NCBI GenBank assembly: GCA_023228325.1
Contig: JALOBK010000001.1
Location: forward strand, 1,094,133 to 1,158,132
DNA length: 64,000 bases
Direction of reading: 5' to 3'
Source of the DNA: a bacterium
GTDB taxonomy: Bacteria > Auribacterota > UBA6266
In this document: positions 1-64,000 of the stretch, piece by piece
Layout: each line of letters starts with the position of its first letter
How positions within the stretch are numbered: the stretch's first letter is position 1
Translations under genes and position numbers: made by a program
The notes under the pieces: model-generated
Database searches by the model: none
Told to the model about the DNA's origin: nothing
What the model saw: the letters and a program-made list of their open reading frames with translations, nothing else

Positions 1-67
1 GAACGGTATTATGATTTATGCCCGGGATGCTATAAAACTTTTTTTGACGGTCCGCTGAGAAGCATAA

Positions 68-1087
68 ATGAGAAAAATAATAATAGATGACTGGCAGTAT
101 TTTGAAGAGGAAAACAGAGTTGAGAAAATATTTGTTTTCTCAATAATTTTTTCTGTTTTTCTGCATGTGCTGCTGCTTGTCACGGCTTCCAGGTATATGG
201 GCTTTTTATTCAACGTGTCTTTGCCTGAACCCGCGGAAAAATCCGTGACATTTAATCTTATCGAAGAGAAACCCATAAAGGAAATACCTTTTCTCGATAC
301 GCCGGATACTGTTTCGGAAGAACCCCCCGACATTCCGGAGGCGATATCGGATAAGTCTTCAAAAGCATCTGACCTGCTGAGTTCCGACGCGGGAAAAACC
401 CCCAGGCCTTTCAGCAAAGGAAAGTCGGAACATATGGGCAAAGAAAGGGATTTCACGAATATTGCCGCTAAAACCGAGGCGCTGTCGCCGGAGGCAGATG
501 AAAAAAAATCCGCAAAAGAAGCACCCGTTACCGATAAAAGGATTAAAACGGCTACGGCGGAGGGATTGGTTACTGTTCCCGTTCAGGAAAAGGTGACTGC
601 AAGCTCGCAGAAAGAGGAAAATGCCCAGCGGCAGAAGCCGGAGGTCAAACAGGTAACCCTGAAAACAGCCGATGTTCCGATACCGAGAGTTTCGAGAAGA
701 CTTGAGGATACGATAGACGAGCCGATTTCGGACAGGAAATCGAACGCGGAAATTTTCAATGAGATAGAGTACAATGTGAAATCGGATATCATAGGTCCTT
801 ATGTGAAAGAGGTTAAAAAGAGGATACAAAAACACTGGTATTATTATGTTTATAAAGATAAAATGAATGTCGATCCGGGAGATACCATAATCATTTTTAA
901 GATAATGCCGGACGGCGAACTCAAGGAGTTGACTTTAATCGGGCATAAGGGCAGGGAGATTGACGCCAGGTACGGGCTTTTAGCCATAGAAAAAGCGGCC
1001 CCGTTTCCGGGAATGGAAGAAGAAGTGGCAGGCGCCCTGAGGTCTGACGGTCTTTGGATGACATTTGAGTTTTCATACGGATGGTAG
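68..1087 (+). CDS. TonB/TolA-like energy transducer
   Basis: N-terminal TM helix, long charged/Pro-rich linker, C-terminal TonB_2-like domain (YVKEVKKRIQKHW...IMPDGEL...AIEKAAPFP); followed by exbB/exbD-like genes. Confidence 0.75.
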   Translation: MRKIIIDDWQYFEEENRVEKIFVFSIIFSVFLHVLLLVTASRYMGFLFNVSLPEPAEKSVTFNLIEEKPIKEIPFLDTPDTVSEEPPDIPEAISDKSSKASDLLSSDAGKTPRPFSKGKSEHMGKERDFTNIAAKTEALSPEADEKKSAKEAPVTDKRIKTATAEGLVTVPVQEKVTASSQKEENAQRQKPEVKQVTLKTADVPIPRVSRRLEDTIDEPISDRKSNAEIFNEIEYNVKSDIIGPYVKEVKKRIQKHWYYYVYKDKMNVDPGDTIIIFKIMPDGELKELTLIGHKGREIDARYGLLAIEKAAPFPGMEEEVAGALRSDGLWMTFEFSYGW

Positions 1088-1112
1088 ATAAAATTTTACG
1101 GAGATTTTGACG

Positions 1113-1721
1113 ATGAACTTTTTAGAACTTCTTGTCAGAGGCGGAACAACGATGGTTTTTCTCGTGCTTTGTTCTGTGGTTTCGGTCGGGGTTATTATCG
1201 AGAGGCTGTGGTTCCTGAGGAAAGACCGTGTTATACCTAAACGGATCGTGGATATTTTTGACAATATAGATAATATTGCCGAACACCCGGAAGATGTGAT
1301 AGAGAAATGTGAAAAGGTTTCCAGCCCCCTGTCCAATGTTCTTAAGACGGGGCTTCTTAACAGGGGCCTTTCCAAAGCCGATAATGTTGAGGCGATTAAA
1401 CTTGCCGGCAGGACCGAAATGAAGCTTCTGGAAAAGCACCTCACTCTTCTGGAAGTTATAGGCGTTATATCTCCTCTGCTCGGGCTTTTGGGGACAGTGA
1501 TAGGGATGGTGGAAATCTTCAGTGTTATTTCGCATATGGGCGTTGGGCAGGCGGCCGCATTATCGGCGGGGATATCCAAAGCTCTTATAACAACGGTCGT
1601 CGGCCTGATTATTGCCATACCGAGCATAGTTGCCTACGGATATTTTGACAGAAAAGTTGACGCGCTTGTCCTCGATATGGAAAAACATTCCGCGCAGATG
1701 ATTCACAGCCTTTACCATTAA
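1113..1721 (+). CDS. exbB: MotA/TolQ/ExbB proton channel protein
   Basis: SPLLGLLGTVIGM and GISKALITTVVGLIIAIP motifs; ATG at 1113 has GGAG upstream (ORF track starts at TTG 1107). Confidence 0.9.
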   Translation: MNFLELLVRGGTTMVFLVLCSVVSVGVIIERLWFLRKDRVIPKRIVDIFDNIDNIAEHPEDVIEKCEKVSSPLSNVLKTGLLNRGLSKADNVEAIKLAGRTEMKLLEKHLTLLEVIGVISPLLGLLGTVIGMVEIFSVISHMGVGQAAALSAGISKALITTVVGLIIAIPSIVAYGYFDRKVDALVLDMEKHSAQMIHSLYH

Positions 1722-1726
1722 AAATT

Positions 1727-2167
1727 ATGCAATTCGGCGAAAGAAAAAAACGCAAGGTTATAGTTAACATCACATCTCTCATAGATGTGATGTTTCTTCT
1801 GCTCATATTTTTTGCGGTGACGTCGACATTTCTTGAGCATCCCGGTCTTACAATTGAGCTTCCTACGGCGAAAAGTTCGGATATTGTAGAGACAAAGGAA
1901 ATAATTGTGATTGTCACAAAGGACGGGAAAATACTGGTGAATGATATCGAAGTCGAAACAGGCGACTTTGAAAAGCAGCTTAAAAAGGTTTTTGATAATT
2001 CAAAGGAGCCTACGATGATCTTGAAAGCGGATAAGGATGTATCGTATGGGTTAATCATAGAATTAATGGATTCAGCCAAGAGAATCGGGTTAAAAAAGGT
2101 TGTGGCGTTTACAAAGATCGACCTTCAATCCGGCCCGGCTCCTTCGGAAAAATTAAAACCGTTTTAA
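1727..2167 (+). CDS. exbD: ExbD/TolR biopolymer transporter
   Basis: NITSLIDVMFLLLIFF motif; ILKADKDVSYG. Confidence 0.92.
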   Translation: MQFGERKKRKVIVNITSLIDVMFLLLIFFAVTSTFLEHPGLTIELPTAKSSDIVETKEIIVIVTKDGKILVNDIEVETGDFEKQLKKVFDNSKEPTMILKADKDVSYGLIIELMDSAKRIGLKKVVAFTKIDLQSGPAPSEKLKPF

Positions 2168-2199
2168 CAGTTTCCTGTTGCCGGAAATGAAAATGATAA

Positions 2200-2397
2200 A
2201 AAACCCCTGTTTTTTTATTGGCGGCTGTAACGGCGGCCGGCGCGGAAGAAGGTATGAAAATTGCGGAACGCGCGGGCTTGGAGTGTCATATAATTATAGA
2301 ATATCAAAACAGGTTATCGGAAAAACGATCGAAGGGCTTTAATATTTTCAGCGATTGTACGCCGGACGTGAAATATGAATGTAAAACATCCTCATAA
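2200..2397 (+). pseudogene. Possible C-terminal remnant of ApbE-like flavin transferase
   Basis: Open frame without an upstream start: LAAVTAAGAEEGMKIAERAGLECHIIIEYQNRLSEKRSKGF, resembling the ApbE C-terminal pattern; recognised by eye only. Confidence 0.35.
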
Positions 2398-4384
2398 TCT
2401 TATTGCTGTTGCGGGTATGCTTATTACCGCGGTTGTGCTTCTTATGTATTGTTCCAGTACGGAAGAAGCGCTTTTTAAGAGGATAGAAAACCAGTTTATT
2501 GATTTAAAGTACAGGCTGCGCGGGCCGAGAGACCCCGGTGAAGACATATGTATTGTCGTTATCGACGAAAAAAGCGTTACCAGGCTGGGAAGGTGGCCGT
2601 GGAAACGCTCTGTTATCGGCAAGGTAATTGAATTGGTGAAAAAAGACGGCGCCGTGGTTGTGGGTCTGGATATACTTTATACCGAACCCGCGACTAAAAT
2701 GGACAAAATAGATGTGCTGAATGCCATCCGGAGTCTGAAACAGGAAGACCAGGAACAGGAAGCGAATAAATCATTTTTTGACGCTATCCTTGACGAGGAT
2801 GCCTATCTGAGCGGTGTTATAGCGGAATGCGGCAATGTGATATTGCCGGTGTATTTTTCCATGGAGGGGCAAAGAGCTCTTTGCCGGGATTATTTAAGGG
2901 GAAATGAACTTTCGGCGCTGCAGAAGTTTTCTTATAAGGAATTCGGAGCCTGGGAGAACGGGGAAAAATATCCTCCTGTAATGGCTCCGGGCCTGGCAAA
3001 AACAATTCCGGCGATAGAGAAATCAGTCGCCGGCGAGGGATTTGTCAATGTCCTGACTGATTCCGACGGATGTCTGAGATGGGAAATAATGGCCATAAAG
3101 TACGAGGATTCGGTTTATATGCCCCTTGGGATGCAGGTTGCGGCAAAATTCAAAAACCTGAAAATAGAAGATATAAAGCTTAACTTCAGCGAAAGTATCG
3201 TCTTCGGCGATGTAAATATACCTGTAGACAAGAAGAACAGGATGCTTATCAATTATTACGGGGGGAACGAGACATTCAGGTATTACTCTTTCTTTGATGT
3301 TTATATAGGAGCTTTCCAGAGAGGTTCGTTTAAAGATAAGATAGTGTTGTTCGGGGCGGTTGATCCGGGTATAGGGGATGATTACGTCACTCCTCTTTCG
3401 CGGGTGCTTCCGGGGGTTGAAAAACATGCGAATGTCATAGCGAATATTTTAAATGATGATTTTCTCAGGAAGCCCCGGAACAGCGATATTATCACCGGTA
3501 TTCTTATAGTATTGTTCGGATTTTCCATTTCTATGGCGGGGCGAAAACTGTCTGTTGCCCAATTAACGCTTTTTCCTGTTGTTATAGTCATTGTCTTTCT
3601 TTTTGCTTCCCAGGTGTTTTTTACAAGGTTCAATATATTAGTGGAAGCGGTCTATCCCCTGCTTTCTCTCTTTTTGACTTACGGTGTTGTTATTGTAATG
3701 ACTCTTTATTCCGAGAACAGGGAAAAGAAGAGGATCAGGAAAGTATTCGGCCAGTATGCTTCCAGGGAACTTGTCAAAGAGATTCTGGCGGACCCGTCAA
3801 AACTGAAACTCGGCGGCGAAAAAAGGTTTTTGACAGTTATGTTTTCGGATGTAGCTAATTTTACCCCTCTTTGTGAGAATATGGAGCCCGAGAAAATAGT
3901 GTCCATCTTGAATGTTTATTTGTCAAAAATGGCCGAGGTTATTTATAAGAACGGCGGCATTGTGGATAAATTTCTCGGCGACGGAATAATGTGTGTTTTC
4001 GGCGCTCCGGTTTATAAGGACGATCATGCGATAAGAGCTTGCAGGACAGCGCTTGATATGATTGAAAAAGTTAAGGGAATAAATGAATTCTGGAAAAAAG
4101 AGACCGGTAAGGACATCCATATAAGAGTAGGGATTAATTCCGGGGATATGGTCGTGGGCAATCTGGGTTCTCTTGAAATAATGGATTATACCGAAGTGGG
4201 AGATAATGTAAATCTTGCGGCTAGGCTGGAAGCTACAAATAAAGAATACGGGACGTCCATTATAATAAGCAAAAACACATATGATGTTGTAAAAGATCAG
4301 GTCGAGGTGAGAGAGCTCGGCGCCGTGAAGGTTAAAGGGAAAGAAAAAGAAATCGAGATTTACGAATTAAAGGCCGTCAAATGA
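2375..4384 (+). CDS. CHASE2-domain class III adenylate/guanylate cyclase
   Basis: CHASE2 ([26 protein letters not shown]), 3 TMs, cyclase motifs [28 protein letters not shown]; the Lys suggests ATP specificity. Confidence 0.92.
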
Positions 4385-4629
4385 AGGCGGTCAGGGGGTT
4401 ATTAAACAGGTTGTCAAAACGGTTTTCCCGTCTTTTGATTTTTTTAATAAAACTTTATCAGAAAACCTTCAGGTATTTTCCCGGAAGATGCAGGTATTAC
4501 CCTTCGTGTTCCGAGTATATGATAGAGGCGATTGAAAAGAAAGGGATCCTTAAGGGTGTTTTACTCGGGCTTTTCAGGATAATAAGGTGCAATCCGTTTT
4601 CGCCGGGGGGGTATGACCCCGTAAAGTGA
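4381..4629 (+). CDS. yidD: Membrane protein insertion efficiency factor YidD
   Basis: [10 protein letters not shown] and [16 protein letters not shown] motifs. Confidence 0.93.
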
Positions 4630-4783
4630 TGCGGCATAGGGGGCCTTTTTAAAAATATTATGTTCAAAGAAGTTTTATTTATTTCATCCGCCGGTATATG
4701 TTATAGCAAGGCGATGATGAGTAGCGGCGGCGGGGACTGATTATAGTAAAAAGTAATTCTTCGGTTAAAATAAGGAGGGGGAA

Positions 4784-5143
4784 GTGCTGAATTTATTTTT
4801 GTATATGACAATCGGGGTTTTTGCGGGGGTTGTCAGCGGTTTAATTGGTATCGGCGGCGGAATTATCATTGTGCCCTGTCTTATTTATATTTTCGGCTTT
4901 TCGCAGCATGCGGCGCAGGGGACTACTCTGGCGATGCTGATTCCGCCCATAGGCATACTTGCGGCTCTGACTTATTACAGGCAGGGGCATGTTGATTTTC
5001 TGGTCGCGGGATTGCTGTGTTTGGGTTTTATCTTAGGCGGTTATCTCGGGGCTAAATTTGCTGTCGGCCTTCCGGAGGTCATTTTACGCAAAATTTTTGG
5101 CGTGTGCCTGTTAATTGTCGCCGGCTATATGATTATCAAATAA
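4784..5143 (+). CDS. TauE/SafE (sulfite exporter family) membrane protein, half-size
   Basis: GLIGIGGGIIIVP motif, AQGTTLA; GTG start with AGGAGG SD. Confidence 0.85.
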   Translation: MLNLFLYMTIGVFAGVVSGLIGIGGGIIIVPCLIYIFGFSQHAAQGTTLAMLIPPIGILAALTYYRQGHVDFLVAGLLCLGFILGGYLGAKFAVGLPEVILRKIFGVCLLIVAGYMIIK

Positions 5144-5232
5144 TTTTCGGGCGATGGGATTTACGCTATCGGCCGCCTGGCGGCAGGACCGATAGCAGAT
5201 AAGTGTATTCTGACGCTTAAGCGGGAGGTGAT

Positions 5233-5868
5233 ATGACGGATATTTTTGAAATCATGAAAAGCAGGAGAAGCGTAAGAACTTTTCGCGGCGATGATGTTCC
5301 CGACAGCGATATCAGAAAAATCATTGAATATGCCGTAACGGCGCCCAGCGGGTCTAACCAGCAGCCATGGAGATTTGTGGTTGTCAGGGACCGGGCATTG
5401 AAAAATTCAATGGCCGGATGCGTAAACAGAAAAATCAGCGCTGTAAAAGGGAACATAAAATCGGCGAAAGCGGAAGAACATTTTAAGGGATACCTGCAAT
5501 ATCTTACATTTTTTCAGGATGCGCCGGCTGTTATTTGTGTTCTGACGCGGCCGCTCCGCTCTGTATTTGAAAATATCCTGCATAAATATATGCCTGAAGA
5601 AGAGAAAGAAGAGCAGTTTTTTGTAGACGCTTCTATCCAGAGTGTTTCCGCCGCCGTTCAAAATCTTCTTTTGGCCGCGCATGCGATGGGTTACGGAACA
5701 TGCTGGATGACAGGGCCCATTATAGCCCAGAGAGAAATAGAGCAGATCCTCGGCATTGAAGAACCCTGGCATCTGACATCCGTTATTCCTCTGGGCAAAC
5801 CCCGCGAGATACGCCCGGGGTATTTTTCCAGAAAACCCGTTGATGAAGTCCTGCTTTTTAAAAAATAA
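5233..5868 (+). CDS. Nitroreductase family protein
   Basis: RRSVRTF, APSGSNQQPWRF, QNLLLAAHAMGYGTCW. Confidence 0.92.
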   Translation: MTDIFEIMKSRRSVRTFRGDDVPDSDIRKIIEYAVTAPSGSNQQPWRFVVVRDRALKNSMAGCVNRKISAVKGNIKSAKAEEHFKGYLQYLTFFQDAPAVICVLTRPLRSVFENILHKYMPEEEKEEQFFVDASIQSVSAAVQNLLLAAHAMGYGTCWMTGPIIAQREIEQILGIEEPWHLTSVIPLGKPREIRPGYFSRKPVDEVLLFKK

Positions 5869-6007
5869 AATATATTTACAAAAAGAAAAGTTTTTGTTTA
5901 AATGTTAACCAGATATTTTCAATAGGTTGACATTTAAAGGCTGATTCTCTGCCGCGGATCATACCCCGTCGGGAGACCGTTGCGGGACAGAAAAGAGTTT
6001 TTCCGGT

Positions 6008-6739
6008 ATGGACAAAGATAAATCCTTTTATAAAACAGGCGCCGATTTTAAAAACGGCGGGAAACCCTTTTCCCTGAAAGGGTTTACGCTTATTGAACTG
6101 CTTGTGGTTATGGCCGTAGTGTCTCTGCTTATTTCTTTTATCGCGCCGGCGCTTTCAAAAGCAAGGAACCATGCCCAGTTGTCGGTATGCATGTCCAACC
6201 TCCACCAGTTATATCTGGCTTTTTCCATGTATTTAAACGATTATGATGAAACATTTCCCGTCAACGGAGATCCTTATCTCTGGATGGGCCGGAATTGGAG
6301 AGAAGTTATTTCTCCCTACCTGTTAACCACGGTTGATTCGGAACGTCCGGATGTCCTTTTTTGCCCGGGAGATAAAGTCGCGAAGGAAAAGTGGGAGGGG
6401 ACATCATACTCTTATTCATGCGCGTTTTACCACAGCCCGTCCCAGATAAACTCAATGTCTACGGAAGACACATATAGTAATGCGTCTCTGAGATGTTATC
6501 CCCAGAAGCTGGCCGCAGTAAGGTTTCCGGAAAATAAAATACTGCTCGGGGAATGGCTCAGCAACCATTATCCGGTTGAAGATGATAATGGATGGTGGTG
6601 CTGGAGCGGTTACAGAAATTTTCTGTTTGTATCGGGGCGGATTAAGTATTTAAAAGCTGAAGACATTATTCCGGCCGGAGACCTGCTTCCGAACCCGAAC
6701 CTGACCGTTGACGGCATCAGCGGCAGGGATACACCTTAA
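6008..6739 (+). CDS. Prepilin-type N-terminal cleavage/methylation domain protein (PVC-type pseudopilin-like)
   Basis: [29 protein letters not shown]; C-terminal NFLFVSG is a degenerate H-X9-DG. Confidence 0.85.
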   Translation: MDKDKSFYKTGADFKNGGKPFSLKGFTLIELLVVMAVVSLLISFIAPALSKARNHAQLSVCMSNLHQLYLAFSMYLNDYDETFPVNGDPYLWMGRNWREVISPYLLTTVDSERPDVLFCPGDKVAKEKWEGTSYSYSCAFYHSPSQINSMSTEDTYSNASLRCYPQKLAAVRFPENKILLGEWLSNHYPVEDDNGWWCWSGYRNFLFVSGRIKYLKAEDIIPAGDLLPNPNLTVDGISGRDTP

Positions 6740-6837
6740 GATTAAAACATTTGTTTCTTCAATTTTCATCCCGGGCACTGTATAATTACTGCACGTTATT
6801 TTCAACGGCTTAACCGTGAATCAGTTTCTGTGGGATT

Positions 6838-7830
6838 ATGAAAAGAAAGGTACTGTTATTATTCCTGTTGTTTGTGCTGGTGTCTTCCTGTCCGGCTTAT
6901 TCGCTGGAAATGGAAGATGAAGACCCTGTAACGTTTTCCATAGATAGAGCAAAACTTCAGGCTTATCTGCTCAATAAGGGGATAACATCCGAAATAGCCG
7001 GCTTTATGGCCTATTCTTTTCTTGTGCTGTTCCTGATGGTTTCCGGGACTGTTGTGTCGGCGTTATATTTTTTCTCGGGTATATACAGGAGGAACACGGT
7101 TCAGCTCGGGACTGTTCCATGGGGCATTTCTCTTTCAATGGCTCTTTTGCTCCTGCTTATTCTTTTTACACTGTTATTCCAGCTCCTTCTCGGCTCACTG
7201 CTGAAAAGCGGGTTTGTGAGCGAGATACCTTCAATGACTGTACAAATGCTTGTGAGCGAGTTAATCATTATTTTTGTCATAGGTGTTTTTTCGGTTATTG
7301 TTTATAAAAAATATTACTGGAAGCTGGCCGCGCTGTTTGAGACAAAGAAGATAAAAGAGAGCATTATGTATGGAGTATTGGCATACATAGGTTTTTATCC
7401 TTTATATATATTTTTAAGCAAAATAACCGCTGTGGTCGCCAGATATTTTGGTTTTCAGCTTAAAATACAGGCGGTTGTCTCCAGCATAAAAGATATAAAA
7501 AGCTTGTGGGAGCTTTTAAGTTACATCCTTTTTATAGTTTTTGTCGCGCCGATAATCGAAGAGATATTTTTCCGTGGTATATTATACAGGGGGTGCAAAA
7601 AATTTCTTGGCGTCGCAGGCGCTTCTTTATTGTCGGCATTTCTTTTTTCCGCCGTACATATGAATCTGCTGAGTTTTTTGCCTATATTCGGTTTAGGGCT
7701 GGCGTTTTGCCATGTTTATGAGAAAACCGGGTCTATATATTCTTCGATTATATTTCATGCGCTCCATAACGCGCTTAGCCTTGCGGGGGCGCTGCTTGTT
7801 TACAGGATGATAAACGTTATAGGCGGGTAA
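6838..7830 (+). CDS. CPBP (CAAX protease-like) intramembrane glutamic endopeptidase
   Basis: APIIEEIFFRG, FSAVH, HALHN motifs; multi-TM. Confidence 0.9.
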   Translation: MKRKVLLLFLLFVLVSSCPAYSLEMEDEDPVTFSIDRAKLQAYLLNKGITSEIAGFMAYSFLVLFLMVSGTVVSALYFFSGIYRRNTVQLGTVPWGISLSMALLLLLILFTLLFQLLLGSLLKSGFVSEIPSMTVQMLVSELIIIFVIGVFSVIVYKKYYWKLAALFETKKIKESIMYGVLAYIGFYPLYIFLSKITAVVARYFGFQLKIQAVVSSIKDIKSLWELLSYILFIVFVAPIIEEIFFRGILYRGCKKFLGVAGASLLSAFLFSAVHMNLLSFLPIFGLGLAFCHVYEKTGSIYSSIIFHALHNALSLAGALLVYRMINVIGG

Positions 7831-7850
7831 GAAGGCGGGGGGGAGCAAAA

Positions 7851-8912
7851 ATGTCTATAGAAGCGGTCAGTTGGAGTAAGGGCAAGGTTAAGTTGATTGA
7901 TCAGACCAAACTGCCGGGGGAATTAACGTATGTTGTGACGGATAACATAGATGTCCTGAGGGATTCAATAAAGAGGCTTGTGGTAAGAGGGGCCCCCGCG
8001 ATAGGGATTGCCGGCGCGTTTGGCGTTGCTCTTGCCGCATTGAAAAGCAAGGCAAAAAATTGCGAAACGCTGAGAAAAGATGTTTTTAAAGCGGCGGATT
8101 ACCTTGCGACTTCCAGGCCTACGGCCGTCAATCTGTTTTGGGCGTTGGAAAGGATGAAAAAAACAGCGCAGGCGGGGAAACTGAAAAACTGCGGAAAAAT
8201 GAAACAGCTCTTGCTGCGGGAAGCCGTGCATATCCTTAATGATGATAAAATGAGGTGTTCCAGAATAGGGAAGAACGGGGAATCCCTTATAAAGGAAGGT
8301 ATGGGAATTTTAACGCATTGCAATGCCGGCGCTTTAGCGACGGGAGGATCGGGAACCGCCCTATCCGTATTTTTTTCTGCAAAACGGAACGGTAAAAATT
8401 TCACTGTTTATGTTGATGAGACCAGGCCTCTTTTGCAGGGGGCAAGACTTACCACATGGGAGTTGCTGCATGAGGGGATAGATACGGTTTTAATCGCCGA
8501 TAACATGGCCGCCCAGGTCATGAAAGAAGGGAAAATCGGCTTGGTTATTACGGGTTCGGACAGGATAGCTTTGAACGGTGACGCGGCAAACAAAATAGGG
8601 ACTTACGGTATTGCGACTTTGGCGAGAGCCCACAGCATACCTTTTTACATCGCGGCGCCGATATCTACAATTGATTTTAATATAAAGACCGGCCGGGAAA
8701 TTCCCATTGAACAGAGAGAAGCCGGCGAAATAACCAGTTGCGGGGGTAAAAAAACAGCGCCCGGAAATGTTAAGGTCTACAATCCCGCATTTGATGTAAC
8801 GCCTTCATCTCTGATCGCGGGCATAATTACCGAAAAAGGGATGATTACGCCGCCTTACAAAAAGAAGATATTGATGCTGAGGGAAAAACAGGGGAGTTAT
8901 GGCAGAAAGTGA
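7851..8912 (+). CDS. mtnA: S-methyl-5-thioribose-1-phosphate isomerase
   Basis: VRGAPAIG, SRPTAVNL, LTHCNAGALAT, ETRPLLQGARLT, NKIGTY, NPAFDVTP. Confidence 0.95.
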   Translation: MSIEAVSWSKGKVKLIDQTKLPGELTYVVTDNIDVLRDSIKRLVVRGAPAIGIAGAFGVALAALKSKAKNCETLRKDVFKAADYLATSRPTAVNLFWALERMKKTAQAGKLKNCGKMKQLLLREAVHILNDDKMRCSRIGKNGESLIKEGMGILTHCNAGALATGGSGTALSVFFSAKRNGKNFTVYVDETRPLLQGARLTTWELLHEGIDTVLIADNMAAQVMKEGKIGLVITGSDRIALNGDAANKIGTYGIATLARAHSIPFYIAAPISTIDFNIKTGREIPIEQREAGEITSCGGKKTAPGNVKVYNPAFDVTPSSLIAGIITEKGMITPPYKKKILMLREKQGSYGRK

Positions 8913-9816
8913 ATTTGGGTTGATAAGAAAGTTTGCCGTTTTGACACCGCGGGCCGGGAGATTAAAAGCGGGTATCGGAGATGATGCTGCCGTGATTAAA
9001 TCCGGCAAAAAAGGGTTTTATGAGCTTTTTACATGCGATGCTCTTGTTGAGGGAGTCCATTTTACCGTTAAGGATAGATTATTTGAAGTCGGATATAAGT
9101 CAGTTGCCGTCAGCGTAAGTGATATAGCGGCAATGGGCGGCCTGCCTGCGGAAGCGGTTGTTGCGGTAGGTATTCCGGGACGTATTTCGGACAGGGACGC
9201 GATAAATATTTATAAGGGTATGCTTAAGGCGGCGGAAAAGTTCGGTCTTAACCTGGCCGGCGGCGATACGGTGAAAAGCAAAGAGCTTTTTATTTCGGTT
9301 GCAATGACCGGATTGGTTGAAAAGAATCGGCTTGTTCTGAGGAAAGGGGCGAAAACAGGTGATGCAATCATGGTGACCGGCAGGCTTGGCGGATCCCTTG
9401 AAAACAGGAAACATCTCCTGTTCCGGCCAAGGCTTTTTGAGGCAAGATACCTTACGAAAAGATTTGTCATCCATTCCATGATAGATGTTTCGGATGGGCT
9501 TGCCGGCGATTTAAGGCGGATCTGCGAGATGAGCGGTTGCGGCGCGGTGATATACCCTGATAAGGTGCCTGTATCCGGGGCGCTGAAGAAATACGGCAGA
9601 CAAAAATCTTTTCAGAGAGCTGTAACTGACGGGGAAGATTTCGAATTGCTTTTTACGGTGCCCGCCGGATCGGCCGGAAGCATTGAAAACGGCATGAAAA
9701 AGTTTTTTAATCTGAAAGCCACCGAAATAGGCCGGATAATAAAAGGCAGCGATGTTATGGTGGAAAAGAATCAAAAAATAACGGCTTTGAACATGGACGG
9801 GTATAAACATTTTTAA
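8899..9816 (+). CDS. thiL: Thiamine-monophosphate kinase
   Basis: GIGDDAA, SDIAAMGG, GGDT, IDVSDGL, GEDFELLFT. Confidence 0.95.
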   Translation: MAESEFGLIRKFAVLTPRAGRLKAGIGDDAAVIKSGKKGFYELFTCDALVEGVHFTVKDRLFEVGYKSVAVSVSDIAAMGGLPAEAVVAVGIPGRISDRDAINIYKGMLKAAEKFGLNLAGGDTVKSKELFISVAMTGLVEKNRLVLRKGAKTGDAIMVTGRLGGSLENRKHLLFRPRLFEARYLTKRFVIHSMIDVSDGLAGDLRRICEMSGCGAVIYPDKVPVSGALKKYGRQKSFQRAVTDGEDFELLFTVPAGSAGSIENGMKKFFNLKATEIGRIIKGSDVMVEKNQKITALNMDGYKHF

Positions 9817-9817
9817 T

Positions 9818-10243
9818 ATGACGGATAAATTTATTTCATACAGTCAGGATGATACCAGGGCGCTTGCCGGAAAGGTCGCGGATAAAATTCAAAAAGGCGA
9901 TGTAGTGGCTCTTTTCGGGGAACTTGGCGCGGGAAAAACCTGTTTTGTCCAGGGATTCGCGAGAGCCTTCGGCATCACCGGAATAGTGAACAGCCCCAGT
10001 TTTGCTATTGTAAATGTTTATGAGGGCAGGATGCCTGTTTATCATATGGATTTCTACAGGATAGACAGCCCCGATGAGATAAGAGCCATTGGGTGCGAAG
10101 ATTATTTTTACGGTGACGGCGTGTGCTTTATCGAATGGGCGGAAAAAGCGAAAGGTATAATACCGCCGAACAGAAAAGAAATTTATATAAAGATAATCAA
10201 TAAAACGGAAAGAGAAATTAAGATAAAAGGTTTTAATCTTTAA
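9818..10243 (+). CDS. tsaE: tRNA threonylcarbamoyladenosine biosynthesis ATPase
   Basis: GELGAGKT, SPSF, HMDFYR, IEWAE. Confidence 0.95.
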   Translation: MTDKFISYSQDDTRALAGKVADKIQKGDVVALFGELGAGKTCFVQGFARAFGITGIVNSPSFAIVNVYEGRMPVYHMDFYRIDSPDEIRAIGCEDYFYGDGVCFIEWAEKAKGIIPPNRKEIYIKIINKTEREIKIKGFNL

Positions 10244-10881
10244 TGAATGTGCTCAGCATTGAAACAACTTCGGAAAGAGCGAGTATTGCTTATTTGAAGG
10301 ATTGCGAAGTCATATCGCAGCGGGTTATCAGCGAACGTTTGAATTCAAGGCAAACGCTTCTGCAGAGCGTCAGGGACATTTTTGCCGAAGCGCCCGGTTC
10401 GTTAACTGACGTAGATTCTATTGTATGCGGAACGGGTCCGGGCTCTTTCACCGGCATCAGGCTGGGGATGGCTTTTACCGCGGGGATTTATTCGGGTATG
10501 GGTAAAAAGGTTGAAACCTGCGGTATCGCCGCCAATGATTCCATTGCCTATGCCTGTTGTTCTGAGGGGCTGAATGCCGGCAGGAAAATAATAACCGTGA
10601 TAGATTCAAAAACCGGTTACAGTTTTATCAGGGAATATTCAGGTCATGCCGAGCCGCTGGGTGAAATACAATTACTTCCGGACGCTGAGATAAAGGCAAA
10701 ATACGAGAAAGATTTTTTCGCGGGGATATTCCCCGAAAAATTCAAAAGCGCGCCTGAAGACAAAAAAAGCATTTTCCCGGACGCGGTTTATTCCGCCGCT
10801 TTATTTTTCCGGAAACCGGATATGCGCAGAGTGTTGAAGCCGGTTTATATGATGGACTTTAAGCCGGGGGGTTCCAGATAA
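10243..10881 (+). CDS. tsaB: tRNA threonylcarbamoyladenosine biosynthesis protein TsaB
   Basis: LSIETT, GPGSFTGIRLG; follows tsaE. Confidence 0.88.
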   Translation: MNVLSIETTSERASIAYLKDCEVISQRVISERLNSRQTLLQSVRDIFAEAPGSLTDVDSIVCGTGPGSFTGIRLGMAFTAGIYSGMGKKVETCGIAANDSIAYACCSEGLNAGRKIITVIDSKTGYSFIREYSGHAEPLGEIQLLPDAEIKAKYEKDFFAGIFPEKFKSAPEDKKSIFPDAVYSAALFFRKPDMRRVLKPVYMMDFKPGGSR

Positions 10882-12056
10882 TGATTTTTAAAAAGCAGGT
10901 CGTTATAAAAGAGATTGAGAGAGAGTCGTCTTATGATTACCGTTTGCTGAAAACATGGGCTGAAATAGATCTTTCAAACTTGAGGAACAATATTAAAGTC
11001 ATAAACAGGATGGTGGGCAGGGACATTGCTATAATGGCCATAGTCAAATGCAATGCCTACGGCCATGGAGCGATAGAAGTATCAAGAGAAGCTGTTAAAC
11101 TCGGAGTAAAAGCGCTTGGGGTTTCGAGTTTGTCGGAAGGCATTGAATTGAGAAACGCTTTCAGCAATATTCCTATAATAGTTTTAAGTTCCGGTATGAG
11201 CGGACAGGCGGAAGAATTTATCGAGCACAGGTTATCTGCGGTGGTATGCTCATGGCAAATGGTCAATGCTCTGTCCGCGGCGGCCCGCAGCAGGGGGACA
11301 AAAGCAGCCGTCCACATAAAAATAGACACAGGGATGGGGCGTATAGGCGTATGGCATAAGCAGGCGGATGAGTTTGTGAGGTCCGTTTATAAAATTCCTG
11401 ATATTATTATAGAAGGGGTTTGTTCCCATTTTGCGACATCGGATGAAGAAGACCTTGAGTTTGCAAATCAACAGTTAAGATGGTTTGCGGATTTTCTGGG
11501 TAAGATAGGTGATATCCCGATCAGATTCAGGCATATATCAAATACCGGGGGGATATTCAATCTTCCCTCGGCGCATTTGAATATGGTGCGTCCCGGCTTA
11601 TCGATTTACGGCGTCAGCCCCTCGGATTTCGTAAAAGACAGCTCTAAGCTTGCCCCGGTCCTTTCGCTGAAAACCAAAATTGCGTTTATCAAAAAAATTC
11701 CCGAAGGGAGAGCATTAAGCTATGGAAGGACTTTTATTACGGATAAACCGATGAAAGTCGCGACTTTACCGGTGGGCTATGGAGACGGCTATCCCCGCCT
11801 GCTTTCAAACAGGGGATACGTGCTTATCGGCGGGAAAAGAGCAAGGATACTGGGAACTGTCACCATGGACCAGATGATGGTGGATATTACCGGAATAAGA
11901 AATGTAAAAGTGGAAGACGCGGCGGTCCTTATCGGGAAACAGGGCCGGGAAGAGATTACCGCCAGGGAAGTTGCGCGAATGGCCGATACCATCCCGTATG
12001 AGATATTTACTTCAATAAATAAGAGGGTCCAGAGAATCTATATAGACAGGGGTTGA
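10881..12056 (+). CDS. alr: Alanine racemase
   Basis: AIVKCNAYGHG (PLP lysine), HIKIDTGMGRIG, VRPGLSIYG, GYGDGY, TMDQ, TIPYE. Confidence 0.96.
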   Translation: MIFKKQVVIKEIERESSYDYRLLKTWAEIDLSNLRNNIKVINRMVGRDIAIMAIVKCNAYGHGAIEVSREAVKLGVKALGVSSLSEGIELRNAFSNIPIIVLSSGMSGQAEEFIEHRLSAVVCSWQMVNALSAAARSRGTKAAVHIKIDTGMGRIGVWHKQADEFVRSVYKIPDIIIEGVCSHFATSDEEDLEFANQQLRWFADFLGKIGDIPIRFRHISNTGGIFNLPSAHLNMVRPGLSIYGVSPSDFVKDSSKLAPVLSLKTKIAFIKKIPEGRALSYGRTFITDKPMKVATLPVGYGDGYPRLLSNRGYVLIGGKRARILGTVTMDQMMVDITGIRNVKVEDAAVLIGKQGREEITAREVARMADTIPYEIFTSINKRVQRIYIDRG

Positions 12057-13733
12057 TTAATTCCCGTCCGTGATTTTTCCGGCAAGATCTATGATATCAC
12101 GTTGAATCAGATATGCCGGAGAGTCCCCGTTCTTTAAAACGAAGAATGAACCGTTTTCGCCGCGGATAATTTTAAGCGTAAAAATTTCTTCTTTATCGTA
12201 AAGCTCAATGGTTAAAAACGGCTCCGAATGTATGAATTTTTTTCCGGTCAGGACTTTCTCCGCCTTCAGTTCCATTAGTTTCCAGAGAAGATCGTTGATT
12301 AAAGAGGCGTTTCCGTTTCCATCCCAGCGGTTTCCCCCGTTCTTGTTAAAAGTGTATACGCCTTTGTCATCCTTGATTTTTACGGAAGAGATTTCGACGA
12401 TGGGGAAAGACATGACCTTCCTGGATATAAACTGGCAGAAATCCAGGTCGTAAAGCTTATATTTCAAGCCGCTGTCCAGGACAAGGAAATAATCGTCTGC
12501 CGGGGTTTTGGCGTAAAGGCTGCCGCCGGATTCATAAAAATTTATATCCCATGCGGAGTTGCCGCAAACGAATTCCACTTTTGCCGCCGGGCCCGGGAAA
12601 ATTCCTGTATCCGCCTGTGTGATGGAAAGAGCCTCTGTCCTGACGAACAGGTTAAAAAACGCGAACACCGCGTTGTAATCGGCGTCATAATTACCGGCGG
12701 GAGAAAGAAGCTTCCATTCGTTTTTTTCTCTCACAAGCTCTATCAGGTTATCCCCGGCGGAAATTTTAATCGAGCTGGATTTTACCACCTCTTCAGTCGC
12801 CAGCCTGAGGTCCCTGAAAGTTTCAATTTCGGGAGATATCTTTTTGAGTATGGATGAATCTATAATACAGACAGTGTCGAGGTCTTCCTGATACACGTAC
12901 ATTTTCCTTCCGTCATCTGAAAATGGGCCGAAAAAAAAGACCTTTTCTTTGTCCGAACCCGAGGGCTTGATCCTGATAGTAAGAGAGTTGTTATCGAATA
13001 TATGCGCGGGGATGCCGCCGGGCCCGGGAAATTCCTCGATTCTTGCGGAAACCACGGTATTTATAAGCTCAGAAAAAGCTTTTGAATTACACCTGCTCTG
13101 AAAAGGCCTGGTGATTTTCCAATAAGATCCCATATTGGTGAATTCCGCAATCTTATCCTGTGTCTGGAAAACTATCCTGTCCGTAAATTGCGGAAATATC
13201 TTTATAAGCTGTTTTGTCCTGAATTCATCCGGTTTTAATTCGCATAATGTTTTTATAAGTTTTTTTTCAACTACGATTATGCAATTATTGTTTTTATCCA
13301 GACCGTAAGAAGTATCCCCTGTAGTCTCAACGCCTGAAAAATCTATATGTGATGCGCCGGAGGGAGAAGATATTGAAACGGAGCATACAGGGGAACTGAC
13401 CCCGGTTTTTTCGGCCAGTTCTTTATCATAGTTGATGGCTCTTATTACCGGCGAAAACTGCATGTCAAACAGGAATTTGTTTACCTTTGCCGAATCCGCC
13501 GGATATTTGAAAGGCGCTGTGATTTTCCATTCGACGCCGGATTTTTCGAGAGATATTTCTCCGCCGGCATTTGACACAGACAAGCTTTCAACCCTTGAAA
13601 AATCATATGAAAAAACTTTGGCGCGGGATATGATATCTTCTTCCCGTTCCGGTTCCTTTAATTCCGCCCTAATAATATAGAATCCGAGACAGGCTGAAAC
13701 AACAAACAGAATAAAAACGTGTCTTGCTTTCAT
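12057..13733 (-). CDS. DUF4340-domain periplasmic protein
   Basis: N-terminal TM; repeated WKITAPFKYPAD / WKITRPFQSRCN / WKLLSP...AD units; downstream of GldG-like gene. Confidence 0.75.
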   Translation of the reverse strand: MKARHVFILFVVSACLGFYIIRAELKEPEREEDIISRAKVFSYDFSRVESLSVSNAGGEISLEKSGVEWKITAPFKYPADSAKVNKFLFDMQFSPVIRAINYDKELAEKTGVSSPVCSVSISSPSGASHIDFSGVETTGDTSYGLDKNNNCIIVVEKKLIKTLCELKPDEFRTKQLIKIFPQFTDRIVFQTQDKIAEFTNMGSYWKITRPFQSRCNSKAFSELINTVVSARIEEFPGPGGIPAHIFDNNSLTIRIKPSGSDKEKVFFFGPFSDDGRKMYVYQEDLDTVCIIDSSILKKISPEIETFRDLRLATEEVVKSSSIKISAGDNLIELVREKNEWKLLSPAGNYDADYNAVFAFFNLFVRTEALSITQADTGIFPGPAAKVEFVCGNSAWDINFYESGGSLYAKTPADDYFLVLDSGLKYKLYDLDFCQFISRKVMSFPIVEISSVKIKDDKGVYTFNKNGGNRWDGNGNASLINDLLWKLMELKAEKVLTGKKFIHSEPFLTIELYDKEEIFTLKIIRGENGSFFVLKNGDSPAYLIQRDIIDLAGKITDGN

Positions 13734-15148
13734 TATTTTCTCCTGTTCAGCCAGGCGATAAAGGCGAATAATGCGGATATTCCCGGAAGCGCAAAAACAC
13801 AGAGATTCCTGACTGTGCGCAATTGGGTTAAATTCAAAAGCAGTTTTGTGTCTTCGGGTTTTTTTGCCTCGATTGAGAGAATCTTAGTTTTATTCAGGCA
13901 CCAGTTGGTTAAATTCGCGAAAAGGTCGGCATTGGACCTGTTTGCGATCTGGGAGTTTGAGCAAAAATCGGAATCGCCCACTACAACCAGCCGCATGGGA
14001 AATTTACGGTTTTGGGAAGTTGATGAAACGCATATCGGGACAGGTCCCTCCCTGTCCTTATCTTTATCAAAAGTTACCGGAGAATCCGCGGGCTCTGTCT
14101 CGCCCCATCCGTTTTCGGTTGTCGCGCACAGAACCTCGACTTTATACCCTGTGCTTAAAGGGTTTGGATTTACAGACCTGGCAAGCGGGTGTATGGTGGC
14201 GCTTTTAATGATCCGTGAAGTGGCGGTGTGTTCGGGATTGAAATTTTCTATATATAGGTTTGAAATGTCCACAAGCGGTATTTTTCTTGACGGGTCTATT
14301 ACAATATCTTTGCCGACGACTATCCCTTTTTCTATAAGGACATTTTCAAGGCCGGTGTATATCATCGGGTCCATAAGCATTAAAGCGGACCCCCCGTTGT
14401 TCAAGTAGTTGTTTACGGCGATAATTTCCTCTTCCGAAAAAACGGTTTTCGGCCCCGCGATTATTAACAGGGCGCAATCGGGCGGCACAGAAGAGGTTTT
14501 TAAAAGATCTATTGTTTTTACATCGATATTCTGCCTTTTGAGTATTATGGAAGCATGCCCCATTTCATCTTTTTGGGTTGAATCGGGGATCTTCTCTCCG
14601 TGTCCTGTCGTGAAATAAACGGACGAAGATATGTCTTCAATCAGTTTGAGGATAGCCGACGACAGGGCTTCCTCCCCGGAAAATTCGATGATTCTTCTGT
14701 AAGCCCCTTTTGCGTCGCCTCCCGAGATTACGGCGACATCCGTATCCCTGATAACTTCTATTTTATCTTTGTAAGAGATAATCATGCAGTTTCTGTCCGC
14801 GAATTTTGTTTTCTGGGCAATGAGTTTTAATCTGGTAATGTCTTTATCCGGATCAACCAATTGAACGGCGATCTTATTGTTTTGAGCGGAATATTGTTCG
14901 AGCAGCCTCAGTATCGGGGTATAAACGATATTGGCGGGATCGAAGATCACATATATGTTCATTGTTTTATCGATGTTTTTCAGAAGGCAGACCGTCTTCT
15001 CGGACAAAGTGTTTATTCCGCTTTTTGTCATGTCAAACCTTATATTATGGCGATGAGCGATAAAACCGAGCATGGAAATAATAAGCAAAGCGAAAAATAC
15101 CGCCGCGGATATATTGATAATGTTCAGTATTCTTCTTAGTCTATTCAC
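13733..15148 (-). CDS. GldG-like ABC-type uncharacterized transport auxiliary protein
   Basis: RFDMTKSGINTLS, YFTTGHGE, LIIAGPK, LVVVGDSDF, NWCL, C-terminal TM. Confidence 0.88.
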   Translation of the reverse strand: MNRLRRILNIINISAAVFFALLIISMLGFIAHRHNIRFDMTKSGINTLSEKTVCLLKNIDKTMNIYVIFDPANIVYTPILRLLEQYSAQNNKIAVQLVDPDKDITRLKLIAQKTKFADRNCMIISYKDKIEVIRDTDVAVISGGDAKGAYRRIIEFSGEEALSSAILKLIEDISSSVYFTTGHGEKIPDSTQKDEMGHASIILKRQNIDVKTIDLLKTSSVPPDCALLIIAGPKTVFSEEEIIAVNNYLNNGGSALMLMDPMIYTGLENVLIEKGIVVGKDIVIDPSRKIPLVDISNLYIENFNPEHTATSRIIKSATIHPLARSVNPNPLSTGYKVEVLCATTENGWGETEPADSPVTFDKDKDREGPVPICVSSTSQNRKFPMRLVVVGDSDFCSNSQIANRSNADLFANLTNWCLNKTKILSIEAKKPEDTKLLLNLTQLRTVRNLCVFALPGISALFAFIAWLNRRK

Positions 15149-15887
15149 CGGCGCCCTTCCTGTTATAAGAAATGAATGTCAGCAAAATGAAAAACCAGCT
15201 GAAGGAAATAAAATACACGACGCTTTCAAGGTCGATAATCCCGATCGGGAAATTGGCGAAATTATTGGGAAAAGACAGAAAAGATATGACTGCTTTCCAG
15301 TCAGAGTCGGAAACGAAATCTTCCATTACGCCTATTGTGAGAAAAATAAATGATATGGCTATGGCCAGCATATATGAAACCAGCTGGTTCTTGCTTAGAG
15401 AGGATGTGAAGACCCCTATGGAAATGAGCATAATGCCCGCAAGCGCGGTTCCGATGTACGAGCATAAAATGGGTCCCATGTCCGGTTTGCCGAAGAGAGC
15501 GACTATCAGCACATACGAGAAAGTAGGCAGCCAGAGAAACAGGAAAAAGATGTAACCGCCGGCTATTTTTGAAAGAATTACATGCCAGCTTTTCAGGGGG
15601 GATGTTTTTATGATTTCTATGGTTCCTGTTTTGTATTCTTCCGAGAACAGACGCATTGTGATGGAAGGGGGAACCATAAGCAGAAGAACCCAGAACAGCC
15701 AGGTGCCTCCGAAAAAGAATCTCATTACGGAAATTATGCCGGGAGTTCCGGGAATGCTTAAAAGGCCTGTATATATATAGAACATATACCCCGTAACCGA
15801 AAGAAATGCGGCAAGTATTATGTAAGCGACGGGAGATTGAAAATAAAATCTCAGTTCTTTTTTTGTCAGCGCCAGGAATTCTTTCAT
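15141..15887 (-). CDS. ABC-2 type permease (GldF-like)
   Basis: KELRFYFQSPVAY, TMRLFSEEYKTGTIE, SSLSKNQ; six TMs. Confidence 0.9.
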   Translation of the reverse strand: MKEFLALTKKELRFYFQSPVAYIILAAFLSVTGYMFYIYTGLLSIPGTPGIISVMRFFFGGTWLFWVLLLMVPPSITMRLFSEEYKTGTIEIIKTSPLKSWHVILSKIAGGYIFFLFLWLPTFSYVLIVALFGKPDMGPILCSYIGTALAGIMLISIGVFTSSLSKNQLVSYMLAIAISFIFLTIGVMEDFVSDSDWKAVISFLSFPNNFANFPIGIIDLESVVYFISFSWFFILLTFISYNRKGAGE

Positions 15888-16810
15888 TGTATTTTCTGTT
15901 TTGAGGTTATTTCCATAAATAAATCTTCAAGAGAATCCTTTGTATGTTTCATGCACAGAATTTTTGCCCCGCTTTTAACTACCGCTTCGAAGATATCACC
16001 TCTTGAATCCGTATTATTTCTGGTTTGTATCTCCAGTGAGTTTTCCAAAACCCGCCTGATGCCCGACACTTCGCTTATACCGCGGATGTTCTCCAGTGTA
16101 TCATCGCTGATATTTTCGCATTCAAGAAATATTTTTTCGTTTTTATCAAGGCTGACATTGGCGGCGATTCTGCCTTCATTAATAATAAGAGCCCTGTCGC
16201 ATATTGCCTCGACTTCGGATAATATGTGGGTTGAAATAAGGACAGCATGCCGGTGTCCGAGATTTTTAATCAGGTTACGGGTCTGCCTCAGTTGATTGGG
16301 GTCAAGGCCTGTGGTAGGTTCATCCAGTATGAGTACGGGAGGATCCGAAAGTATGGCGTCTGCCAGGCCCACCCTCTGCCTGTAGCCTTTTGATAAATTT
16401 CTGATAAGCCTTTTAAAGACGGGTTCTATGTCGCATATCTTGCATACTTCGGATATTCTTTCTCTTGAGAGTTTTTTACTTTTTATTTTGATACAGCCTC
16501 TGAACGCAAGATATTCCGATACCCTCATTTCCCCGTAAAGAGGGACGTGTTCGGGAAGATAACCGATCATATTCTTTGTTTTTACGGGGTTATTCCGGAT
16601 ATTTATCCCGTCTATAAGGATTTTCCCGCTGTCCGGCGAAAGAAAACCCGCAAGAAGCCTCATGGTAGTGGTTTTCCCGGCTCCGTTGGGCCCGAGAAAG
16701 CCGAGGATTTCTCCCCGGTCCAGCGAAAATGAAACATCTTTTACAGCTGGTATGCTGCCAAAGTTTTTGCTGACATTCAAAACTTCAATAGCTTTCTGGT
16801 TAAGCATCAT
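15884..16810 (-). CDS. ABC transporter ATP-binding protein (GldA-like)
   Basis: GPNGAGKTT, LSKGYRQRVGLA, LILDEPT, STH. Confidence 0.93.
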   Translation of the reverse strand: MMLNQKAIEVLNVSKNFGSIPAVKDVSFSLDRGEILGFLGPNGAGKTTTMRLLAGFLSPDSGKILIDGINIRNNPVKTKNMIGYLPEHVPLYGEMRVSEYLAFRGCIKIKSKKLSRERISEVCKICDIEPVFKRLIRNLSKGYRQRVGLADAILSDPPVLILDEPTTGLDPNQLRQTRNLIKNLGHRHAVLISTHILSEVEAICDRALIINEGRIAANVSLDKNEKIFLECENISDDTLENIRGISEVSGIRRVLENSLEIQTRNNTDSRGDIFEAVVKSGAKILCMKHTKDSLEDLFMEITSKQKIQ

Positions 16811-16943
16811 AGATAATAGAATTTAAACAAATTAAATGTAAAAGTCAACAATACCGGACTTCCGGGAAATGCAACCGTGATATTATAGCAGAATTACAGG
16901 AAATATCCCTGTAATATCCGGATATGTTTTTAAAAAGGTTATC

Positions 16944-16972
16944 TTGTCATAATCAGTTAAATTTTTTATACT
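16944..16972 (+). promoter_or_regulatory. Putative sigma70 promoter of the SLC5/HD-GYP cluster
   Basis: TTGTCA-17bp-TATACT upstream of 17008. Confidence 0.5.
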
Positions 16973-17007
16973 TATAATCAGATATGTTTAGCGGGCTTGG
17001 TTAATTT

Positions 17008-17253
17008 ATGAAAAAAATAATTCAAATCCTGGGCGGGAACAGTTTTGCTTTGTTTGTATTTGTTCTATTGTTATCGTTTTTAAACTGGCCCATTTTATCT
17101 TCTCTGGATAATCTGAGTAGCGGCGGCGCCTACCTTTGTATTTATGCTGTATGGTTAACCATTGCGCTGCTTGCGCTGATTGTCGGGCTGAGCTTTGAGG
17201 GCCCGCCACCTTCAGGTAAAGGCAAAAAAGAAGGCGAAGGTAAGAATGTTTGA
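17008..17253 (+). CDS. Small two-TM membrane protein preceding SLC5-sensor
   Basis: Two hydrophobic helices; stop overlaps ATG 17246 of the next gene. Confidence 0.7.
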   Translation: MKKIIQILGGNSFALFVFVLLLSFLNWPILSSLDNLSSGGAYLCIYAVWLTIALLALIVGLSFEGPPPSGKGKKEGEGKNV

Positions 17254-20200
17254 CCTTTTAACGGTGATACTGTTTTTCTGTGTGTATTTCCTGTTGCTTT
17301 TCCTGGCAGCCCTCTTTGTTGAAAAAAAATCTGACAGGCTGCGGAAACTCATCTCAAATCCTGTTATCTACGCGCTTTCAATTGCTGTCTACTGCAGCGC
17401 GTGGACTTTCTACGGTGATGCCGCAAAGATGGCGAAAGACGGCGTGATATATCTTGCTGTTTACCTCGGTCCCTGCGCGGGTGTTTTTTTCTGGTGGGTC
17501 ATTTTGAGAAAGATGGTGCGGATAAAGAATTCGCATCATATAACGAATATCGCTGATTTTATATCCGCGCGTTATAATAAATCCCAGCCGCTTGCGGCAA
17601 TCGTTGCCGTTTTCTGCCTTTTAGGCACACTGCCGTATATCGCGCTCCAGATGAAAGCGATTATATCCACGATAGCGATAGTTACCACTTCTTCGGGATC
17701 CCAGACCGAATGGCTGGATAAAATCGGTATCCTTGTAATACTTCTTATGATACTTTTTACGCTTGTATTCGGTGTTAGGAGGGTTGACCCCACCGAACGG
17801 CACCCGGGTATGGTTTTTTCCATGGGGCTCACATCCATTTTTACGCTTTCGATGCTGTTGGTCTGCGGGCTGTTTGCCGTTTATTTCCTGAATAACGGTT
17901 TTCAGGATTTATTCGCCAAAGTGTCTTCAAGCCGGTACGCCGGGCTTATGAAAATCGGGTTTTCCGGAGATTCCTCTTTTATCACATGGTTTTCTTTTCT
18001 TGCCGTGTCTATGTTTATGGTTATATTGCTGCCGCGTCAGTTTCATATGAGCGTGGTTGAGAATTCAGATGAAAACAATATAAAAACCGCAATGTGGATG
18101 GTTCCCTTCTACCTGCTTTTAATAAATATATTTATCATCCCCATTGCCTTTACCTCGCTGCTTAAAGGCCTGGCTTTGAATGAAGCTGACACTTTTGTTT
18201 TGCAACTGCCCTATAAATTCGGGAACCGCTACCTTACAATGATGGTTCTGATGGGAGGTTTTTCAGCGGCCACAAGCGTTGTGATGGTTTGTGCCGTAAC
18301 CATTTCCACGATGATATCAAACCATGTCATCCTGCCTTTGCTTAGTTTGACAAAAAGGGTAAATCTTAGCCGCTATATTCTGCAGTGGAGATGGATTACG
18401 GTCGGGATATTCATACTTCTGGGATATCTTTTCGGATGGTTTGTCGGAGAAAGTTACTCTCTTTTTGATATGGGGATGATTTCTTTTGTGGGGGTCCTGC
18501 AGTTTGTGCCCCTGATTATAGGCGGGATTTTCTGGACAAAAGGGAATAAAACCGGCGCTGTTATGGGTCTTACAGCCGGCTTTGCGGTCTGGTTTTACAC
18601 TCTTTTTATTCCCTGTTTCGCATCAAGCGGATGGATCTCTACGTTTTTTATGTCGAATGGCATTTTCGGGCTGAAAATCCTCAGGCCGGCGGAATTTTTC
18701 GGAATAAAATTTCCCGATGCCGTAAGCCATTCTGTTTTTTGGTCAATGTTTTTTAACCTGGGTTTTTATATGTTCGGTTCGATATGTTTCCCGACAAAAC
18801 GGGAAGAAAAGAGAAACGCCGAAGGTTTTACCGGCGCGCTGTCCAGCGATGATATTTTCGCGGGGTCAACAACGAAAGAAGCTCATATTATGCTGGAAAG
18901 CAAGCTCGGGATTATGAGAAAAATCCTGTCCTGTTACCTTCCCGCGGATAAAATATCTCTCATACTGAAGAAAGGGGTTTATCTCACAGGCATAGGGAAG
19001 GGGACGCACATTTCAATTCTTGAGCTGGCAAGGCTTCAGAATGAGATTGAGAAATTGCTTGCCGGCTCGATAGGCACGGCCACCTCTCATAAGGCTATGA
19101 TGGGGGGAGGGGTCTTTACCGTAGACGAATCAAAAGAGTTATCCGAGGCCTATGCGGAGATACTTGCGGACCTGAAATTGACCCCCCAGGAACTTAAGAA
19201 AAAGATTGATTACCATCAGGAAAGAGAAGACCTTCTTTCTTTGCACGCCATGGAGCTTGAAGAAAAGATCAAAGAGCTTGAAGACCTTATAAGCCAGAGG
19301 AAACGAGTGGAAAACGCCCTGAGAGAGAACGAGGAAAAATACAGGGCTTTGTTTGAAAGTTCCAGAGACGCGATATTTATTACGGGTGAGGACGGGAAAT
19401 TCATTGACGTAAATGAATCAGCGCTGGTGCTTTTCGGTTTTTCCAGGGATGAGATGTCCGGGATGGAATATAAGGACATATTCGTGGATTTTATTGATTA
19501 CCACGAATTTGAAAGGGATGTCGAGAAGAGCGGTTCTGTGAGGAACTATGAGGTAAAACTGAAAAGCAAAACAGGCAGGGAAATGGAGTGCATGATAACG
19601 GCTGCCCTGAAACAGAACAGTAAAAAAGATATTTTAGGGCTGCAGGGTGTTATAAGGGATATCACCGAACAGAAGAAAGCAGGGAGAGCTCTTCAGGACA
19701 GTTACAACAAGCTTCAAAAAAATATGGAAAGCACAATTCTTGCCATGGCAAGAATTGTTGAGACCAAGGACCCTTATACCGCCGGCCATGAAAGGAGAGT
19801 GGCTCAGCTGGCCGTTGCGATAGCGCAGGATATGAGGCTTCCCGAGGAACAGATAAACGGCATTTACATGGCGGCTATAGTGCATGATATAGGCAAAATC
19901 TATGTGCCTTCCGAGATACTGACCAAACCGGGCAAATTGACGGATATAGAATTCAGCATCATTAAGACACACCCTCAGCTCGGCTATGATATTTTGAAAA
20001 CCATAGAATTTTCCTGGCCTGTGGCTGATATTGTGCTGCAGCACCATGAGAGATTGGACGGTTCAGGGTATCCTTTCGGCATTAAGGACGAGGATATACT
20101 TCTTGAGGCCAGGATAATAGCGGTGGCTGATGTTGTTGAGGCTATGTATTCCCCCCGGCCATATCGGCCGTCCGTGGGGTTTGAGAATGCGCTCCAGGAA

Positions 20201-20302
20201 ATTGTCGAAAACAGGGGAAATCTGTACGATCCGGCCGCGGTGGATTCCTGCCTGAAACTATTTATGAAAGAAAACTTTAAATTCATTTCAGGGCAGATTT
20301 AA
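17246..20302 (+). CDS. SLC5 (Na+/solute symporter-like)-STAC-PAS-HD-GYP sensor phosphodiesterase
   Basis: YALSIAVYCSAWTFYG and LLPRQFHMSVVEN (CrbS/CbrA-type SLC5), EKLLAGSIG (STAC-like), PAS, HDIGKI/HHERLDGSGYP; ATG 17246 preferred over 17195. Confidence 0.85.
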   Translation: MFDLLTVILFFCVYFLLLFLAALFVEKKSDRLRKLISNPVIYALSIAVYCSAWTFYGDAAKMAKDGVIYLAVYLGPCAGVFFWWVILRKMVRIKNSHHITNIADFISARYNKSQPLAAIVAVFCLLGTLPYIALQMKAIISTIAIVTTSSGSQTEWLDKIGILVILLMILFTLVFGVRRVDPTERHPGMVFSMGLTSIFTLSMLLVCGLFAVYFLNNGFQDLFAKVSSSRYAGLMKIGFSGDSSFITWFSFLAVSMFMVILLPRQFHMSVVENSDENNIKTAMWMVPFYLLLINIFIIPIAFTSLLKGLALNEADTFVLQLPYKFGNRYLTMMVLMGGFSAATSVVMVCAVTISTMISNHVILPLLSLTKRVNLSRYILQWRWITVGIFILLGYLFGWFVGESYSLFDMGMISFVGVLQFVPLIIGGIFWTKGNKTGAVMGLTAGFAVWFYTLFIPCFASSGWISTFFMSNGIFGLKILRPAEFFGIKFPDAVSHSVFWSMFFNLGFYMFGSICFPTKREEKRNAEGFTGALSSDDIFAGSTTKEAHIMLESKLGIMRKILSCYLPADKISLILKKGVYLTGIGKGTHISILELARLQNEIEKLLAGSIGTATSHKAMMGGGVFTVDESKELSEAYAEILADLKLTPQELKKKIDYHQEREDLLSLHAMELEEKIKELEDLISQRKRVENALRENEEKYRALFESSRDAIFITGEDGKFIDVNESALVLFGFSRDEMSGMEYKDIFVDFIDYHEFERDVEKSGSVRNYEVKLKSKTGREMECMITAALKQNSKKDILGLQGVIRDITEQKKAGRALQDSYNKLQKNMESTILAMARIVETKDPYTAGHERRVAQLAVAIAQDMRLPEEQINGIYMAAIVHDIGKIYVPSEILTKPGKLTDIEFSIIKTHPQLGYDILKTIEFSWPVADIVLQHHERLDGSGYPFGIKDEDILLEARIIAVADVVEAMYSPRPYRPSVGFENALQEIVENRGNLYDPAAVDSCLKLFMKENFKFISGQI

Positions 20303-20315
20303 CACAAATAATATT

Positions 20316-22763
20316 ATGAATGATGAATTAAATAAGAATAAAAATCCTTTTGAAGATGAAATAGAGCGGACAACGCTGGTTTTTGACAGCGGCAGCCGGC
20401 CATTCAGGATAATATGCGATACGTTTCTCGAGGTGGAAGGAGCGAGCGAAGAAAAAATATATTCCATATTATGTAAAAACCTTTTGCGGATGTGCAATGC
20501 GAAATGCGTTGCTTTCGCTTCATCAAAGCCGGACGATTTTCTGAAACTTGAGATCGTAACGACCGAAAGGGAAACAGGTCTTTCATTCCTTGAAGAGAAA
20601 CCCGGTATAATCAGGAAGATACCGGATGGACTGTTCAGAACCTTTAAAGACAATGAGATAATCGACTGTTCCGCCAGCCGCGCGTGCCTGTTGAGTCTTT
20701 TTCCCGAAGCATTTACCGAGGAAATAAAATCCGAAAGAAACGTTGAGAGGTACGCCCTTGCGAGTATCAGGGAAGGGGAAATTGTCGCAATCGGCTATAT
20801 GCAATTGTACCCCGGCTATAAACTTGCCATGAAAGGCGTGCTTATCCATTTTCTTAATATGATAGGGATAATCTTACAGAGGATGAATTACCTGAAATCG
20901 CTTGCCGAGAGCGAGGAAAAATACAGGCTTTCCATAGAATATATCCCATTGCACCTCTGCGAGGTGGACAAAGAGGGAAATATCATTCTCTGGAATAAAT
21001 TTTCTGAAAAAATGCTTGGGTACAGCGTTGACGAAGCGGTTAAAAAACTTAAAATCTATAAACTGCATGAAAGCCCGTCCCATGCCGATGAAGTGCATAA
21101 GATTGCTTCAGAAACCGGGATGTATAACGATGAAATCAACCTTGTCCACAAAGACGGGACGGTATTCCCTGTCCATCTTATCGTTATACCGAAAAAAGAT
21201 AAAGACGGGAACGTGGTGTGTTATTACAGGTTTGGCGAAGACATTACGGTCAGGAAAAGGGCGGAGGAAGAGATTTATAAAAGCAGGGAGACCTTCAGAA
21301 AACTTATTGAAAATACGCCGGTGGGCATCATAGTTACAAACGATAAATCCGAAATCATAGATATAAATCCTTCCGCCCTTGAGATATTTCAGCGGCAGAG
21401 AGGAGAGATGATAGGGAAAAACCCGGAAAATTTCTTTGCCGGCGCAAAGGACGGGACTTTTGTCATCAAAAGCGGGATGTCCGAAACAGATAAGAAAGAA
21501 GTGTTTGTTACCAGGGCTTCGGGTGAAAAAATACCTGTTATTAAAAGCGCAGATTCTATCGAGCTGGACGGGGAGGCCTGCGTCATGGAAACGCTGATAG
21601 ATATATCCGATTGGAAAAGAGCCGAGGAAAAAGCGGATTACAGGCTGAATTTTGAAAGGCTGATAACATCTATTTCAACCAGTTTTATAGATATGAGAAA
21701 CGAGGACATAGACAACGAGATACAGGAGGCTTTGACGCAGATAGGCCGGTTTACCGGCGTTGACAGAAGTTATGTCTTCCTTTTCCGGGATAAAGGCGCC
21801 GTTATGGATAATTTGTATGAGTGGTGCGCCGGAGGGATTGTTTCTCAGAAAGATAGATTAATGGGCGTTGACACCGGGAAATTCGGTTGGATAGTGGGTA
21901 AGTTGAAAAAAGATGAAATAGTATATGTGGATGACATTTCCGAATTGCCTGCGGAGGCAAAAAATGAGCAGGACGAATTCCGGGCCGAGGGGATTAAATC
22001 TCTTATCAATGTCATATTGAAAGTCGCCGGAACTCCTCTGGGAATACTGGGTTTTGATTCTGTGAAAGAACAGAGAAAATGGACAGATGATGAAATTACA
22101 CTTTTGAAAATAGTGGGCGAAATTTTTACAAATGCTCTTGAAAGGTGCAAAAAGGAAAGGGAGCTTAAAGCAAGTTATGAAAAATTAAGGAATGGCATGG
22201 AAAGCACTATAAACGCGATGGGGAGCATAGTCGAAGTGAGAGACCCTTACACCGCCGGCCATGAAAGAAGGGTTGCCCAGCTTGCAAGCGCTATTGCTTC
22301 GGAAATGGGTCTTTCTGACAGGGAGATTGAAGGGATCAGGATTGCGTCTTCCATCCATGATGTGGGAAAAATATATGTTCCTGCTGAAATACTGAATAAA
22401 CCGGCGAAGATATCCGATATAGAATATAAAATCATCAAGACTCATCCGCGCGTCGGATATGATATTCTGAAAAATATAGAGTTTCCATGGCCGGTAGCCG
22501 ATATTGTGCTTCAGCATCACGAAAGATTTGACGGTTCAGGCTATCCGTTCGGTCTTTCGGGCAAAAATATCCTTATGGGGGCGAGAATAATAGGAGTTGC
22601 CGATGTTGTTGAAACAATGTCTTCCCACCGCCCCTACAGGTCTGCGCCCGGCATTGACAAAGCTCTGGAGGAAATATCCGGGAACAGGGGGAACCTGTAT
22701 GATCCCGATGTTGTTGACGCCTGCCTTAGATTATTTCGCGAAAAAAACTTTATGTTCAAATAA
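20316..22763 (+). CDS. PAS-PAS-GAF-HD-GYP c-di-GMP phosphodiesterase
   Basis: Two PAS, GAF (GVDRSYVF, LGILGFDS), DPYTAGH, HDVGKI, HHERFDGSGYP, HRPYR. Confidence 0.9.
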   Translation: MNDELNKNKNPFEDEIERTTLVFDSGSRPFRIICDTFLEVEGASEEKIYSILCKNLLRMCNAKCVAFASSKPDDFLKLEIVTTERETGLSFLEEKPGIIRKIPDGLFRTFKDNEIIDCSASRACLLSLFPEAFTEEIKSERNVERYALASIREGEIVAIGYMQLYPGYKLAMKGVLIHFLNMIGIILQRMNYLKSLAESEEKYRLSIEYIPLHLCEVDKEGNIILWNKFSEKMLGYSVDEAVKKLKIYKLHESPSHADEVHKIASETGMYNDEINLVHKDGTVFPVHLIVIPKKDKDGNVVCYYRFGEDITVRKRAEEEIYKSRETFRKLIENTPVGIIVTNDKSEIIDINPSALEIFQRQRGEMIGKNPENFFAGAKDGTFVIKSGMSETDKKEVFVTRASGEKIPVIKSADSIELDGEACVMETLIDISDWKRAEEKADYRLNFERLITSISTSFIDMRNEDIDNEIQEALTQIGRFTGVDRSYVFLFRDKGAVMDNLYEWCAGGIVSQKDRLMGVDTGKFGWIVGKLKKDEIVYVDDISELPAEAKNEQDEFRAEGIKSLINVILKVAGTPLGILGFDSVKEQRKWTDDEITLLKIVGEIFTNALERCKKERELKASYEKLRNGMESTINAMGSIVEVRDPYTAGHERRVAQLASAIASEMGLSDREIEGIRIASSIHDVGKIYVPAEILNKPAKISDIEYKIIKTHPRVGYDILKNIEFPWPVADIVLQHHERFDGSGYPFGLSGKNILMGARIIGVADVVETMSSHRPYRSAPGIDKALEEISGNRGNLYDPDVVDACLRLFREKNFMFK

Positions 22764-22789
22764 GCTTTTATAAAATAAGGGAGCTGCTT

Positions 22790-23008
22790 ATGGATGATTT
22801 TGCGCAAGTGTCCGTATACTACAGTATATCTGCCGCGGAGCTTGCAGTGTCGGCATTGGAGGCCGAAGGGATAAAGTGTTATTTATCAGATTACAATACT
22901 TTTTCCATAGGAGCTCTTTGCGATCCGGATATAGGTTGGATAAAATTGATGGTGAACGGGAGAGACCTGAAAAGAGCGAAAGAAATACTTGGGGTTGCGG
23001 CAGGATAA
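22790..23008 (+). CDS. DUF2007-like putative signal-transducing small protein
   Basis: AELAVSALEAEGIKC...IKLMV...DLKRAKEIL pattern; GGGAG SD. Confidence 0.8.
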   Translation: MDDFAQVSVYYSISAAELAVSALEAEGIKCYLSDYNTFSIGALCDPDIGWIKLMVNGRDLKRAKEILGVAAG

Positions 23009-23044
23009 GTGGTATAATCATAACAACTTATATGGAAAAGGGTT

Positions 23045-24508
23045 ATGACGGAAGATACGAGATCTAAAGAGGAACTGTTTGCAGAAATAGAAAAACTGAA
23101 GAAACGTCTTGTGGATGTGCAGGCGCTTCAGGTGCAGCGCAGGCTAATAGAAGAAAACCTCCGTGAAAAAGAAGAACTGATGTCCGCTATAGTCAAGGCC
23201 TTTGACGGTTATATCTACACATGCGCTTCTGATTATACCGTCACTTTCATGAATAAAAATCTTATGGAAAGGACCGGCAGGGACGCTACGGGAGAGAAGT
23301 GTTATGAAGTCCTTCACAACAGGCAGTCAGTCTGTCCCTGGTGCGTGAATGAAAAGGTTTTCAAGGGCGATACCGTGAGGTGGGAAGTGCTGAGCCCCAA
23401 AGATAACCGCTGGTTCTATATTGTCAACACGCCTATATTTGCCGGCGAAAAAGTTATTTCCAAAATGTCCATGTTTATTGACATCACCGAAAGAAAAAAA
23501 TTTGAAGAGAGACTCCGTGAAAGCGAAGAAAAATTCAAAAAGCTGTTCGAATTAACCCCCTTTGCTGTTTTTCTTGAGACGATAGACGGCGATATCATCG
23601 ACTGCAATGAGGAAGCGTCCAAAATGCTTGGATACAGTAAAAAAGAGCTTAATAATATGAATATTAAAGACCTGGTAAGCGCCAGAACGGCGAAAATGCT
23701 TCCGGGTCTTATTGAAGCAAACATTTCATTCAAGGGATTTTCCGTTGAAGCGGAAAACAGGAAAAAAAACGGGTATGAATTTCCCGTTAGAGTGGATGCC
23801 AGGATACTGGAGATAAACAATGAGAAAATGGTTTTTGTGCTGGTGCAGGATATCACGGAATCCAAAAAGGCGGAAGAACTTTTGATAAGGGAAAAGAAAC
23901 TTCATACCGGAGGCCCGGTGGTCGTGTTCAGGTGGTTTGCGGGACAGGGCTGGCCGGTGGAATATGTGTCAAGCAACATTAAACAATTCGGATATACGGC
24001 CGAGGAATTTCTGAGAGGCAAAATTAAATATGCCGATATTATTCACCCCGCGGATATAGAAAGGGTTGAAAAAGAAGTAAAACGGTACAGCAAAAAAGGG
24101 ATTGATAAATTTGAACAGGAATACAGGATATTCACCGCGGATAAAACAGAAAAGTTCCTGTATGACTCCACGGTTATCGTAAGGAACAGGAAAGGCGAAA
24201 TAACGCATTATGAAGGTTATGTGCTCGATATAACCGAGCGCAAAAAAGCCGAAAAAGAAAAAGAAAAACTGATTGAAGATCTTCAATATGCGTTAGCGCA
24301 GGTAAAGACATTAAGAGGATTGATGCCGATATGTTCGCATTGCAAAAAGGTCCGTGACGATAAAGGTTACTGGCATCAGGTGGAAGAATATTTGGAAAAG
24401 CATTCTGAAATCGCTTTCAGCCACGGCATCTGCCCCGATTGCAGAAAGAAACTTTATCCCGAATTGACAAAGAAAAAACCTGCGAAAAACAGGAGAACCG
24501 GGAAATAA
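23045..24508 (+). CDS. Multi-PAS protein with C-terminal Cys-rich (CxxC...HGICPDC) domain
   Basis: Three PAS/PAC units; C-terminal LRGLMPICSHCKKVRDDKGYW...FSHGICPDC. Confidence 0.85.
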   Translation: MTEDTRSKEELFAEIEKLKKRLVDVQALQVQRRLIEENLREKEELMSAIVKAFDGYIYTCASDYTVTFMNKNLMERTGRDATGEKCYEVLHNRQSVCPWCVNEKVFKGDTVRWEVLSPKDNRWFYIVNTPIFAGEKVISKMSMFIDITERKKFEERLRESEEKFKKLFELTPFAVFLETIDGDIIDCNEEASKMLGYSKKELNNMNIKDLVSARTAKMLPGLIEANISFKGFSVEAENRKKNGYEFPVRVDARILEINNEKMVFVLVQDITESKKAEELLIREKKLHTGGPVVVFRWFAGQGWPVEYVSSNIKQFGYTAEEFLRGKIKYADIIHPADIERVEKEVKRYSKKGIDKFEQEYRIFTADKTEKFLYDSTVIVRNRKGEITHYEGYVLDITERKKAEKEKEKLIEDLQYALAQVKTLRGLMPICSHCKKVRDDKGYWHQVEEYLEKHSEIAFSHGICPDCRKKLYPELTKKKPAKNRRTGK

Positions 24509-24510
24509 GT

Positions 24511-25554
24511 TTATACGTTAAACCGGAAGAGCACTATATCAGAATCTTCGATAATGTAATCTTTTCCCTTTAACGCCCACTTTCCCGCATCTTTTACCGC
24601 CTGCTCGCCGCCAAGTTCAAAAAGATCTTTCGACTTGATTATTTCGGCGCGTATGAAACCGCGTTCGATGTCGGTGTGTATTTTGCCGGCTGTCTGCGGA
24701 GCGGAAAGCCCCTTTGTTATAATCCAGGAACGGGCTTCATTTTCGCCTGCTGTAAAGAATGTGATAAGGTTTAAAAGCTTTACGGACAATCTTGCCATTA
24801 AATTTATGGCAGGTTCATTTATTCCAAGGCCTTTGAGAAATTCTTCCCGTTCCGTTTCGGCAAGGGAGTTTATTTCAACTTCGGTTTTTGCCGCAATCGG
24901 GAAAGTGACGGTTGTCGGAGAATCGAACCTGGCTATGTTATCGGGCAATTTCCGGTTGATATCCGTTTCGTCGGAATTTAATGCTATAAGAACATTTTTT
25001 TTAGTTATGAATTGCAGAGGGAGAAGTAATTTTTTTTCTTCGTCCGAAAAAGCCGTATCCCTTACGGGTTTTTCGTTTTCAAGCTGTGATTTTATTTTTA
25101 ACAGGAGGGTTTTTTCCTTGTCGAGGACTTCGGTTTTTTTCTTTTTTTCGGATTCTTTCATCCTTTCCAGCCTTGTTTCCACAAGCATAAGATCTGCGAG
25201 AATAAGTTCCTGTAAGATGATGTTTATGTCCCTTTCCGGGTCTACGGTTTCTTTTATATGATATACGGCATCATTTTTAAACTGTCTTACAACAAGGCAT
25301 ACGGCGTCAAGATTTTTAAGGATATTAAGTGAATCTTTGAGCGATGCATGGCCGGGGACTATTGCAGGAAGAAGCTGGTATTCAATTTCGGCATGGGTTA
25401 TTTTTCTCGATTTGTATATCTCCGCGATTTTGTCCAGTTTGGGATCCTTGATTTTACATATGCCGATGTTTGCGGAAATCCCGTCATTGCCTGTTAAAAG
25501 CTTAAAAAGCGTCTTTTTCCCGGATTGGGGAAAACCAAGCAGCCCGATTTTCAT
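24511..25554 (-). CDS. ychF: Redox-regulated ATPase YchF (Obg family)
   Basis: KIGLLGFPQSGKKT, TFFTAGENEARSW, AGKIHTDIERGFIRAE, GKDYIIEDSDI. Confidence 0.9.
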   Translation of the reverse strand: MKIGLLGFPQSGKKTLFKLLTGNDGISANIGICKIKDPKLDKIAEIYKSRKITHAEIEYQLLPAIVPGHASLKDSLNILKNLDAVCLVVRQFKNDAVYHIKETVDPERDINIILQELILADLMLVETRLERMKESEKKKKTEVLDKEKTLLLKIKSQLENEKPVRDTAFSDEEKKLLLPLQFITKKNVLIALNSDETDINRKLPDNIARFDSPTTVTFPIAAKTEVEINSLAETEREEFLKGLGINEPAINLMARLSVKLLNLITFFTAGENEARSWIITKGLSAPQTAGKIHTDIERGFIRAEIIKSKDLFELGGEQAVKDAGKWALKGKDYIIEDSDIVLFRFNV

Positions 25555-25602
25555 GCGCGAGACCTTTAAATATTTTTTATTTTAACATCGGTTCCGTCAG
25601 CG

Positions 25603-25626
25603 CCGGGATCCTGCCGGCGCTTTTTT
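25603..25626 (+). terminator. GC-rich hairpin with T-tract between ychF and GT2
   Basis: AGCGCCGG-gatcctg-CCGGCGCT followed by a T run. Confidence 0.5.
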
Positions 25627-25634
25627 GACCCGGC

Positions 25635-25643
25635 ATTATACCA
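25635..25643 (-). promoter_or_regulatory. Extended -10 promoter for ychF
   Basis: Minus-strand TGG-TATAAT about 80 bp upstream of the ychF start. Confidence 0.55.
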
Positions 25644-25733
25644 TCAATTTGAAAAAAAAATAAAGAAACTTGTTGTTCTTTCTTGAAAAAAAAATTATAT
25701 TCAGTATATTGTTACTTAAAAAAACCCTTTACT

Positions 25734-26726
25734 ATGAATAAAGATTTCTCCATTTCAGTGATAATACCGGTGCTTAATGAGGAACATCATATATCACCAT
25801 GCCTTGATTCCATCCTGAGCCAGACAAGAAGGCACATAGAAGTTATTGTAGTGGATAACGGGTCTACGGATGGCACGGCGAAGATAGTTGAGAGGTTTTC
25901 CAACAGGGACGGAAGGGTTCGTCTTGTGAAAGAAGGCAGGAAAGGCGTTGTGTATGCAAGGAACAGAGGCATTGAAGAAGCCTGCGGGGATTTTATAGCT
26001 TTTACCGATGCGGACTGTGTTGCCGTAGTAAGCTGGCTTGGTTCTCTTGTAAGGCATTTTGATGAATCCGGGATCGCTTCCGTCAGGGGTCCGAATGTTT
26101 TACCGAGGGAAGATACCAATACGGGTAATATTATAAAAGAAACATTTACATTTTTCCTCCCTTTCGGGAGAAAATACTGTGATTTCGGACACAGCTCCAG
26201 GCAGGTGGATTTCAACCCCTCATGCAACGTTATGTACAGAAAAGAGGCATTACGGAAAACAGGCCTGTTCAGCCCCGATATGTATCCTCTTGAGGATGAA
26301 GAGATGGCGGCGCGCCTGAGAAAAACGGGGTATCAGGTATTGTGTGACCCTGATGCAATAGTTTATCACTACAAGAAAACGGAAATAAGCGATGTTTTTA
26401 AACTGGCCTACCGGTTCGGAAAAAGCCGCGCGTCATTTCTCAAAAAAGGGTCCGAACCCGGCATATTCCGCTGGTCTGCGATTGCCGTGTCATTCAATGT
26501 AGTCATTCTGGCTTTGATATGCCTGCTGTTCAGCCCGAAAACAGTTTTTATGTCTTTAACCCTGCTTTCATTGATCCTGGCGCTGTTAATAGGGCTATCG
26601 TTAATGATAGCGAGAAAAACAAAAATTATGGATTTTCCTGTTTATTTTTTCTTTGTTTTGCTCATCGTTACGGGGTGGAATACGGGCTTTATCGTAAAGC
26701 TGTTTGCGCCAAACCGCAAATCATGA
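25734..26726 (+). CDS. GT2 family glycosyltransferase with C-terminal TM helices
   Basis: ISVIIPVLNEE, VVDNGSTD, FTDAD, LEDEE; ATG 25734 preferred over TTG 25683. Confidence 0.9.
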   Translation: MNKDFSISVIIPVLNEEHHISPCLDSILSQTRRHIEVIVVDNGSTDGTAKIVERFSNRDGRVRLVKEGRKGVVYARNRGIEEACGDFIAFTDADCVAVVSWLGSLVRHFDESGIASVRGPNVLPREDTNTGNIIKETFTFFLPFGRKYCDFGHSSRQVDFNPSCNVMYRKEALRKTGLFSPDMYPLEDEEMAARLRKTGYQVLCDPDAIVYHYKKTEISDVFKLAYRFGKSRASFLKKGSEPGIFRWSAIAVSFNVVILALICLLFSPKTVFMSLTLLSLILALLIGLSLMIARKTKIMDFPVYFFFVLLIVTGWNTGFIVKLFAPNRKS

Positions 26727-26806
26727 TATTCCCGCGTTTTATTTTTTAAAAAATTGATGTAAAATGTGATATCGTGATTGTCTTCCACCTGTTAAATTGA
26801 CTGTGT

Positions 26807-27178
26807 ATGCATGAATTAAGCGTAAAGACATTTTTTTCCTCGGCCCATAGCCTTAACGGTTATAAAGGCCCGTGCAGTAATATGCACGGGCACAACTGGG
26901 ATGTGGAGGTCTTTATAAGATGCCGCAGCCTTGATGAAATGGGAATGGTCAGGGATTTCAGGGAATTGAAAGATATAATATCTGAAGTTGTATCTGAATT
27001 TGACCATAAGAATTTGAACGAACTCGAATGTTTTTCCGATAAAAATCCGACCGCGGAAAATATTGCCCGCCTTCTGTTTTCGATGTTATCCGGGAAAATC
27101 AATGATAAAAGGATTAAAGTATCGAAGATAACGGTCAAAGAATCTTCAAAAACAGGGGTTTCATATTGGGAAGACTGA
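26807..27178 (+). CDS. queD: 6-carboxy-5,6,7,8-tetrahydropterin synthase
   Basis: FSSAH, CSNMHGHNW, DFRELK, PTAENIA, VKES. Confidence 0.95.
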   Translation: MHELSVKTFFSSAHSLNGYKGPCSNMHGHNWDVEVFIRCRSLDEMGMVRDFRELKDIISEVVSEFDHKNLNELECFSDKNPTAENIARLLFSMLSGKINDKRIKVSKITVKESSKTGVSYWED

Positions 27179-27807
27179 AGGTAAATGAAATATTTAAGAG
27201 CATTCAGGGGGAGTCAAGCCATGCGGGGGAGCCGTGTGTTTTTGTCAGGCTTGCAGGATGCAACCTCAGATGCGGTTTTTGTGACACGCGCTATGCATAC
27301 GAAAAAGGAGTGTATTTAAACGCCGAAACGCTTGTAAAAAAAGTATTAAGGTATAAACCCGGTCTTGTATGTATAACCGGAGGCGAACCGTTAATCCAGA
27401 AAGATATATTTTGCGTTATTGACGAACTAATACGCTGCGGGAAAAAGATAATAATAGAAACCAACGGTTCCGCCTGCATTAAAAATATAAATAAAAAGGC
27501 AACAATAGTAATGGATATAAAGTGCCCCCTGAGCGGGCAATCAGGAAGTTTTTTTGCGAAAAACATGGAGTATATTAAAAGTGAAGATGAGATAAAATTT
27601 GTCATTTCCGGACGTAAAGATTACCTGTGGGCTAAACGCGTGGTGAAAAAAATTGAAGGGAAAAAATGCAATATACTGTTTTCTCCGGCGTATGGCCTTC
27701 TAAAAGCTTCGGACCTTGCGGGATGGATATTGGAAGATGATTTAAAAGTGCGCCTGAACCTGCAGCTCCATAAGGTAATATGGCCTAACAGGACCAGGGG
27801 TGTTTGA
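27166..27807 (+). CDS. queE: 7-carboxy-7-deazaguanine synthase (radical SAM)
   Basis: EIFKSIQGE, CNLRCGFCD, TGGEPL, ETNG, LQLHK. Confidence 0.95.
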   Translation: MGRLKVNEIFKSIQGESSHAGEPCVFVRLAGCNLRCGFCDTRYAYEKGVYLNAETLVKKVLRYKPGLVCITGGEPLIQKDIFCVIDELIRCGKKIIIETNGSACIKNINKKATIVMDIKCPLSGQSGSFFAKNMEYIKSEDEIKFVISGRKDYLWAKRVVKKIEGKKCNILFSPAYGLLKASDLAGWILEDDLKVRLNLQLHKVIWPNRTRGV

Positions 27808-27810
27808 ATT

Positions 27811-28494
27811 ATGGGAAAAAAGGCGGTGGTTTTATTGAGCGGAGGATTGGATTCGGCTACAGTCGCCGCGATGGCCAAATCAGGGGGATTTGACATATAC
27901 GCCCTGACTTTTGATTACGGCCAGCGCCACAAAACAGAAATTGCCTGCGCAAAACGAATTGCGGCAGCGGTAAAAGCGAGAAAGCATATGGTCTTCCGCC
28001 TTGATATGAGGAAGATAGGAGGGTCTGCCCTGACTTCAGGCGCTAAGGTTCCCAAGAGGAGAAAAACAGGAAGCATGCCCTATACCGTACCTTCTACATA
28101 TGTTCCCGCGAGAAACACGATATTCCTTTCGGTTGCGCTGGCATGGGCCGAAACCATAGGCTCGAAAGACATATTTATCGGGGTAAATGCCGTTGATTAC
28201 AGCGGTTATCCCGACTGCAGGCCGGAATATCTGAGAGCGTATGAAAAGATGGCCGCGCTGGCGGTTAAGCCTGCAGGCAAAAGCAGGATAAAAGTACACA
28301 GCCCGCTCGTTAAAATGAAGAAATCTGATATAATCAGGACAGGCGCGGCTCTTGGCGTGGATTTTTCAAAAACACACAGTTGTTATGACCCGGTCATGAA
28401 ATCAACCGCCTGCGGAGAGTGTGACTCATGTATTATAAGGAAAAACGGGTTTAAGGAAGCGGGGATCAAAGATCCTCTGAGGTATGCCAAATGA
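27811..28494 (+). CDS. queC: 7-cyano-7-deazaguanine synthase
   Basis: LLSGGLDS, YGQRH, TYVPARN, SGYPDCR, CGECDSC. Confidence 0.97.
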   Translation: MGKKAVVLLSGGLDSATVAAMAKSGGFDIYALTFDYGQRHKTEIACAKRIAAAVKARKHMVFRLDMRKIGGSALTSGAKVPKRRKTGSMPYTVPSTYVPARNTIFLSVALAWAETIGSKDIFIGVNAVDYSGYPDCRPEYLRAYEKMAALAVKPAGKSRIKVHSPLVKMKKSDIIRTGAALGVDFSKTHSCYDPVMKSTACGECDSCIIRKNGFKEAGIKDPLRYAK

Positions 28495-28898
28495 AGAAAG
28501 CAAGGCTGAAAAACTTAACGCTGCTGGGAAAAGCAAAAACGGTTTATCCGAAATCCCCCGATAATGCCGGGCTCGAGACATTCGCCAATATAATAAGCAG
28601 AGATTATAATGTAAAATTCGAAACAGATGAATTCACTTCCATATGCCCTGTCACCGGCCAGCCTGATTTTGCCAGAATAGAAATAGAATATATCCCGGCT
28701 GAGAAATGCATAGAATCCAAATCACTGAAACTGTATCTTTTTTCTTTCAGAAATGTCGGGATGTTTGCGGAGGATATTGCCAACAGGATTCTGGATGATA
28801 TCGTTAAGACGGCGAAGCCGAAAAAGGCAAAGGTTACGGCGATGTTCAAAGCGCGGGGCGGCATCGGCATAACCGTTGAAGCGAAACATGATTTTTGA
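28491..28898 (+). CDS. queF: preQ1 synthase (unimodular QueF)
   Basis: EFTSICPVTGQPDFA, IESKSLKLYL, RGGI. Confidence 0.95.
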   Translation: MKKARLKNLTLLGKAKTVYPKSPDNAGLETFANIISRDYNVKFETDEFTSICPVTGQPDFARIEIEYIPAEKCIESKSLKLYLFSFRNVGMFAEDIANRILDDIVKTAKPKKAKVTAMFKARGGIGITVEAKHDF

Positions 28899-28902
28899 TA
28901 AG

Positions 28903-29051
28903 AAAGGCTACTTTCGGCAATAAATTTTTATGGGGACGCTTGTAAGTCCCCCCGAGACTTACTTCGCTCGGCTTTTTTACTTGCTCGCCTTTCAGGCACC
29001 ATGGCCGCTCGTAAAAAAACGCCCCTTAAAAATTATTGCCTCATAGCCTTT
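28903..29051. repeat. About 150-bp imperfect inverted-repeat element (MITE/REP-like or structured RNA)
   Basis: AAAGGCTA..GGCAATAAATTTTTATGGGGACG pairs with CGCCCCTTAAAAATTATTGCC..TAGCCTTT; internal perfect hairpin GTAAGTC/GACTTAC (28942-28962). Confidence 0.6.
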
Positions 29052-29071
29052 TGCTTAAAAGGAAAGCAATT

Positions 29072-29731
29072 ATGAGATTTCGCAGCAAAACAAAAACATT
29101 GAGCGGTTTATTTTCTTCCGTTGCCGGGCTGATATTGTTTATATGTTTTTTCCTTCCTTCGGTCAAGGGGTGTGAGGGTGATATTTATCCTTACAGGGAA
29201 TTCGATGTTGAAAGTATCGCGGCCTGTGGTTCCGCGAGAACGTTTTTCGACAGGATATGGCAATACGCGCTGCCTTATTTCGGTGGGCTGCTCGCGGCAT
29301 ATCTTAATATGAGGGTTGTCATAAAAAAGGCGGATAACCTCAAATTCGAGAAGAACCTGTTTATGCTTTTTACAGCTGTTGTCCTTTCGTATTTGTGCTG
29401 CGTTATGCTTATCGGCTTCATGGATTTTTTTAACAGCGGAAAAATAGATTTTTACAGCTGTATCCTGGCTCTGGCCGGCATTGCCGTTATAACGGTTTTC
29501 CTGTCGGTCTTCATATATATTGTTCTTGGGAACAAGGAAGATGAAAGAAAGATCGGGGTTTACCAGGCTCTTTTTGCGCTGATATATGTTCTGTGGATGG
29601 CTCCCTATGTCGTGGACGGAAACGCTTATTACGGCATGAAAATTTCCTTCTGGTGCATGGCGCTGCTGGTTGTTCTGGGGGATGTGATGTACCGCTCTGT
29701 CCCGGAATCGCGATGCAGGGTCAAGTATTAA
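29072..29731 (+). CDS. Hypothetical multi-pass membrane protein
   Basis: About six hydrophobic segments; ATG 29072 preferred since TTG 29036 lies inside the repeat element. Confidence 0.7.
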   Translation: MRFRSKTKTLSGLFSSVAGLILFICFFLPSVKGCEGDIYPYREFDVESIAACGSARTFFDRIWQYALPYFGGLLAAYLNMRVVIKKADNLKFEKNLFMLFTAVVLSYLCCVMLIGFMDFFNSGKIDFYSCILALAGIAVITVFLSVFIYIVLGNKEDERKIGVYQALFALIYVLWMAPYVVDGNAYYGMKISFWCMALLVVLGDVMYRSVPESRCRVKY

Positions 29732-29759
29732 CTGATTTAAAAATTTACCGGAATATAAA

Positions 29760-32700
29760 ATGCTTTCTCGTGAAACAATAGAGATTTTCCCTTCCCCTCT
29801 CGCCGTTTCGGAATATATCAGGAGGATGGGAAAAGAAATCTACTTTAACCATACCTTCTATACATTCGGAAAGATCCTGCTTAATCTTGCGGCAGAGCTT
29901 CTTGAGGAGCGCTTTATAACTGACTTTGAAAAAGAGATAATCCTCAAGAGGATCTGCTCCGGTTATTTCAAAACCCGGAAAAAAAATTATTTTTATCCTG
30001 TTTTTTCAAAGCCCGGCTTCATAAAGGATTTGAAAAAAAGCGTTAAAACGCTTAAAAAGGCCGGAGTCACGCCCGAAATACTTAAAAAACACATAGGCAA
30101 CAGCAAAAGGGAAAAACTTTCCCTGAAAAGGCTAACGGATTTTTACAATATTTATTCTGAATATTGCAGTTCCTGCCGTGATTATGACGATATGGGATGG
30201 CTGGTGATAGATGCCCTGGGGAAAATGGCGGACATGGCACCTTTTTTGAGGGGTATAAAGAAGGTGGTTGTGCGCCCGAGGTATCAGCTCACAAACGTGC
30301 AATTGAAACTGCTCGAAATTTTTGCCGATAAAGGAATAAAAGTTTCCGTGTATTTCCCCTGCGATGAAAGCAATGCGGCGTTTGAAGCGGGTATATTTCC
30401 ATGCAGGTGCTTAAAACAGATGGATTCGGGCAATATCAGGGTTGATAACACTGTTTCGGGCAGCGCTAGGCAGCCTTCCGATTTGGCGTTTGTCCAGAAA
30501 AACCTTTTCAGGGCGGTGAATAATGAAGCAAAAGCGACAGACGGTTCAATCAGCGTAATTGAAGCCGCGGACAGGAATTCGGAAGTAAGAGAAATAGCCC
30601 TCCGCATAAAGAAATATCTTTGCGGCGACGAATATTTGAAACCTTCTGATATTGTCGTGATAGCGAAAAAAATATCGCTCTATGACGACTACATAAGACA
30701 ACATTTTAACAGAGCTAAGATACCATATTATTTCAGGCGCGGGAGACAGCTGCAGCGCGCCAACTTCTACAAGGATTTAATGCTGGTGTTGTCAATGGCC
30801 GAAGAATATTTTCCCAGGGAAAATATTGCCAGGATAATCGCGGCGCCGTATTTTACCGATATAGGGATAGACAAAGATGTTGCCGGACTTATCCTTTGCC
30901 TTTGCGGATATTTGTCGGCGGACAATAAACCCGTCGACGGGTGTTTAAACTGGCTTGCCGGGAAAGGAGGGGAAACAAAAGATTTTATAAACAGCGGGAT
31001 TGATATTCAGGATGTGAAAACATTGAATGAATTTCTTTGCGGGCTTATCCGGGATATTTCGTTTGAAGCTGAACGGACAGCAAAGGATTTTTCAAAATGG
31101 TTAAGAAATTTTATAAGCCGTTACTATATCAGAAATATGATTGAGGATGAAGTATCCGCGGTGTGCGGACTGCTGGATAAGATAGACGCCTGCCCGGATA
31201 ATATCATGGGGTCGTCCCTTGTGAGTGCCGCCCGGTTTAAGGAAATGATAGAAAGTCTGGCCGAAAGAGAAGTCATACATGAAAAAAACAACCTGAACGC
31301 TGTAAAAATATTGACGCCTTTTGATACGGACGGCATGAATTTTAAAATAGGCGTTTTTTGCGGTATGGCAGAAGGCGAGTTCCCGTCCCGGAAAACAGAA
31401 GGCCTTATACTTAAAGACGCTGATATAGAAGCACTGAACCGCATACTGGACGAAAAAGGAATGCTGCCGGTTCAAAAATCTGCAGATGAAGAAATTACAG
31501 ACAGAAATATTTTTTACAGAAGTTTTCTGAATATTTCGGACAAATGCATATTCACAGTCCCGTTTACTGAAGAGACCCGGGAAGACAGAAAAAAATCCGT
31601 ATTTCTCGAAGAAATAGAAATGATGTTTTTATCAGAGAAGGACGGTAAAATGGTTTCGGCGCTGGAGGTAAAAAAAATCCCGCCTTCCTCTGTGATAAGT
31701 GAGCCGGATGATGCCGCATCCAGAACAGACCTGCTGGTTTCCATCGCAAAAAAAAGCAGGGGGAGGAAACTTCTTTTACAGCCCGGCGGGCTGCAGCGGG
31801 AGCTGGAGCAGAATGACAGTGTGTTTATGAGAAATCCTAATGTCATTGCAGCGGGTGATGCTAAAAATTACAGGGGTTTTTATTCTTCCGAAGAGATCCG
31901 CCGTTTTTTGTCGGATAAATTTTTTCAGGACGGGGCATTTTCGTTTAACGCAACCGCGCTGGAAGCGTTTCTAAGATGCCCGTTCAGATATTTTATGCAG
32001 TCGCTCATGAAAATGAGAGATTTGCCGAGGCCGGAACTCTATATTGATGTTATGGATGAAGGGGCCATTATCCATGAAGTGCTGGAAAATTTCTGCAAAG
32101 AGAGAAAAGGGAAGGGAGGAGAAAGGCTTTTATTGGATATTGCCGGCGGAATTTTTAATTCATATGAGCAGAACAATCTGACGGGCAGGAAGGAATTGTG
32201 GTCGGTGAAGAAAGAAGGGATGACCGAAATCCTCAGGAACTTTCTGAAACTTGAAGAAAAATCCCCGATAGGGCCCGGGAAAACGGAATTTCTCAGGGCT
32301 GAATTCCCGTTCAAGAAATTCGTAACCGGTATACGCGGCGAAAAGATAGCGCTGAACGGATATATAGACAGAATAGATATCTCAAAAACAGGCATAGTTT
32401 ATGTGGTCGACTATAAAACCAGCAGGCAGGTCAGAAGCGAAGAAGATTTTCGCGAAGGGTATCTGGCTCAGGCCGCTCTTTATAAACTGGTCCTTTCAGA
32501 AAAAACCGCGCAGAAAAATCTGGGCATAAAAAGCCCGGCTGAAATCAGGGCATGTTATTTCCTTTTGAAAGCCGACCCCTTTGATGAAAAAGCGGAATTC
32601 TTTTCGGAAATTGCCGTATCGGGCGACTGGGAGGAAATCCTTTTTGAAAAAATAATGAGATTCAAAAAAGCTGTTATCAACATGGAATTTCCCGCGCGCC

Positions 32701-32783
32701 CTTTTGACAGGCAGGTTGATTGCAGGAACTGCGAGTTCCCTTATTTTTGCAGGATAGCCGAAGATTGGGGCGCGAAAACATGA
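29760..32783 (+). CDS. addB: AddB-like helicase/nuclease subunit (PD-(D/E)XK, Fe-S)
   Basis: NATALEAFLRCPF, GYIDRID..VVDYKT, CRNCEFPYFC; ATGA overlap with addA. Confidence 0.85.
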   Translation: MLSRETIEIFPSPLAVSEYIRRMGKEIYFNHTFYTFGKILLNLAAELLEERFITDFEKEIILKRICSGYFKTRKKNYFYPVFSKPGFIKDLKKSVKTLKKAGVTPEILKKHIGNSKREKLSLKRLTDFYNIYSEYCSSCRDYDDMGWLVIDALGKMADMAPFLRGIKKVVVRPRYQLTNVQLKLLEIFADKGIKVSVYFPCDESNAAFEAGIFPCRCLKQMDSGNIRVDNTVSGSARQPSDLAFVQKNLFRAVNNEAKATDGSISVIEAADRNSEVREIALRIKKYLCGDEYLKPSDIVVIAKKISLYDDYIRQHFNRAKIPYYFRRGRQLQRANFYKDLMLVLSMAEEYFPRENIARIIAAPYFTDIGIDKDVAGLILCLCGYLSADNKPVDGCLNWLAGKGGETKDFINSGIDIQDVKTLNEFLCGLIRDISFEAERTAKDFSKWLRNFISRYYIRNMIEDEVSAVCGLLDKIDACPDNIMGSSLVSAARFKEMIESLAEREVIHEKNNLNAVKILTPFDTDGMNFKIGVFCGMAEGEFPSRKTEGLILKDADIEALNRILDEKGMLPVQKSADEEITDRNIFYRSFLNISDKCIFTVPFTEETREDRKKSVFLEEIEMMFLSEKDGKMVSALEVKKIPPSSVISEPDDAASRTDLLVSIAKKSRGRKLLLQPGGLQRELEQNDSVFMRNPNVIAAGDAKNYRGFYSSEEIRRFLSDKFFQDGAFSFNATALEAFLRCPFRYFMQSLMKMRDLPRPELYIDVMDEGAIIHEVLENFCKERKGKGGERLLLDIAGGIFNSYEQNNLTGRKELWSVKKEGMTEILRNFLKLEEKSPIGPGKTEFLRAEFPFKKFVTGIRGEKIALNGYIDRIDISKTGIVYVVDYKTSRQVRSEEDFREGYLAQAALYKLVLSEKTAQKNLGIKSPAEIRACYFLLKADPFDEKAEFFSEIAVSGDWEEILFEKIMRFKKAVINMEFPARPFDRQVDCRNCEFPYFCRIAEDWGAKT

Positions 32784-35716
32784 AATATAACTGGGAAAAA
32801 CAGATAGAAGATGTTCTGAACACCAAAACAAAAGCCGCGATTTCCGCCTCCGCGGGAACCGGAAAGACAACTTTTGCGATGAATAAGGTAATACGGTTGA
32901 TTGAAGAAGGACGGAATGATAAAGAGAGAGAGGAAATAGCGGCTTCCATATGCTGCATAACATTTACGAAAAAAGCTGCGGGAGATTTTAAGGGAAGAGC
33001 AAAAGAAATACTTCTGGAAACGGCAAAAGGATCGGATTTTCGCGAAAGGTTTGAGTATGTAAGAGTAATAGACGAGATTCAGATATCAACAATACATTCA
33101 TTTGCGGTAAAAATATTAAGAGAATTCTGCTCCTATGCGGATATAGACCCGGAACCTGAAATAATAGATGAGGACAAGCGGAAAATTCTGAGAAAAGCGT
33201 TAAAACAGGCGGTGGTTTCTAGGATTGATGCCGGCGAAGATACGGTTCTTAACAGGATTCTTGCCGTCCTGCCTCTCGAAAAGAAAGGGTTTCAGGGCGG
33301 TTTTGAGGATTATGTTTTTGATATTGTAAATAATTTCAGGGCCGCGGATATTCCCGGAAAGGTGAAAAACTTTGTTTCGAAATCCGTTAAAAACGAGAAA
33401 GATGAAATAAAACAGATTTCTTTATGTCTTGCGGGGATTGCGGATGAGGTCTTTGAAAGGTATGAAAAACTTAAACAAAACAGGATTACATATGATGAAA
33501 TCCTTATCAAAGCCAGGAATTTATTGAGGGATCATAAAGACGTAAGACAGGAGATAAAAAAAAGATATAAATTGATAATACTCGACGAGGCCCAGGATAC
33601 GGACAATATCCAGATGGAGTTTATCATGTGGCTTTCCGAGAGAGATGAGACCCTTGCCGGAAACATCGCCGAAATCCAGCTGTCCGACAAAATAATCGTC
33701 GTAGGTGATTTCAAACAGTCTATTTACGGCTGGAGAAATGCGGATCCCGCGGTATTCGGCAAAATCCGCGAACAAATAGGGCTTAAGAGGTCTTTAAGGG
33801 AGAACAGGAGAAGCCAGAAGGGAATACTGGATTATATAAATAATCTTTCGATGCTTATTATAGCCGACTTCGATAAAACCGGAGACCTTATTAAAGCGAA
33901 GAGAAAAGAAACGCATGATTCCGGAAATGTTTACAGGCTGTTTAACAGGGAAGGGTTTGAAACTGCCGAAGCGCAGAGAAAAAAGGAAGCGGAATACCTG
34001 AGCGTGCTTATTAAGCGGATGGCTGAGGAAGGCACTTTAAACGGGAAGGAAGTGAAAGTATTCAGGGACGGAAAAGAAGAGAACCCCCTTTATTCGGATA
34101 TCGCGATTTTATTCCGCAGACTGACCAAAGTCGGTATCTATGAAAAATGCCTGCAGGAGCGCGGCATCCCTTATTTTGTTCTGGGTAATTCCGGGTTCCT
34201 GTCAAGATTTGAGGTGCGTGACTCACTGAATTTTTTGAATATTATGTCCAATGCGCGGGATGAGCTTGCATATGCGAGCCTTTTGAGGTCCTTCGCATCA
34301 ACAGCGGATGATAACCGGATAGTCTGCGGGAAACTGGAAAATAAAATACTGAAACCCGAAAAGTTTTTGAATGGAGGGAGAAAAAACGCTGTTCAAAAAT
34401 TAGACAGCGTTTTGCTGGATGTAAGGCAGAAAAAAAGTACCCGCGCCCCATCCGAGTTATTGACCGAGTTTCTGGAGAGGGTTTCATATTTCAGCGCTCT
34501 GGCAAAACTTGCCGACGGCGATATAAGAATTGCCAACGTTGAAAAGCTTATAGAAAAAATACGCGCCATGGAATCCTCGGGTTACGACTCTCTGGAAGAC
34601 ATAACTCAGCGGTTTATCGATGATATAAGTTTTGAGTCGGATGAGGGGCTCGCTTCGGTGTCCGGAGAAGGCGATAATTCGGTAAGGCTGATGACGGTTC
34701 ACAGGTCCAAAGGGCTGCAGTTCCCCATTGTAATCATTCCCGATACATCGTCTGGAAGATTTATCGGGGATAAGGTGATTATAAGACATGACGGGGCTTT
34801 TGCGTTCAAAATGAATAAATACTGGGAAACTTCCAATTATGAAAAAGAAAAAAACAGGACAAAACATGAAAGAAGCGAAGAAGAAAAAAGGCTGTTGTAT
34901 GTCGCCGTTACGCGGGCCAGAGATGTTTTAATTGTTTCCTGCCTGAATAAAAAGCCGGAGTCCAGAGAAAAAGGGAAAAATCTTAACACATGGTTTGATT
35001 GCCTTAAGAATGTTTCTCCGGCGCGGGATATTTATATCGAAGACGGATGTGAAAGTCCGGCAGAAACAGCTCAGGAATCCCCCCCTGCCGTTGCAGAACT
35101 GGATGTTAAGCAAAACATGGAATTTGCCGATGCCGATATAGATGTGTTGAACCCGCCTGTTGAAAAAATAAGCGTCTCGCGGTATCTTGATAAGGAAGGA
35201 TATATGTTTTCCAGGGATATCATGGAACAGGAAGAGGATATATCTTCGGATATTGAAGACGAGCCCCGCGCGGATAAAAAGGGAAATATCGGAACAGCTA
35301 TTCATTACACTCTGGAACACATGGATTCAAAAAAGGATATCATCAGACTGCTTAAGCATAAATTACCTGAGGCGGAGGTCCTTCAAATTGCCCCGGAGGT
35401 TGAAAGATTTGTCGAAACAGACGAGTACAGGGAAATGGGATCTGCCGATGAGATATACAGGGAATTGCCGTTTGTCCTCAGGGAAGGGCAATATGAAATC
35501 AACGGGAGGATCGATTGTGTTTACAGGAAAAACAACAGGATAGTAATAGTTGATTTTAAATGGTCCGACTACAGAGGAGAAAGATACAACAGACAGCTTG
35601 AAATATATAAAAAAGCGTTTGAAAAACATTCAAGCGATATGAAGGTAGAGACACGCATTCTTTATATAAAGAAAGGAGGACAGAATGGAGAAAAGAGCTG
35701 TCATCGTTCTGGCTGA
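32780..35716 (+). CDS. addA: AddA-like UvrD helicase/nuclease
   Basis: SASAGTGKT, LDEAQD, VGDFKQSIYGWR, TVHRSKGLQF, LLYVAVTRA, GRID..IVDFK; ATG 32780. Confidence 0.88.
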   Translation: MKYNWEKQIEDVLNTKTKAAISASAGTGKTTFAMNKVIRLIEEGRNDKEREEIAASICCITFTKKAAGDFKGRAKEILLETAKGSDFRERFEYVRVIDEIQISTIHSFAVKILREFCSYADIDPEPEIIDEDKRKILRKALKQAVVSRIDAGEDTVLNRILAVLPLEKKGFQGGFEDYVFDIVNNFRAADIPGKVKNFVSKSVKNEKDEIKQISLCLAGIADEVFERYEKLKQNRITYDEILIKARNLLRDHKDVRQEIKKRYKLIILDEAQDTDNIQMEFIMWLSERDETLAGNIAEIQLSDKIIVVGDFKQSIYGWRNADPAVFGKIREQIGLKRSLRENRRSQKGILDYINNLSMLIIADFDKTGDLIKAKRKETHDSGNVYRLFNREGFETAEAQRKKEAEYLSVLIKRMAEEGTLNGKEVKVFRDGKEENPLYSDIAILFRRLTKVGIYEKCLQERGIPYFVLGNSGFLSRFEVRDSLNFLNIMSNARDELAYASLLRSFASTADDNRIVCGKLENKILKPEKFLNGGRKNAVQKLDSVLLDVRQKKSTRAPSELLTEFLERVSYFSALAKLADGDIRIANVEKLIEKIRAMESSGYDSLEDITQRFIDDISFESDEGLASVSGEGDNSVRLMTVHRSKGLQFPIVIIPDTSSGRFIGDKVIIRHDGAFAFKMNKYWETSNYEKEKNRTKHERSEEEKRLLYVAVTRARDVLIVSCLNKKPESREKGKNLNTWFDCLKNVSPARDIYIEDGCESPAETAQESPPAVAELDVKQNMEFADADIDVLNPPVEKISVSRYLDKEGYMFSRDIMEQEEDISSDIEDEPRADKKGNIGTAIHYTLEHMDSKKDIIRLLKHKLPEAEVLQIAPEVERFVETDEYREMGSADEIYRELPFVLREGQYEINGRIDCVYRKNNRIVIVDFKWSDYRGERYNRQLEIYKKAFEKHSSDMKVETRILYIKKGGQNGEKSCHRSG

Positions 35717-36233
35717 TGGTTTTGAAGAAATAGAAGCTGTTGCCCCAATCGACATTTTAAGAAGAGCGGGCATTAGAGTGGATGTTACCGGACTCGATAA
35801 AAAAACTGTTCCCGGCGCGAGGGGCATAAAAATAGAAACAGACCTTTTATTTGAGGAGATTTCCGACGCGGACGCTTTGATACTGCCGGGGGGGATGCCC
35901 GGATCCGCAAATCTGGCGGGTTCGGACAAATTATTAAACTCAGTCAAGAATTTAAACGGCAAAGGCAGGTTGATTGCCGCGATCTGTGCTTCCCCTGCCT
36001 ACGTGCTTGTTCCCGCCGGTATTCTTCCGGGCAGAAAAGTGACAGGTTTTCCAGGAACAAAATCCAGATTCAGCGGAATTGCTGAATTCATAGACAGGCC
36101 CGTTATAAGGGACGTCAATATTATTACAAGCAGAGGAGCCGGCACGGCATTGGAATTTTCCTGCGCTATTGTGGAATATCTGGCGGGAGCAAAAAAAGCG
36201 GATGATATACGCAGGGCAATACTGATAAAATAG
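35685..36233 (+). CDS. DJ-1/PfpI family protein (YajL-like)
   Basis: GFEEIEAV, LPGGMPGS, AAICASP, ITSRGAGTA. Confidence 0.92.
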   Translation: MEKRAVIVLADGFEEIEAVAPIDILRRAGIRVDVTGLDKKTVPGARGIKIETDLLFEEISDADALILPGGMPGSANLAGSDKLLNSVKNLNGKGRLIAAICASPAYVLVPAGILPGRKVTGFPGTKSRFSGIAEFIDRPVIRDVNIITSRGAGTALEFSCAIVEYLAGAKKADDIRRAILIK

Positions 36234-36254
36234 AATAGCGGAAGGAGGGACCAA

Positions 36255-36626
36255 TTGAAAAAGAATATTTTTTTAGTGTGCATTTTTTTCTTTGTTCTAT
36301 GCGGCCCGGGAACTTTTTCACTGGCTGATAAAGTCGATAATCTTATAAATGATTTGAATAGCAGCTCGGGCAGTGCCAGGTGGAAAGCCGTGATGTTCCT
36401 GGGACAGGAAAAAGACAGAAGGGCGGTTGAACCTTTAATAAAGGTGATAGCGACCGATCAGAATTATGGCGTCAGGATGGAAGCCATAAAAAGCCTGGGG
36501 AAAATAGGGGATAAAAGAGCTGTCGAAATCCTGAAACCTCTTCTTAAAAGCGAAGATGACAGCGTAAGCAGGGCCGCAGCCGAAGCATTGGCCAGTATCC
36601 AATCAGCCGCGGGCGATTCTGATTGA
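36255..36626 (+). CDS. Exported HEAT/PBS-repeat protein
   Basis: Signal peptide; repeats ARWKAVMFLG..DRRAVEPL / VRMEAIKSLGKIGDKRAVEIL. Confidence 0.85.
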   Translation: MKKNIFLVCIFFFVLCGPGTFSLADKVDNLINDLNSSSGSARWKAVMFLGQEKDRRAVEPLIKVIATDQNYGVRMEAIKSLGKIGDKRAVEILKPLLKSEDDSVSRAAAEALASIQSAAGDSD

Positions 36627-36656
36627 ATGACGGTAATATTCTAACAGGGAGTTATT

Positions 36657-37175
36657 ATGGATGTTGTCTTTGTCATTAAGATTTTTTCCGGGTTTGCCGC
36701 TTTTGTAACATTGGCGGCTGCTTTTTACAAGTCGGTTAAAGCAAATACGGGCGGATACAGAACGCTTGTTCTGATAATCGGACTTTGTATAGTATCCATT
36801 ATTATGGCTGCCGTTGCTGTTTATCTCTCTGCTGTCGGGTCTGATAAAACGGTAAAAGGGCATATCCTGGAGCAAAAAAAAGAGCTGTATGAAATAAACG
36901 AATCTATATCAAGGCTTCAAAGATATATTGAAGAACAGAATATATTGTTCAGCCAGGCAAAAGAGACAATCAGTCAGCTCGAAAAAAGAAAACATGAATT
37001 AACGCCCTTGATTGAAACCGATGACAAAACAATAGACATTGTAGCCAAAATCCATGAAAACGAGTTATCAGACAGGATGTTAAGAGAAAGATTAATAGGG
37101 TCTTTTATCGGGGTTATAAGCCTGGTTTTAATAATGGTTTTTGTAAATGTTATCAGATCATACTTTAAAAAGTAA
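36657..37175 (+). CDS. Hypothetical membrane protein with coiled coil
   Basis: Two N-terminal TMs, heptad-rich middle, C-terminal TM; GGAG SD. Confidence 0.7.
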   Translation: MDVVFVIKIFSGFAAFVTLAAAFYKSVKANTGGYRTLVLIIGLCIVSIIMAAVAVYLSAVGSDKTVKGHILEQKKELYEINESISRLQRYIEEQNILFSQAKETISQLEKRKHELTPLIETDDKTIDIVAKIHENELSDRMLRERLIGSFIGVISLVLIMVFVNVIRSYFKK

Positions 37176-37249
37176 ATTTATAATATCTTGTTACACAGGC
37201 AATTATGTAAAATTATAGTTGTTCCGGCCTTATAATTGGAAAAACATGC

Positions 37250-37277
37250 TTGACAAACCCGGGAAAATTATTAAAAT
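37250..37277 (+). promoter_or_regulatory. sigma70-like promoter for CBM/PEP-CTERM genes
   Basis: TTGACA-16bp-TAAAAT. Confidence 0.6.
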
Positions 37278-37381
37278 CTATATTAGTAAAACATTTTACA
37301 CATAGTAAATAGATTATTTTTTTGGTCTTTTAGTAAAACAATTAAGTTATAATAAATATATTAATTAAAAGGGGGTATGTT

Positions 37382-37948
37382 GTGAAGAATAAGAGGTTGG
37401 CTTTAGAAATGTTCTGTGTATTTATACTGTTATTTTTTATCAGGGGAGCGGCTCCGGCATTTGCCGAAGACCTGATAATCAACAAAGGTTTCGAAGACAG
37501 TGATTTTGAATGGTACAACTGGAATGACGGCGAAAGTTCCGGAAGCATAGAATCATCCGAATTTCACGGAGGCAGTGTTTCCGCATGCAGGGAAATATAT
37601 GGAGTGGGAATGGGGTGCTACGGCCAGATTGTGCCGGTTTCCGCGGGACAGACGCTGGAAATAAGCGCCTGGGTGAATAATCCCCCGTCTGATGCGTTGA
37701 CGGATAGCGCGGAAGCATTCATAAGGGTAGAGTTCTGGAATGACAGCGGTCCGCTGGGTTCGGGCCATACTGAAAGTAAACATATAAGGAATGCGACTGA
37801 AGGATGGATAAGGCTGGATGTAAAAGCAAAAGTTCCTAGAGGCGCGACAGAGGCAAGAGTGCTTGCGTTTAATAAAGGGGCAAAGCCATCCTCAAAAGGA
37901 AAAGTGTATTTTGATGATTTTGAACTTATTATAAGCTCGGGCCAGTAA
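37382..37948 (+). CDS. Secreted carbohydrate-binding-module-like (jelly-roll) protein
   Basis: Signal peptide, LIINKGFE...YGQIVPV..GQT..ISAWV...GWIRL...YFDDF pattern of CBM4/9-like domains. Confidence 0.7.
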   Translation: MKNKRLALEMFCVFILLFFIRGAAPAFAEDLIINKGFEDSDFEWYNWNDGESSGSIESSEFHGGSVSACREIYGVGMGCYGQIVPVSAGQTLEISAWVNNPPSDALTDSAEAFIRVEFWNDSGPLGSGHTESKHIRNATEGWIRLDVKAKVPRGATEARVLAFNKGAKPSSKGKVYFDDFELIISSGQ

Positions 37949-37970
37949 ATAAACGGAGGGAGGAAAACAG

Positions 37971-38594
37971 ATGAAACAGTTGTTAGCAGTGTTTTTTTTA
38001 ACAGTAGTTATCAGCTTTTTCCCGGCAATCGCGCATGCAAATCTTTTGTCGAATGCCGGATTTGAGAACGCTGAACAGGGCGCATGGTGGGGTCCCTGGG
38101 GAAATAGCCAGCATGCAGGGACTTATGGAGATACAGGTACCGGAATAGGAGGTTCAAAATCCGTTAAGTTCACCGCTAATGCCGCTGCAGGAACCGGCGA
38201 TGATTATTTTATGTATGATAATACGCTTGTTGCTGTTACGGCGGGACAGACATATTACGGGACGATATTTGCTAAAACCAATGCGCTTATCAATGAAGAA
38301 GTGACGATAAAAATAGACTGGTTCAATACAGGAAGCTGGGTTGGAACAGCAGGAGCATCAACTCCTCTGAGCGGGACAAATGACTGGACAGCGCTCAATA
38401 TAAGCGGAGCGGCGCCCGGTAATGCGACTCATGCTTCTCTTGCATTTTTTATCAACCAGACCGTTGAAGGCGGCACGGGAACAGCATATTTCGATAATGC
38501 TTACCTTGACGCGACTCCGGTGCCTGAACCGGGAACAATAGTTTTACTCGCGGGAGGTTTACTCGGACTTATTGTTTTTTCGAGAAAAAAATGA
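37971..38594 (+). CDS. PEP-CTERM protein with CBM-like domain
   Basis: Signal peptide, NLLSNAGFE...YFDNA, C-terminal VPEPGT + TM + RKK. Confidence 0.9.
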   Translation: MKQLLAVFFLTVVISFFPAIAHANLLSNAGFENAEQGAWWGPWGNSQHAGTYGDTGTGIGGSKSVKFTANAAAGTGDDYFMYDNTLVAVTAGQTYYGTIFAKTNALINEEVTIKIDWFNTGSWVGTAGASTPLSGTNDWTALNISGAAPGNATHASLAFFINQTVEGGTGTAYFDNAYLDATPVPEPGTIVLLAGGLLGLIVFSRKK

Positions 38595-38617
38595 CGAGAT
38601 AGACTGATATTTGTTTG

Positions 38618-38689
38618 AAACAGCCGTTCTTATAAAAGGGTTTTCCCTCTTTCCCCCACAAGAAAGTTCTAAGGGCGGCTGTTTTTTTT
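38618..38689 (+). terminator. Intrinsic terminator-like stem with large structured loop
   Basis: AAACAGCCGTTCTTA / TAAGGGCGGCTGTTT stem (two G-U pairs) followed by a T run. Confidence 0.7.
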
Positions 38690-38713
38690 AGAAACGGGAA
38701 AGGATCCGGCATA

Positions 38714-39370
38714 ATGGGTAATAATATGGTTGACCGGAACTCAAAAAGACTAATGGAACGAATTGCCCTAAAGAGTTTTACCCTGATTGAGCTTCTTGTG
38801 GTTATTGCGATAATTTCCGTTCTGGCGGGTTTTTTGGTCCCCGCTTTTCAGAAGGGCCGGCTGAAAGCCAAACAGGCCGTATGTTACAGCAATCTCAAGC
38901 AGATAGGTATCGCGCTTCAGATGTATCTTATAGAACAGGATGAAAAATTTCCCTATCTCGTGTGCAACAATGTCCATCTCTGGAACGCGTTTTCGGATAT
39001 TATAAGAAGGTTTGATTCTTATATAGACGGTATGGATGTTTACAGGTGCCCGGCAAATCAAAACACACTCAATGCGGGCTGGAGAGACGATGTTTTTGAC
39101 GACCAGGACAGCAGCGGGAATGTTATACTTGATTATGAAATCAACGGTTATTCTTCGGGAGGAAAAACATTAAAGGACCTTAAGAATAAGGATTTCAGTA
39201 TTTATGCATATATGTATGATTATCCATACAATTCATGGGATGAGAGGCCTCACGGCAACGGCATCAACTGCCTTTATGTGGATGGGCATGTAACCTGGCT
39301 GCGCGACAGGGAAATGAATCTGGCGGGCGCGGAGAAGGACAAATTCTACGGGCGCGGGTGGGTTGAATGA
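38714..39370 (+). CDS. Prepilin-type N-terminal / H-X9-DG domain protein
   Basis: [44 protein letters not shown]. Confidence 0.9.
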
Positions 39371-39436
39371 TTTTTCGGGTTTTTTTATGTATATAAGTTA
39401 CAATGATTATATCTTGTTTTTGCAAAGGAGAAATTA

Positions 39437-41245
39437 ATGAAGAAAGCTTTTATATCCGTTATTTTAGTTTGCGTCGTCCTGTCGGTTTGTTTTGCCGCCG
39501 CAAGAAAATCAAAATTCAGCGGCAGGGATACCGAAGGCGTTGAAAAAACAACGTTGGAAGAAAGCCGGCGGATTGCTGAAATACCGCAGGATCAGGATAT
39601 AAAAGCCGAAGAGCCGGAGATGCCGGGCTCCTATGTCAAAAAAGCATGGGACAGCCCGGGCCTGTGGGTTGTAGGGACCGACGGTAAAAGTTCGATTGTG
39701 ATAAATCCGTGCGAATCCGGTTACGGACAGGGGCTTGAAATAAAGTATGAGCTCAAAAAAGGGGGCGGTTGGGTACAGTTCAACAAAAAGATATCCTCCG
39801 GTTTTTCCGAAAAAAGACCTTTCGCCTTTTTGATCAAAGCGAAAGCGGCCGGAGATATGGAGATAAAATTTATAGATAAGGACGGTTCGACATTCTGGAG
39901 AAAAATAAAACTGGACAATAATTATAAGGATTGGCAACGCATTGTAGTATACAGCGATACCCTGGAATATGCGTGGGGGGGCGATGATAATCTTGACGCT
40001 CTTTCGGAAATTTCTATCGCGTTTTCGGGAAGGGGGAAGGGGACGGTTTGGCTTGACGAGACAGGGTTTTGGAAAGAAGGACTTCCCGCGTCTTTTCCGC
40101 CTTCCGGGCCCATTATTGACCCCGACAGCGGACTTCCGGGCATAGGAGAGAGGCAGAGAAGATCGGAAAAACTTATACCTGAAGAGACACTTGTCATGGA
40201 ATGGCTTAAAGTCATCCAGGATACATCCTCTCCCGAAAAACAGCTCCTGCCTTCAATGGAGGGCAATCAGGCGCAGACTTTCAATAATGCGCTTGTCGCC
40301 ATGGCATTTATACTTAAGGGAGAAAAGGAAAGGGCGGAGAGGATACTCGATTTTTTCTCTGATATGACCTTTGAAGCAAATCCATGTCCGTTAATACAGA
40401 ACTTTTTCTATAAAAGCGAACCGAGAGGGTTTTTCCAGTTTGTCGTGCTTGCCGAATCAGGCGGAACGCCCGCGTATCATAACCCCGGCTCCAGTGACAG
40501 GTGGATGGGAGATATGGCATGGCTTCTTATCGCGTATAAATACTATGAGAAGGCATATTCTTCCGACAGGTATAAGAAGATAACGGTGCTTTTGAAGGAG
40601 CTGCTTAAATCGTGGTATAAGGCGGAAGACAGCGCCAGCGGTTATGTCCGGCACGGATGGCGCAGCGGCGACAGCAGCCTGCATGAAAACCATGGCCACC
40701 CGGAAGGCAATATTGATTGTTATGCCGCTTTTCTTTTATGCGGGGAAACCGATTACGCTAAAAAAATCAGAAAGTGGCTGGATAAATCAGTAAAGGGAAA
40801 AAGCCTTCCTCTCGATTTATATACATGGAGAGTGCTTGCGTTCGGCAGTGATTATGCCGGCCTGCTGAATATCCCCGAATATGACCTGAGATACCGGAAG
40901 ACGGTGGATTTTAACGGGAAGAAAGCCATGGGCTTTTATCATTCTCCGGATATAGAAATAAATAATGTCTGGCTTGACGGGACAGGGCATATTGCCTGCG
41001 CCTTTATTTCCTGCGGAGACAAACAAAGAGGATATTTTTACGCGAATGAGATGGATAAATTCATAATAAGCAGAAAAATAGATAATATTACGCTTAAAGC
41101 ACTTCCTTATACATCCGATAAATCGGGCGGCTTCGAATGGGTAAGACAGGACAGAGGTTTTATATCCGTTGCCGCGTGGTATATATTTGCCAAAAACGGT
41201 TTTAATCCCCTGACGTTGAAACAGACAGCGGTTGAATCGCAGTAG
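39437..41245 (+). CDS. Exported protein: CBM11/CIA30-like domain + (alpha/alpha)6 glycosidase-like domain
   Basis: Signal peptide; beta-sandwich (YELKKGGGW...WQRIVV...GTVWLDE); helical domain with TFNNAL, GDMAW, EGNIDCYA, WLDGTG, LPY, GFNP. Confidence 0.6.
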   Translation: MKKAFISVILVCVVLSVCFAAARKSKFSGRDTEGVEKTTLEESRRIAEIPQDQDIKAEEPEMPGSYVKKAWDSPGLWVVGTDGKSSIVINPCESGYGQGLEIKYELKKGGGWVQFNKKISSGFSEKRPFAFLIKAKAAGDMEIKFIDKDGSTFWRKIKLDNNYKDWQRIVVYSDTLEYAWGGDDNLDALSEISIAFSGRGKGTVWLDETGFWKEGLPASFPPSGPIIDPDSGLPGIGERQRRSEKLIPEETLVMEWLKVIQDTSSPEKQLLPSMEGNQAQTFNNALVAMAFILKGEKERAERILDFFSDMTFEANPCPLIQNFFYKSEPRGFFQFVVLAESGGTPAYHNPGSSDRWMGDMAWLLIAYKYYEKAYSSDRYKKITVLLKELLKSWYKAEDSASGYVRHGWRSGDSSLHENHGHPEGNIDCYAAFLLCGETDYAKKIRKWLDKSVKGKSLPLDLYTWRVLAFGSDYAGLLNIPEYDLRYRKTVDFNGKKAMGFYHSPDIEINNVWLDGTGHIACAFISCGDKQRGYFYANEMDKFIISRKIDNITLKALPYTSDKSGGFEWVRQDRGFISVAAWYIFAKNGFNPLTLKQTAVESQ

Positions 41246-41298
41246 AGGCAATACCTTCCGATAATCTTTTTCCGTTTTATTGGAAAAATCCTTCCGAG

Positions 41299-41336
41299 AT
41301 GATATAATTTTAAATTAAATTTTAATTTTATATCAT
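41299..41336 (+). promoter_or_regulatory. Extended -10 promoter overlapped by dyad symmetry, upstream of the glucan operon
   Basis: TGA-TATAAT at 41300-41308; inverted repeat ATGATATAA(41299-41307)/TTATATCAT(41328-41336). Confidence 0.55.
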
Positions 41337-41340
41337 AAGG

Positions 41341-44300
41341 TTGATAATGAGCATATTGCGTTTTGTCCGGCAGGCAACCCAAAAGGTGTTTTTTATTTAT
41401 GTCTTTTTCACTGTCTGTCTGCCGGTATCTTTTTCGGAAGACGGCGGGATACAGGATGAAATCGCTTTTCTTGAAAAAGTTGCCCTCGGCAGCGGACCCC
41501 ATGTCATAGACGGCATAGACTATAACGACCTTTCCATACAGGATGCGATAAAAAGGCTTTATGAAACAGACAGGGAAATCGCCATACAGAAATTTATAAT
41601 AAAGCAGGCGGAATTAGAGATTAAAAAGACAAAAGTATCCGCGTTTTTCCCGACAATTACCGCTGTGGCCGGAATAAGCGCTCCCGTAGACCTTTTTTAT
41701 GAAATAAGCAACGCGAGAGGCGCTTATCTGGGCCAGCGCCTGAACATAGCGTATAAATTCGACTCGGACCTTCTTGACCGTATAAATGCGGTGGAAAGAA
41801 ACAGGGAAACTGAATTAACGGCATTAATTTCCACATTTAAAGACCGATTTATAACACTTATGGAAACATACCTTAACCTCTCGCTGTCGCAGAAGGAACT
41901 GGTTGTTTGCGTTGAAAGTTATAAAGAAGCCAAAAGCCAGCTTGAAAAAATGAGGAAAGACCCTAAATATACACGGTTGGACATTTTAAAAGCTGAATAC
42001 AATATAACCCCTTTTTTTAAAGAGGCTCTTGCCGCCTGCAAAAGATACAAGGATGTGCAGAGGGATATTAAAATTATCCTGGGCTTTGACGGATATGAAA
42101 CCCTTATAATAAAAGTTTCCGATTTTCCCGAGACCCTTGAAGAAGCCAGGAACATGGTTTTAGATGAGCACCTGCGTCAGCCTGAATGCAGCATCGATGT
42201 CCTGAAAAAACAATATGAACTCGCGAAAGCCGAAACAAAATTAGATTACCGCCCTCTGCTTGAGCTTATCGCGGCGTCTACGGGAACGATGGAACAGGAT
42301 ACGATCAAAGATACACCCGCGACTTACAGAGCCACGTCTTCGCTGGTATTGAATCTTTTCGTGACCGATTTCGGTTATTCCGACAGCTGTAAAAAGTTCA
42401 GCAGGGTTAACGCCGATATAGCCGAAGCGAATGTCCGGGTGGAAAATGATGCTATAGAGAGGGATAATTTCGAGAGAAACAGCAAAATCAGGGAATTTTC
42501 CACCGCATTCGAGGCAATTACCGAATTTATTGCGGGAACAGAGGAAATCGTTGCGTTAATGAAGGAAAGGATAGAGCTTCCAATAGAAGAATTGCTTAAA
42601 AAGAATGAGCAGCTTTTGACCGCAAGACTGCTTTTGCGGCAGCTGCTGAGAGATTACACTTATAATTACATGATGATTTCCAGGGAGAACCCGGAAGAAA
42701 CACTTTCTTCTCCCCCATTCCAAAACATGACATTCGAAGATATCCTTGACCTGGCGGAAAGTAATAAGACGCCGGAAGAACTTGCAATGGAAAAAAATGT
42801 TGAACTGCAGATGATTAACCTTAAAATGGCCAGATGTTTCAACAACCCCGTTCTGAAAGGCGGGGTAGCCGTTGAAAACGAATCTTATGCCACCGGGGAG
42901 AAAACCAATACCACAAAAGCGTTTATAAGCGTCGAAGGCAAATTTTTTGATATAGGCCAGCAATATATGATAGAGGAGGCAAAAGCCAACCTTGAAGCGG
43001 CAAAAGATAGATTACAGATTTACAGGAACAGGAAGTATATTGAGCTGATAAACAACTTTGTCAAGATTATCCAATATAAAAGACAGACGGAATTCATTCA
43101 GAAAATCATGGGATTGAAAGAATCCGTTATTGATGATATGAGTGAAGATAAAAGCGGAGAATACCCCAAATATGAAGCAATAAATATCAAACCCCTTGTA
43201 TTGGAACAGCTCGAAGCGAACATTAACCTTGCAGGGGCGGAATGCAATCTGTTCATCTGTGAATATAACCTGAAGAAATTAGCCGGTATACCGCTAAGCG
43301 AGAAGATATCGCTTCAGGAAGAGCTGTTATTCGACGGGGAGAGCGGGACGGAGAAATTTCTTGATACAATCAGAAAAAAAATACTTCCTTTCTACGATTC
43401 CGGAGCTGGTATAAGCGCGGCATTGAATACCGTGAACGCGTTTAAGGCGGCGGAGATAAAGCAAACCGCATTCCGGGGTTTTAGCTGTCAGTTCCTTACA
43501 GAGTTCAGGGGAGAGGACCTCAGGGGTTTTAGAAATCCCGACATGATAACCGCTTTTATCTGTTCGGTCCCCTTCGGAGGCAATGATATAAGGAACATAG
43601 AAAAGTCCGGGCAGGAGAAAAACAGGTTTGATGCGGAGCTTGAATATGCGGAGGCGCTTAAAGAACTTGATGAAATGAGAACAACTGTCGGAATCAGATC
43701 CAGAGAAGATAAACTGTCCCTGAGAAGGATGAAACTTGACAGGCTCAACCTTGAAGCCCAGCACAGGCTGACAGAGAAGCTTGTGGAACTCGGGACAAAA
43801 CAGAAGAGAGAACAGATGGAATCCGAAATGAGGCTTGTCGCGCTTGACATTCAGATGGATACGGCTCTTCAGGATTATATTTACAACGAGTCTTTAAACG
43901 GGTTTCTTTCCGAAATGGACGAGAATATTTTTCAAGACAGAGGGACTTTCATAATTTCCGGGTTGCCGAACGCGCTTGCCCTTGCCATGGAAACGAGCGA
44001 TGAATTGAAAAGCCTGAAAAACAAGCTTGGCTCTGAAGAAGATATAATGAATTATATAAATTCGTTTTATTTCTCCGGAAGCGTTAAAACCAATTACGTG
44101 GAAGAAAAGATAAAAGGGGAGGCCGGGAAGGAAACCAAAATAGAGTCGTTTGTTTTTATCGGGACAATAGATGCCGAAGTCAATTTCATCAGCAGCCTGA
44201 TGAAAAAAGAACAGGAAATGAAAGTCGAAATGGGCAAGCTTGAAGTCGAAAGGGCAAAATTTGACATCGCGCAGGATGTAATAGGAGCCTATACCGATTA

Positions 44301-45312
44301 TCTTAAATCAATGGCGGTCTTATCCGCGGTCAATGAAAGATATTATAAGGAAAAAGAAACACTCGACAGCATAGAGGAACAGATGAAGTCCGGGATAAAA
44401 ACACGGATGGAGTATTTAAAACAGGAACAGGTCATAAGCCTGATTCAGGCGAAACTCCTTGATTCCAAAGAAACAGCCGACAGCAATAAAAAACACCTTG
44501 AAATCGCGGTGGGTTCTCTCGACCCCAGATTTTCGGTAATGAACCTTGAGATATTCGATAAAGACAGAAATGTCATTATACCGACAGATCCCGAAATGAT
44601 AAGATTGAAACTTGACCGGGAAATTGACGCTGTCAGGGAATCCCTTGTCGGCCCGCTTATTATAACCGAATCGAAATACGGGGAATTTTCGGAAGAAGCA
44701 TCGAAGTACGCGACCAGGGCGGCAGCCAAAAGAATAAGGTCGCTGTTAATAAGCGTTAATTATTCTTATCTCACCAATTCGCTTTCCGAGATAGGCGATT
44801 TTGAGGAAGAAGTGCTGGACCTGCCTTTGCTTACCGAGGAATCAGTCCAGGAGTTTAAGGAATTTGTGAATGCAAGCGCGTCCCTGGTGCTTTATGACCC
44901 GGGAACGGGGTTGTCCGGCAAGATTGAGTCCGTTGAAGAAAAAATCACGGCTTTGAAAGCGCAGGATGATATCATCGAAAGGGTACAGGGCGCTCAGATG
45001 CTGCTTGATACTTATGATACGGCTTTACGGGATTTTAATTATGCGGTAAAAAACCTTTCCGGGATTGAGCACGAAATGGAGAACAGGTTTGACGACATAA
45101 GGAGAACGGGGAAAATGGACCTTACGGAAGAGCTGAAAGTGCTCGGCATGCTTCTCCAGATGAAGATAGAGAGAATAGAGTCTTTCTATGGGATAGTCGC
45201 GGCATCCAACCGGATTGATCAATACCTCAGGAAATATGTTAATAAGGGCTTAGACGAGATATTGCAAACGGCGGAACCAAAAAAAAATGAAGATATTGCA
45301 TTTGCCGAGTGA
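41341..45312 (+). CDS. Large TolC/OEP-family outer membrane protein, apparently three tandem TolC-sized units
   Basis: Signal peptide; OEP-like starts at about aa 63, 463 and 874; amphipathic helices alternating with short beta strands; start may be ATG 41347. Confidence 0.65.
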   Translation: MIMSILRFVRQATQKVFFIYVFFTVCLPVSFSEDGGIQDEIAFLEKVALGSGPHVIDGIDYNDLSIQDAIKRLYETDREIAIQKFIIKQAELEIKKTKVSAFFPTITAVAGISAPVDLFYEISNARGAYLGQRLNIAYKFDSDLLDRINAVERNRETELTALISTFKDRFITLMETYLNLSLSQKELVVCVESYKEAKSQLEKMRKDPKYTRLDILKAEYNITPFFKEALAACKRYKDVQRDIKIILGFDGYETLIIKVSDFPETLEEARNMVLDEHLRQPECSIDVLKKQYELAKAETKLDYRPLLELIAASTGTMEQDTIKDTPATYRATSSLVLNLFVTDFGYSDSCKKFSRVNADIAEANVRVENDAIERDNFERNSKIREFSTAFEAITEFIAGTEEIVALMKERIELPIEELLKKNEQLLTARLLLRQLLRDYTYNYMMISRENPEETLSSPPFQNMTFEDILDLAESNKTPEELAMEKNVELQMINLKMARCFNNPVLKGGVAVENESYATGEKTNTTKAFISVEGKFFDIGQQYMIEEAKANLEAAKDRLQIYRNRKYIELINNFVKIIQYKRQTEFIQKIMGLKESVIDDMSEDKSGEYPKYEAINIKPLVLEQLEANINLAGAECNLFICEYNLKKLAGIPLSEKISLQEELLFDGESGTEKFLDTIRKKILPFYDSGAGISAALNTVNAFKAAEIKQTAFRGFSCQFLTEFRGEDLRGFRNPDMITAFICSVPFGGNDIRNIEKSGQEKNRFDAELEYAEALKELDEMRTTVGIRSREDKLSLRRMKLDRLNLEAQHRLTEKLVELGTKQKREQMESEMRLVALDIQMDTALQDYIYNESLNGFLSEMDENIFQDRGTFIISGLPNALALAMETSDELKSLKNKLGSEEDIMNYINSFYFSGSVKTNYVEEKIKGEAGKETKIESFVFIGTIDAEVNFISSLMKKEQEMKVEMGKLEVERAKFDIAQDVIGAYTDYLKSMAVLSAVNERYYKEKETLDSIEEQMKSGIKTRMEYLKQEQVISLIQAKLLDSKETADSNKKHLEIAVGSLDPRFSVMNLEIFDKDRNVIIPTDPEMIRLKLDREIDAVRESLVGPLIITESKYGEFSEEASKYATRAAAKRIRSLLISVNYSYLTNSLSEIGDFEEEVLDLPLLTEESVQEFKEFVNASASLVLYDPGTGLSGKIESVEEKITALKAQDDIIERVQGAQMLLDTYDTALRDFNYAVKNLSGIEHEMENRFDDIRRTGKMDLTEELKVLGMLLQMKIERIESFYGIVAASNRIDQYLRKYVNKGLDEILQTAEPKKNEDIAFAE

Positions 45313-45324
45313 TTTTAGAAATTT

Positions 45325-48300
45325 ATGAAAAGTAAAAAAATAAGTTATCTTTTTTCAGGTGTTTTATTTGTCCTGCTTACGGCGGCTTTTTGCGATTTAT
45401 ATGTTTTTGCCACCGAGGCCCGCAGGAAAACCGCAGTCAGCAAATGTGATATTATCGCTAATCCGCTTGCCGATGTGACGCAGAGGGATGAAATGTTAAG
45501 GCCGGGGGAAATAACTTCGTTTCTTCTTGAGTGCCGGTATCCCGTTACAGGTCTTATCCCTACTGAAATATCAACTGAAGGGGTAGCCAATATACACAGA
45601 GGCCAATCTTCAACGTACGCCTCCGCCGTTGCCCAGCAGATATTGCTCATGAGCGGGAAGACCGAAGAAGCGGAAAAGATGGCCGAGACAATGAGAAGCC
45701 TCGAAGAAAAAAGGAATATCCCCAATACGGTTGACCTGGTAAGCGGCTTGAGTTCCGATTTTTACACTACCGCAGGCCCCAATGCTTTTTGGGGGATCGG
45801 TTTTTTGAAAGAATACCATTTTACAAAAGAGCAGAAATGGCTTGATGCGGCCGTTAAAATCGCGGATTTTCTCATATCCCTGCAGAGTATTGACGGAGGA
45901 ATAAGAAAAGATCCCAATCCTTTGAATGCCGAGTACCGCGTGAAATCCACTGAAGAAAATATGGACTGTTATGCTTTCTTTAAGATGCTTTTCAGTGTTA
46001 CGGGGGATAATAAATATGAAAGGACTGCCGGAAAAATTCTTCAGTGGCTCGCGCAAAGCGGTGTTTACAACAGGAAACAGGGTTTTTTTTCCATAGGCAC
46101 TTTCAACAATGTTGTTGACCCGACATACGGGCTTGATGTCAACGCGCTGGCTATTATTATACTTGGGCCCGAAATGCTTAATGCCGGGGAAGGAAAGGTT
46201 GTATTCGAAGGCCGGGATACAGCCGGAAAAGTCGTTGAAAGTTTTGAAAAAGCGCTTGTTACCGTTGATTATATGCATCCTGACGGAACGGAAATAAAAG
46301 GGGTTACGGGTTTTGATTTCACCGATAAATTAGGGAGAGGAGGCAGGCAGGAAATAATAACCCCCGAGTTCAGTTCACAGACAGCGCTCGCGTATATGGT
46401 GATGGCTGTTTATGAATTGAACAGGAATAATACTCAGAAAGCCGTATCTTATTCGCATAAGGCAAAGGGGATACTTGAAAATCTTTCCATAATGGCTGCC
46501 CGGAGAGAAGAAACAGCGTCTCTTCCTTATGCGACTCTTCCGAGGATAAGGAGATTCGGTTTTGATAACTGGTTTACTCCGTCGGCGGAAGCGAATATTT
46601 CTTCCTGCTGGGTTGCTTTCCCTCTTGCCGGATACAACCCGTTTGAATTGGACGGGTTTAAAATAAGGGATTCCATCGAGAGAATTGCGCCATGGGTTGT
46701 TGATTTTGGAAAGATAAAGGCATCTCTGAATATGTTCCCGCAGTTTATCGAGACTAACCCGCCGCCGGAGATTGCCCTTTCGGCCTACAGGGAAGCGGTC
46801 CGCGAAGACGATGTGCCTGAAAGGCCGTTTATATATTACAAAATACTTTATGAAAAGTCGCTTATGGATTATCTTCTCGCGAAATCAAGGCTTGAATCGG
46901 TGCTGATGACGAGTTACAGCGCATGGGTTGACGGTTTGATAGATATATCGGAAGCGGGGTATGATGCGCTGGAAATCACCCGGGACGGGAAGCTGGTAAA
47001 GAAAAAAACATATGAGATTTCTCCCGACATCAGGAAAATACTTGAGGAAGAATACCTTTATTTCGATGAATTGACCGGCAGCCAGTGGATGAAAGCCATT
47101 AAATATAACCTGGACATTGATTATTCAAAAGGCACCAATTACGCTTTCGAAGTGGACGGGGATTATAATATTGTAAGGCAGTTCAGGACAGAACGGGATG
47201 TCCCGCAGTCAAACAGGGAAGATTTAAAAGATAATACGGTGGAATTCAAGTCGGTACGGGGGCTGCCTGAAGGGCATATTATCATGAGATATTGCACCGC
47301 CGTGGAACTCGATGAAAACAACAGGGTGGTGGATGCCTATGAAAGCGTCGACGACCTGCCCGCTATGGTGGCGAAAGTGCCGATAAACGAGCAGACGTAT
47401 ATAAGATTCAATAATGCGGAGGGGCAGGAAAGAAGAAAATTGCTTGAATCCGGGATAATCCCTTTTTTCGACGGAACACTTGCCATGCGCGAAGAAGGCA
47501 ATTTTTACTATACACAAGTTCTTGCCCTTGACACGTCCCGCCGCCTGTTTTCAAGGACTTATTCAAGAGACAGGGGCACCGATATTGTCGTTGGGACAAG
47601 GTTGCTGCTGGCTGACTGGGAAGTTGACAAGAGAACAAAAATCAATTCGGTGAAATATGAAAAAGGCCTTGTTGACGGTATGGCTATGACGATTAAACGC
47701 CCGTTGATAGGGGAAAAACCCCTTAAGACAGAACCCTTATGGATATTGCTCGGGAAAGATGCCCGTGACGAGGAAATACAGAACCTGAAAAATATCCAGG
47801 CGGGTTTGATTGAGAAAATCGACAGGGAAGCGGACGCGCAGGTCAGGCAGTCTTTTATCAAGGAGTTTGACCGTCTTAATACCGAGATGTTCTGGCTTGA
47901 CGAGAAAGGATATCTTCATACCATAAGCCATGGGTTAAAGGGAGCCGAAAAACTTTTAAAAGAAATAGAGAAGGCGAAAATCAAAGCGGATGCGTCTCCA
48001 AAAGAATACTTTTCCGTTTTAGGGAGAGATCTCGGCGGAAGAGATTACCGTGATGTGTACGGCCTTGTATGGATAGGCGTAAGGGATAAGAAAAGCGGGA
48101 ATATGCTGCAGGTCGAAACTTATGATATAGCGGGAAACCTGAAGTTCATTCTTGCGGGGAATATCCATATTGACCCTCTTACCAAGAATGTTATCGCGGA
48201 GACCAGAACGGATATTTTATACGATGAAGATTCCGGTCAGATGATAGGAAGCCATACATATGCGATAGATATAGAGGGTAACTGGGTTACGGATATTTCG

Positions 48301-50310
48301 GAAAGTATTTATAAGGGCCGGACTCCGGATGGGGAAAATTATGTAATGGAGGAAAGGATATTTGTTAAAGATATATACGGGAAAACAGTTTTCCGCGACG
48401 GCTTGCCGGCATATGAGACGATAATAAACTATTACAATATGGAAGGCGAATTGGAAGCGGGAATCTCGGGTGATGTCATAGCGGTTATGGGTTACGAGGA
48501 CGGAAGCGAACTGTTAAGGGATGTGTATATTGACCCTCTTATAAAAGTGAATATGGATAATATCGAAGACCTTTCGGAAATGCTAAAAGGCAGGCAGTGG
48601 GTTTACCGTTTCAGGTCTACAGGCGAAAAACCTACGTTAAGGGAAGCCATTGAAAAGAATCTTATATATATGGATCCTGAAGAAAGGCGGAAGGCGGCAG
48701 ACATTATTCTGGTGCTGATTAACAGTCAGGCAAAGGAAGAGATAAACGATACAATGGTGCTTGAAGAAAGGGAAGTTATAAATAACCTTCAGGGGGTTTA
48801 TGGCGAGGAAGCCGTATCTTTTGTAGTGTATTACATGCCGGGCGATGCCATGGGAAGAGAAAGACTTAAGGTAACCGGCGGCAAAATCGAGATCCCGTTT
48901 GAATGGATAAGCGGTAAACCTGTAGCATCCAGGTCTCTTTCATTTAATTTAAGCGGGCAGTTGCTGGCTGTAAGGGAGATTCTTGACCCTGAGCGCGCGG
49001 ATAGTGTTTTCAATAGCTCAGACCTGGAAAACATGGGTAGTCTGGGTATAACTTCAGATACGCTTCTTCCGGGTTCTGTTGAAATAAACTACAGGATTGT
49101 GACAGACGCGTCGGGCAACCCTGTTCACACCGATACAATATCTCATATAAATGTAAGCTATCTTATGCCCGAAGATATTTTAAGCAGGGAGCTTGCGGTG
49201 ATTAAGTTCAATGTCATAGGAAAACATAAGGGGCTGGATATAAAGAAAAATGTCCGGAGAGTGCGCAATTGGCTCGGGCAGGAAATGCTTATCGAAAAAT
49301 GGGATGACGAAAAAAACCGCGAAAAAGAAAAAACTATAGGGAAGAGAAAAGAAACCATAATCAAGGAATGGTATAACGAATCAAAAAATTTAGATGAAAT
49401 GAGAGCAGCTCTTATAAAAGAATTTGCCGGCGGGGCTTTACGGGCCGCGGATGTTGAAAAGGGAAAATGGCCAAAGACATTTGATGAGCTTGAAAACATT
49501 ATAAAAAAAGGAACAATAAAAGAGAAAAATTTACATATAAGCGTTGCCAAAATAAAGAGTTCTCTTGAAAATATGAAAGTGGCGCCTCCGGGCGTATTAC
49601 CCGGATTGCACATAATAGAAGATGACGGTTCCCTGAAGGAGATAAAATATTTTGCCGGCATGTTTGAATATCCCAGGGATGTGTTCAGCCATAAAGGCAT
49701 AGCCGTGCCATATGAAGAAGAGATAAAACCGTTCGGCCTGCCTGAAGGCCCGCCGATACTTGGTTTAAAATATTTCATTCTTAATTCAGACGATTTTATT
49801 TATGACGTCCACACGCTGAACGGCCAGCTGATTATCAGGGCGAGGCCATATATCCAGATAAGGCTTGTAAATATGTTCCCGGTTGAAAGCGGGGATGAGC
49901 AGATAGAATATTATGACCCTTTTGTCCCGTATCCTTATCTGAGGCCGATAAAGATTGAGAGAGATTTCGAATCGGGCAGGGAGCCGACCGGAGAGAAGCC
50001 GGGTATGCTTACCATAGCCGTGTTTCCTGATAACTCCACGGTATATCTTGATAACGGATGGAAAGCCCAGACATTTATGGAACGGAGGCCGCTTGATATC
50101 GACCACTGGATAAAGTCGGTGAATTATTATGATGAAGATGAAGAACTTAAATATAAGAAGGAGCACATAGAGAGCAAATCAATATATACTTTAAAACGGG
50201 TCGGGTGGAAAATCCCCCTGGCTTTAATATCCGCGCTTGCATTGTTAATATGGTTTCTGGGATTCCGGGAACATTTAAGGATGCTGAAGAAACGGGATGA
50301 AAGATTGTGA
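45325..50310 (+). CDS. Giant periplasmic protein: (alpha/alpha)6 glycosidase-like domain, YD-like repeats, C-terminal TM anchor
   Basis: Signal peptide; STEENMDCYA, LPY, GYNPF shared with 39437; multiple xDxxG motifs; terminal TM + basic tail. Confidence 0.55.
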   Translation: MKSKKISYLFSGVLFVLLTAAFCDLYVFATEARRKTAVSKCDIIANPLADVTQRDEMLRPGEITSFLLECRYPVTGLIPTEISTEGVANIHRGQSSTYASAVAQQILLMSGKTEEAEKMAETMRSLEEKRNIPNTVDLVSGLSSDFYTTAGPNAFWGIGFLKEYHFTKEQKWLDAAVKIADFLISLQSIDGGIRKDPNPLNAEYRVKSTEENMDCYAFFKMLFSVTGDNKYERTAGKILQWLAQSGVYNRKQGFFSIGTFNNVVDPTYGLDVNALAIIILGPEMLNAGEGKVVFEGRDTAGKVVESFEKALVTVDYMHPDGTEIKGVTGFDFTDKLGRGGRQEIITPEFSSQTALAYMVMAVYELNRNNTQKAVSYSHKAKGILENLSIMAARREETASLPYATLPRIRRFGFDNWFTPSAEANISSCWVAFPLAGYNPFELDGFKIRDSIERIAPWVVDFGKIKASLNMFPQFIETNPPPEIALSAYREAVREDDVPERPFIYYKILYEKSLMDYLLAKSRLESVLMTSYSAWVDGLIDISEAGYDALEITRDGKLVKKKTYEISPDIRKILEEEYLYFDELTGSQWMKAIKYNLDIDYSKGTNYAFEVDGDYNIVRQFRTERDVPQSNREDLKDNTVEFKSVRGLPEGHIIMRYCTAVELDENNRVVDAYESVDDLPAMVAKVPINEQTYIRFNNAEGQERRKLLESGIIPFFDGTLAMREEGNFYYTQVLALDTSRRLFSRTYSRDRGTDIVVGTRLLLADWEVDKRTKINSVKYEKGLVDGMAMTIKRPLIGEKPLKTEPLWILLGKDARDEEIQNLKNIQAGLIEKIDREADAQVRQSFIKEFDRLNTEMFWLDEKGYLHTISHGLKGAEKLLKEIEKAKIKADASPKEYFSVLGRDLGGRDYRDVYGLVWIGVRDKKSGNMLQVETYDIAGNLKFILAGNIHIDPLTKNVIAETRTDILYDEDSGQMIGSHTYAIDIEGNWVTDISESIYKGRTPDGENYVMEERIFVKDIYGKTVFRDGLPAYETIINYYNMEGELEAGISGDVIAVMGYEDGSELLRDVYIDPLIKVNMDNIEDLSEMLKGRQWVYRFRSTGEKPTLREAIEKNLIYMDPEERRKAADIILVLINSQAKEEINDTMVLEEREVINNLQGVYGEEAVSFVVYYMPGDAMGRERLKVTGGKIEIPFEWISGKPVASRSLSFNLSGQLLAVREILDPERADSVFNSSDLENMGSLGITSDTLLPGSVEINYRIVTDASGNPVHTDTISHINVSYLMPEDILSRELAVIKFNVIGKHKGLDIKKNVRRVRNWLGQEMLIEKWDDEKNREKEKTIGKRKETIIKEWYNESKNLDEMRAALIKEFAGGALRAADVEKGKWPKTFDELENIIKKGTIKEKNLHISVAKIKSSLENMKVAPPGVLPGLHIIEDDGSLKEIKYFAGMFEYPRDVFSHKGIAVPYEEEIKPFGLPEGPPILGLKYFILNSDDFIYDVHTLNGQLIIRARPYIQIRLVNMFPVESGDEQIEYYDPFVPYPYLRPIKIERDFESGREPTGEKPGMLTIAVFPDNSTVYLDNGWKAQTFMERRPLDIDHWIKSVNYYDEDEELKYKKEHIESKSIYTLKRVGWKIPLALISALALLIWFLGFREHLRMLKKRDERL

Positions 50311-50357
50311 TTTCCTGAAATACATGAAAAAAGGGAAAAACTTTAAGAGAAAAAAAT

Positions 50358-53300
50358 ATGACGGAAAAATCAAAACTTCAGATTATATTTAAGGAAAATG
50401 TGGCAAAAGAATTCAGGCCTCTTATAAACGAGGCATTAGCCGTGTTGGGCGCAAGCCCGGATAGCTACAGCGCGTGCGTCAATGCCATAATAACCAGGAT
50501 TTTCTCAAAAGCGGATTTTAACGATATCAGCCTTAAGTCCTTATATGGAATAGAACTTTCTGAATATGAGAAATGGTCTTCCAGATGCGGGGACCGTTAT
50601 AAATGGACGGATACAGGCTTTAAAAGCCCCTTAAAAAGCGATGATTTTAAAAGTGACATCCATGATATAAAAGGGCATTTGCTGCTGGTTGTCTTATTCA
50701 GGATAGTGTTTGAAGAATCAATGGAATTTAAGGCGACCTGCCCTTCCTTCCGTTACTTCCTCTTCGAAAAATCCCTGAAGATGTTTTCGGAGCAGAAAGA
50801 AAAAGCCATTCTGGACGAAATAAAAAATGATACATGGGCCCTTCTGGAAGCCCTTCGACCGGGGTATTCAAAAGATTTAACCAAGGAAAAGAAAATTACT
50901 TTTGAAGATATAGAAAGCCTGTTCAGGGGTGATAAGAGGGAATTTCTGAAAGATTTTAAAAATCTCAGCGGCCGTCCGAAGGAGGAAAAATTAAAATATC
51001 TTGTTTCCGGAAATCCGGATGCCACAGTCCGCAGCGCCGGAAAAGCTGAAAATTTTGTATGGCTGAAAACATTTAAAGATAAACAGGGATTGATACCGTT
51101 TATTGCGAACATCAGGAAGCTGTGGATTCCCTTAATCCCTCTTTTTGCCACGGTGTTTGCCGTCGGCATTGCAACCGGTCTTAATAAAAATATATTTATT
51201 ACCCAGTCAAGCCGGTTTGCATCTCTGCTGGCGGGGATGTTTGCTCCTGTGATGGAAGTTCCCGTTTCCGTCATAGTTTTCTTTCTTGATATATCTTTGT
51301 GCGCATTGCTGGGCGTTTTTCTCAGCCTGCTGCTGCTGCAGGCAACATTGGGGGGAAGGTTCCCGGATGACAGAAATCTGTCCCGGTCCGGCGCTGGGGA
51401 AGCGGTCAGGAAATTCAAGGTCTTGTATGTATCTTCGGTGTATATATGGGGTGTTTTCAGCATATTCGTAATAAGGTGGACGGCATTTGTAATCCAGAAA
51501 ACAAGTTTCCGGCATACAGGATGGGAGATCTTTATCGATGGCGGGGCAGCTCTCCTGACGGTGTTATTTGTATTGGCAAGTTTCCAGTCCTTGTTCTATG
51601 TGGTTATTTCGTTTTTTGCATATTTGCAGGGGAAGAAAGAAGGTGTGGGGCAGGTAGTCCATTGGAGCCAGATACAAGCAAAATTTGAAGAAGCGGGAAA
51701 AAGATTCGGGAAAATAATGGGAATTAAAACCGGCTTAAACGATAAATACGGATGGCGGCATTACTGGAATTGTTTTGTAAGCGATATGTTCGAAAATTAC
51801 AAGATAAGCAAAACAGAGAGAGATAACCTTTTGCTTGGCGAAAAAAATGTTTCCGGCGCCGGTTTTGAAAAACCCGCAAATGATGAAGCCGGCGACAGGA
51901 TGAAACGGGTTATCAACAGCTGGCTTATGGATATGCCGAAGAACCTGCCGTGGGAAGAGTTCCCTGTTTTGACCGTGCTCATTACGGCTTTTAATGAGCC
52001 TGTCAGTATATTGTACGAAGAACTCGGCGTGGTTGAAAAAGGGGCCGGCGAAACAAGGCTTAACCATTTGATTGACCGGTATGGCGAAGACTGGAATGAG
52101 TTCGTTGACAGGATTGATGAGAAAGAGCTGAGGAATATAATATCAAAGGATGAATTAAAGACCGTTTCCGGATTCCAGAAATTGCCCGGCAACATCCCCG
52201 GCGCCCTAAAAGAGAAGATAAGGATATGGGCTACGCTTATGGCCCAGCCTATAGAAAGGACAGTAATCGAAACAGCCAAAATAAGGGACGCTTTTAAAAT
52301 TAACGCGCAGATCGCGTTTCCCGGGATTGAGCCTTTCGAAATAGACAGGCTTGTGGATGATAAACTTCAGATACTTCTTAATTACGAAGGTTATCACAAG
52401 TCTGTTACGAGAGATGAGGACAGGGTGTCCCTGAGAAAACTTATGGGCAGTTACCGGCATCTTGAAGTTTACTGGGGACCCGTCGAAGACTCCGATTATG
52501 TATCCGGCGCGGGCCGGGATATTGTTAAGTATTTGAAAAATTCCGATTGCGGTCTCCATAAATATAATCCGGAAAAAGGCGCGATAGAACTTATAGAGAC
52601 AGCTCCTTATACGGTTCCTCCGAAAAAGGGGAAACCCACGGGTTCAAGCCAGTCATTGTCTTTTGTAAAAGGGGATTTTATACTTTTCTTTGACGCTAAT
52701 GCTTCCGTGAGGATTGAAGAGGCTGTGAAAATACCGCTTGCGTTTGCCGAATTTAAAAATGACGAATCACTGAGCGAAGTCCTGTTTTCCGAATACATAT
52801 ATACAAAAGGTTATTCATGGGTCGCTCAGGCCATAGGGTTTAACGACGAAACGTTTACCACTGTTACCCAGAGGGCCATGAACATATTCCATGCCTGCGG
52901 TTTCTACGGGCACAGCGCCGTTATAAAGACAGAGGCGATAACCTGTTCGGGAGGGTTTACCCAGGATTATATTTCGGAGGATATTCTGCTGGCCGTTCTG
53001 ACATGGCTTAAAGGACTTAGGACAACACACAGGCAGTACATATATTTCGGCAAAGGAAGAGAGATATCATTTTATTCGACGCTCAGTCCTTTTGCGAAAT
53101 GGGCGGCCGGGGCTTCCGAAGTAGGGTTAGGCCGTATTATGGCGGATGTCCTGTCTTCTCCCAGGATACATTTTGCGCAGAAATTCATGCTTATGTTCGG
53201 TTTTTCATTTTATTATCATCTGCCTCTTGTGCTGGTGATAAATTTTATTTATATGTGGTTTATGGTTTGCTGGGGTGTGAACGCATTTATGAGCGTTCCT

Positions 53301-54701
53301 TTCCCTTTTATTTTTGTGATACTGGGCTTGCTGTTTAACCAGTCGATTACAAGCATGGGCCTGGTATACCTGATAGAAAGATTCGGAGTAACAGGCACAC
53401 CGGGGGAATACCTTAAACTTGTAGCCAAAAATTTCTTCCTTTACACAGCGGCGATACCGAGTTATGCCCTTGGTTTTATAAAGGGTTTGAGAGGAAAGTT
53501 CAAGCCCTCCATAAGCAGTAAAGGCTGGAACCTAGGGCATCTTTCGTTCAGGGATATTTGGGGAGAAGACAGGATTTATTTCAATATTATTTTCGCCACC
53601 ACACTGATAGGCGTCCCACTGCTGTTTGTGCTTGTCTCATTGGAAAGCCTGCCTTTCTGGGTAAGCCCTTTTATCGCCCTGTTTCCTCTCGCGGCGGTTT
53701 TAATGCTTTATTATCTGGGAAAATTCGGCGCCTGGACGGGGATAGGTTTTTTAAAAGTGCTCAGGGATGACATTGTTCCGGAAGGGGATTTTTCCAGGGT
53801 TTCGGCAGTCAAAATTCAGATGATATTTTCCATAGGGCTTACGGCATTTATAGGCGTGGGGTTTGTTCTGTGGGGCGTGGTCTTCTCTTCTTTTGCCAGC
53901 AAGCTGCTGTTTGCTTTATCATTGATATATCTCACCCCGCCGGTATCTTATATTTTCGTGCCTATGCTTGCCCATTCCCAGCCTTTTGCCATATTTAAGG
54001 AAGTCACCGAATCCAGGCTGTGGAATCTGCTGTTGATTCCTCTTGTTTATCTCGGCACCGTTATGACTTTTATATTGATAGCGGTAAACATAATAAGGCT
54101 TGACCTGGAGGTGACGGTATATCTTTTGCTTGCGGTGTCTTTTCTTGCCGGCTGGTTTTTGCTGAAAAGGAAACTGAGCGGATACAGCTCCCTTAACAGG
54201 TGGCTTAAGAAAAATTTCGCCGATTATAAGAAAGGGAAAGCCGTTTACCGGTCCGCAGTGCAGGATGATATCTATTTTAAGCATCAGGAATTGCTGAGGC
54301 TGCCAAGGGAAAAAGGGTATGAAAAATCGATTTATATTCTGAAAATCATACTCCTGGCCGGGATTCCCCTCGTTTTCTTCCTGGATATTATTTCGGAACT
54401 TGGCAGGGGGTATTACAGGCAATGGTTCTGGTATGTCATAGAAGTCATGATATTCGCCTGTTTTTTCCTTAATTTGAAAAGCACGGAAAAAGACCGGAAC
54501 CTGTTAAAGGATTTAATAAGTGTGATTACGTTTGCGGATATAAATAAAATAAATAGGGAAAATTTTCAGATAGAGAATGTATGGCAGAAATTAGGAAATA
54601 ACTACAGAGAATATCTTGCGGGTTCTTATCGCAGTTCTGACGATGCAAAAAAGGCTCTTTTGGATTTTATCAGATATGTAAATCACAATGTAAGTAAGTG
54701 A
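50358..54701 (+). CDS. FKS/callose synthase-like (GT48) 1,3-beta-glucan synthase homologue
   Basis: Ordered GT48 motifs: WNCFV..ISKTERDNLL, PANDEA..MDMP, PVLTVL..NE, DWNEFVDRI, WATLMAQ..RTV, GKP..KGDFILFFDAN..EEAVK..AEF, YGH, ISEDI, YIYFGKGRE; TM blocks on both sides. Confidence 0.85.
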   Translation: MTEKSKLQIIFKENVAKEFRPLINEALAVLGASPDSYSACVNAIITRIFSKADFNDISLKSLYGIELSEYEKWSSRCGDRYKWTDTGFKSPLKSDDFKSDIHDIKGHLLLVVLFRIVFEESMEFKATCPSFRYFLFEKSLKMFSEQKEKAILDEIKNDTWALLEALRPGYSKDLTKEKKITFEDIESLFRGDKREFLKDFKNLSGRPKEEKLKYLVSGNPDATVRSAGKAENFVWLKTFKDKQGLIPFIANIRKLWIPLIPLFATVFAVGIATGLNKNIFITQSSRFASLLAGMFAPVMEVPVSVIVFFLDISLCALLGVFLSLLLLQATLGGRFPDDRNLSRSGAGEAVRKFKVLYVSSVYIWGVFSIFVIRWTAFVIQKTSFRHTGWEIFIDGGAALLTVLFVLASFQSLFYVVISFFAYLQGKKEGVGQVVHWSQIQAKFEEAGKRFGKIMGIKTGLNDKYGWRHYWNCFVSDMFENYKISKTERDNLLLGEKNVSGAGFEKPANDEAGDRMKRVINSWLMDMPKNLPWEEFPVLTVLITAFNEPVSILYEELGVVEKGAGETRLNHLIDRYGEDWNEFVDRIDEKELRNIISKDELKTVSGFQKLPGNIPGALKEKIRIWATLMAQPIERTVIETAKIRDAFKINAQIAFPGIEPFEIDRLVDDKLQILLNYEGYHKSVTRDEDRVSLRKLMGSYRHLEVYWGPVEDSDYVSGAGRDIVKYLKNSDCGLHKYNPEKGAIELIETAPYTVPPKKGKPTGSSQSLSFVKGDFILFFDANASVRIEEAVKIPLAFAEFKNDESLSEVLFSEYIYTKGYSWVAQAIGFNDETFTTVTQRAMNIFHACGFYGHSAVIKTEAITCSGGFTQDYISEDILLAVLTWLKGLRTTHRQYIYFGKGREISFYSTLSPFAKWAAGASEVGLGRIMADVLSSPRIHFAQKFMLMFGFSFYYHLPLVLVINFIYMWFMVCWGVNAFMSVPFPFIFVILGLLFNQSITSMGLVYLIERFGVTGTPGEYLKLVAKNFFLYTAAIPSYALGFIKGLRGKFKPSISSKGWNLGHLSFRDIWGEDRIYFNIIFATTLIGVPLLFVLVSLESLPFWVSPFIALFPLAAVLMLYYLGKFGAWTGIGFLKVLRDDIVPEGDFSRVSAVKIQMIFSIGLTAFIGVGFVLWGVVFSSFASKLLFALSLIYLTPPVSYIFVPMLAHSQPFAIFKEVTESRLWNLLLIPLVYLGTVMTFILIAVNIIRLDLEVTVYLLLAVSFLAGWFLLKRKLSGYSSLNRWLKKNFADYKKGKAVYRSAVQDDIYFKHQELLRLPREKGYEKSIYILKIILLAGIPLVFFLDIISELGRGYYRQWFWYVIEVMIFACFFLNLKSTEKDRNLLKDLISVITFADINKINRENFQIENVWQKLGNNYREYLAGSYRSSDDAKKALLDFIRYVNHNVSK

Positions 54702-54714
54702 AAGGAGATGTAGA

Positions 54715-55290
54715 ATGAGAGTTGTATTTTTCTTTATTTGTTTGTTTTGCATTATTAATGTGTGTGAATCTGATGTAATAAATACAAAATATTATAGATT
54801 TATTTTGCCTGACAATCTTGATATTGTATATTCAAAACCAGATATTATTACCAAAGAGGAAGAAGAGACAGGCGCTTTTATAAAAGATAGCAAAGAGGGT
54901 TTTATAGATATTGTTTGGCGTAGCGGCAGAGATGAGATTGCTTTTAGATTAGAATCTATGCCGGCAATGAAAGCTTCCCTGGAAGATTTAAAAAGCGTTG
55001 TTCAGTTAATTTATGATAAAGATAAAGATCCCAATATTTGTGAAATTGACTTATTCGAGTTGAAAGATATTAATCTTGGAGTTTTTAAAGGTTTCGAAAT
55101 AAAAAAAGTAGGAAAACCGATTGGTTTAAATCAGCCAAAACATGCATCCGTTGATTTTTGTATTACAGATGGAGAGCTTGTTTGGATGGGATCTCTTTAT
55201 CGGATTGGGAAACCTTTGCTTCCCGGCGGAGGAGATTTGTCCATAGCCAATTTTATATTAGAAAACGCCAGAAGAAAAAGTAAATATTAA
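54715..55290 (+). CDS. Hypothetical exported protein, last gene of operon
   Basis: AAGGAG SD 13 bp after the GT48 stop; signal peptide; visibly AT-rich. Confidence 0.7.
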   Translation: MRVVFFFICLFCIINVCESDVINTKYYRFILPDNLDIVYSKPDIITKEEEETGAFIKDSKEGFIDIVWRSGRDEIAFRLESMPAMKASLEDLKSVVQLIYDKDKDPNICEIDLFELKDINLGVFKGFEIKKVGKPIGLNQPKHASVDFCITDGELVWMGSLYRIGKPLLPGGGDLSIANFILENARRKSKY

Positions 55291-55297
55291 TTATAGA

Positions 55298-56680
55298 TTA
55301 AATGCTGTTTGTTTCCTCGATGTATTCGTGGTATACAAGCCAGTCGTCCGCGATTTTCCTCATCATCCAGTACAGGCTGCTTAAGTCGGCCCCTATTTCG
55401 CATTCAAACTCGATGTTCCTGCGTCCGCTCTTGAACCGCGCGAACAGGTAGTTGCTCATATCCCTTCTTAAAAAGTTACATCTTTTTAACGAATAAAACA
55501 GGGAATCGCGGGCTTTTGAATAGTTCATCAGCCTTATATAGTCGCAATTGACGAATATGCAGTTTTCGTAATCCCCTGAGAGCGTTACGGTGTCGCAGTC
55601 GAGAAATACGCAGTTTTTCACTTTCCCGAGCGCCTGTATTTTTTTTGACCTTATGAAACAGTTTGAATTGCCGTTTTTGGGAACATAGCTTTCTTTTATA
55701 AGTTTCCAGAAAAGTTTTGCGTATGACTCTATGCTTGAAGACCAGTCATCCCAGTATCCTTTTGCGACGGCGGCCCCAACGCTTATATTATATTTATCCA
55801 GGCACTTTTTCATGGCAAGCTGGCAGTGGGAAAGCTTTCTGGGGTTTAATGTCAATGCCTCGCATACAAGCTTGTTAAATGCCCATTCGGAATTATTAAG
55901 GTCGTTTATAAACTCGGAGTTTTCTCTTTTGGAGCGGAAAAGGTCCACCGCTTTTTCGAGCTTGTTCAAATCCTCAATTGTTGTATAAAGCTGGAAGGTA
56001 TTGGCTAAGGTTGTTGTATTAGTGAATTTAGGTATCTTTCTCGCGTCGCTTTCTTTTTCGGTAAAACGGGCGATTTCCTTGTTTTTGTCCAGTTTTATTA
56101 CGCCCAGGGAATTAATTGCTCTTTTGACCGGAACGGGAGCGACAAGCATGGAAAAGGAATGATTCCTCAGGGATTTTTCAAGCGCTTTCATGTCAATTTC
56201 GGTGTAGTTGAAATATTGGTCGATAGGCATGATTATGACCGAATTCTTTATAAGCGGAAGACTGTTTGCTATGCATAAGAGGTTTAGTTTGATCGATTTT
56301 CCCATGGGAAACCTTATGGTTGATTTAAGGGGAAAACCGGCTTCGTATGAAAGAGGGAACATTCTGGTGGCCAGCCCCGCGTCATGGATAAATATGATGC
56401 AGTCATAAGATGCCATTTTTTTCCTGGATGTTCTTGAAAGCAGGCGGGAATATGCGGTTAGATAGCCCACAAGATTTCCCCGGATGCCCGCGGGTTCGAG
56501 AAGTTGGAGCGCATCAACCTTTATTTTTTTGTGATAACGGCCGGCAAGCGCTTTTTCCAGAGACGATATGTCTTCTTCAAAACGGATTTTTTTATATGAG
56601 TTGAATACAACCAGGCATTTGCTGGCCGGTTTATAGTTCAAAGACGCCTCCTTTATGATGTATTTAAAAAAACTGGACAA
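55298..56680 (-). CDS. Divergent sugar-phosphate nucleotidyltransferase (GlgC/NTP_transferase-like)
   Basis: HDAGLATRMFPLS (cf. AGGxGTRLxPLT), LGVIKLDKNKEIARFTEK (cf. FGV..D..GRI..F.EKP), GYWDDW, C-terminal NCVF/NCIF beta-helix-like repeats; start uncertain. Confidence 0.65.
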   Translation of the reverse strand: MSSFFKYIIKEASLNYKPASKCLVVFNSYKKIRFEEDISSLEKALAGRYHKKIKVDALQLLEPAGIRGNLVGYLTAYSRLLSRTSRKKMASYDCIIFIHDAGLATRMFPLSYEAGFPLKSTIRFPMGKSIKLNLLCIANSLPLIKNSVIIMPIDQYFNYTEIDMKALEKSLRNHSFSMLVAPVPVKRAINSLGVIKLDKNKEIARFTEKESDARKIPKFTNTTTLANTFQLYTTIEDLNKLEKAVDLFRSKRENSEFINDLNNSEWAFNKLVCEALTLNPRKLSHCQLAMKKCLDKYNISVGAAVAKGYWDDWSSSIESYAKLFWKLIKESYVPKNGNSNCFIRSKKIQALGKVKNCVFLDCDTVTLSGDYENCIFVNCDYIRLMNYSKARDSLFYSLKRCNFLRRDMSNYLFARFKSGRRNIEFECEIGADLSSLYWMMRKIADDWLVYHEYIEETNSI

Positions 56681-56810
56681 ACGATTATTGCCTGTCTTGC
56701 ATTAAAAATCAAGAAATTTGTGCTGTAACCGCGGATGTGCGCGTGATAAACACAATATAGGAGGAATAGCCCCGGCCGCATGATTATCTTGAGATTTTTA
56801 TTATTATCTC

Positions 56811-56838
56811 TTGACAGGCCCTGTTTTTTCATTATAAT
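56811..56838 (+). promoter_or_regulatory. Consensus sigma70 promoter
   Basis: TTGACA-16bp-TATAAT upstream of PEP-CTERM gene. Confidence 0.8.
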
Positions 56839-56843
56839 GAAAA

Positions 56844-56862
56844 TACCAGTAACATACCAGTA
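56844..56862 (+). promoter_or_regulatory. Candidate operator (direct repeat TACCAGTA-N3-TACCAGTA)
   Basis: Perfect 8-bp direct repeat, 11-bp period, over the predicted transcription start. Confidence 0.6.
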
Positions 56863-56894
56863 TTATTAACTAAACACAAAATTATAGGACGGGG

Positions 56895-57542
56895 GTGATT
56901 CGAATGAGGTTAGTAGCGGTGTTTTTTGTTTGTATGTTGATTATGGTTCCGGCTGTCGCGTCAGCCAATATGCTTGTTGATTCTGGTTTTGAGGGATCCG
57001 GCGCCGGTTCGTGGATTGAAGATTTGTGGGGCGGGCCATGGGTAAATGATTTTGATAATACAGTTAATTCGCGCAGCGGGGAAAGCCTTTACCAGTCTGT
57101 CAACGGTTCCAATGATCCCGGTAACTGGGAAAAAGCGGAAGCGAAGCAGATCATATCAATTAATCCCGGAGATGTAATCGGAGGCGGAGCGTGGTTAAAG
57201 TATAATAATCTGAATCAGGTTGAAGCAAAAATAGAATGTAAATGGCTTGACGCGGCTTATAACGAAATAAGCGGAGGTATCGGGACCAGCGTGACCACGG
57301 GCACAGGCGATTGGGAATATCAGGATCTTAATGTATGGTCGGTTTCCGACAGGACAGCTCCCGAAGGAGCTTCTTACGTGGATTTCAGGTTGTTTCTTCT
57401 TGCTCCCGGAACAGCGGATACGGCTACCGGGGAAATCTGGTGGGATGACGCCGATTTTGGAGTAATCCCGGAACCCGCAAGCATAGTTCTTCTGATCGGG
57501 GGGATAACAGGATTGCTGATTTTCAGGAAGAGAAGAAGGTAA
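56895..57542 (+). CDS. PEP-CTERM protein with CBM-like domain
   Basis: Signal peptide, NMLVDSGFE...WWDDA, C-terminal IPEPAS + TM + RKRRR; start GTG 56895 or ATG 56904. Confidence 0.9.
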   Translation: MIRMRLVAVFFVCMLIMVPAVASANMLVDSGFEGSGAGSWIEDLWGGPWVNDFDNTVNSRSGESLYQSVNGSNDPGNWEKAEAKQIISINPGDVIGGGAWLKYNNLNQVEAKIECKWLDAAYNEISGGIGTSVTTGTGDWEYQDLNVWSVSDRTAPEGASYVDFRLFLLAPGTADTATGEIWWDDADFGVIPEPASIVLLIGGITGLLIFRKRRR

Positions 57543-57558
57543 AGAAACCAATTCTTTC

Positions 57559-57600
57559 AGAGGGTTTTCAGCTCTGCCGAGTTAAGGGAACCCTCTTTTC
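57559..57600 (+). terminator. Hairpin/terminator-like structure after PEP-CTERM gene
   Basis: AGAGGGTTTTC...GGGAACCCTCT stem with inner AGCTC/GAGTT, then TTTT. Confidence 0.55.
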
Positions 57601-57713
57601 CCTACCCTCCCTTCATATGTAAGAACTGCGGCATTCTAATTTTTTTTTATTAAAAAAGGAAATATTATTCTAAAATGATATTATGTTTTTGAAAAGAAGA
57701 AAGGAAAGGCAGC

Positions 57714-60086
57714 ATGGCCGACAGTATCAGGTTAAAAGAAGGGAAATTCATACTCAACGGTAAACCGTTTTTCCTGTATTCGGGAGAAATCCATTATTTC
57801 AGGACCCCGCGCAAAAACTGGAAAAGCTATGTTTTAAAAGCCAAAAGCGCGGGTTTAAACACGATATCGACTTATATACCCTGGATATGGCATGAATTCA
57901 AGGAGGGACAATTTGACGTAAAAGGGAAGACTGCGCCTGAAAGGGATCTGCTTGGATTTATGGACATATGCTCGGGTGAAGGGCTCTATATGCTTTTGCG
58001 CCCCGGGCCGATATGCCATGGGGAAATGATAAACGACAGCCTGCCGTCCTGGCTGGTAAGCGGCGGGCATGATATTTTCATGAAAAGGAAAGACGGGTCT
58101 GCCATAGGAAACAATTTTGTTTCTTTTTCTAACTCTTTATACAGGGAGTTTGTTTCTAAATGGTATGACAATATAATTCCGCATATTTCGGCAAGACAGG
58201 TTACGGAGGGAGGGAATGTAATACTGCTGCAGCTTGATAATGAGATAAGCATGATCAACTGGTGTTCCGGACAGCCGGATTTCAGCGGCAGCTCCGAAGC
58301 CTTCTACAGGGATTTTCTCAGGGATAAATACGGCAGTATAGGCAGGCTTAACGGTGTTTACGGCAGCAATTATGAAAAATTTTCAGATTTAGATATGCCT
58401 CTTCCCGAATTTGACAAAGAGCCCGGCGCCCGTTACTGGGACTGGGCGGATTTCTGGAGGGAGTATTATTCGGATTATTATCTTTTTCTCGCGCGGAAAG
58501 CGAGAAGCCTCGGCATAAAAATTCCTTTATCCGCCAATATTGCCCATTTTCTCGATTTTGATGTATACGGCAGGGGATTGTACAGCCCCATGACTACGTC
58601 CATGTTCAGGTCTTTCCCCGGCAAAGTGGATAACCTTGTTATGGGAGGAGCCTACCAGATGAGAAGGCTTGACTATGAGAATTTTCACGATATAGCTGTG
58701 ACAACCGAAACCGTGAAATCCATCTCTTCAAAAGATTCTCCCGTGATTTGCGCCGAGCTCCAAACGGGCATCATGTTCGATAAGCCTGTTCTTTATCCTT
58801 CGGACGTGGATCTTAATATTTTAAATTCCTGCGCCCACGGCCTGAACGGCCTGAACTGTTACATGTTCGGTTCCGGTAAAAATCCTCCCGGAATAGGCTC
58901 TATGGGAACCTATCATAAGTGGCAGGCCCCGGTAAATATGGATTGTAAAACGGAACCTCATTATGAACCTATTAAAAAATGGGGAAGGTTTTTCGGTGTT
59001 TTCGGGGCTGAAATCGCGGAAACAAAAAAGAATTGCGATGCGGTAGTAGGAATATATTTCCCTTATTACATGACTGAGTATATGAAAGGGAATTTTGCCG
59101 CCGGCATTGAATCTAAAAGAAACAGGCTGTTTTATGACGGGGTCTGCCGTTTGCTTGAACTTTCCGGATGCAGTTTCAGGATTGAGGACATACAAAAAGA
59201 GATACCGGATAAAAAGAAAGTTCTTATTGTGACCTGTTTCGGTTTTATGGAAAAGGGTGTGCAGGAAAAACTGGCGGATTTTGTCCGGTCGGGAGGCAGC
59301 CTCATATTAGGTCCCGAGCTGCCGGACAGGGATCTGGGAGGCGATAAATGCGAAGTGATAAAGGACAGGCTTGGTATAAACTGGGGCATTTCCGGCGATA
59401 TGTTTATAAAAGACGGGAAATGCGGGCTAATGTCGGTTGAAAGGCCGGTGCGCTTCCTGGAATCGGAGAAAGCCGATAATCTGTATTTGAGTTCAGGGGG
59501 GCAGCCTGCCGCCATAAGCAAAAAATGCGGGAAAGGCAATTTAATTGCCTACGGATTTGGTTTGAGCCATGTTTTTGATTATCATATCGATATTATCTCT
59601 CGATTCCTGCGCAGGGCGGGAGTGTGCCCGAGAGTCGAAAAAAACAATATGAAAATCCAAACGGTTTTGCGCACGGGTGAAAAATCTTCCTTCCTGTTCG
59701 TATCGAATTTTCACCAGATTGAAGAAACGGTTGGTTTTACAGTCCGCCTGGACGGCGACAAAAAAATATCCCTGCCGTCAAAAGGCGGATTAAAGCTTGA
59801 AAAACGCAGTTGCAGGATAATTCCCCTGAATTTTTCCGTAACTGAAGATCTTACGCTTGCCTATTGCACGGCGCATGTGCTTGGTTTCAAGGTTATGGGA
59901 AAGTCGATATCCATTGTGCTCCGGGCAGGCGGGCCGGATTATGAGGAAATAGCGTTTACCTGCAAAAAAAGGATACGCGCAAAACTGTCGGGTGAAAAAC
60001 TGTCGGGCATGAAAAAAGGGAAACTTGTGATTTTCAGGATAAAAAGTCTTTCGGAAAAAGCAAAAATTGAGATACATTTACTTTAA
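57714..60086 (+). CDS. GH35 glycosidase (beta-galactosidase/GlmA-like architecture)
   Basis: YSGEIHYFR, GLNTISTYIPW..HE, RPGP, QLDNE (acid/base), CAELQTG (nucleophile), C-terminal trimerisation-like domain. Confidence 0.85.
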   Translation: MADSIRLKEGKFILNGKPFFLYSGEIHYFRTPRKNWKSYVLKAKSAGLNTISTYIPWIWHEFKEGQFDVKGKTAPERDLLGFMDICSGEGLYMLLRPGPICHGEMINDSLPSWLVSGGHDIFMKRKDGSAIGNNFVSFSNSLYREFVSKWYDNIIPHISARQVTEGGNVILLQLDNEISMINWCSGQPDFSGSSEAFYRDFLRDKYGSIGRLNGVYGSNYEKFSDLDMPLPEFDKEPGARYWDWADFWREYYSDYYLFLARKARSLGIKIPLSANIAHFLDFDVYGRGLYSPMTTSMFRSFPGKVDNLVMGGAYQMRRLDYENFHDIAVTTETVKSISSKDSPVICAELQTGIMFDKPVLYPSDVDLNILNSCAHGLNGLNCYMFGSGKNPPGIGSMGTYHKWQAPVNMDCKTEPHYEPIKKWGRFFGVFGAEIAETKKNCDAVVGIYFPYYMTEYMKGNFAAGIESKRNRLFYDGVCRLLELSGCSFRIEDIQKEIPDKKKVLIVTCFGFMEKGVQEKLADFVRSGGSLILGPELPDRDLGGDKCEVIKDRLGINWGISGDMFIKDGKCGLMSVERPVRFLESEKADNLYLSSGGQPAAISKKCGKGNLIAYGFGLSHVFDYHIDIISRFLRRAGVCPRVEKNNMKIQTVLRTGEKSSFLFVSNFHQIEETVGFTVRLDGDKKISLPSKGGLKLEKRSCRIIPLNFSVTEDLTLAYCTAHVLGFKVMGKSISIVLRAGGPDYEEIAFTCKKRIRAKLSGEKLSGMKKGKLVIFRIKSLSEKAKIEIHLL

Positions 60087-60126
60087 TTTGCCTTTATAAT
60101 ATACTTTTTACTGGGGGCGCCGTAAT

Positions 60127-61236
60127 ATGGGGAAGACAGCTAAAGACAGGAGATTTTTTCTTCATCGCCAGTTTATGGAAACGTTGAAGAACGACCTTAT
60201 TGAAGGAAGGTATAAGCCTACGGAGATGATTCCTTCCGAGAGGATTCTTGTCGAAAAATACAAAATCAGCCGTTCAACGGTGAGAAAAGCCCTGGCGCAG
60301 CTGATTTCGGAAGGATGGCTTTACTCGACGCCCGGAACGGGTACGTTTGTGTCGGAAGTTTTCCCGAAAGAGGATTCTTTTGTTCGCTCCAAAAGCAACA
60401 GCGTCGCCTGTGTCTTAAAAACCGCAAACTCGCCGCTTGACAGCCCATACTATTCGAAGATTTTCAGGAGCATGCAGGATAAAGCCGCCGTTTCGGGATA
60501 TCACCTCTCTTTCTACTCTTTTGTAAAAGAATCCAGGGCTGAATTAGTGAAGGTGATAAAGGACAGGAAACTCGACGGGGTGATCATTATAGGATATATG
60601 GGGCAGAACATCATATTGGATGTTTACAGGAATAAAATTCCCATGGTGCTTGTGGATAATCAACTGGATAAAAAAGGAGTTACCACCATTGTGCCGGATA
60701 ATTACGGGGGCGCGTTCCAGGCAACTAAATACCTGATTGACCTGGGGCATAAGACCATATTGTTTATGGGCGGGAACAGGAAGGATTATGCGGTTACGGA
60801 ACGCTTTAACGGATACAGGGATGCCTTGAGACAATGCGGTATAGCTTTCAGGGATGAGCATTATATTAAAAGCCACTACAGGGTAAACGACGGGTATAAC
60901 TCTATGGACAAGGTATTGCGTTCGGGAAAGATCCCATCGGCTGTGTTATGCATAAATGACGAGTCTGCGGTCGGGGCTCTGAAAGCGATAAGGGAAAAAA
61001 GCAGGCTGAGAGTGCCCGAAGACATATCTGTGATCGGTTTTGACGACATAGACTGGGTTGCGCACACAAATCCTCCTCTTACGACCGTGCGCATACAAAA
61101 GGAAGAGATGGGGCGCATGGCGATAGAATTTCTGATAAAGCAGATAGAAAACGATAAATATAGCGGGGCAAAGATTATTGTGCCGACCGAGCTTATCATA
61201 CGTTCATCGTGCTCAAAATATTCAAGAAAAAAATAA
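60127..61236 (+). CDS. GntR-HTH / LacI-type sugar-binding chimeric regulator (AraR-like)
   Basis: PSERILVEKYKISRSTVRKAL..GTGTFV; C-terminal PMVLVD, SVIGFDD, PPLTTV. Confidence 0.92.
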   Translation: MGKTAKDRRFFLHRQFMETLKNDLIEGRYKPTEMIPSERILVEKYKISRSTVRKALAQLISEGWLYSTPGTGTFVSEVFPKEDSFVRSKSNSVACVLKTANSPLDSPYYSKIFRSMQDKAAVSGYHLSFYSFVKESRAELVKVIKDRKLDGVIIIGYMGQNIILDVYRNKIPMVLVDNQLDKKGVTTIVPDNYGGAFQATKYLIDLGHKTILFMGGNRKDYAVTERFNGYRDALRQCGIAFRDEHYIKSHYRVNDGYNSMDKVLRSGKIPSAVLCINDESAVGALKAIREKSRLRVPEDISVIGFDDIDWVAHTNPPLTTVRIQKEEMGRMAIEFLIKQIENDKYSGAKIIVPTELIIRSSCSKYSRKK

Positions 61237-61247
61237 GATTAAGTATA

Positions 61248-61297
61248 TTGACAGAAAAAATTTTTTAATGTATATAGATACCAGTAGCAAACCAGTA
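61248..61297 (+). promoter_or_regulatory. sigma70-like promoter plus candidate operator upstream of GH94
   Basis: TTGACA (61248) -17bp- TATATA; TACCAGTA (61279) / AACCAGTA (61290), 11-bp period. Confidence 0.6.
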
Positions 61298-61347
61298 ATT
61301 TATTTTAAATATCACATGTTCTAACATCGAATCGAAGAAAGGTACTT

Positions 61348-63729
61348 ATGGCAAAAGTCAAAAAGAAAAATTCTTATGTTCGGTACGGGAACTTTTCAGG
61401 CGACAATACTGAGTTTATAATTAAACGTCCCGATACGCCGCGCCCCTGGGTGAATTACCTGTCTAACGGCCGGTTTTGCTCGATAATTTCCCAAACTGCC
61501 GGCGGCTATCACTTTTTTAAGGACCCCACGTATAACAGGATAACCCGCTGGGCGCCCGCCAATTACCTTAGCGATACCCCGGGCAGATATGTGTATGTGA
61601 GGGATAATAATTCGGGGAAATTCTGGTCGGCAACGTATTCCCCCGTCAGAAAGTCCGCGCATTTTAAGTGTGTGCACGGACTTGGTTATACGTCGATAAG
61701 TTCTGATTTCGGTTCGATAAGCGCAAAAGTGGATTTTTTTGTGCCTATGGAAGAAGATCTTGAATGCTGGATTGTCAGTATCCGCAATAACGGGAAAGTT
61801 CCGGCTGATATCACGGTGTTTAATTTTGTCGAGTGGATGGTTGGTCCGTGGGAACCGGAGCTTACGCTTAGAAATATTGCGGCCCTTATGAACGATGTCA
61901 TGTATGACCCGAAATTAAAAGCCATAGTTGCGGGGAAATTTCCATGGGGCAATAAAATATGGCCATATATGTGTTATTTTTCAGCGGGCGTAAGTAACGG
62001 CGGATTTGAAACCGACCTTGAAAAATTTATGGGGCGTTATGGGACTTACGCGTCCCCCGAACAGGTAAAAAAAGGCAAATGTTCCTGTACACGTCATATA
62101 AGGGGATTGAATTCCTCCGCCGTGATTTCCGGAAGGATAAAACTTAAACAGGGAGAAACCAGAACATACATTGTAAATCTCGGTATCTCTAAAGATGATA
62201 AAGAAGCAGGGAGAGTTTTGAACTCATATCTTAAAAGGGATTTTGCGGAGAAAAAATTCATAGAGACTAAAAATTACTGGCGAAAAGCGATATGTGAAAA
62301 TATAAGGATAGAAACTCCGGACAAACAATTGGATTCAGCGGTAAACGTGTGGATGAAATACCAGATTTATATCAATAACCACTGGGGGAGGAGCGCGACA
62401 TATTATCATGAGGGATACGGAGGTTTCGGGTACAGGAATACAGCGCAGGACGCGTGGGCTATGATACCGCTCGACCATAAGTATGCGGGAGAAAAGATAA
62501 AAATGCTTGCCGAACACCAGTGGAAAACCGGCCAGCCGATGGCGGGATGGTCTGTAGAGGCGGGTTCCGACAAAGGAAGGCCCCCTTCGGATTTCCCGAT
62601 CTGGCTGCCGTTTGCGTTAATTTCTTATTTGAAGGAAACGGGAGACTTTAAGATATTAGATGAAAAAGTAAAATTTTTTGACGGGCCTAAAGCAAGCCTT
62701 TATGAGCATACAAAAAGAGCCACCAGATTTCTTATGGATGTGGCAAAAAGTAAAAGAGGATTGCCTTTGATGGGGACACAGGATTGGAATGATGCCCTGG
62801 ACAGGACCGGAATCGGAGGAAAAGGGGAGAGTGTGTGGCTGGGGATGGGGTTATGTGTTGCACTGCTTAATATGATAGAGCTGGCTGATTTTATTAAAGA
62901 TGAAAAAACAAAGAGAGAATGTTTGTCAAGATATGGAAAAATGAAGAATATTATCAATAAATATGCGTGGGACGGGCAGTGGTATATTTATGCCTTCAAC
63001 GATTACGGGAAGCCGATAGGTTCTAAAAAGAATAAAGAAGGCAGAATCCAGCTTAATGCGCAGACATGGGCTATCCTCTCGGGCCTTCCCGACACGGACC
63101 AGCTTAAAAGCATACTTGATGTTATAGATAAGGATCTTGATACCGAATACGGCCCCGCGCTTTTTACCCCGCCTTATACAGAGTATGACGCGACAATCGG
63201 CAGGATTACGGCATTTGCCCCGGGGACCAAAGAGAATGCGGCCATCTTTTGTCATGGAGGCGCATTTAAGTCTTTTGCAGACCTTACTATCGGTCGCCCG
63301 GATGAGGCGTATGATACGATAAAAAAACTTTTGCCTCAAAATAATGAAAGGGATATTGAAGTGTATAAGACGGAGCCTTATTGTTTCAGCGAGTATTTGA
63401 TCGGCCCCGGGAATACAAGGTTCGGGGAAGGGGCTTTTACATGGCTGACGGGTTCCGTAGACTGGATGTTCAAAGCTGTCTGTGAATGGATGCTGGGGAT
63501 AAGGCCTGAATTTGACGGCCTTAAAATTGATCCCCGCCTGCCTTCCGGCTGGAAAAAATGCAGGATGATAAGACCTTTCAGGGGCTCTGTGTATGACATA
63601 GAAATTTTTAATTTATCCGGGAAAAATGGTAAAGTCAAAATAGAAGTTGACGGGAAGAAACAGCCTTCGAATCTTATTCTTCCCCACAGGGATAAGAAAA
63701 AGCATAAAGTTAAAGCGGTGATTGGCTGA
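61348..63729 (+). CDS. GH94 glycoside phosphorylase (chitobiose/cellobiose phosphorylase-like)
   Basis: TPRPWVNYL, GRYVYVRD, GYRNTAQD, DWNDAL, ESVW, ENAAIFCH, WLTGS. Confidence 0.92.
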   Translation: MAKVKKKNSYVRYGNFSGDNTEFIIKRPDTPRPWVNYLSNGRFCSIISQTAGGYHFFKDPTYNRITRWAPANYLSDTPGRYVYVRDNNSGKFWSATYSPVRKSAHFKCVHGLGYTSISSDFGSISAKVDFFVPMEEDLECWIVSIRNNGKVPADITVFNFVEWMVGPWEPELTLRNIAALMNDVMYDPKLKAIVAGKFPWGNKIWPYMCYFSAGVSNGGFETDLEKFMGRYGTYASPEQVKKGKCSCTRHIRGLNSSAVISGRIKLKQGETRTYIVNLGISKDDKEAGRVLNSYLKRDFAEKKFIETKNYWRKAICENIRIETPDKQLDSAVNVWMKYQIYINNHWGRSATYYHEGYGGFGYRNTAQDAWAMIPLDHKYAGEKIKMLAEHQWKTGQPMAGWSVEAGSDKGRPPSDFPIWLPFALISYLKETGDFKILDEKVKFFDGPKASLYEHTKRATRFLMDVAKSKRGLPLMGTQDWNDALDRTGIGGKGESVWLGMGLCVALLNMIELADFIKDEKTKRECLSRYGKMKNIINKYAWDGQWYIYAFNDYGKPIGSKKNKEGRIQLNAQTWAILSGLPDTDQLKSILDVIDKDLDTEYGPALFTPPYTEYDATIGRITAFAPGTKENAAIFCHGGAFKSFADLTIGRPDEAYDTIKKLLPQNNERDIEVYKTEPYCFSEYLIGPGNTRFGEGAFTWLTGSVDWMFKAVCEWMLGIRPEFDGLKIDPRLPSGWKKCRMIRPFRGSVYDIEIFNLSGKNGKVKIEVDGKKQPSNLILPHRDKKKHKVKAVIG

Positions 63730-63747
63730 TGTAAAAGGAAAGCGACT

Positions 63748-64000
63748 ATGCGTCTTCCGTCAAAAAATTGCTTTATAACCGGCAAAGGCTGTTCCGGCGG
63801 AAACGAAAATAAATACCTTTATAAAACGCTCGCCGGTTTAAGAATCGGTATGAAAAGGGATTCTCTAAGGGGATTTACCCTTATCGAGCTCCTGGTGGTA
63901 ATCGTGATAATTTCCATTCTTGCGGGCCTTCTGCTTCCCGCCCTGCGCGGCGGCCGCGAAAAAGCAAGGCAGGCGCTCTGTTACGGCAATTTAAAGCAAC
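63748..64000 (+). CDS. Prepilin-type N-terminal domain protein (partial, runs off the window)
   Basis: In-frame [26 protein letters not shown]...CYGNLKQ; alternative ATG at 63850. Confidence 0.85.

What the first reader, a model, noticed from the sequence alone, without database searches (positions are those of the whole stretch)
39437..56680. Candidate complete beta-glucan synthesis and export machine built around the GT48 enzyme
Seen: 41341-55290 is four co-oriented genes with gaps of 12, 47 and 13 bp, behind an extended -10 promoter. They encode a TolC-like OM channel, a giant IM-anchored periplasmic protein, the GT48 synthase and a small exported protein. A CBM+toroid protein precedes them and a nucleotidyltransferase converges on them. 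Known: synthase-dependent EPS systems (Bcs, Alg, Pel, Pga) combine an IM synthase, a periplasmic co-polymerase or scaffold, a periplasmic glycosidase and an OM pore. Inference: the same logic built from different parts (FKS-like synthase, YD-repeat scaffold, TolC exit), an architecture I do not know from any described EPS system.
Basis: inference. Interest (0 to 1): 0.9.

Follow-up and report, generated by a model that had tools for sequence, protein, structure and literature searches.

The report
Bacterial FKS-like glycan synthase export module
A bacterium of the candidate phylum Auribacterota carries a conserved, undescribed gene set pairing a relative of the fungal and plant beta-1,3-glucan synthase with a giant periplasmic partner, a triple-length TolC-like outer-membrane protein and a sugar-activating enzyme, which looks like a new way to make and export a polysaccharide.

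Summary
In detail: the ORFs, the 12/47/13-bp gaps, the TGnTATAAT promoter-like site and the protein assignments are all there.

The core is conserved. In Auribacterota, Omnitrophota and an Elusimicrobia-labelled MAG the order is always: TolC-like gene, giant periplasmic protein, GT48-like synthase, then a convergent GlgC-like gene. Outside Auribacterota the giant protein and the synthase are one ORF of about 3,100 aa, and an orthologous dCache-HAMP-GGDEF cyclase lies beside the cluster.

The synthase passes Pfam's PF02364 threshold and keeps 11 of 15 functional FKS1 residues. The convergent protein folds like ADP-glucose pyrophosphorylase. The 1,321-aa outer-membrane protein contains three TolC-protomer-like units, so it may be a single-chain pseudo-trimer. 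That is inferred; the structure model failed.

- There are no YD repeats.
- The 191-aa ORF is a strain-specific insertion.
- The upstream 602-aa protein is lineage-specific.
- The GH76-like domain lacks the GH76 catalytic Asp pair.

Best reading: a synthase-dependent, probably c-di-GMP-linked, envelope-spanning polysaccharide machine built from unprecedented parts. The product and the export route are untested. I found no paper describing it.

The parts
41280..41308 (+). Promoter-like site TTGGAA-17-TATAAT with TG extension, upstream of g1
   Evidence: Consensus scan, 10 of 12 matches with TG; sequence read. Not evidence of function. The promoter type of this phylum is unknown.
39437..41245 (+). 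g0: 602-aa secreted protein. The C-terminal half shares motifs with the g2 toroid domain. It is a lineage-specific accessory, not part of the conserved core.
   Evidence: Signal-like N-terminus. No Pfam or PDB hit. EGNIDCYA / EENMDCYA and W..G(F/Y)NP motifs are shared with g2 (E 0.005). A homologue is present in the 87%-identical relative L029 (590 aa). The position is occupied by SecY in L001 and by HTH/MORN genes in L033.
41347..45312 (+). g1: 1,321-aa exported outer-membrane-factor (TolC/OEP)-like protein made of three protomer-like units (nt 41512-42726, 42727-43950, 43951-45309)
   Evidence: PF02321 at 30.9 bits. Each third of the window protein hits OEP on its own, two of them below Pfam's 22-bit cut-off. 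Thirds of the homologues score 21-38 bits. 11 of 11 homologues hit OEP, best E 2.2e-19. Family profile against PDB: CmeC, OprJ, VceC. Stacked-unit profile: CmeC 1.5e-5, TolC 2.7e-5, and 15 of 16 hits are OMFs. Each unit starts with an OMF-type LSxxDAxxLA motif. The AF2 model failed (pLDDT 35.8).
45325..50310 (+). g2: 1,661-aa extracytoplasmic protein. It has an N-terminal signal or anchor, a GH76-like (alpha/alpha)6 domain (about nt 45500-46700), about 1,150 aa of unknown fold, and a C-terminal TM anchor (nt 50209-50265).
   Evidence: Hydropathy. PF03663 at 31.2 bits in 9 of 9 homologues. PDB alpha-1,6-mannanases at E 9e-7 over aa 156-243. Fused in frame to the synthase in L001, L008-L015, L017, L026, L036, L038, L039, P0005 and P0006.
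50358..54701 (+). g3: 1,447-aa GT48 (FKS/callose-synthase)-like processive glycosyltransferase. It has a cytoplasmic N-domain, about 4 TM segments, a GT-A catalytic core (nt 51876-53276), then multiple TM segments.
   Evidence: PF02364 at 97 bits. FKS1 at E 1.3e-9 and BcsA at E 4e-4. 11 of 15 FKS1 functional residues are identical (residue list from PMC10499315). DxN, YGH, ED and GKxR are invariant in 19 relatives. TM segments.
54715..55290 (+). g4: 191-aa ORF with a signal peptide. It is a strain-specific insertion and not part of the conserved module.
   Evidence: Absent in L003, L004, L005 and L029-L031, where g5 follows the synthase within about 15-60 bp. DNA alignment shows the indel. No homologue in any locus. 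Local G+C is 38.5%.
55298..56641 (-). g5: GlgC-like sugar-1-phosphate nucleotidylyltransferase-fold protein, a conserved convergent partner. The ORF extends to 56680, but homologues start at the Met 13 codons in.
   Evidence: 50-55% identical in Omnitrophota-labelled loci and always convergent on the synthase. AF2 pLDDT 81, pTM 0.84. Foldseek: ADP-glucose pyrophosphorylases at E 5e-12 with about 440-470 aligned columns. Invariant R106, K119, D154, F206-x-E208-K209. Weak NTP_transferase and GlgC HMM hits.

Best explanation
This is a conserved, envelope-spanning, synthase-dependent polysaccharide synthesis and export module.

Proposed steps:
1. In the cytoplasm, g5 (GlgC-like) makes an NDP-hexose.
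2. g3, a GT48/FKS-like processive glycosyltransferase with a BcsA-like GT-A core and TM channel, polymerises the sugar and threads the chain across the inner membrane.
3. g2 is tethered next to the synthase by its C-terminal TM helix, as BcsB is to BcsA, and is covalently fused to it in most lineages. It receives the chain in the periplasm. Its GH76-like toroid domain binds, trims or remodels the chain, and the remaining 1,150 aa bridge the periplasm.
4. g1, a triple-length TolC-like protein, probably forms a single-chain 12-stranded barrel with a helical tunnel as the exit duct.

In the non-Auribacterota lineages an orthologous dCache-HAMP-GGDEF cyclase next to the cluster suggests control by c-di-GMP.

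Shown here: the homologies, motif conservation, topology, synteny and fusions.
Inferred: co-transcription, physical docking of g2 to g1, passage of glycan through g1, and the nature of the polymer. A beta-1,3-glucan is the default only by analogy to eukaryotic GT48.
For: - GT48 assignment and intact catalytic residues.
- Topology is consistent with the fusion: g2 ends 14 aa after its TM, and g3 begins with a cytoplasmic domain.
- g2 and g3 are fused in P0005 and P0006 and in about 14 fetched loci.
- g1 sits directly upstream in all 15 or more loci that reach that far, with a 4-bp overlap onto the fused ORF.
- The reverse search from g1 finds g2 in 5 of 5 informative loci.
- g5 is convergent in about 15 loci and is more conserved (50-55%) than g3 (44%), g2 (43%) or g1 (28%).
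- g5 has the fold of ADP-glucose pyrophosphorylase and keeps an FxEK motif.
- g1 belongs to the OMF family and has three units.
- Orthologous cyclases (48-50% identical) flank the cluster in different positions in L001 and L002 versus L033 and L036-L038.
- A distant relative fuses a GH72/GH-A-like domain to its GT48 core.
Against: - There is no experimental or expression data.
- The g1 structure prediction failed, and the Foldseek hits from it are not significant.
- No known OMF conducts a polysaccharide made by a processive synthase.
- No PilZ or other c-di-GMP receptor was found, and the window has no cyclase homologue.
- The GH76-like domain lacks the catalytic Asp-Asp.
- The g5 glycine-rich loop is divergent (DAGLATR), and the inactive paralogue GMPPA is also among the structural hits, so g5 could be regulatory.
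- Identity to FKS1 is low, so neither linkage nor sugar can be read from homology.
- Two loci have the cyclase where g5 sits elsewhere.
Confidence: 0.6

Rival explanations
1. The same machine makes a different polymer: a glycan other than beta-1,3-glucan. This could be another linkage or sugar, for example a mixed-linkage glucan, a mannan, or an ADP-glucose-derived chain.
For: - g3 scores only 97 bits against PF02364, and three FKS1 pocket residues differ (D1080K, K1172N, N1220S).
- The partner enzyme resembles ADP-glucose and GDP-mannose pyrophosphorylases rather than GalU.
- The periplasmic domain resembles alpha-mannanases.
Against: - From my own knowledge, all characterised GT48 enzymes make beta-1,3-glucan.
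- A distant relative carries a GH72-like (beta-1,3-glucanosyltransferase family) domain, though that hit overlaps a generic GH-A TIM-barrel hit.
- The GH76 catalytic pair is absent.
Confidence: 0.3
2. The polymer is not exported. g2-g3 build a periplasmic or wall-associated glycan, as a structural layer or osmoprotectant, and g1 acts as an anchor or scaffold rather than a conduit.
For: - g2 is very large and could itself be the destination or organiser of the chain.
- No adaptor protein of the HlyD/MFP type is present.
- There is no precedent for glycan passing through an OMF.
Against: - g1 is tightly coupled to g2-g3 (4-bp overlap) across phyla.
- The OMF family fold is a channel.
- Flanking PEP-CTERM and CBM_4_9-like secreted proteins suggest a surface matrix.
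Confidence: 0.15
3. It is a host- or prey-contact device of small, possibly epibiotic, PVC-group bacteria. The glycan forms a tether, plug or sheath at the contact site rather than a biofilm matrix.
For: - The family is concentrated in Omnitrophota, which the literature describes as host-dependent or predatory and rich in giant surface proteins (bioRxiv 10.1101/2023.11.21.568195).
- More distant GT48 cores sit inside ORFs longer than 6,800 aa.
Against: - Auribacterota are inferred to be free-living fermenters (PMC9324843).
- Nothing in the locus is specific to cell-cell contact.
- This reading concerns biological role and is compatible with the same mechanism.
Confidence: 0.12
4. The genes are neighbours without a common function.
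For: None beyond the lack of expression data.
Against: - Order and orientation are conserved at only 28-55% protein identity in several phylum-level labels.
- The genes overlap.
- g2 and g3 are fused in most lineages.
Confidence: 0.03

Closest known systems
Bacterial cellulose synthase complex (BcsA-BcsB-BcsZ-BcsC)
   Same: - A processive inner-membrane GT-A synthase that also forms the translocation channel. g3 also hits BcsA structures weakly, and FKS1 is described as BcsA-like (PMC10499315).
- A large periplasmic partner held by a single C-terminal TM helix.
- To my knowledge, in some species BcsA and BcsB are fused.
- A periplasmic (alpha/alpha)6 domain, as in BcsZ.
- A link to c-di-GMP signalling genes.
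   Different: - The synthase is GT48-like, not GT2.
- The partner is 1,661 aa, unrelated in sequence to BcsB, and encoded or fused upstream of the synthase.
- No PilZ domain was found.
- The outer-membrane part is an OMF, not a TPR-plus-16-strand porin.
- A dedicated GlgC-like gene is attached.
Eukaryotic GT48 beta-1,3-glucan synthases (fungal FKS1/GSC2, plant callose synthases)
   Same: - The catalytic core matches PF02364.
- 11 of 15 functional FKS1 residues are kept: E851, K1082, D1102, N1104, E1155, H1195, E1221, D1222, K1246, R1248, K1261.
- TM bundles lie on both sides of the GT domain.
   Different: - No FKS1_dom1 was detected, and Rho1-type regulation has no counterpart here.
- Different N- and C-terminal domains.
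- Operon context with periplasmic and outer-membrane partners.
- About 20-25% identity.
Tripartite TolC-dependent exporters (RND/ABC/MFS pumps, type I secretion, DevBCA-HgdD glycolipid export)
   Same: An OMF-family outer-membrane component is encoded together with an inner-membrane machine.
   Different: - No membrane-fusion/adaptor protein and no transporter ATPase or RND pump.
- The OMF is about three protomers long in one chain.
- The proposed cargo is a nascent polysaccharide.
Curdlan synthesis (CrdS-CrdA-CrdC of Agrobacterium)
   Same: It is the bacterial precedent for making a beta-1,3-glucan exopolysaccharide with an inner-membrane synthase.
   Different: - CrdS is a GT2 enzyme.
- None of its partners resemble g1, g2 or g5.
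ADP-glucose pyrophosphorylase (GlgC) and GMPPA/GMPPB
   Same: The two-domain fold (nucleotidyltransferase plus left-handed beta-helix) aligns over the full length, and the FxEK sugar-phosphate motif is present.
   Different: - 10-13% identity.
- The G-loop reads DAGLATR.
- It scores far below the GlgC equivalog cut-off (21.7 against 424.9 bits).
- It has a long helical insertion and tail.

Membership tests
CAZy GT48 / Pfam PF02364 (1,3-beta-glucan synthase) | Significant match to the family model above the curated threshold | tested here: met
   97 bits against a gathering score of 37.2, aa 507-973. FKS1 and GSC2 structures at E 1e-9 to 2e-8.
CAZy GT48 / Pfam PF02364 (1,3-beta-glucan synthase) | Active-site residues shown by mutagenesis in FKS1 (PMC10499315) | tested here: met
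   11 of 15 are identical: E547, K759, D779, N781, E812, H852, E874, D875, K899, R901, K914. The differences are D1080K, K1172N, E1173D and N1220S. DxN, YGH, ED and GKxR are invariant in 19 relatives.
CAZy GT48 / Pfam PF02364 (1,3-beta-glucan synthase) | Cytosolic GT domain flanked by TM bundles | tested here: met
   Hydropathy shows about 4 segments at aa 257-417 and multiple segments at aa 943-1345.
CAZy GT48 / Pfam PF02364 (1,3-beta-glucan synthase) | FKS1_dom1 N-terminal domain typical of FKS and callose synthases | tested here: not met
   No PF14288 hit in g3, whereas the eukaryote-type P0106 has it.
CAZy GT48 / Pfam PF02364 (1,3-beta-glucan synthase) | UDP-glucose-dependent beta-1,3-glucan synthesis | not testable with these tools
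   Needs an enzyme assay and linkage analysis.
Outer membrane factor (TolC/OEP, PF02321) | OEP repeat match above threshold | tested here: met
   30.9 bits against 22. 11 of 11 homologues match, best E 2.2e-19. The PDB profile hits are OMFs.
Outer membrane factor (TolC/OEP, PF02321) | Protomer of about 450 aa with two OEP repeats that trimerises | tested here: not met
   The protein is 1,321 aa with three protomer-like units, each hitting OEP. Full-length TolC/NodT models score 27-30 bits against cut-offs of 210-225.
Outer membrane factor (TolC/OEP, PF02321) | Alpha-helical tunnel plus 12-strand beta-barrel fold | tested here: inconclusive
   The AF2 model has pLDDT 35.8. Foldseek gives no hit at E <= 1e-3, although about half of the top 50 are OMFs.
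Outer membrane factor (TolC/OEP, PF02321) | Export signal | tested here: met
   Hydrophobic N-terminus KVFFIYVFFTVCLPVSFS followed by EDGG.
Synthase-dependent exopolysaccharide systems (Bcs, Alg, Pel, Pga) | Inner-membrane processive synthase with a membrane-anchored periplasmic co-component | tested here: met
   g3 plus g2, which are fused in most lineages.
Synthase-dependent exopolysaccharide systems (Bcs, Alg, Pel, Pga) | c-di-GMP receptor on the synthase complex | tested here: inconclusive
   No PilZ or other receptor hit. An orthologous GGDEF cyclase lies next to the cluster in L001, L002, L033 and L036-L038, but not in the window.
Synthase-dependent exopolysaccharide systems (Bcs, Alg, Pel, Pga) | TPR scaffold plus beta-barrel porin in the outer membrane | tested here: not met
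   No TPR or porin gene is present; an OMF-like gene takes that place.
Synthase-dependent exopolysaccharide systems (Bcs, Alg, Pel, Pga) | Periplasmic polymer-modifying hydrolase or lyase | tested here: inconclusive
   GH76-like toroid domains occur in g2 and probably g0, but the catalytic residues are unknown.
GH76 alpha-1,6-mannanase | Match to the family model | tested here: met
   31.2 bits against 25.9, but covering only 110 of 366 model positions. 9 of 9 homologues match.
GH76 alpha-1,6-mannanase | Catalytic Asp-Asp pair preceding the WW helix | tested here: not met
   The position upstream of the aligned AFWGIG is an invariant G151-P152-N153. That the Asp pair sits there in GH76 is from my own recollection.
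GlgC-type sugar-1-phosphate nucleotidylyltransferase | Nucleotidyltransferase domain plus C-terminal left-handed beta-helix | tested here: met
   AF2 pLDDT 81. Foldseek E 5e-12, prob 1.0, about 440-470 aligned columns to E. coli and A. tumefaciens enzymes. TM-scores are only 0.28-0.40.
GlgC-type sugar-1-phosphate nucleotidylyltransferase | GGxGxRL glycine-rich loop and FxEK sugar-phosphate lysine | tested here: inconclusive
   The loop reads HDAGLATR(M/L)FPL with the Arg kept. F206-x-E208-K209 and D154 are invariant. The mapping to GlgC residues is from memory.
GlgC-type sugar-1-phosphate nucleotidylyltransferase | Equivalog-level HMM score | tested here: not met
   TIGR02091 scores 21.7 bits against 424.9.
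RHS/YD-repeat proteins | Repeated YD motifs or PF05593 hits | tested here: not met
   No RHS hit in g2, in its pieces, or in 9 homologues. YD occurs 6 times against 5.0 +/- 2.1 in shuffles.

The most novel reading that the evidence does not exclude
Bacteria of the PVC-related candidate phyla (Auribacterota, Omnitrophota) hold a large, old radiation of FKS-like synthases, from which the eukaryotic GT48 beta-1,3-glucan synthases may derive. In these bacteria the synthase works in a new kind of trans-envelope glycan secretion system. Its exit duct is a covalently fused, single-chain pseudo-trimeric TolC, which would be the first OMF known to conduct a polysaccharide.
Probability: 0.3. Interest if true: 0.9.

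Novelty: new variant of a known kind. Interest (0 to 1): 0.8.

Why it matters
- GT48 enzymes are the target of the echinocandin antifungals and the makers of plant callose. They are treated as eukaryotic, and none of the papers my searches returned describes a bacterial system.
- A compact, operon-encoded bacterial relative with defined partners would give a tractable model for how FKS-type synthases start, extend and translocate glucan. It would also give a handle on where the family came from.
- Coupling a processive synthase to a TolC-like duct through a giant periplasmic protein would add a fifth architecture to the synthase-dependent exopolysaccharide systems.
- A single-chain triple OMF would be a new solution for building a TolC barrel.
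- It would also assign a function to conserved genes of 3,000 to over 7,000 aa in Omnitrophota, a phylum known for unexplained giant genes.

Tried and rejected
1. Structure prediction of g1 (aa 56-1255, four-sequence alignment) gave pLDDT 35.8. The follow-up Foldseek search gave no significant hit.
2. BLAST self-comparison found no internal repeats in g1 or g2. hhalign between the thirds of g1 was weak (best E 0.006). The three-unit reading therefore rests on separate OEP hits and on the stacked-unit profile.
3. The 'YD-repeat' reading was rejected.
4. GH76 enzymatic identity was rejected because the Asp pair is missing.
5. g4 was rejected as a component of the system.
6. g0 was rejected as a general component.
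7. g0 and g5 gave nothing significant in PDB sequence searches.
8. Rfam and tRNA scans of the window were empty.
9. The 19-sequence alignment was too divergent for the locus scan, so a closer 8-sequence alignment was used.
10. A UDPGP-like stretch I thought I saw in P0013 was not confirmed by Pfam.
11. There is no cyclase homologue in the window.
12. The literature searches found no description of the system.

Full report
**What is in the window.** The six ORFs of the finding are present as described: g0 39437-41245, g1 41341-45312, g2 45325-50310, g3 50358-54701, g4 54715-55290 (all +), and g5 55298-56680 (-). The gaps between g1, g2, g3 and g4 are 12, 47 and 13 bp. The g0-g1 spacer holds TTGGAA-17-TATAAT preceded by TG. 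No terminator-like site lies in the short spacers. An AAGG ahead of the ATG at 41347, together with the 1,321-aa length given by gene callers, makes 41347 the likely g1 start.

The closest relatives are MAGs labelled UBP3 and Candidatus Auribacterota. The window therefore comes from that phylum. It sits on a contig of about 2 Mb.

**The synthase, g3.**
- It scores 97 bits on PF02364 against a cut-off of 37.2.
- It matches the solved FKS1 and GSC2 structures at E about 1e-9, and BcsA weakly.
- I mapped the HMMER alignment onto the residues that the FKS1 cryo-EM paper mutated (PMC10499315). Eleven of 15 are identical. These include D1102/N1104 (D779/N781), E1221/D1222 (E874/D875), K1246/R1248 (K899/R901) and H1195 (H852).
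- The same motifs are invariant in 19 diverse relatives.
- Hydropathy places TM bundles on both sides of the catalytic domain.
- The FKS1_dom1 domain of eukaryotic enzymes is absent.
- An exhaustive HMMER search of 1.84 billion cluster representatives gave 417 hits at E <= 1e-3. The best are long bacterial-type proteins of 3,000-7,900 aa.

**Conservation of the neighbourhood.** I fetched 25 genome loci around GT48 relatives, contigs for individual homologues, and six metagenome loci found from the g1 side. Gene maps show the following.
- In Auribacterota-type relatives (proteins 70-95% identical) the order is g0, g1, g2, g3, then convergent g5, with no g4.
- In Omnitrophota-labelled MAGs, in bins labelled 'Planctomycetia', and in one Elusimicrobia-labelled MAG, g1 (24-29% identical) overlaps by 4 bp a single ORF of 3,065-3,121 aa. 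That ORF is g2 and g3 joined in frame (37-44% identical). It is followed by a convergent g5 (50-55% identical).
- The fusion also appears in the library proteins P0005 and P0006 and in L001, where I checked that no stop separates the two parts.
- The fusion fits the topology. g2 has an N-terminal signal or anchor segment and a single TM helix 14 residues from its end. g3 starts with a cytoplasmic domain.
- Every g1 homologue found independently has g2 next to it wherever the contig continues.

**The outer-membrane protein, g1.**
- It hits Pfam OEP above threshold, as do all 11 aligned homologues (best E 2.2e-19).
- Cut into thirds, each third of the window protein hits OEP, two of the three below Pfam's 22-bit cut-off. 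Thirds of two distant homologues score 21-38 bits, two of them with two stretches.
- The thirds begin at aa 56, 461 and 869, each with the LSxxDAxxLA-type start typical of OMF protomers.
- A profile built by stacking the units hits CmeC (1.5e-5), E. coli TolC (2.7e-5), OprJ and NodT. Fifteen of its 16 hits are OMFs.
- Ordinary OMFs are about 450 aa and trimerise (my own knowledge). A 1,321-aa protein of three such units would supply all 12 strands from one chain. This is an inference.
- The AlphaFold model from a four-sequence alignment failed (pLDDT 35.8). Foldseek on it gave only non-significant OMF hits.

**The giant protein, g2.**
- Only one region is recognisable. It is a GH76-like (alpha/alpha)6 segment, found in 9 of 9 homologues and matching alpha-1,6-mannanase structures at E 9e-7.
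- The residues upstream of the aligned helix are an invariant Gly-Pro-Asn. By my recollection GH76 has its catalytic Asp-Asp there. The family has its own invariant KSTEEN motif.
- The remaining 1,150 aa or so match nothing.
- The YD-repeat idea fails: there is no RHS hit, and YD is not enriched.
- g0 shares the E(E/G)N(I/M)DCYA and W..G(F/Y)NP motifs of this domain. It is therefore probably a free paralogue. It is found only in close relatives, not in L001 or L033.

**The convergent gene, g5.**
- Sequence models give only sub-threshold NTP_transferase and GlgC hits.
- With 16 homologues the AlphaFold model is good (pLDDT 81, pTM 0.84).
- Foldseek aligns about 440-470 columns to ADP-glucose pyrophosphorylases (E 5e-12), and also to GMPPA/GMPPB. 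TM-scores are low, 0.28-0.40.
- Invariant residues include the Arg of a divergent G-loop (HDAGLATR), a Lys, an Asp, and an FxEK motif like the sugar-phosphate site of GlgC (mapping from memory).
- It is the most conserved protein of the set.

**g4.** It is absent from all relatives, including ones whose proteins are 73-95% identical, where g5 follows the synthase within about 15-60 bp. A DNA alignment shows a replacement or insertion at the 3' end of g3. No homologue was found in any locus. It is a strain-specific ORF.

**A further partner outside this phylum.** A dCache-HAMP-GGDEF diguanylate cyclase lies immediately downstream of the synthase in L001 and L002. In L033 and L036-L038 it lies upstream of g1, with a MORN-repeat gene between them; in L033 a small HTH_17 gene was also called there. 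These cyclases are 48-50% identical over their full length, so they are orthologues despite the different position. The window has no homologue within its 64 kb. It does encode two PAS-HD-GYP proteins 20 kb upstream.

**Interpretation.** The architecture parallels the synthase-dependent exopolysaccharide systems:
- a dedicated nucleotide-sugar supply (g5);
- an inner-membrane processive synthase and channel (g3);
- a periplasmic partner anchored by a C-terminal helix, as BcsB is, carrying a toroid domain of the kind seen in BcsZ (g2);
- an outer-membrane exit (g1);
- in most lineages, a linked c-di-GMP source.

Every part belongs to a different family from the known systems. The steps shown are homology, motif conservation, topology, synteny and fusion. 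The steps inferred are co-transcription, g2-g1 docking, passage of glycan through the OMF, and the identity of the polymer. Beta-1,3-glucan is the default by analogy only. One distant relative that fuses a GH72/GH-A-like domain to its GT48 core is a weak hint in the same direction.

**Evolutionary note.** In a rough midpoint-rooted neighbour-joining tree of 76 catalytic cores, the sequences with an FKS/callose-synthase-type N-terminus form one cluster among many other lineages. That would fit a bacterial radiation older than the eukaryotic family. The tree has no support values, and the library carries no taxonomy.

**Novelty.** Full-text searches for GT48 or PF02364 with bacteria, for Omnitrophota with glucan synthase or giant glycosyltransferase genes, and for Auribacterota found no description of this system. 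Public records name the homologues 'glycosyltransferase family 2 protein' or 'hypothetical protein'. I class it as a new variant of a known kind, the synthase-dependent polysaccharide secretion systems, and rate it of high interest.

Noticed in passing
L001:13986-14030: The GT48 part of the fused g2+g3 ORF carries two in-frame TAA codons 13 codons apart. They align to Glu and Ser of the window protein. This could be sequencing error, gene decay or recoding.
   Followed up: partly
L004:2946-3129: In the 95%-identical UBA6266 relative the synthase changes reading frame near aa 1166-1209, and its C-terminal part is only 76% identical. The same end of the gene is replaced in the window next to the g4 insertion.
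   Followed up: partly
L016, L019, L020, L028 (whole loci): More distant GT48-like cores (27-33% identical) lie inside ORFs longer than 6,800 aa that fill entire 20-kb loci. Library hits reach 7,886 aa.
   Followed up: no
window 37382-38594 and 56895-57542: Small secreted paralogues flank the cluster on both sides. Two of them (37971-38594 and 56895-57542) are 29% identical to each other. The first has a PEP-CTERM sorting signal and a sub-threshold CBM_4_9 match; the second has a similar C-terminal hydrophobic tail but no Pfam hit. They may be glycan-binding surface proteins.
   Followed up: partly
window 17195-22763: Two tandem PAS-sensor HD-GYP proteins (c-di-GMP phosphodiesterase type). A CHASE2-cyclase gene lies at 2375-4384.
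   Followed up: no
window 57714-63729: Downstream block: a GH35/GH42-like beta-galactosidase, a GntR/LacI-type regulator, and a GH94 glycan phosphorylase. This may be beta-glycan salvage next to the synthesis cluster.
   Followed up: no
P0016 (library protein), aa 231-451: A GH72-like (beta-1,3-glucanosyltransferase family) / GH-A TIM-barrel domain lies N-terminal to a GT48 core that scores 318 bits. P0012 carries a cytidylate-kinase-like domain after its core.
   Followed up: no
L033:6363-7574; L036:8303-9547; L037:3354-4586; L038:8364-9596: A conserved MORN-repeat protein of about 410 aa sits between the linked diguanylate cyclase and the OMF gene in Omnitrophota-type loci.
   Followed up: partly
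window 12057-16810 (- strand): An ABC transporter operon with ABC_transp_aux and DUF4340 genes (GldG-like auxiliary components). It is unrelated to the finding.
   Followed up: no

Follow-up and report, generated by a model that had tools for sequence, protein, structure and literature searches.

A predicted membrane-anchored periplasmic partner of a bacterial GT48 glucan synthase in the candidate phylum Auribacterota

The DNA analysed here, referred to as the window, is a stretch of 64,000 nucleotides from contig JALOBK010000001.1 (assembly GCA_023228325.1, positions 1,094,133 to 1,158,132 of the forward strand). It comes from a diderm member of the candidate phylum Auribacterota, which has been depicted with an outer membrane (PMC9324843). 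The open reading frame under study lies between an OEP-like gene and a glucan synthase gene, with gaps of 12 and 47 nt within the three-gene unit (Table 1). Based on the ORF list and the translation, it is a real gene, and the choice of the start codon agrees with homologues that align from residue 1. A gene-call artefact was rejected because the reading frame is conserved over the full length in homologues with 37-94% identity.

Table 1. Features of the three-gene unit and of the encoded 1661-aa protein, with positions in the window.
Feature	Residues (aa)	Position	Strand	Evidence
Promoter-like site (extended -10), 5' of the three-gene unit		41280..41308	+	Consensus match only
Upstream partner, 1323-aa protein with signal peptide and several OEP (TolC-type) repeats, presumed outer-membrane channel		41341..45312	+	Pfam OEP
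Whole gene, 1661 aa, predicted periplasmic partner of the GT48 synthase	1-1661	45325..50310	+	ORF list, translation, homologues P0001-P0004
N-terminal signal-like segment: basic n-region, hydrophobic core, possible cleavage site VFA/T	1-30	45325..45414	+	Hydropathy peak aa 5-32
GH76-like (alpha/alpha)6 toroid, match core	153-254	45781..46086	+	Pfam PF03663, E = 2e-7, 31.2 bits
Middle region, conserved, mixed alpha/beta (low-confidence model, pLDDT 37.8)	501-885	46825..47979	+	No Pfam match at E <= 10; conservation profile
Hairpin block 1, 12 strands; E-x-Y-D-x-x-G-x-L, D-x-x-G-N-W and YY-x-x-E-G turns	893-1069	48001..48531	+	AlphaFold, pLDDT about 80-90
Helical insert between hairpin blocks	1083-1135	48571..48729	+	DSSP on model
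Hairpin block 2; PGDxxGRE and FNLSGxL turns	1147-1224	48763..48996	+	Model and turn mapping
Hairpin block 3	1247-1339	49063..49341	+	Model, lower pLDDT of 47-77
Conserved membrane-proximal region	1441-1600	49645..50124	+	0.52-0.58 identity in diverse set; low-confidence model only
C-terminal TM helix	1626-1648	50200..50268	+	Hydropathy maximum
Basic cytoplasmic tail REHLRMLKKRDERL, 13 residues		50269..50307	+	Translation, homologue alignment
Downstream partner, 1447-aa GT48 (FKS1/callose-synthase type) glucan synthase		50358..54701	+	Pfam Glucan_synthase, E = 1e-27

A search of 1.84 billion cluster representatives yielded six matches to the protein family, and a word-indexed homologue search with the 1661-aa protein added a single sequence, P0010. 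The search for related loci in GTDB genomes found three genomes, all of them close relatives. By these searches, the family is an orphan with about ten sequences. Conservation spans the whole length of the homologue alignment and has its maximum in two parts, the toroid and the membrane-proximal region. The latter is among the best-conserved stretches of the family.

The strongest result of the analysis is the link to the GT48 synthase encoded downstream. In five other lineages (P0004, P0006, P0007, P0009 and the L009 contig), GT48 is joined in frame to a homologue of the 1661-aa protein through the TM helix. The protein is thus a dedicated partner of the GT48 synthase, which bears out the pairing with the synthase in the earlier note. 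The fused forms have a length of about 3100 aa. In P0006 (3131 aa) and P0007 (3065 aa), the whole protein is followed by the TM helix and then by a complete GT48, and P0004, P0009 and L009 share this junction. P0009 is a distant relative, and its sole HMMER-matched stretch covers profile positions 487-543, corresponding to hairpin block 1. Between the TM helix and the first GT48 TM cluster, the fusions contain about 290 non-hydrophobic residues. This stretch agrees with the description of a cytosolic N-terminal domain in Fks1 (PMC12715860) and thereby supports the topology. The GT48 protein in the window aligns to the GT domain of FKS1, keeps the DAN, ED and GKGR motifs and, judged by these, looks functional. 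A word-indexed homologue search with this neighbour found four proteins only. The order of OEP-like gene, gene for the periplasmic protein and GT48 gene is common to the window and the loci L001, L011 and L012, at 25-51% identity. On the sequence evidence, the 1661-aa protein is the periplasmic half, encoded here as a separate chain, of a very rare bacterial form of GT48, the beta-1,3-glucan synthase of fungi and plants. In most related lineages, it is seen or predicted as the first 1650 residues of the synthase chain, and here the gene has split just after the TM helix.

Hydropathy analysis revealed two hydrophobic segments only, located at aa 5-32 and aa 1626-1649. The N-terminal one is signal-like and the second is followed by the basic tail, in agreement with the signal peptide, single C-terminal TM helix and basic tail originally described. 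The N-terminal segment might, however, remain as a second anchor instead of being cleaved. An equivalent of the C-terminal hydrophobic stretch is found at the same place in the fused P0006, P0007 and P0009, in P0004 by alignment, and in L009. The tail REHLRMLKKRDERL marks the point at which the fusion proteins run on into GT48. With a hydropathy maximum of 2.09 at aa 1626-1648, the C-terminal helix has the character of a membrane anchor. Hydropathy and the retention of the TM helix in fused homologues thus predict that the protein is exported and held in the inner membrane by its C-terminal helix, and a periplasmic location with a C-terminal anchor, as first proposed, is upheld as a prediction.

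The Pfam match to PF03663 in the N-terminal part scored 31.2-33.6 bits compared to a gathering cutoff of 25.9, and covers profile positions 89-199 of 366. The N-terminal toroid claimed in the earlier note is therefore backed by a GH76 match above the gathering score, but the match extends over aa 153-254 only. The conserved toroid domain probably spans about aa 60-460, with strong conservation over aa 120-440 in the homologue set, and a profile search of the PDB returned weak matches of the toroid to alpha-1,6-mannanases. Its invariant acidic residues are E203, E210, E211, D271, D331, D334, E348 and D414. The consecutive catalytic carboxylates of GH76 enzymes lie in the motif D-[DE]-x-x-W and correspond to Asp124-Asp125 in BcGH76 and Asp143-Glu144 in BT2949 (PMC4321491). 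In the PDB alignment, the invariant residues G151-P152-N153 directly precede the aligned A-F-W (M-W-W in BcGH76). In the register inferred from this alignment, the catalytic carboxylate pair seems to be absent, with Gly-Pro in its place. A different glycoside-hydrolase fold in the truncated N-terminus of P0009 was considered and dropped, as Pfam gave coiled-coil noise only.

The usable AlphaFold model (m98348fc70936; pLDDT 76.3, pTM 0.69) comprises aa 886-1340 and covers 455 of about 1125 non-toroid residues. An earlier run with five sequences on aa 501-1661 reached a pLDDT of 37.8 and was not used for fold assignment; its Foldseek matches were weak (best E = 9e-4, probability 0.15) and were disregarded. 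The usable model contains about 25 beta-strands in three blocks parted by helices, with an irregular strand spacing of 8-25 residues, and Gly is present in 14 of the 16 tight inter-strand loops. Several Gly and Asp residues of the turns are invariant in homologues down to 33% identity. Such invariant residues are carried by the conserved turns of hairpin block 1, and in block 2 they are P1172, D1174, R1178, F1207, N1208, L1209 and G1211. The ten turn motifs initially reported are all present (aa 932, 965, 980, 1015, 1037, 1173, 1207, 1260, 1314 and 1601). All nine inside the modelled region sit in loops between beta-strands, and the tenth, YYDEDEEL, lacks Gly in the window protein. The stretch aa 600-1620 is no single unbroken array of repeats, as helical segments break the strands.

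The interpretation of these turns as YD/RHS repeats failed every sequence test, whereas the control, RhsA from E. coli, passed all of them. The repeat models PF05593 (RHS_repeat) and TIGR01643 had no match in the whole protein at E <= 0.01, and with Pfam, no RHS repeat was detected in aa 501-1661 up to E = 10, nor in aa 886-1340 up to E = 5. RhsA matched RHS_repeat with E = 1.5e-68 in 13 stretches. The motif D..G occurs eight times compared to 5.8 +/- 2.2 in shuffled sequences, which is no enrichment, and YD..G occurs once compared to 0.3 expected, while Y.YD and the full YD consensus have zero occurrences. The corresponding counts in RhsA are 25 versus 8.7 for D..G and 11 versus 0.4 for YD..G. 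No internal periodicity was found by self-hhalign, with a best E-value of 0.018 over 21 columns, compared to 1.5e-11 over 337 columns for RhsA. Aligning the family to RhsA with hhalign gave a probability of 0.2-0.4% and no profile similarity, and an hmmsearch of all PDB sequences with the family profile returned no RHS, Tc or teneurin chains at E <= 10. PF03527, the RHS core, had no match in the whole protein either. The C-terminus consists of the TM helix and the 13-residue tail, or of GT48 in the fusions, and carries no autoprotease or toxin. By these tests, the protein is outside the RHS/YD family and has no toxin. A toxin or Rhs effector was rejected on the same grounds, namely the missing RHS core and toxin together with the fusion to a synthase.

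When the aa 886-1340 model was compared with the PDB by Foldseek, each of the 15 best matches was an RHS, Tc-BC or teneurin shell, with E-values of 3e-8 to 3e-5 and probabilities of 0.72-1.0, and the next structural class followed from E = 7e-4. The comparison with RHS and teneurin shells suggested in the earlier note thus returned a hairpin sheet with the shells ranked first, but with TM-scores (TMq) of 0.11-0.15 and an rmsd of about 20 A. Viral MORN-repeat proteins, which are single-layer beta-hairpin sheets, matched the model equally well in BFVD (E = 1e-7 to 1e-5, TMq 0.11-0.15). The window protein has no Pfam match to MORN, and its model shows no regular 23-residue period. Since the MORN-repeat proteins fit as well and the TM-scores are at noise level, the resemblance to RHS/YD shells is that of a generic hairpin-repeat sheet. 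Like the shells of TcB-TcC, T6SS Rhs effectors and teneurins, the model has hairpin sheets and tight turns with Gly, some of them Y-D-x-x-G-like. Unlike them, the protein has no sequence relation to the family, no periodic repeat and no plug, its strands are interrupted by helices, and too few strands are modelled to close a shell. The YD shell of teneurins has roughly 78 strands, and the 25 or so modelled here amount to about a third. A diverged but genuine YD/RHS spiral beta-sheet that closes into a hollow shell and passes or holds glucan would account for the ranking of the PDB matches, for the Y-D-x-x-G-like residues in the turns and for the richness of the distant P0009 in such turns. It is nevertheless regarded as very improbable, given the poor superposition, the equal standing of the MORN-repeat proteins, the uniformly negative repeat, periodicity and profile searches, and the three separate strand blocks. 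An AsmA-, TamB- or Lpt-like lipid bridge was also rejected, as there were no such Foldseek or Pfam matches. The protein can serve as a cautionary case, as the motifs of hairpin turns and the E-values of Foldseek can point to RHS/YD shells where the sheets share no more than a generic resemblance.

The upstream gene provides the presumed outer-membrane component. A homologue of the 1323-aa OEP protein precedes the synthase in all four contexts with upstream DNA (the window, L001, L011 and L012), and the proposed association with TolC finds its support in this conserved neighbour. Self-hhalign detected no internal repeat in the 1323-aa protein, so the idea of a pseudo-trimer is based on the multiple Pfam OEP stretches in homologues and on our own reading of the sequence. 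Channels of the TolC type are not known to export polysaccharides.

Taken together, the protein is interpreted, with a probability of about 0.6, as the periplasmic subunit of an apparatus of three parts that spans the envelope and makes and exports glucan. It would be anchored in the membrane in the manner of BcsB and would act as a conduit. From the distal end, the periplasmic part is predicted to consist of the GH76-like (alpha/alpha)6 toroid, the mixed alpha/beta region, three irregular hairpin blocks (aa 893-1339) and the membrane-proximal region. The TM helix would pack against the membrane domain of GT48 in the way that BcsB packs its anchor against BcsA, with indirect support from the covalent fusions in five lineages. 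At the channel exit, the nascent beta-glucan would be taken up by the hairpin sheets together with the membrane-proximal region, which would guide it across the periplasm to the multi-OEP TolC-like protein encoded upstream, and the toroid might bind or trim the polymer. Like BcsB, the protein is large and periplasmic by prediction, it has a signal peptide and one TM anchor at the C-terminus, and its gene lies beside that of a processive membrane glucan synthase. BcsA-BcsB occur fused in some lineages, and synthase fusions are likewise observed in the present family. The domain content differs, however, as the protein consists of a toroid, hairpin sheets and helical segments and, with 1661 aa, has about twice the size of BcsB. 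In contrast to the Bcs system, the partner comes first and the synthase second in both gene and fusion order, and the synthase belongs to GT48 instead of GT2. The BcsB-like anchor of the earlier note therefore holds for the single C-terminal TM helix, the position beside the synthase and the conserved synteny, but not at the level of the BcsB family, as PF03170 had no match in the window protein.

Alternatively, the protein could mainly be an enzyme. Its GH76-like toroid would then work in the periplasm as a hydrolase or transglycosylase on new glucan, by trimming, releasing or cross-linking it, with the hairpin regions serving as a stalk or as carbohydrate-binding modules only. Periplasmic hydrolases or lyases are usual in synthase-dependent exopolysaccharide systems, with BcsZ, AlgL and PslG as examples, and the membrane-anchored Dfg5/Dcw1 are a fungal GH76 parallel. 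The above-cutoff GH76 match and the position of the toroid with its invariant acidic residues among the most conserved parts would fit this explanation. It is still considered unlikely because the match comprises about 110 of 366 profile positions, the catalytic carboxylates would fall on the invariant G151-P152, and the parts outside the toroid contain over 1100 conserved residues. Less likely again is a periplasmic module that activates or gates the synthase, or acts as an envelope tether between the machine and the wall, and through which the polymer does not pass. Any essential accessory role would be compatible with the obligatory linkage to GT48 that the fusions show, and BcsB is needed for catalysis by BcsA. 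However, the domain searches found no known regulatory or peptidoglycan-binding signature, and the size and whole-length conservation of the protein suggest more than a tether.

Within the preferred interpretation of a subunit of a glucan synthesis and export apparatus, the system resembles the synthase-dependent exopolysaccharide systems Bcs, Alg, Pga and Pel, which likewise combine an inner-membrane synthase, an anchored periplasmic partner and an outer-membrane channel in one operon. It differs in its outer-membrane component, which is TolC-like instead of a barrel of the BcsC, AlgE or PgaA type. The partner resembles the fungal Fks1 and plant callose synthases as a GT48 enzyme with catalytic motifs. 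Fks1 of eukaryotes lacks a large extracytoplasmic module at its N-terminus and is under the control of Rho1 (PMC12715860), whereas the bacterial enzymes carry, or pair with, the predicted periplasmic arm of 1650 residues and an outer-membrane partner. The N-terminal domain resembles GH76 alpha-1,6-mannanases, including Dfg5/Dcw1, by its above-threshold Pfam match and its weak PDB matches. It differs from them in that the match is partial, the carboxylates are apparently replaced by Gly-Pro, and the substrate would presumably be beta-glucan instead of alpha-mannan. Like the protein studied here, Dfg5/Dcw1 have a membrane tether at the C-terminus, and the wall on which they act is made by a GT48 synthase.

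A further, speculative extension with a low probability is that the three genes encode a 1:1:1 single-file nanomachine, composed of a eukaryote-type GT48, the 1650-residue arm and a single-chain pseudo-trimeric TolC. In such a machine, the growing beta-1,3-glucan would be surrounded by the hairpin sheets of the arm in a YD-like chamber, open or closed, that arose independently of the RHS family, and the pairing of GT48 with a GH76-like domain would mirror fungal Fks1 with Dfg5/Dcw1. If true, this would be a non-toxin use of a YD-like architecture, and the bacterial pairing could bear on the origin of the eukaryotic beta-glucan synthases.

Plant callose and the beta-1,3-glucan of fungal walls are products of GT48 enzymes, which in fungi are the target of echinocandins. 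In the literature searched, no description of bacterial GT48 systems or of glucan synthesis in Auribacterota was found. The present results suggest that an obligatory periplasmic arm of about 1650 residues accompanies the bacterial GT48 enzymes, usually fused and here split off, and that they are also paired with an unusual multi-repeat TolC-like partner. The three-gene unit may thus represent a type of synthase-dependent polysaccharide export that has not been described before, in a phylum about which little is known. It would offer a genetically simple system of two or three genes in which the passage of a GT48 product through a double membrane can be studied, and the orphan family provides material for structural work.

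With regard to control of the synthase by a c-di-GMP receptor, Pfam detected no PilZ or GGDEF domain in the proteins of the three-gene unit. A GGDEF gene is located 3' of the synthase in L009, and in L012 a GH16 gene of the laminarinase/KRE6 type is found at a distance of about 5 kb from the system.

The TolC-type OEP protein, the 1661-aa periplasmic protein (the arm) and the GT48 glucan synthase probably constitute a synthase-dependent polysaccharide secretion system built of unfamiliar parts. Its significance lies mainly in the fusion of the arm with GT48 and in the multi-repeat TolC-like partner, and not in the idea of a YD shell. The literature searched contained neither a description of the arm protein nor any account of a bacterial GT48 secretion system, and no paper on bacterial GT48 members turned up. 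GT48 is usually regarded as a eukaryotic family. The synthase of the window aligns with the GT domain of FKS1, and the DAN, ED and GKGR motifs are retained.

Coordinates of the secretion unit, its flanking ORF (both in nt of the window) and the modelled strand blocks of the arm (aa)
Feature	Position	Strand	Remarks
OEP (TolC-type) protein, 1323 aa	41341-45312	+	signal-like N-terminus, OEP repeats
Arm ORF	45325-50310	+	ATG start, 1661 codons
Strand block 1 of arm	aa 893-1069		AlphaFold model
Strand block 2 of arm	aa 1147-1224		AlphaFold model
Strand block 3 of arm	aa 1247-1339		AlphaFold model
GT48 (FKS1/callose-synthase type) glucan synthase	50358-54701	+	Pfam E = 1e-27
191-aa ORF	54715-55290	+	no family match, 13 nt after GT48

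The arm family is extremely small. A word-indexed search of 5.8 billion clusters yielded five proteins and a second one added another; HMMER, run exhaustively over 1.84 billion representatives, gave six matches. The arm occurs in just three GTDB species genomes (UBP3/UBA6266, a Ca. Auribacterota MAG and an unclassified MAG). Two homologues, P0006 (3131 aa) and P0007 (3065 aa), carry the entire arm with its TM helix, followed by a full GT48 synthase. The same junction is present in P0004 (2513 aa), whose GT48 part breaks off early and resumes in a second gene downstream, and in the distant, N-terminally truncated P0009 (2299 aa). At locus L009 (QNBN01000154.1, labelled Spirochaetes bacterium), the GT48 gene (1-4701), deposited as "1547-aa", is open from base 1 and begins with the C-terminal end of the arm family and the TM helix; it is in fact the 3' portion of a gene for a fusion protein. 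Therefore, five lineages encode arm and GT48 as one polypeptide. In the Auribacterota clade of the window, the split lies 47 nt before the GT48 start and a linker of about 60 residues is lost. Judging from fusion and synteny, the arm appears to be obligately linked to GT48. At locus L001 (6447-15965), a 2513-aa product joins the arm to an N-terminal portion of GT48, and a gene of its own (631 aa) encodes the C-terminal portion; this break is either a natural split at another point or the result of a frameshift or an error in the assembly. The homologues P0010 (labelled Dehalococcoidales) and P0013 (labelled Spirochaetes) stem from short MAG contigs labelled as unrelated phyla, which may be due to binning errors or horizontal spread.

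The start codon of the arm is supported by homologues aligning from residue 1. A Kyte-Doolittle scan detected just two hydrophobic segments, aa 5-32, with KSKK before it and a possible cleavage site between VFA and T, and aa 1626-1649, with the basic tail REHLRMLKKRDERL after it. From these features, an export signal and an anchor at the C-terminus are predicted, in line with the signal peptide and single TM segment named in the earlier note. In the fusions, about 290 non-hydrophobic residues separate the TM helix from the first GT48 TM cluster. As Fks1 has a matching N-terminal domain in the cytosol (PMC12715860), everything upstream of the TM helix is expected to be extracytoplasmic. The arm is conserved over its entire length, most strongly in the toroid and next to the membrane (aa 1441-1600).

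The earlier note had read the arm as carrying degenerate YD/RHS-like repeats, and all ten motifs it quoted were found at the positions claimed. However, their count is at chance level: in aa 501-1661, D..G occurs eight times (5.8 +/- 2.2 in shuffles), YD..G once (0.3), and Y.YD and the full YD consensus not at all. For the positive control, RhsA of E. coli K-12, the counts were 25 versus 8.7 for D..G and 11 versus 0.4 for YD..G. Even with a threshold of E <= 10, Pfam had no match in aa 501-1661, and RHS_repeat was absent from aa 886-1340, whereas it matched RhsA in 13 stretches (E = 1.5e-68). NCBIfam, including its YD-repeat and RHS-core models, had no match in the arm, the family profile matched no RHS, Tc or teneurin chain among all PDB sequences (E <= 10), and hhalign of the family against RhsA gave a probability below 0.5%. 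Profile self-comparison revealed no internal repeat (best alternative alignment E = 0.018, 21 columns), while self-alignments of RhsA reached E = 1.5e-11 over 337 columns. At the sequence level, YD/RHS repeats were thus not borne out.

An initial AlphaFold model of aa 501-1661, built on five sequences, was unusable (pLDDT 37.8). With more divergent relatives from the exhaustive HMMER search, a seven-sequence alignment of aa 886-1340 gave a usable model (pLDDT 76.3, pTM 0.69) with 25 strands, 49% of residues in strands and 10% in helices; helical inserts separate its three strand blocks. All nine of the quoted motifs in this region lie in inter-strand loops, and the tight loops contain Gly in 14 of 16 cases and [DN]x0-2G in 9 of 16. 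As many turn residues are also invariant down to 33% identity, the perception of recurring turn motifs was structurally right. In a Foldseek search against the PDB, RHS, Tc-BC and teneurin shells took the top 15 ranks (E = 3e-8 to 3e-5, probability 0.72-1.0), with the next structural class beginning at E = 7e-4, but their TM-scores of 0.11-0.15 and rmsd of about 20 A are at noise level for the global fold. MORN-repeat proteins, a hairpin-repeat family distinct from YD, matched equally well in BFVD (E = 1e-7 to 1e-5, same TM range). Strand spacing is irregular and the sheet is broken by helices; the roughly 25 strands modelled in aa 886-1340 alone equal about a third of a teneurin shell, which has about 78, and the other 670 residues gave no reliable model. 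The modelled region is thus predicted to be an irregular sheet of beta-hairpin repeats, in the same broad class as the sheets of YD and MORN proteins; this class is its closest structural match, and it belongs to neither family.

BcsB is the closest functional analogue of the arm, which does not belong to the Pfam BcsB family. By analogy with BcsA-BcsB, the anchor would pack against the synthase. The membrane-proximal region and hairpin sheets could take up nascent glucan and guide it on to the OEP channel, and the toroid might bind or process the polymer. Alternatively, the arm could act as an activator or tether, its role could be enzyme-centred, or, with little probability, it could form a true YD shell. 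The N-terminal domain is GH76-like: GH76 (PF03663) is the sole Pfam family in the arm (aa 153-254, 31.2 bits versus a cutoff of 25.9), consistent with an (alpha/alpha)6 toroid at the N-terminus. GH76 has consecutive catalytic carboxylates (PMC4321491). According to the alignment and conservation profile, this pair is apparently replaced by an invariant Gly151-Pro152 in the arm, which makes canonical GH76 catalysis doubtful.

The OEP protein is encoded 12 nt upstream of the arm gene, and a promoter-like site lies ahead of it. Full-length homologues with 25-37% identity adjoin the synthase upstream at three loci (L001, L011, L012). Synteny and fusions thus define a conserved core of OEP protein, arm and GT48, encoded by two genes if fused and three in the window. 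The OEP homologues have 3-5 Pfam OEP stretches each (best E 2e-28), an ordinary TolC protomer two, and the 1323-aa protein is about three times as long as such a protomer. By eye, six hairpin-like segments are spaced at about 200 aa. The protein may form a TolC-like channel from one chain, as a pseudo-trimer, although self-hhalign detected no repeat in it.

Two flanking ORFs, of 602 aa and 191 aa, are outside the conserved unit. In the relatives L002-L004 (94% identical), no counterpart of the latter was called and a convergent 447-aa gene directly follows GT48. At L012, the 9 kb preceding the fused synthase P0007 contain a GH16 gene (laminarinase/KRE6-SKN1-like, 3673-4590) along with a histidine kinase and a response regulator, a setting consistent with a beta-1,3/1,6-glucan product. 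A dCache-HAMP-GGDEF gene downstream of GT48 at L009 (4912-6594) hints at c-di-GMP control. In the window, two proteins are encoded just upstream of the glucan cluster (37971-39370, +): one is CBM4/9-like and bears a PEP-CTERM sorting signal, the other is of the prepilin type, with an N-methylation motif, DUF1559 and a C-terminal H-X9-DG motif. These features are characteristic of PVC-group bacteria. Further upstream (29760-35716, +), an AddB-like and AddA-like helicase-nuclease pair (PD-(D/E)XK, UvrD) is followed by a DJ-1/PfpI protein; the two ORFs of the pair overlap by 64 nt because the second is listed from an upstream TTG.
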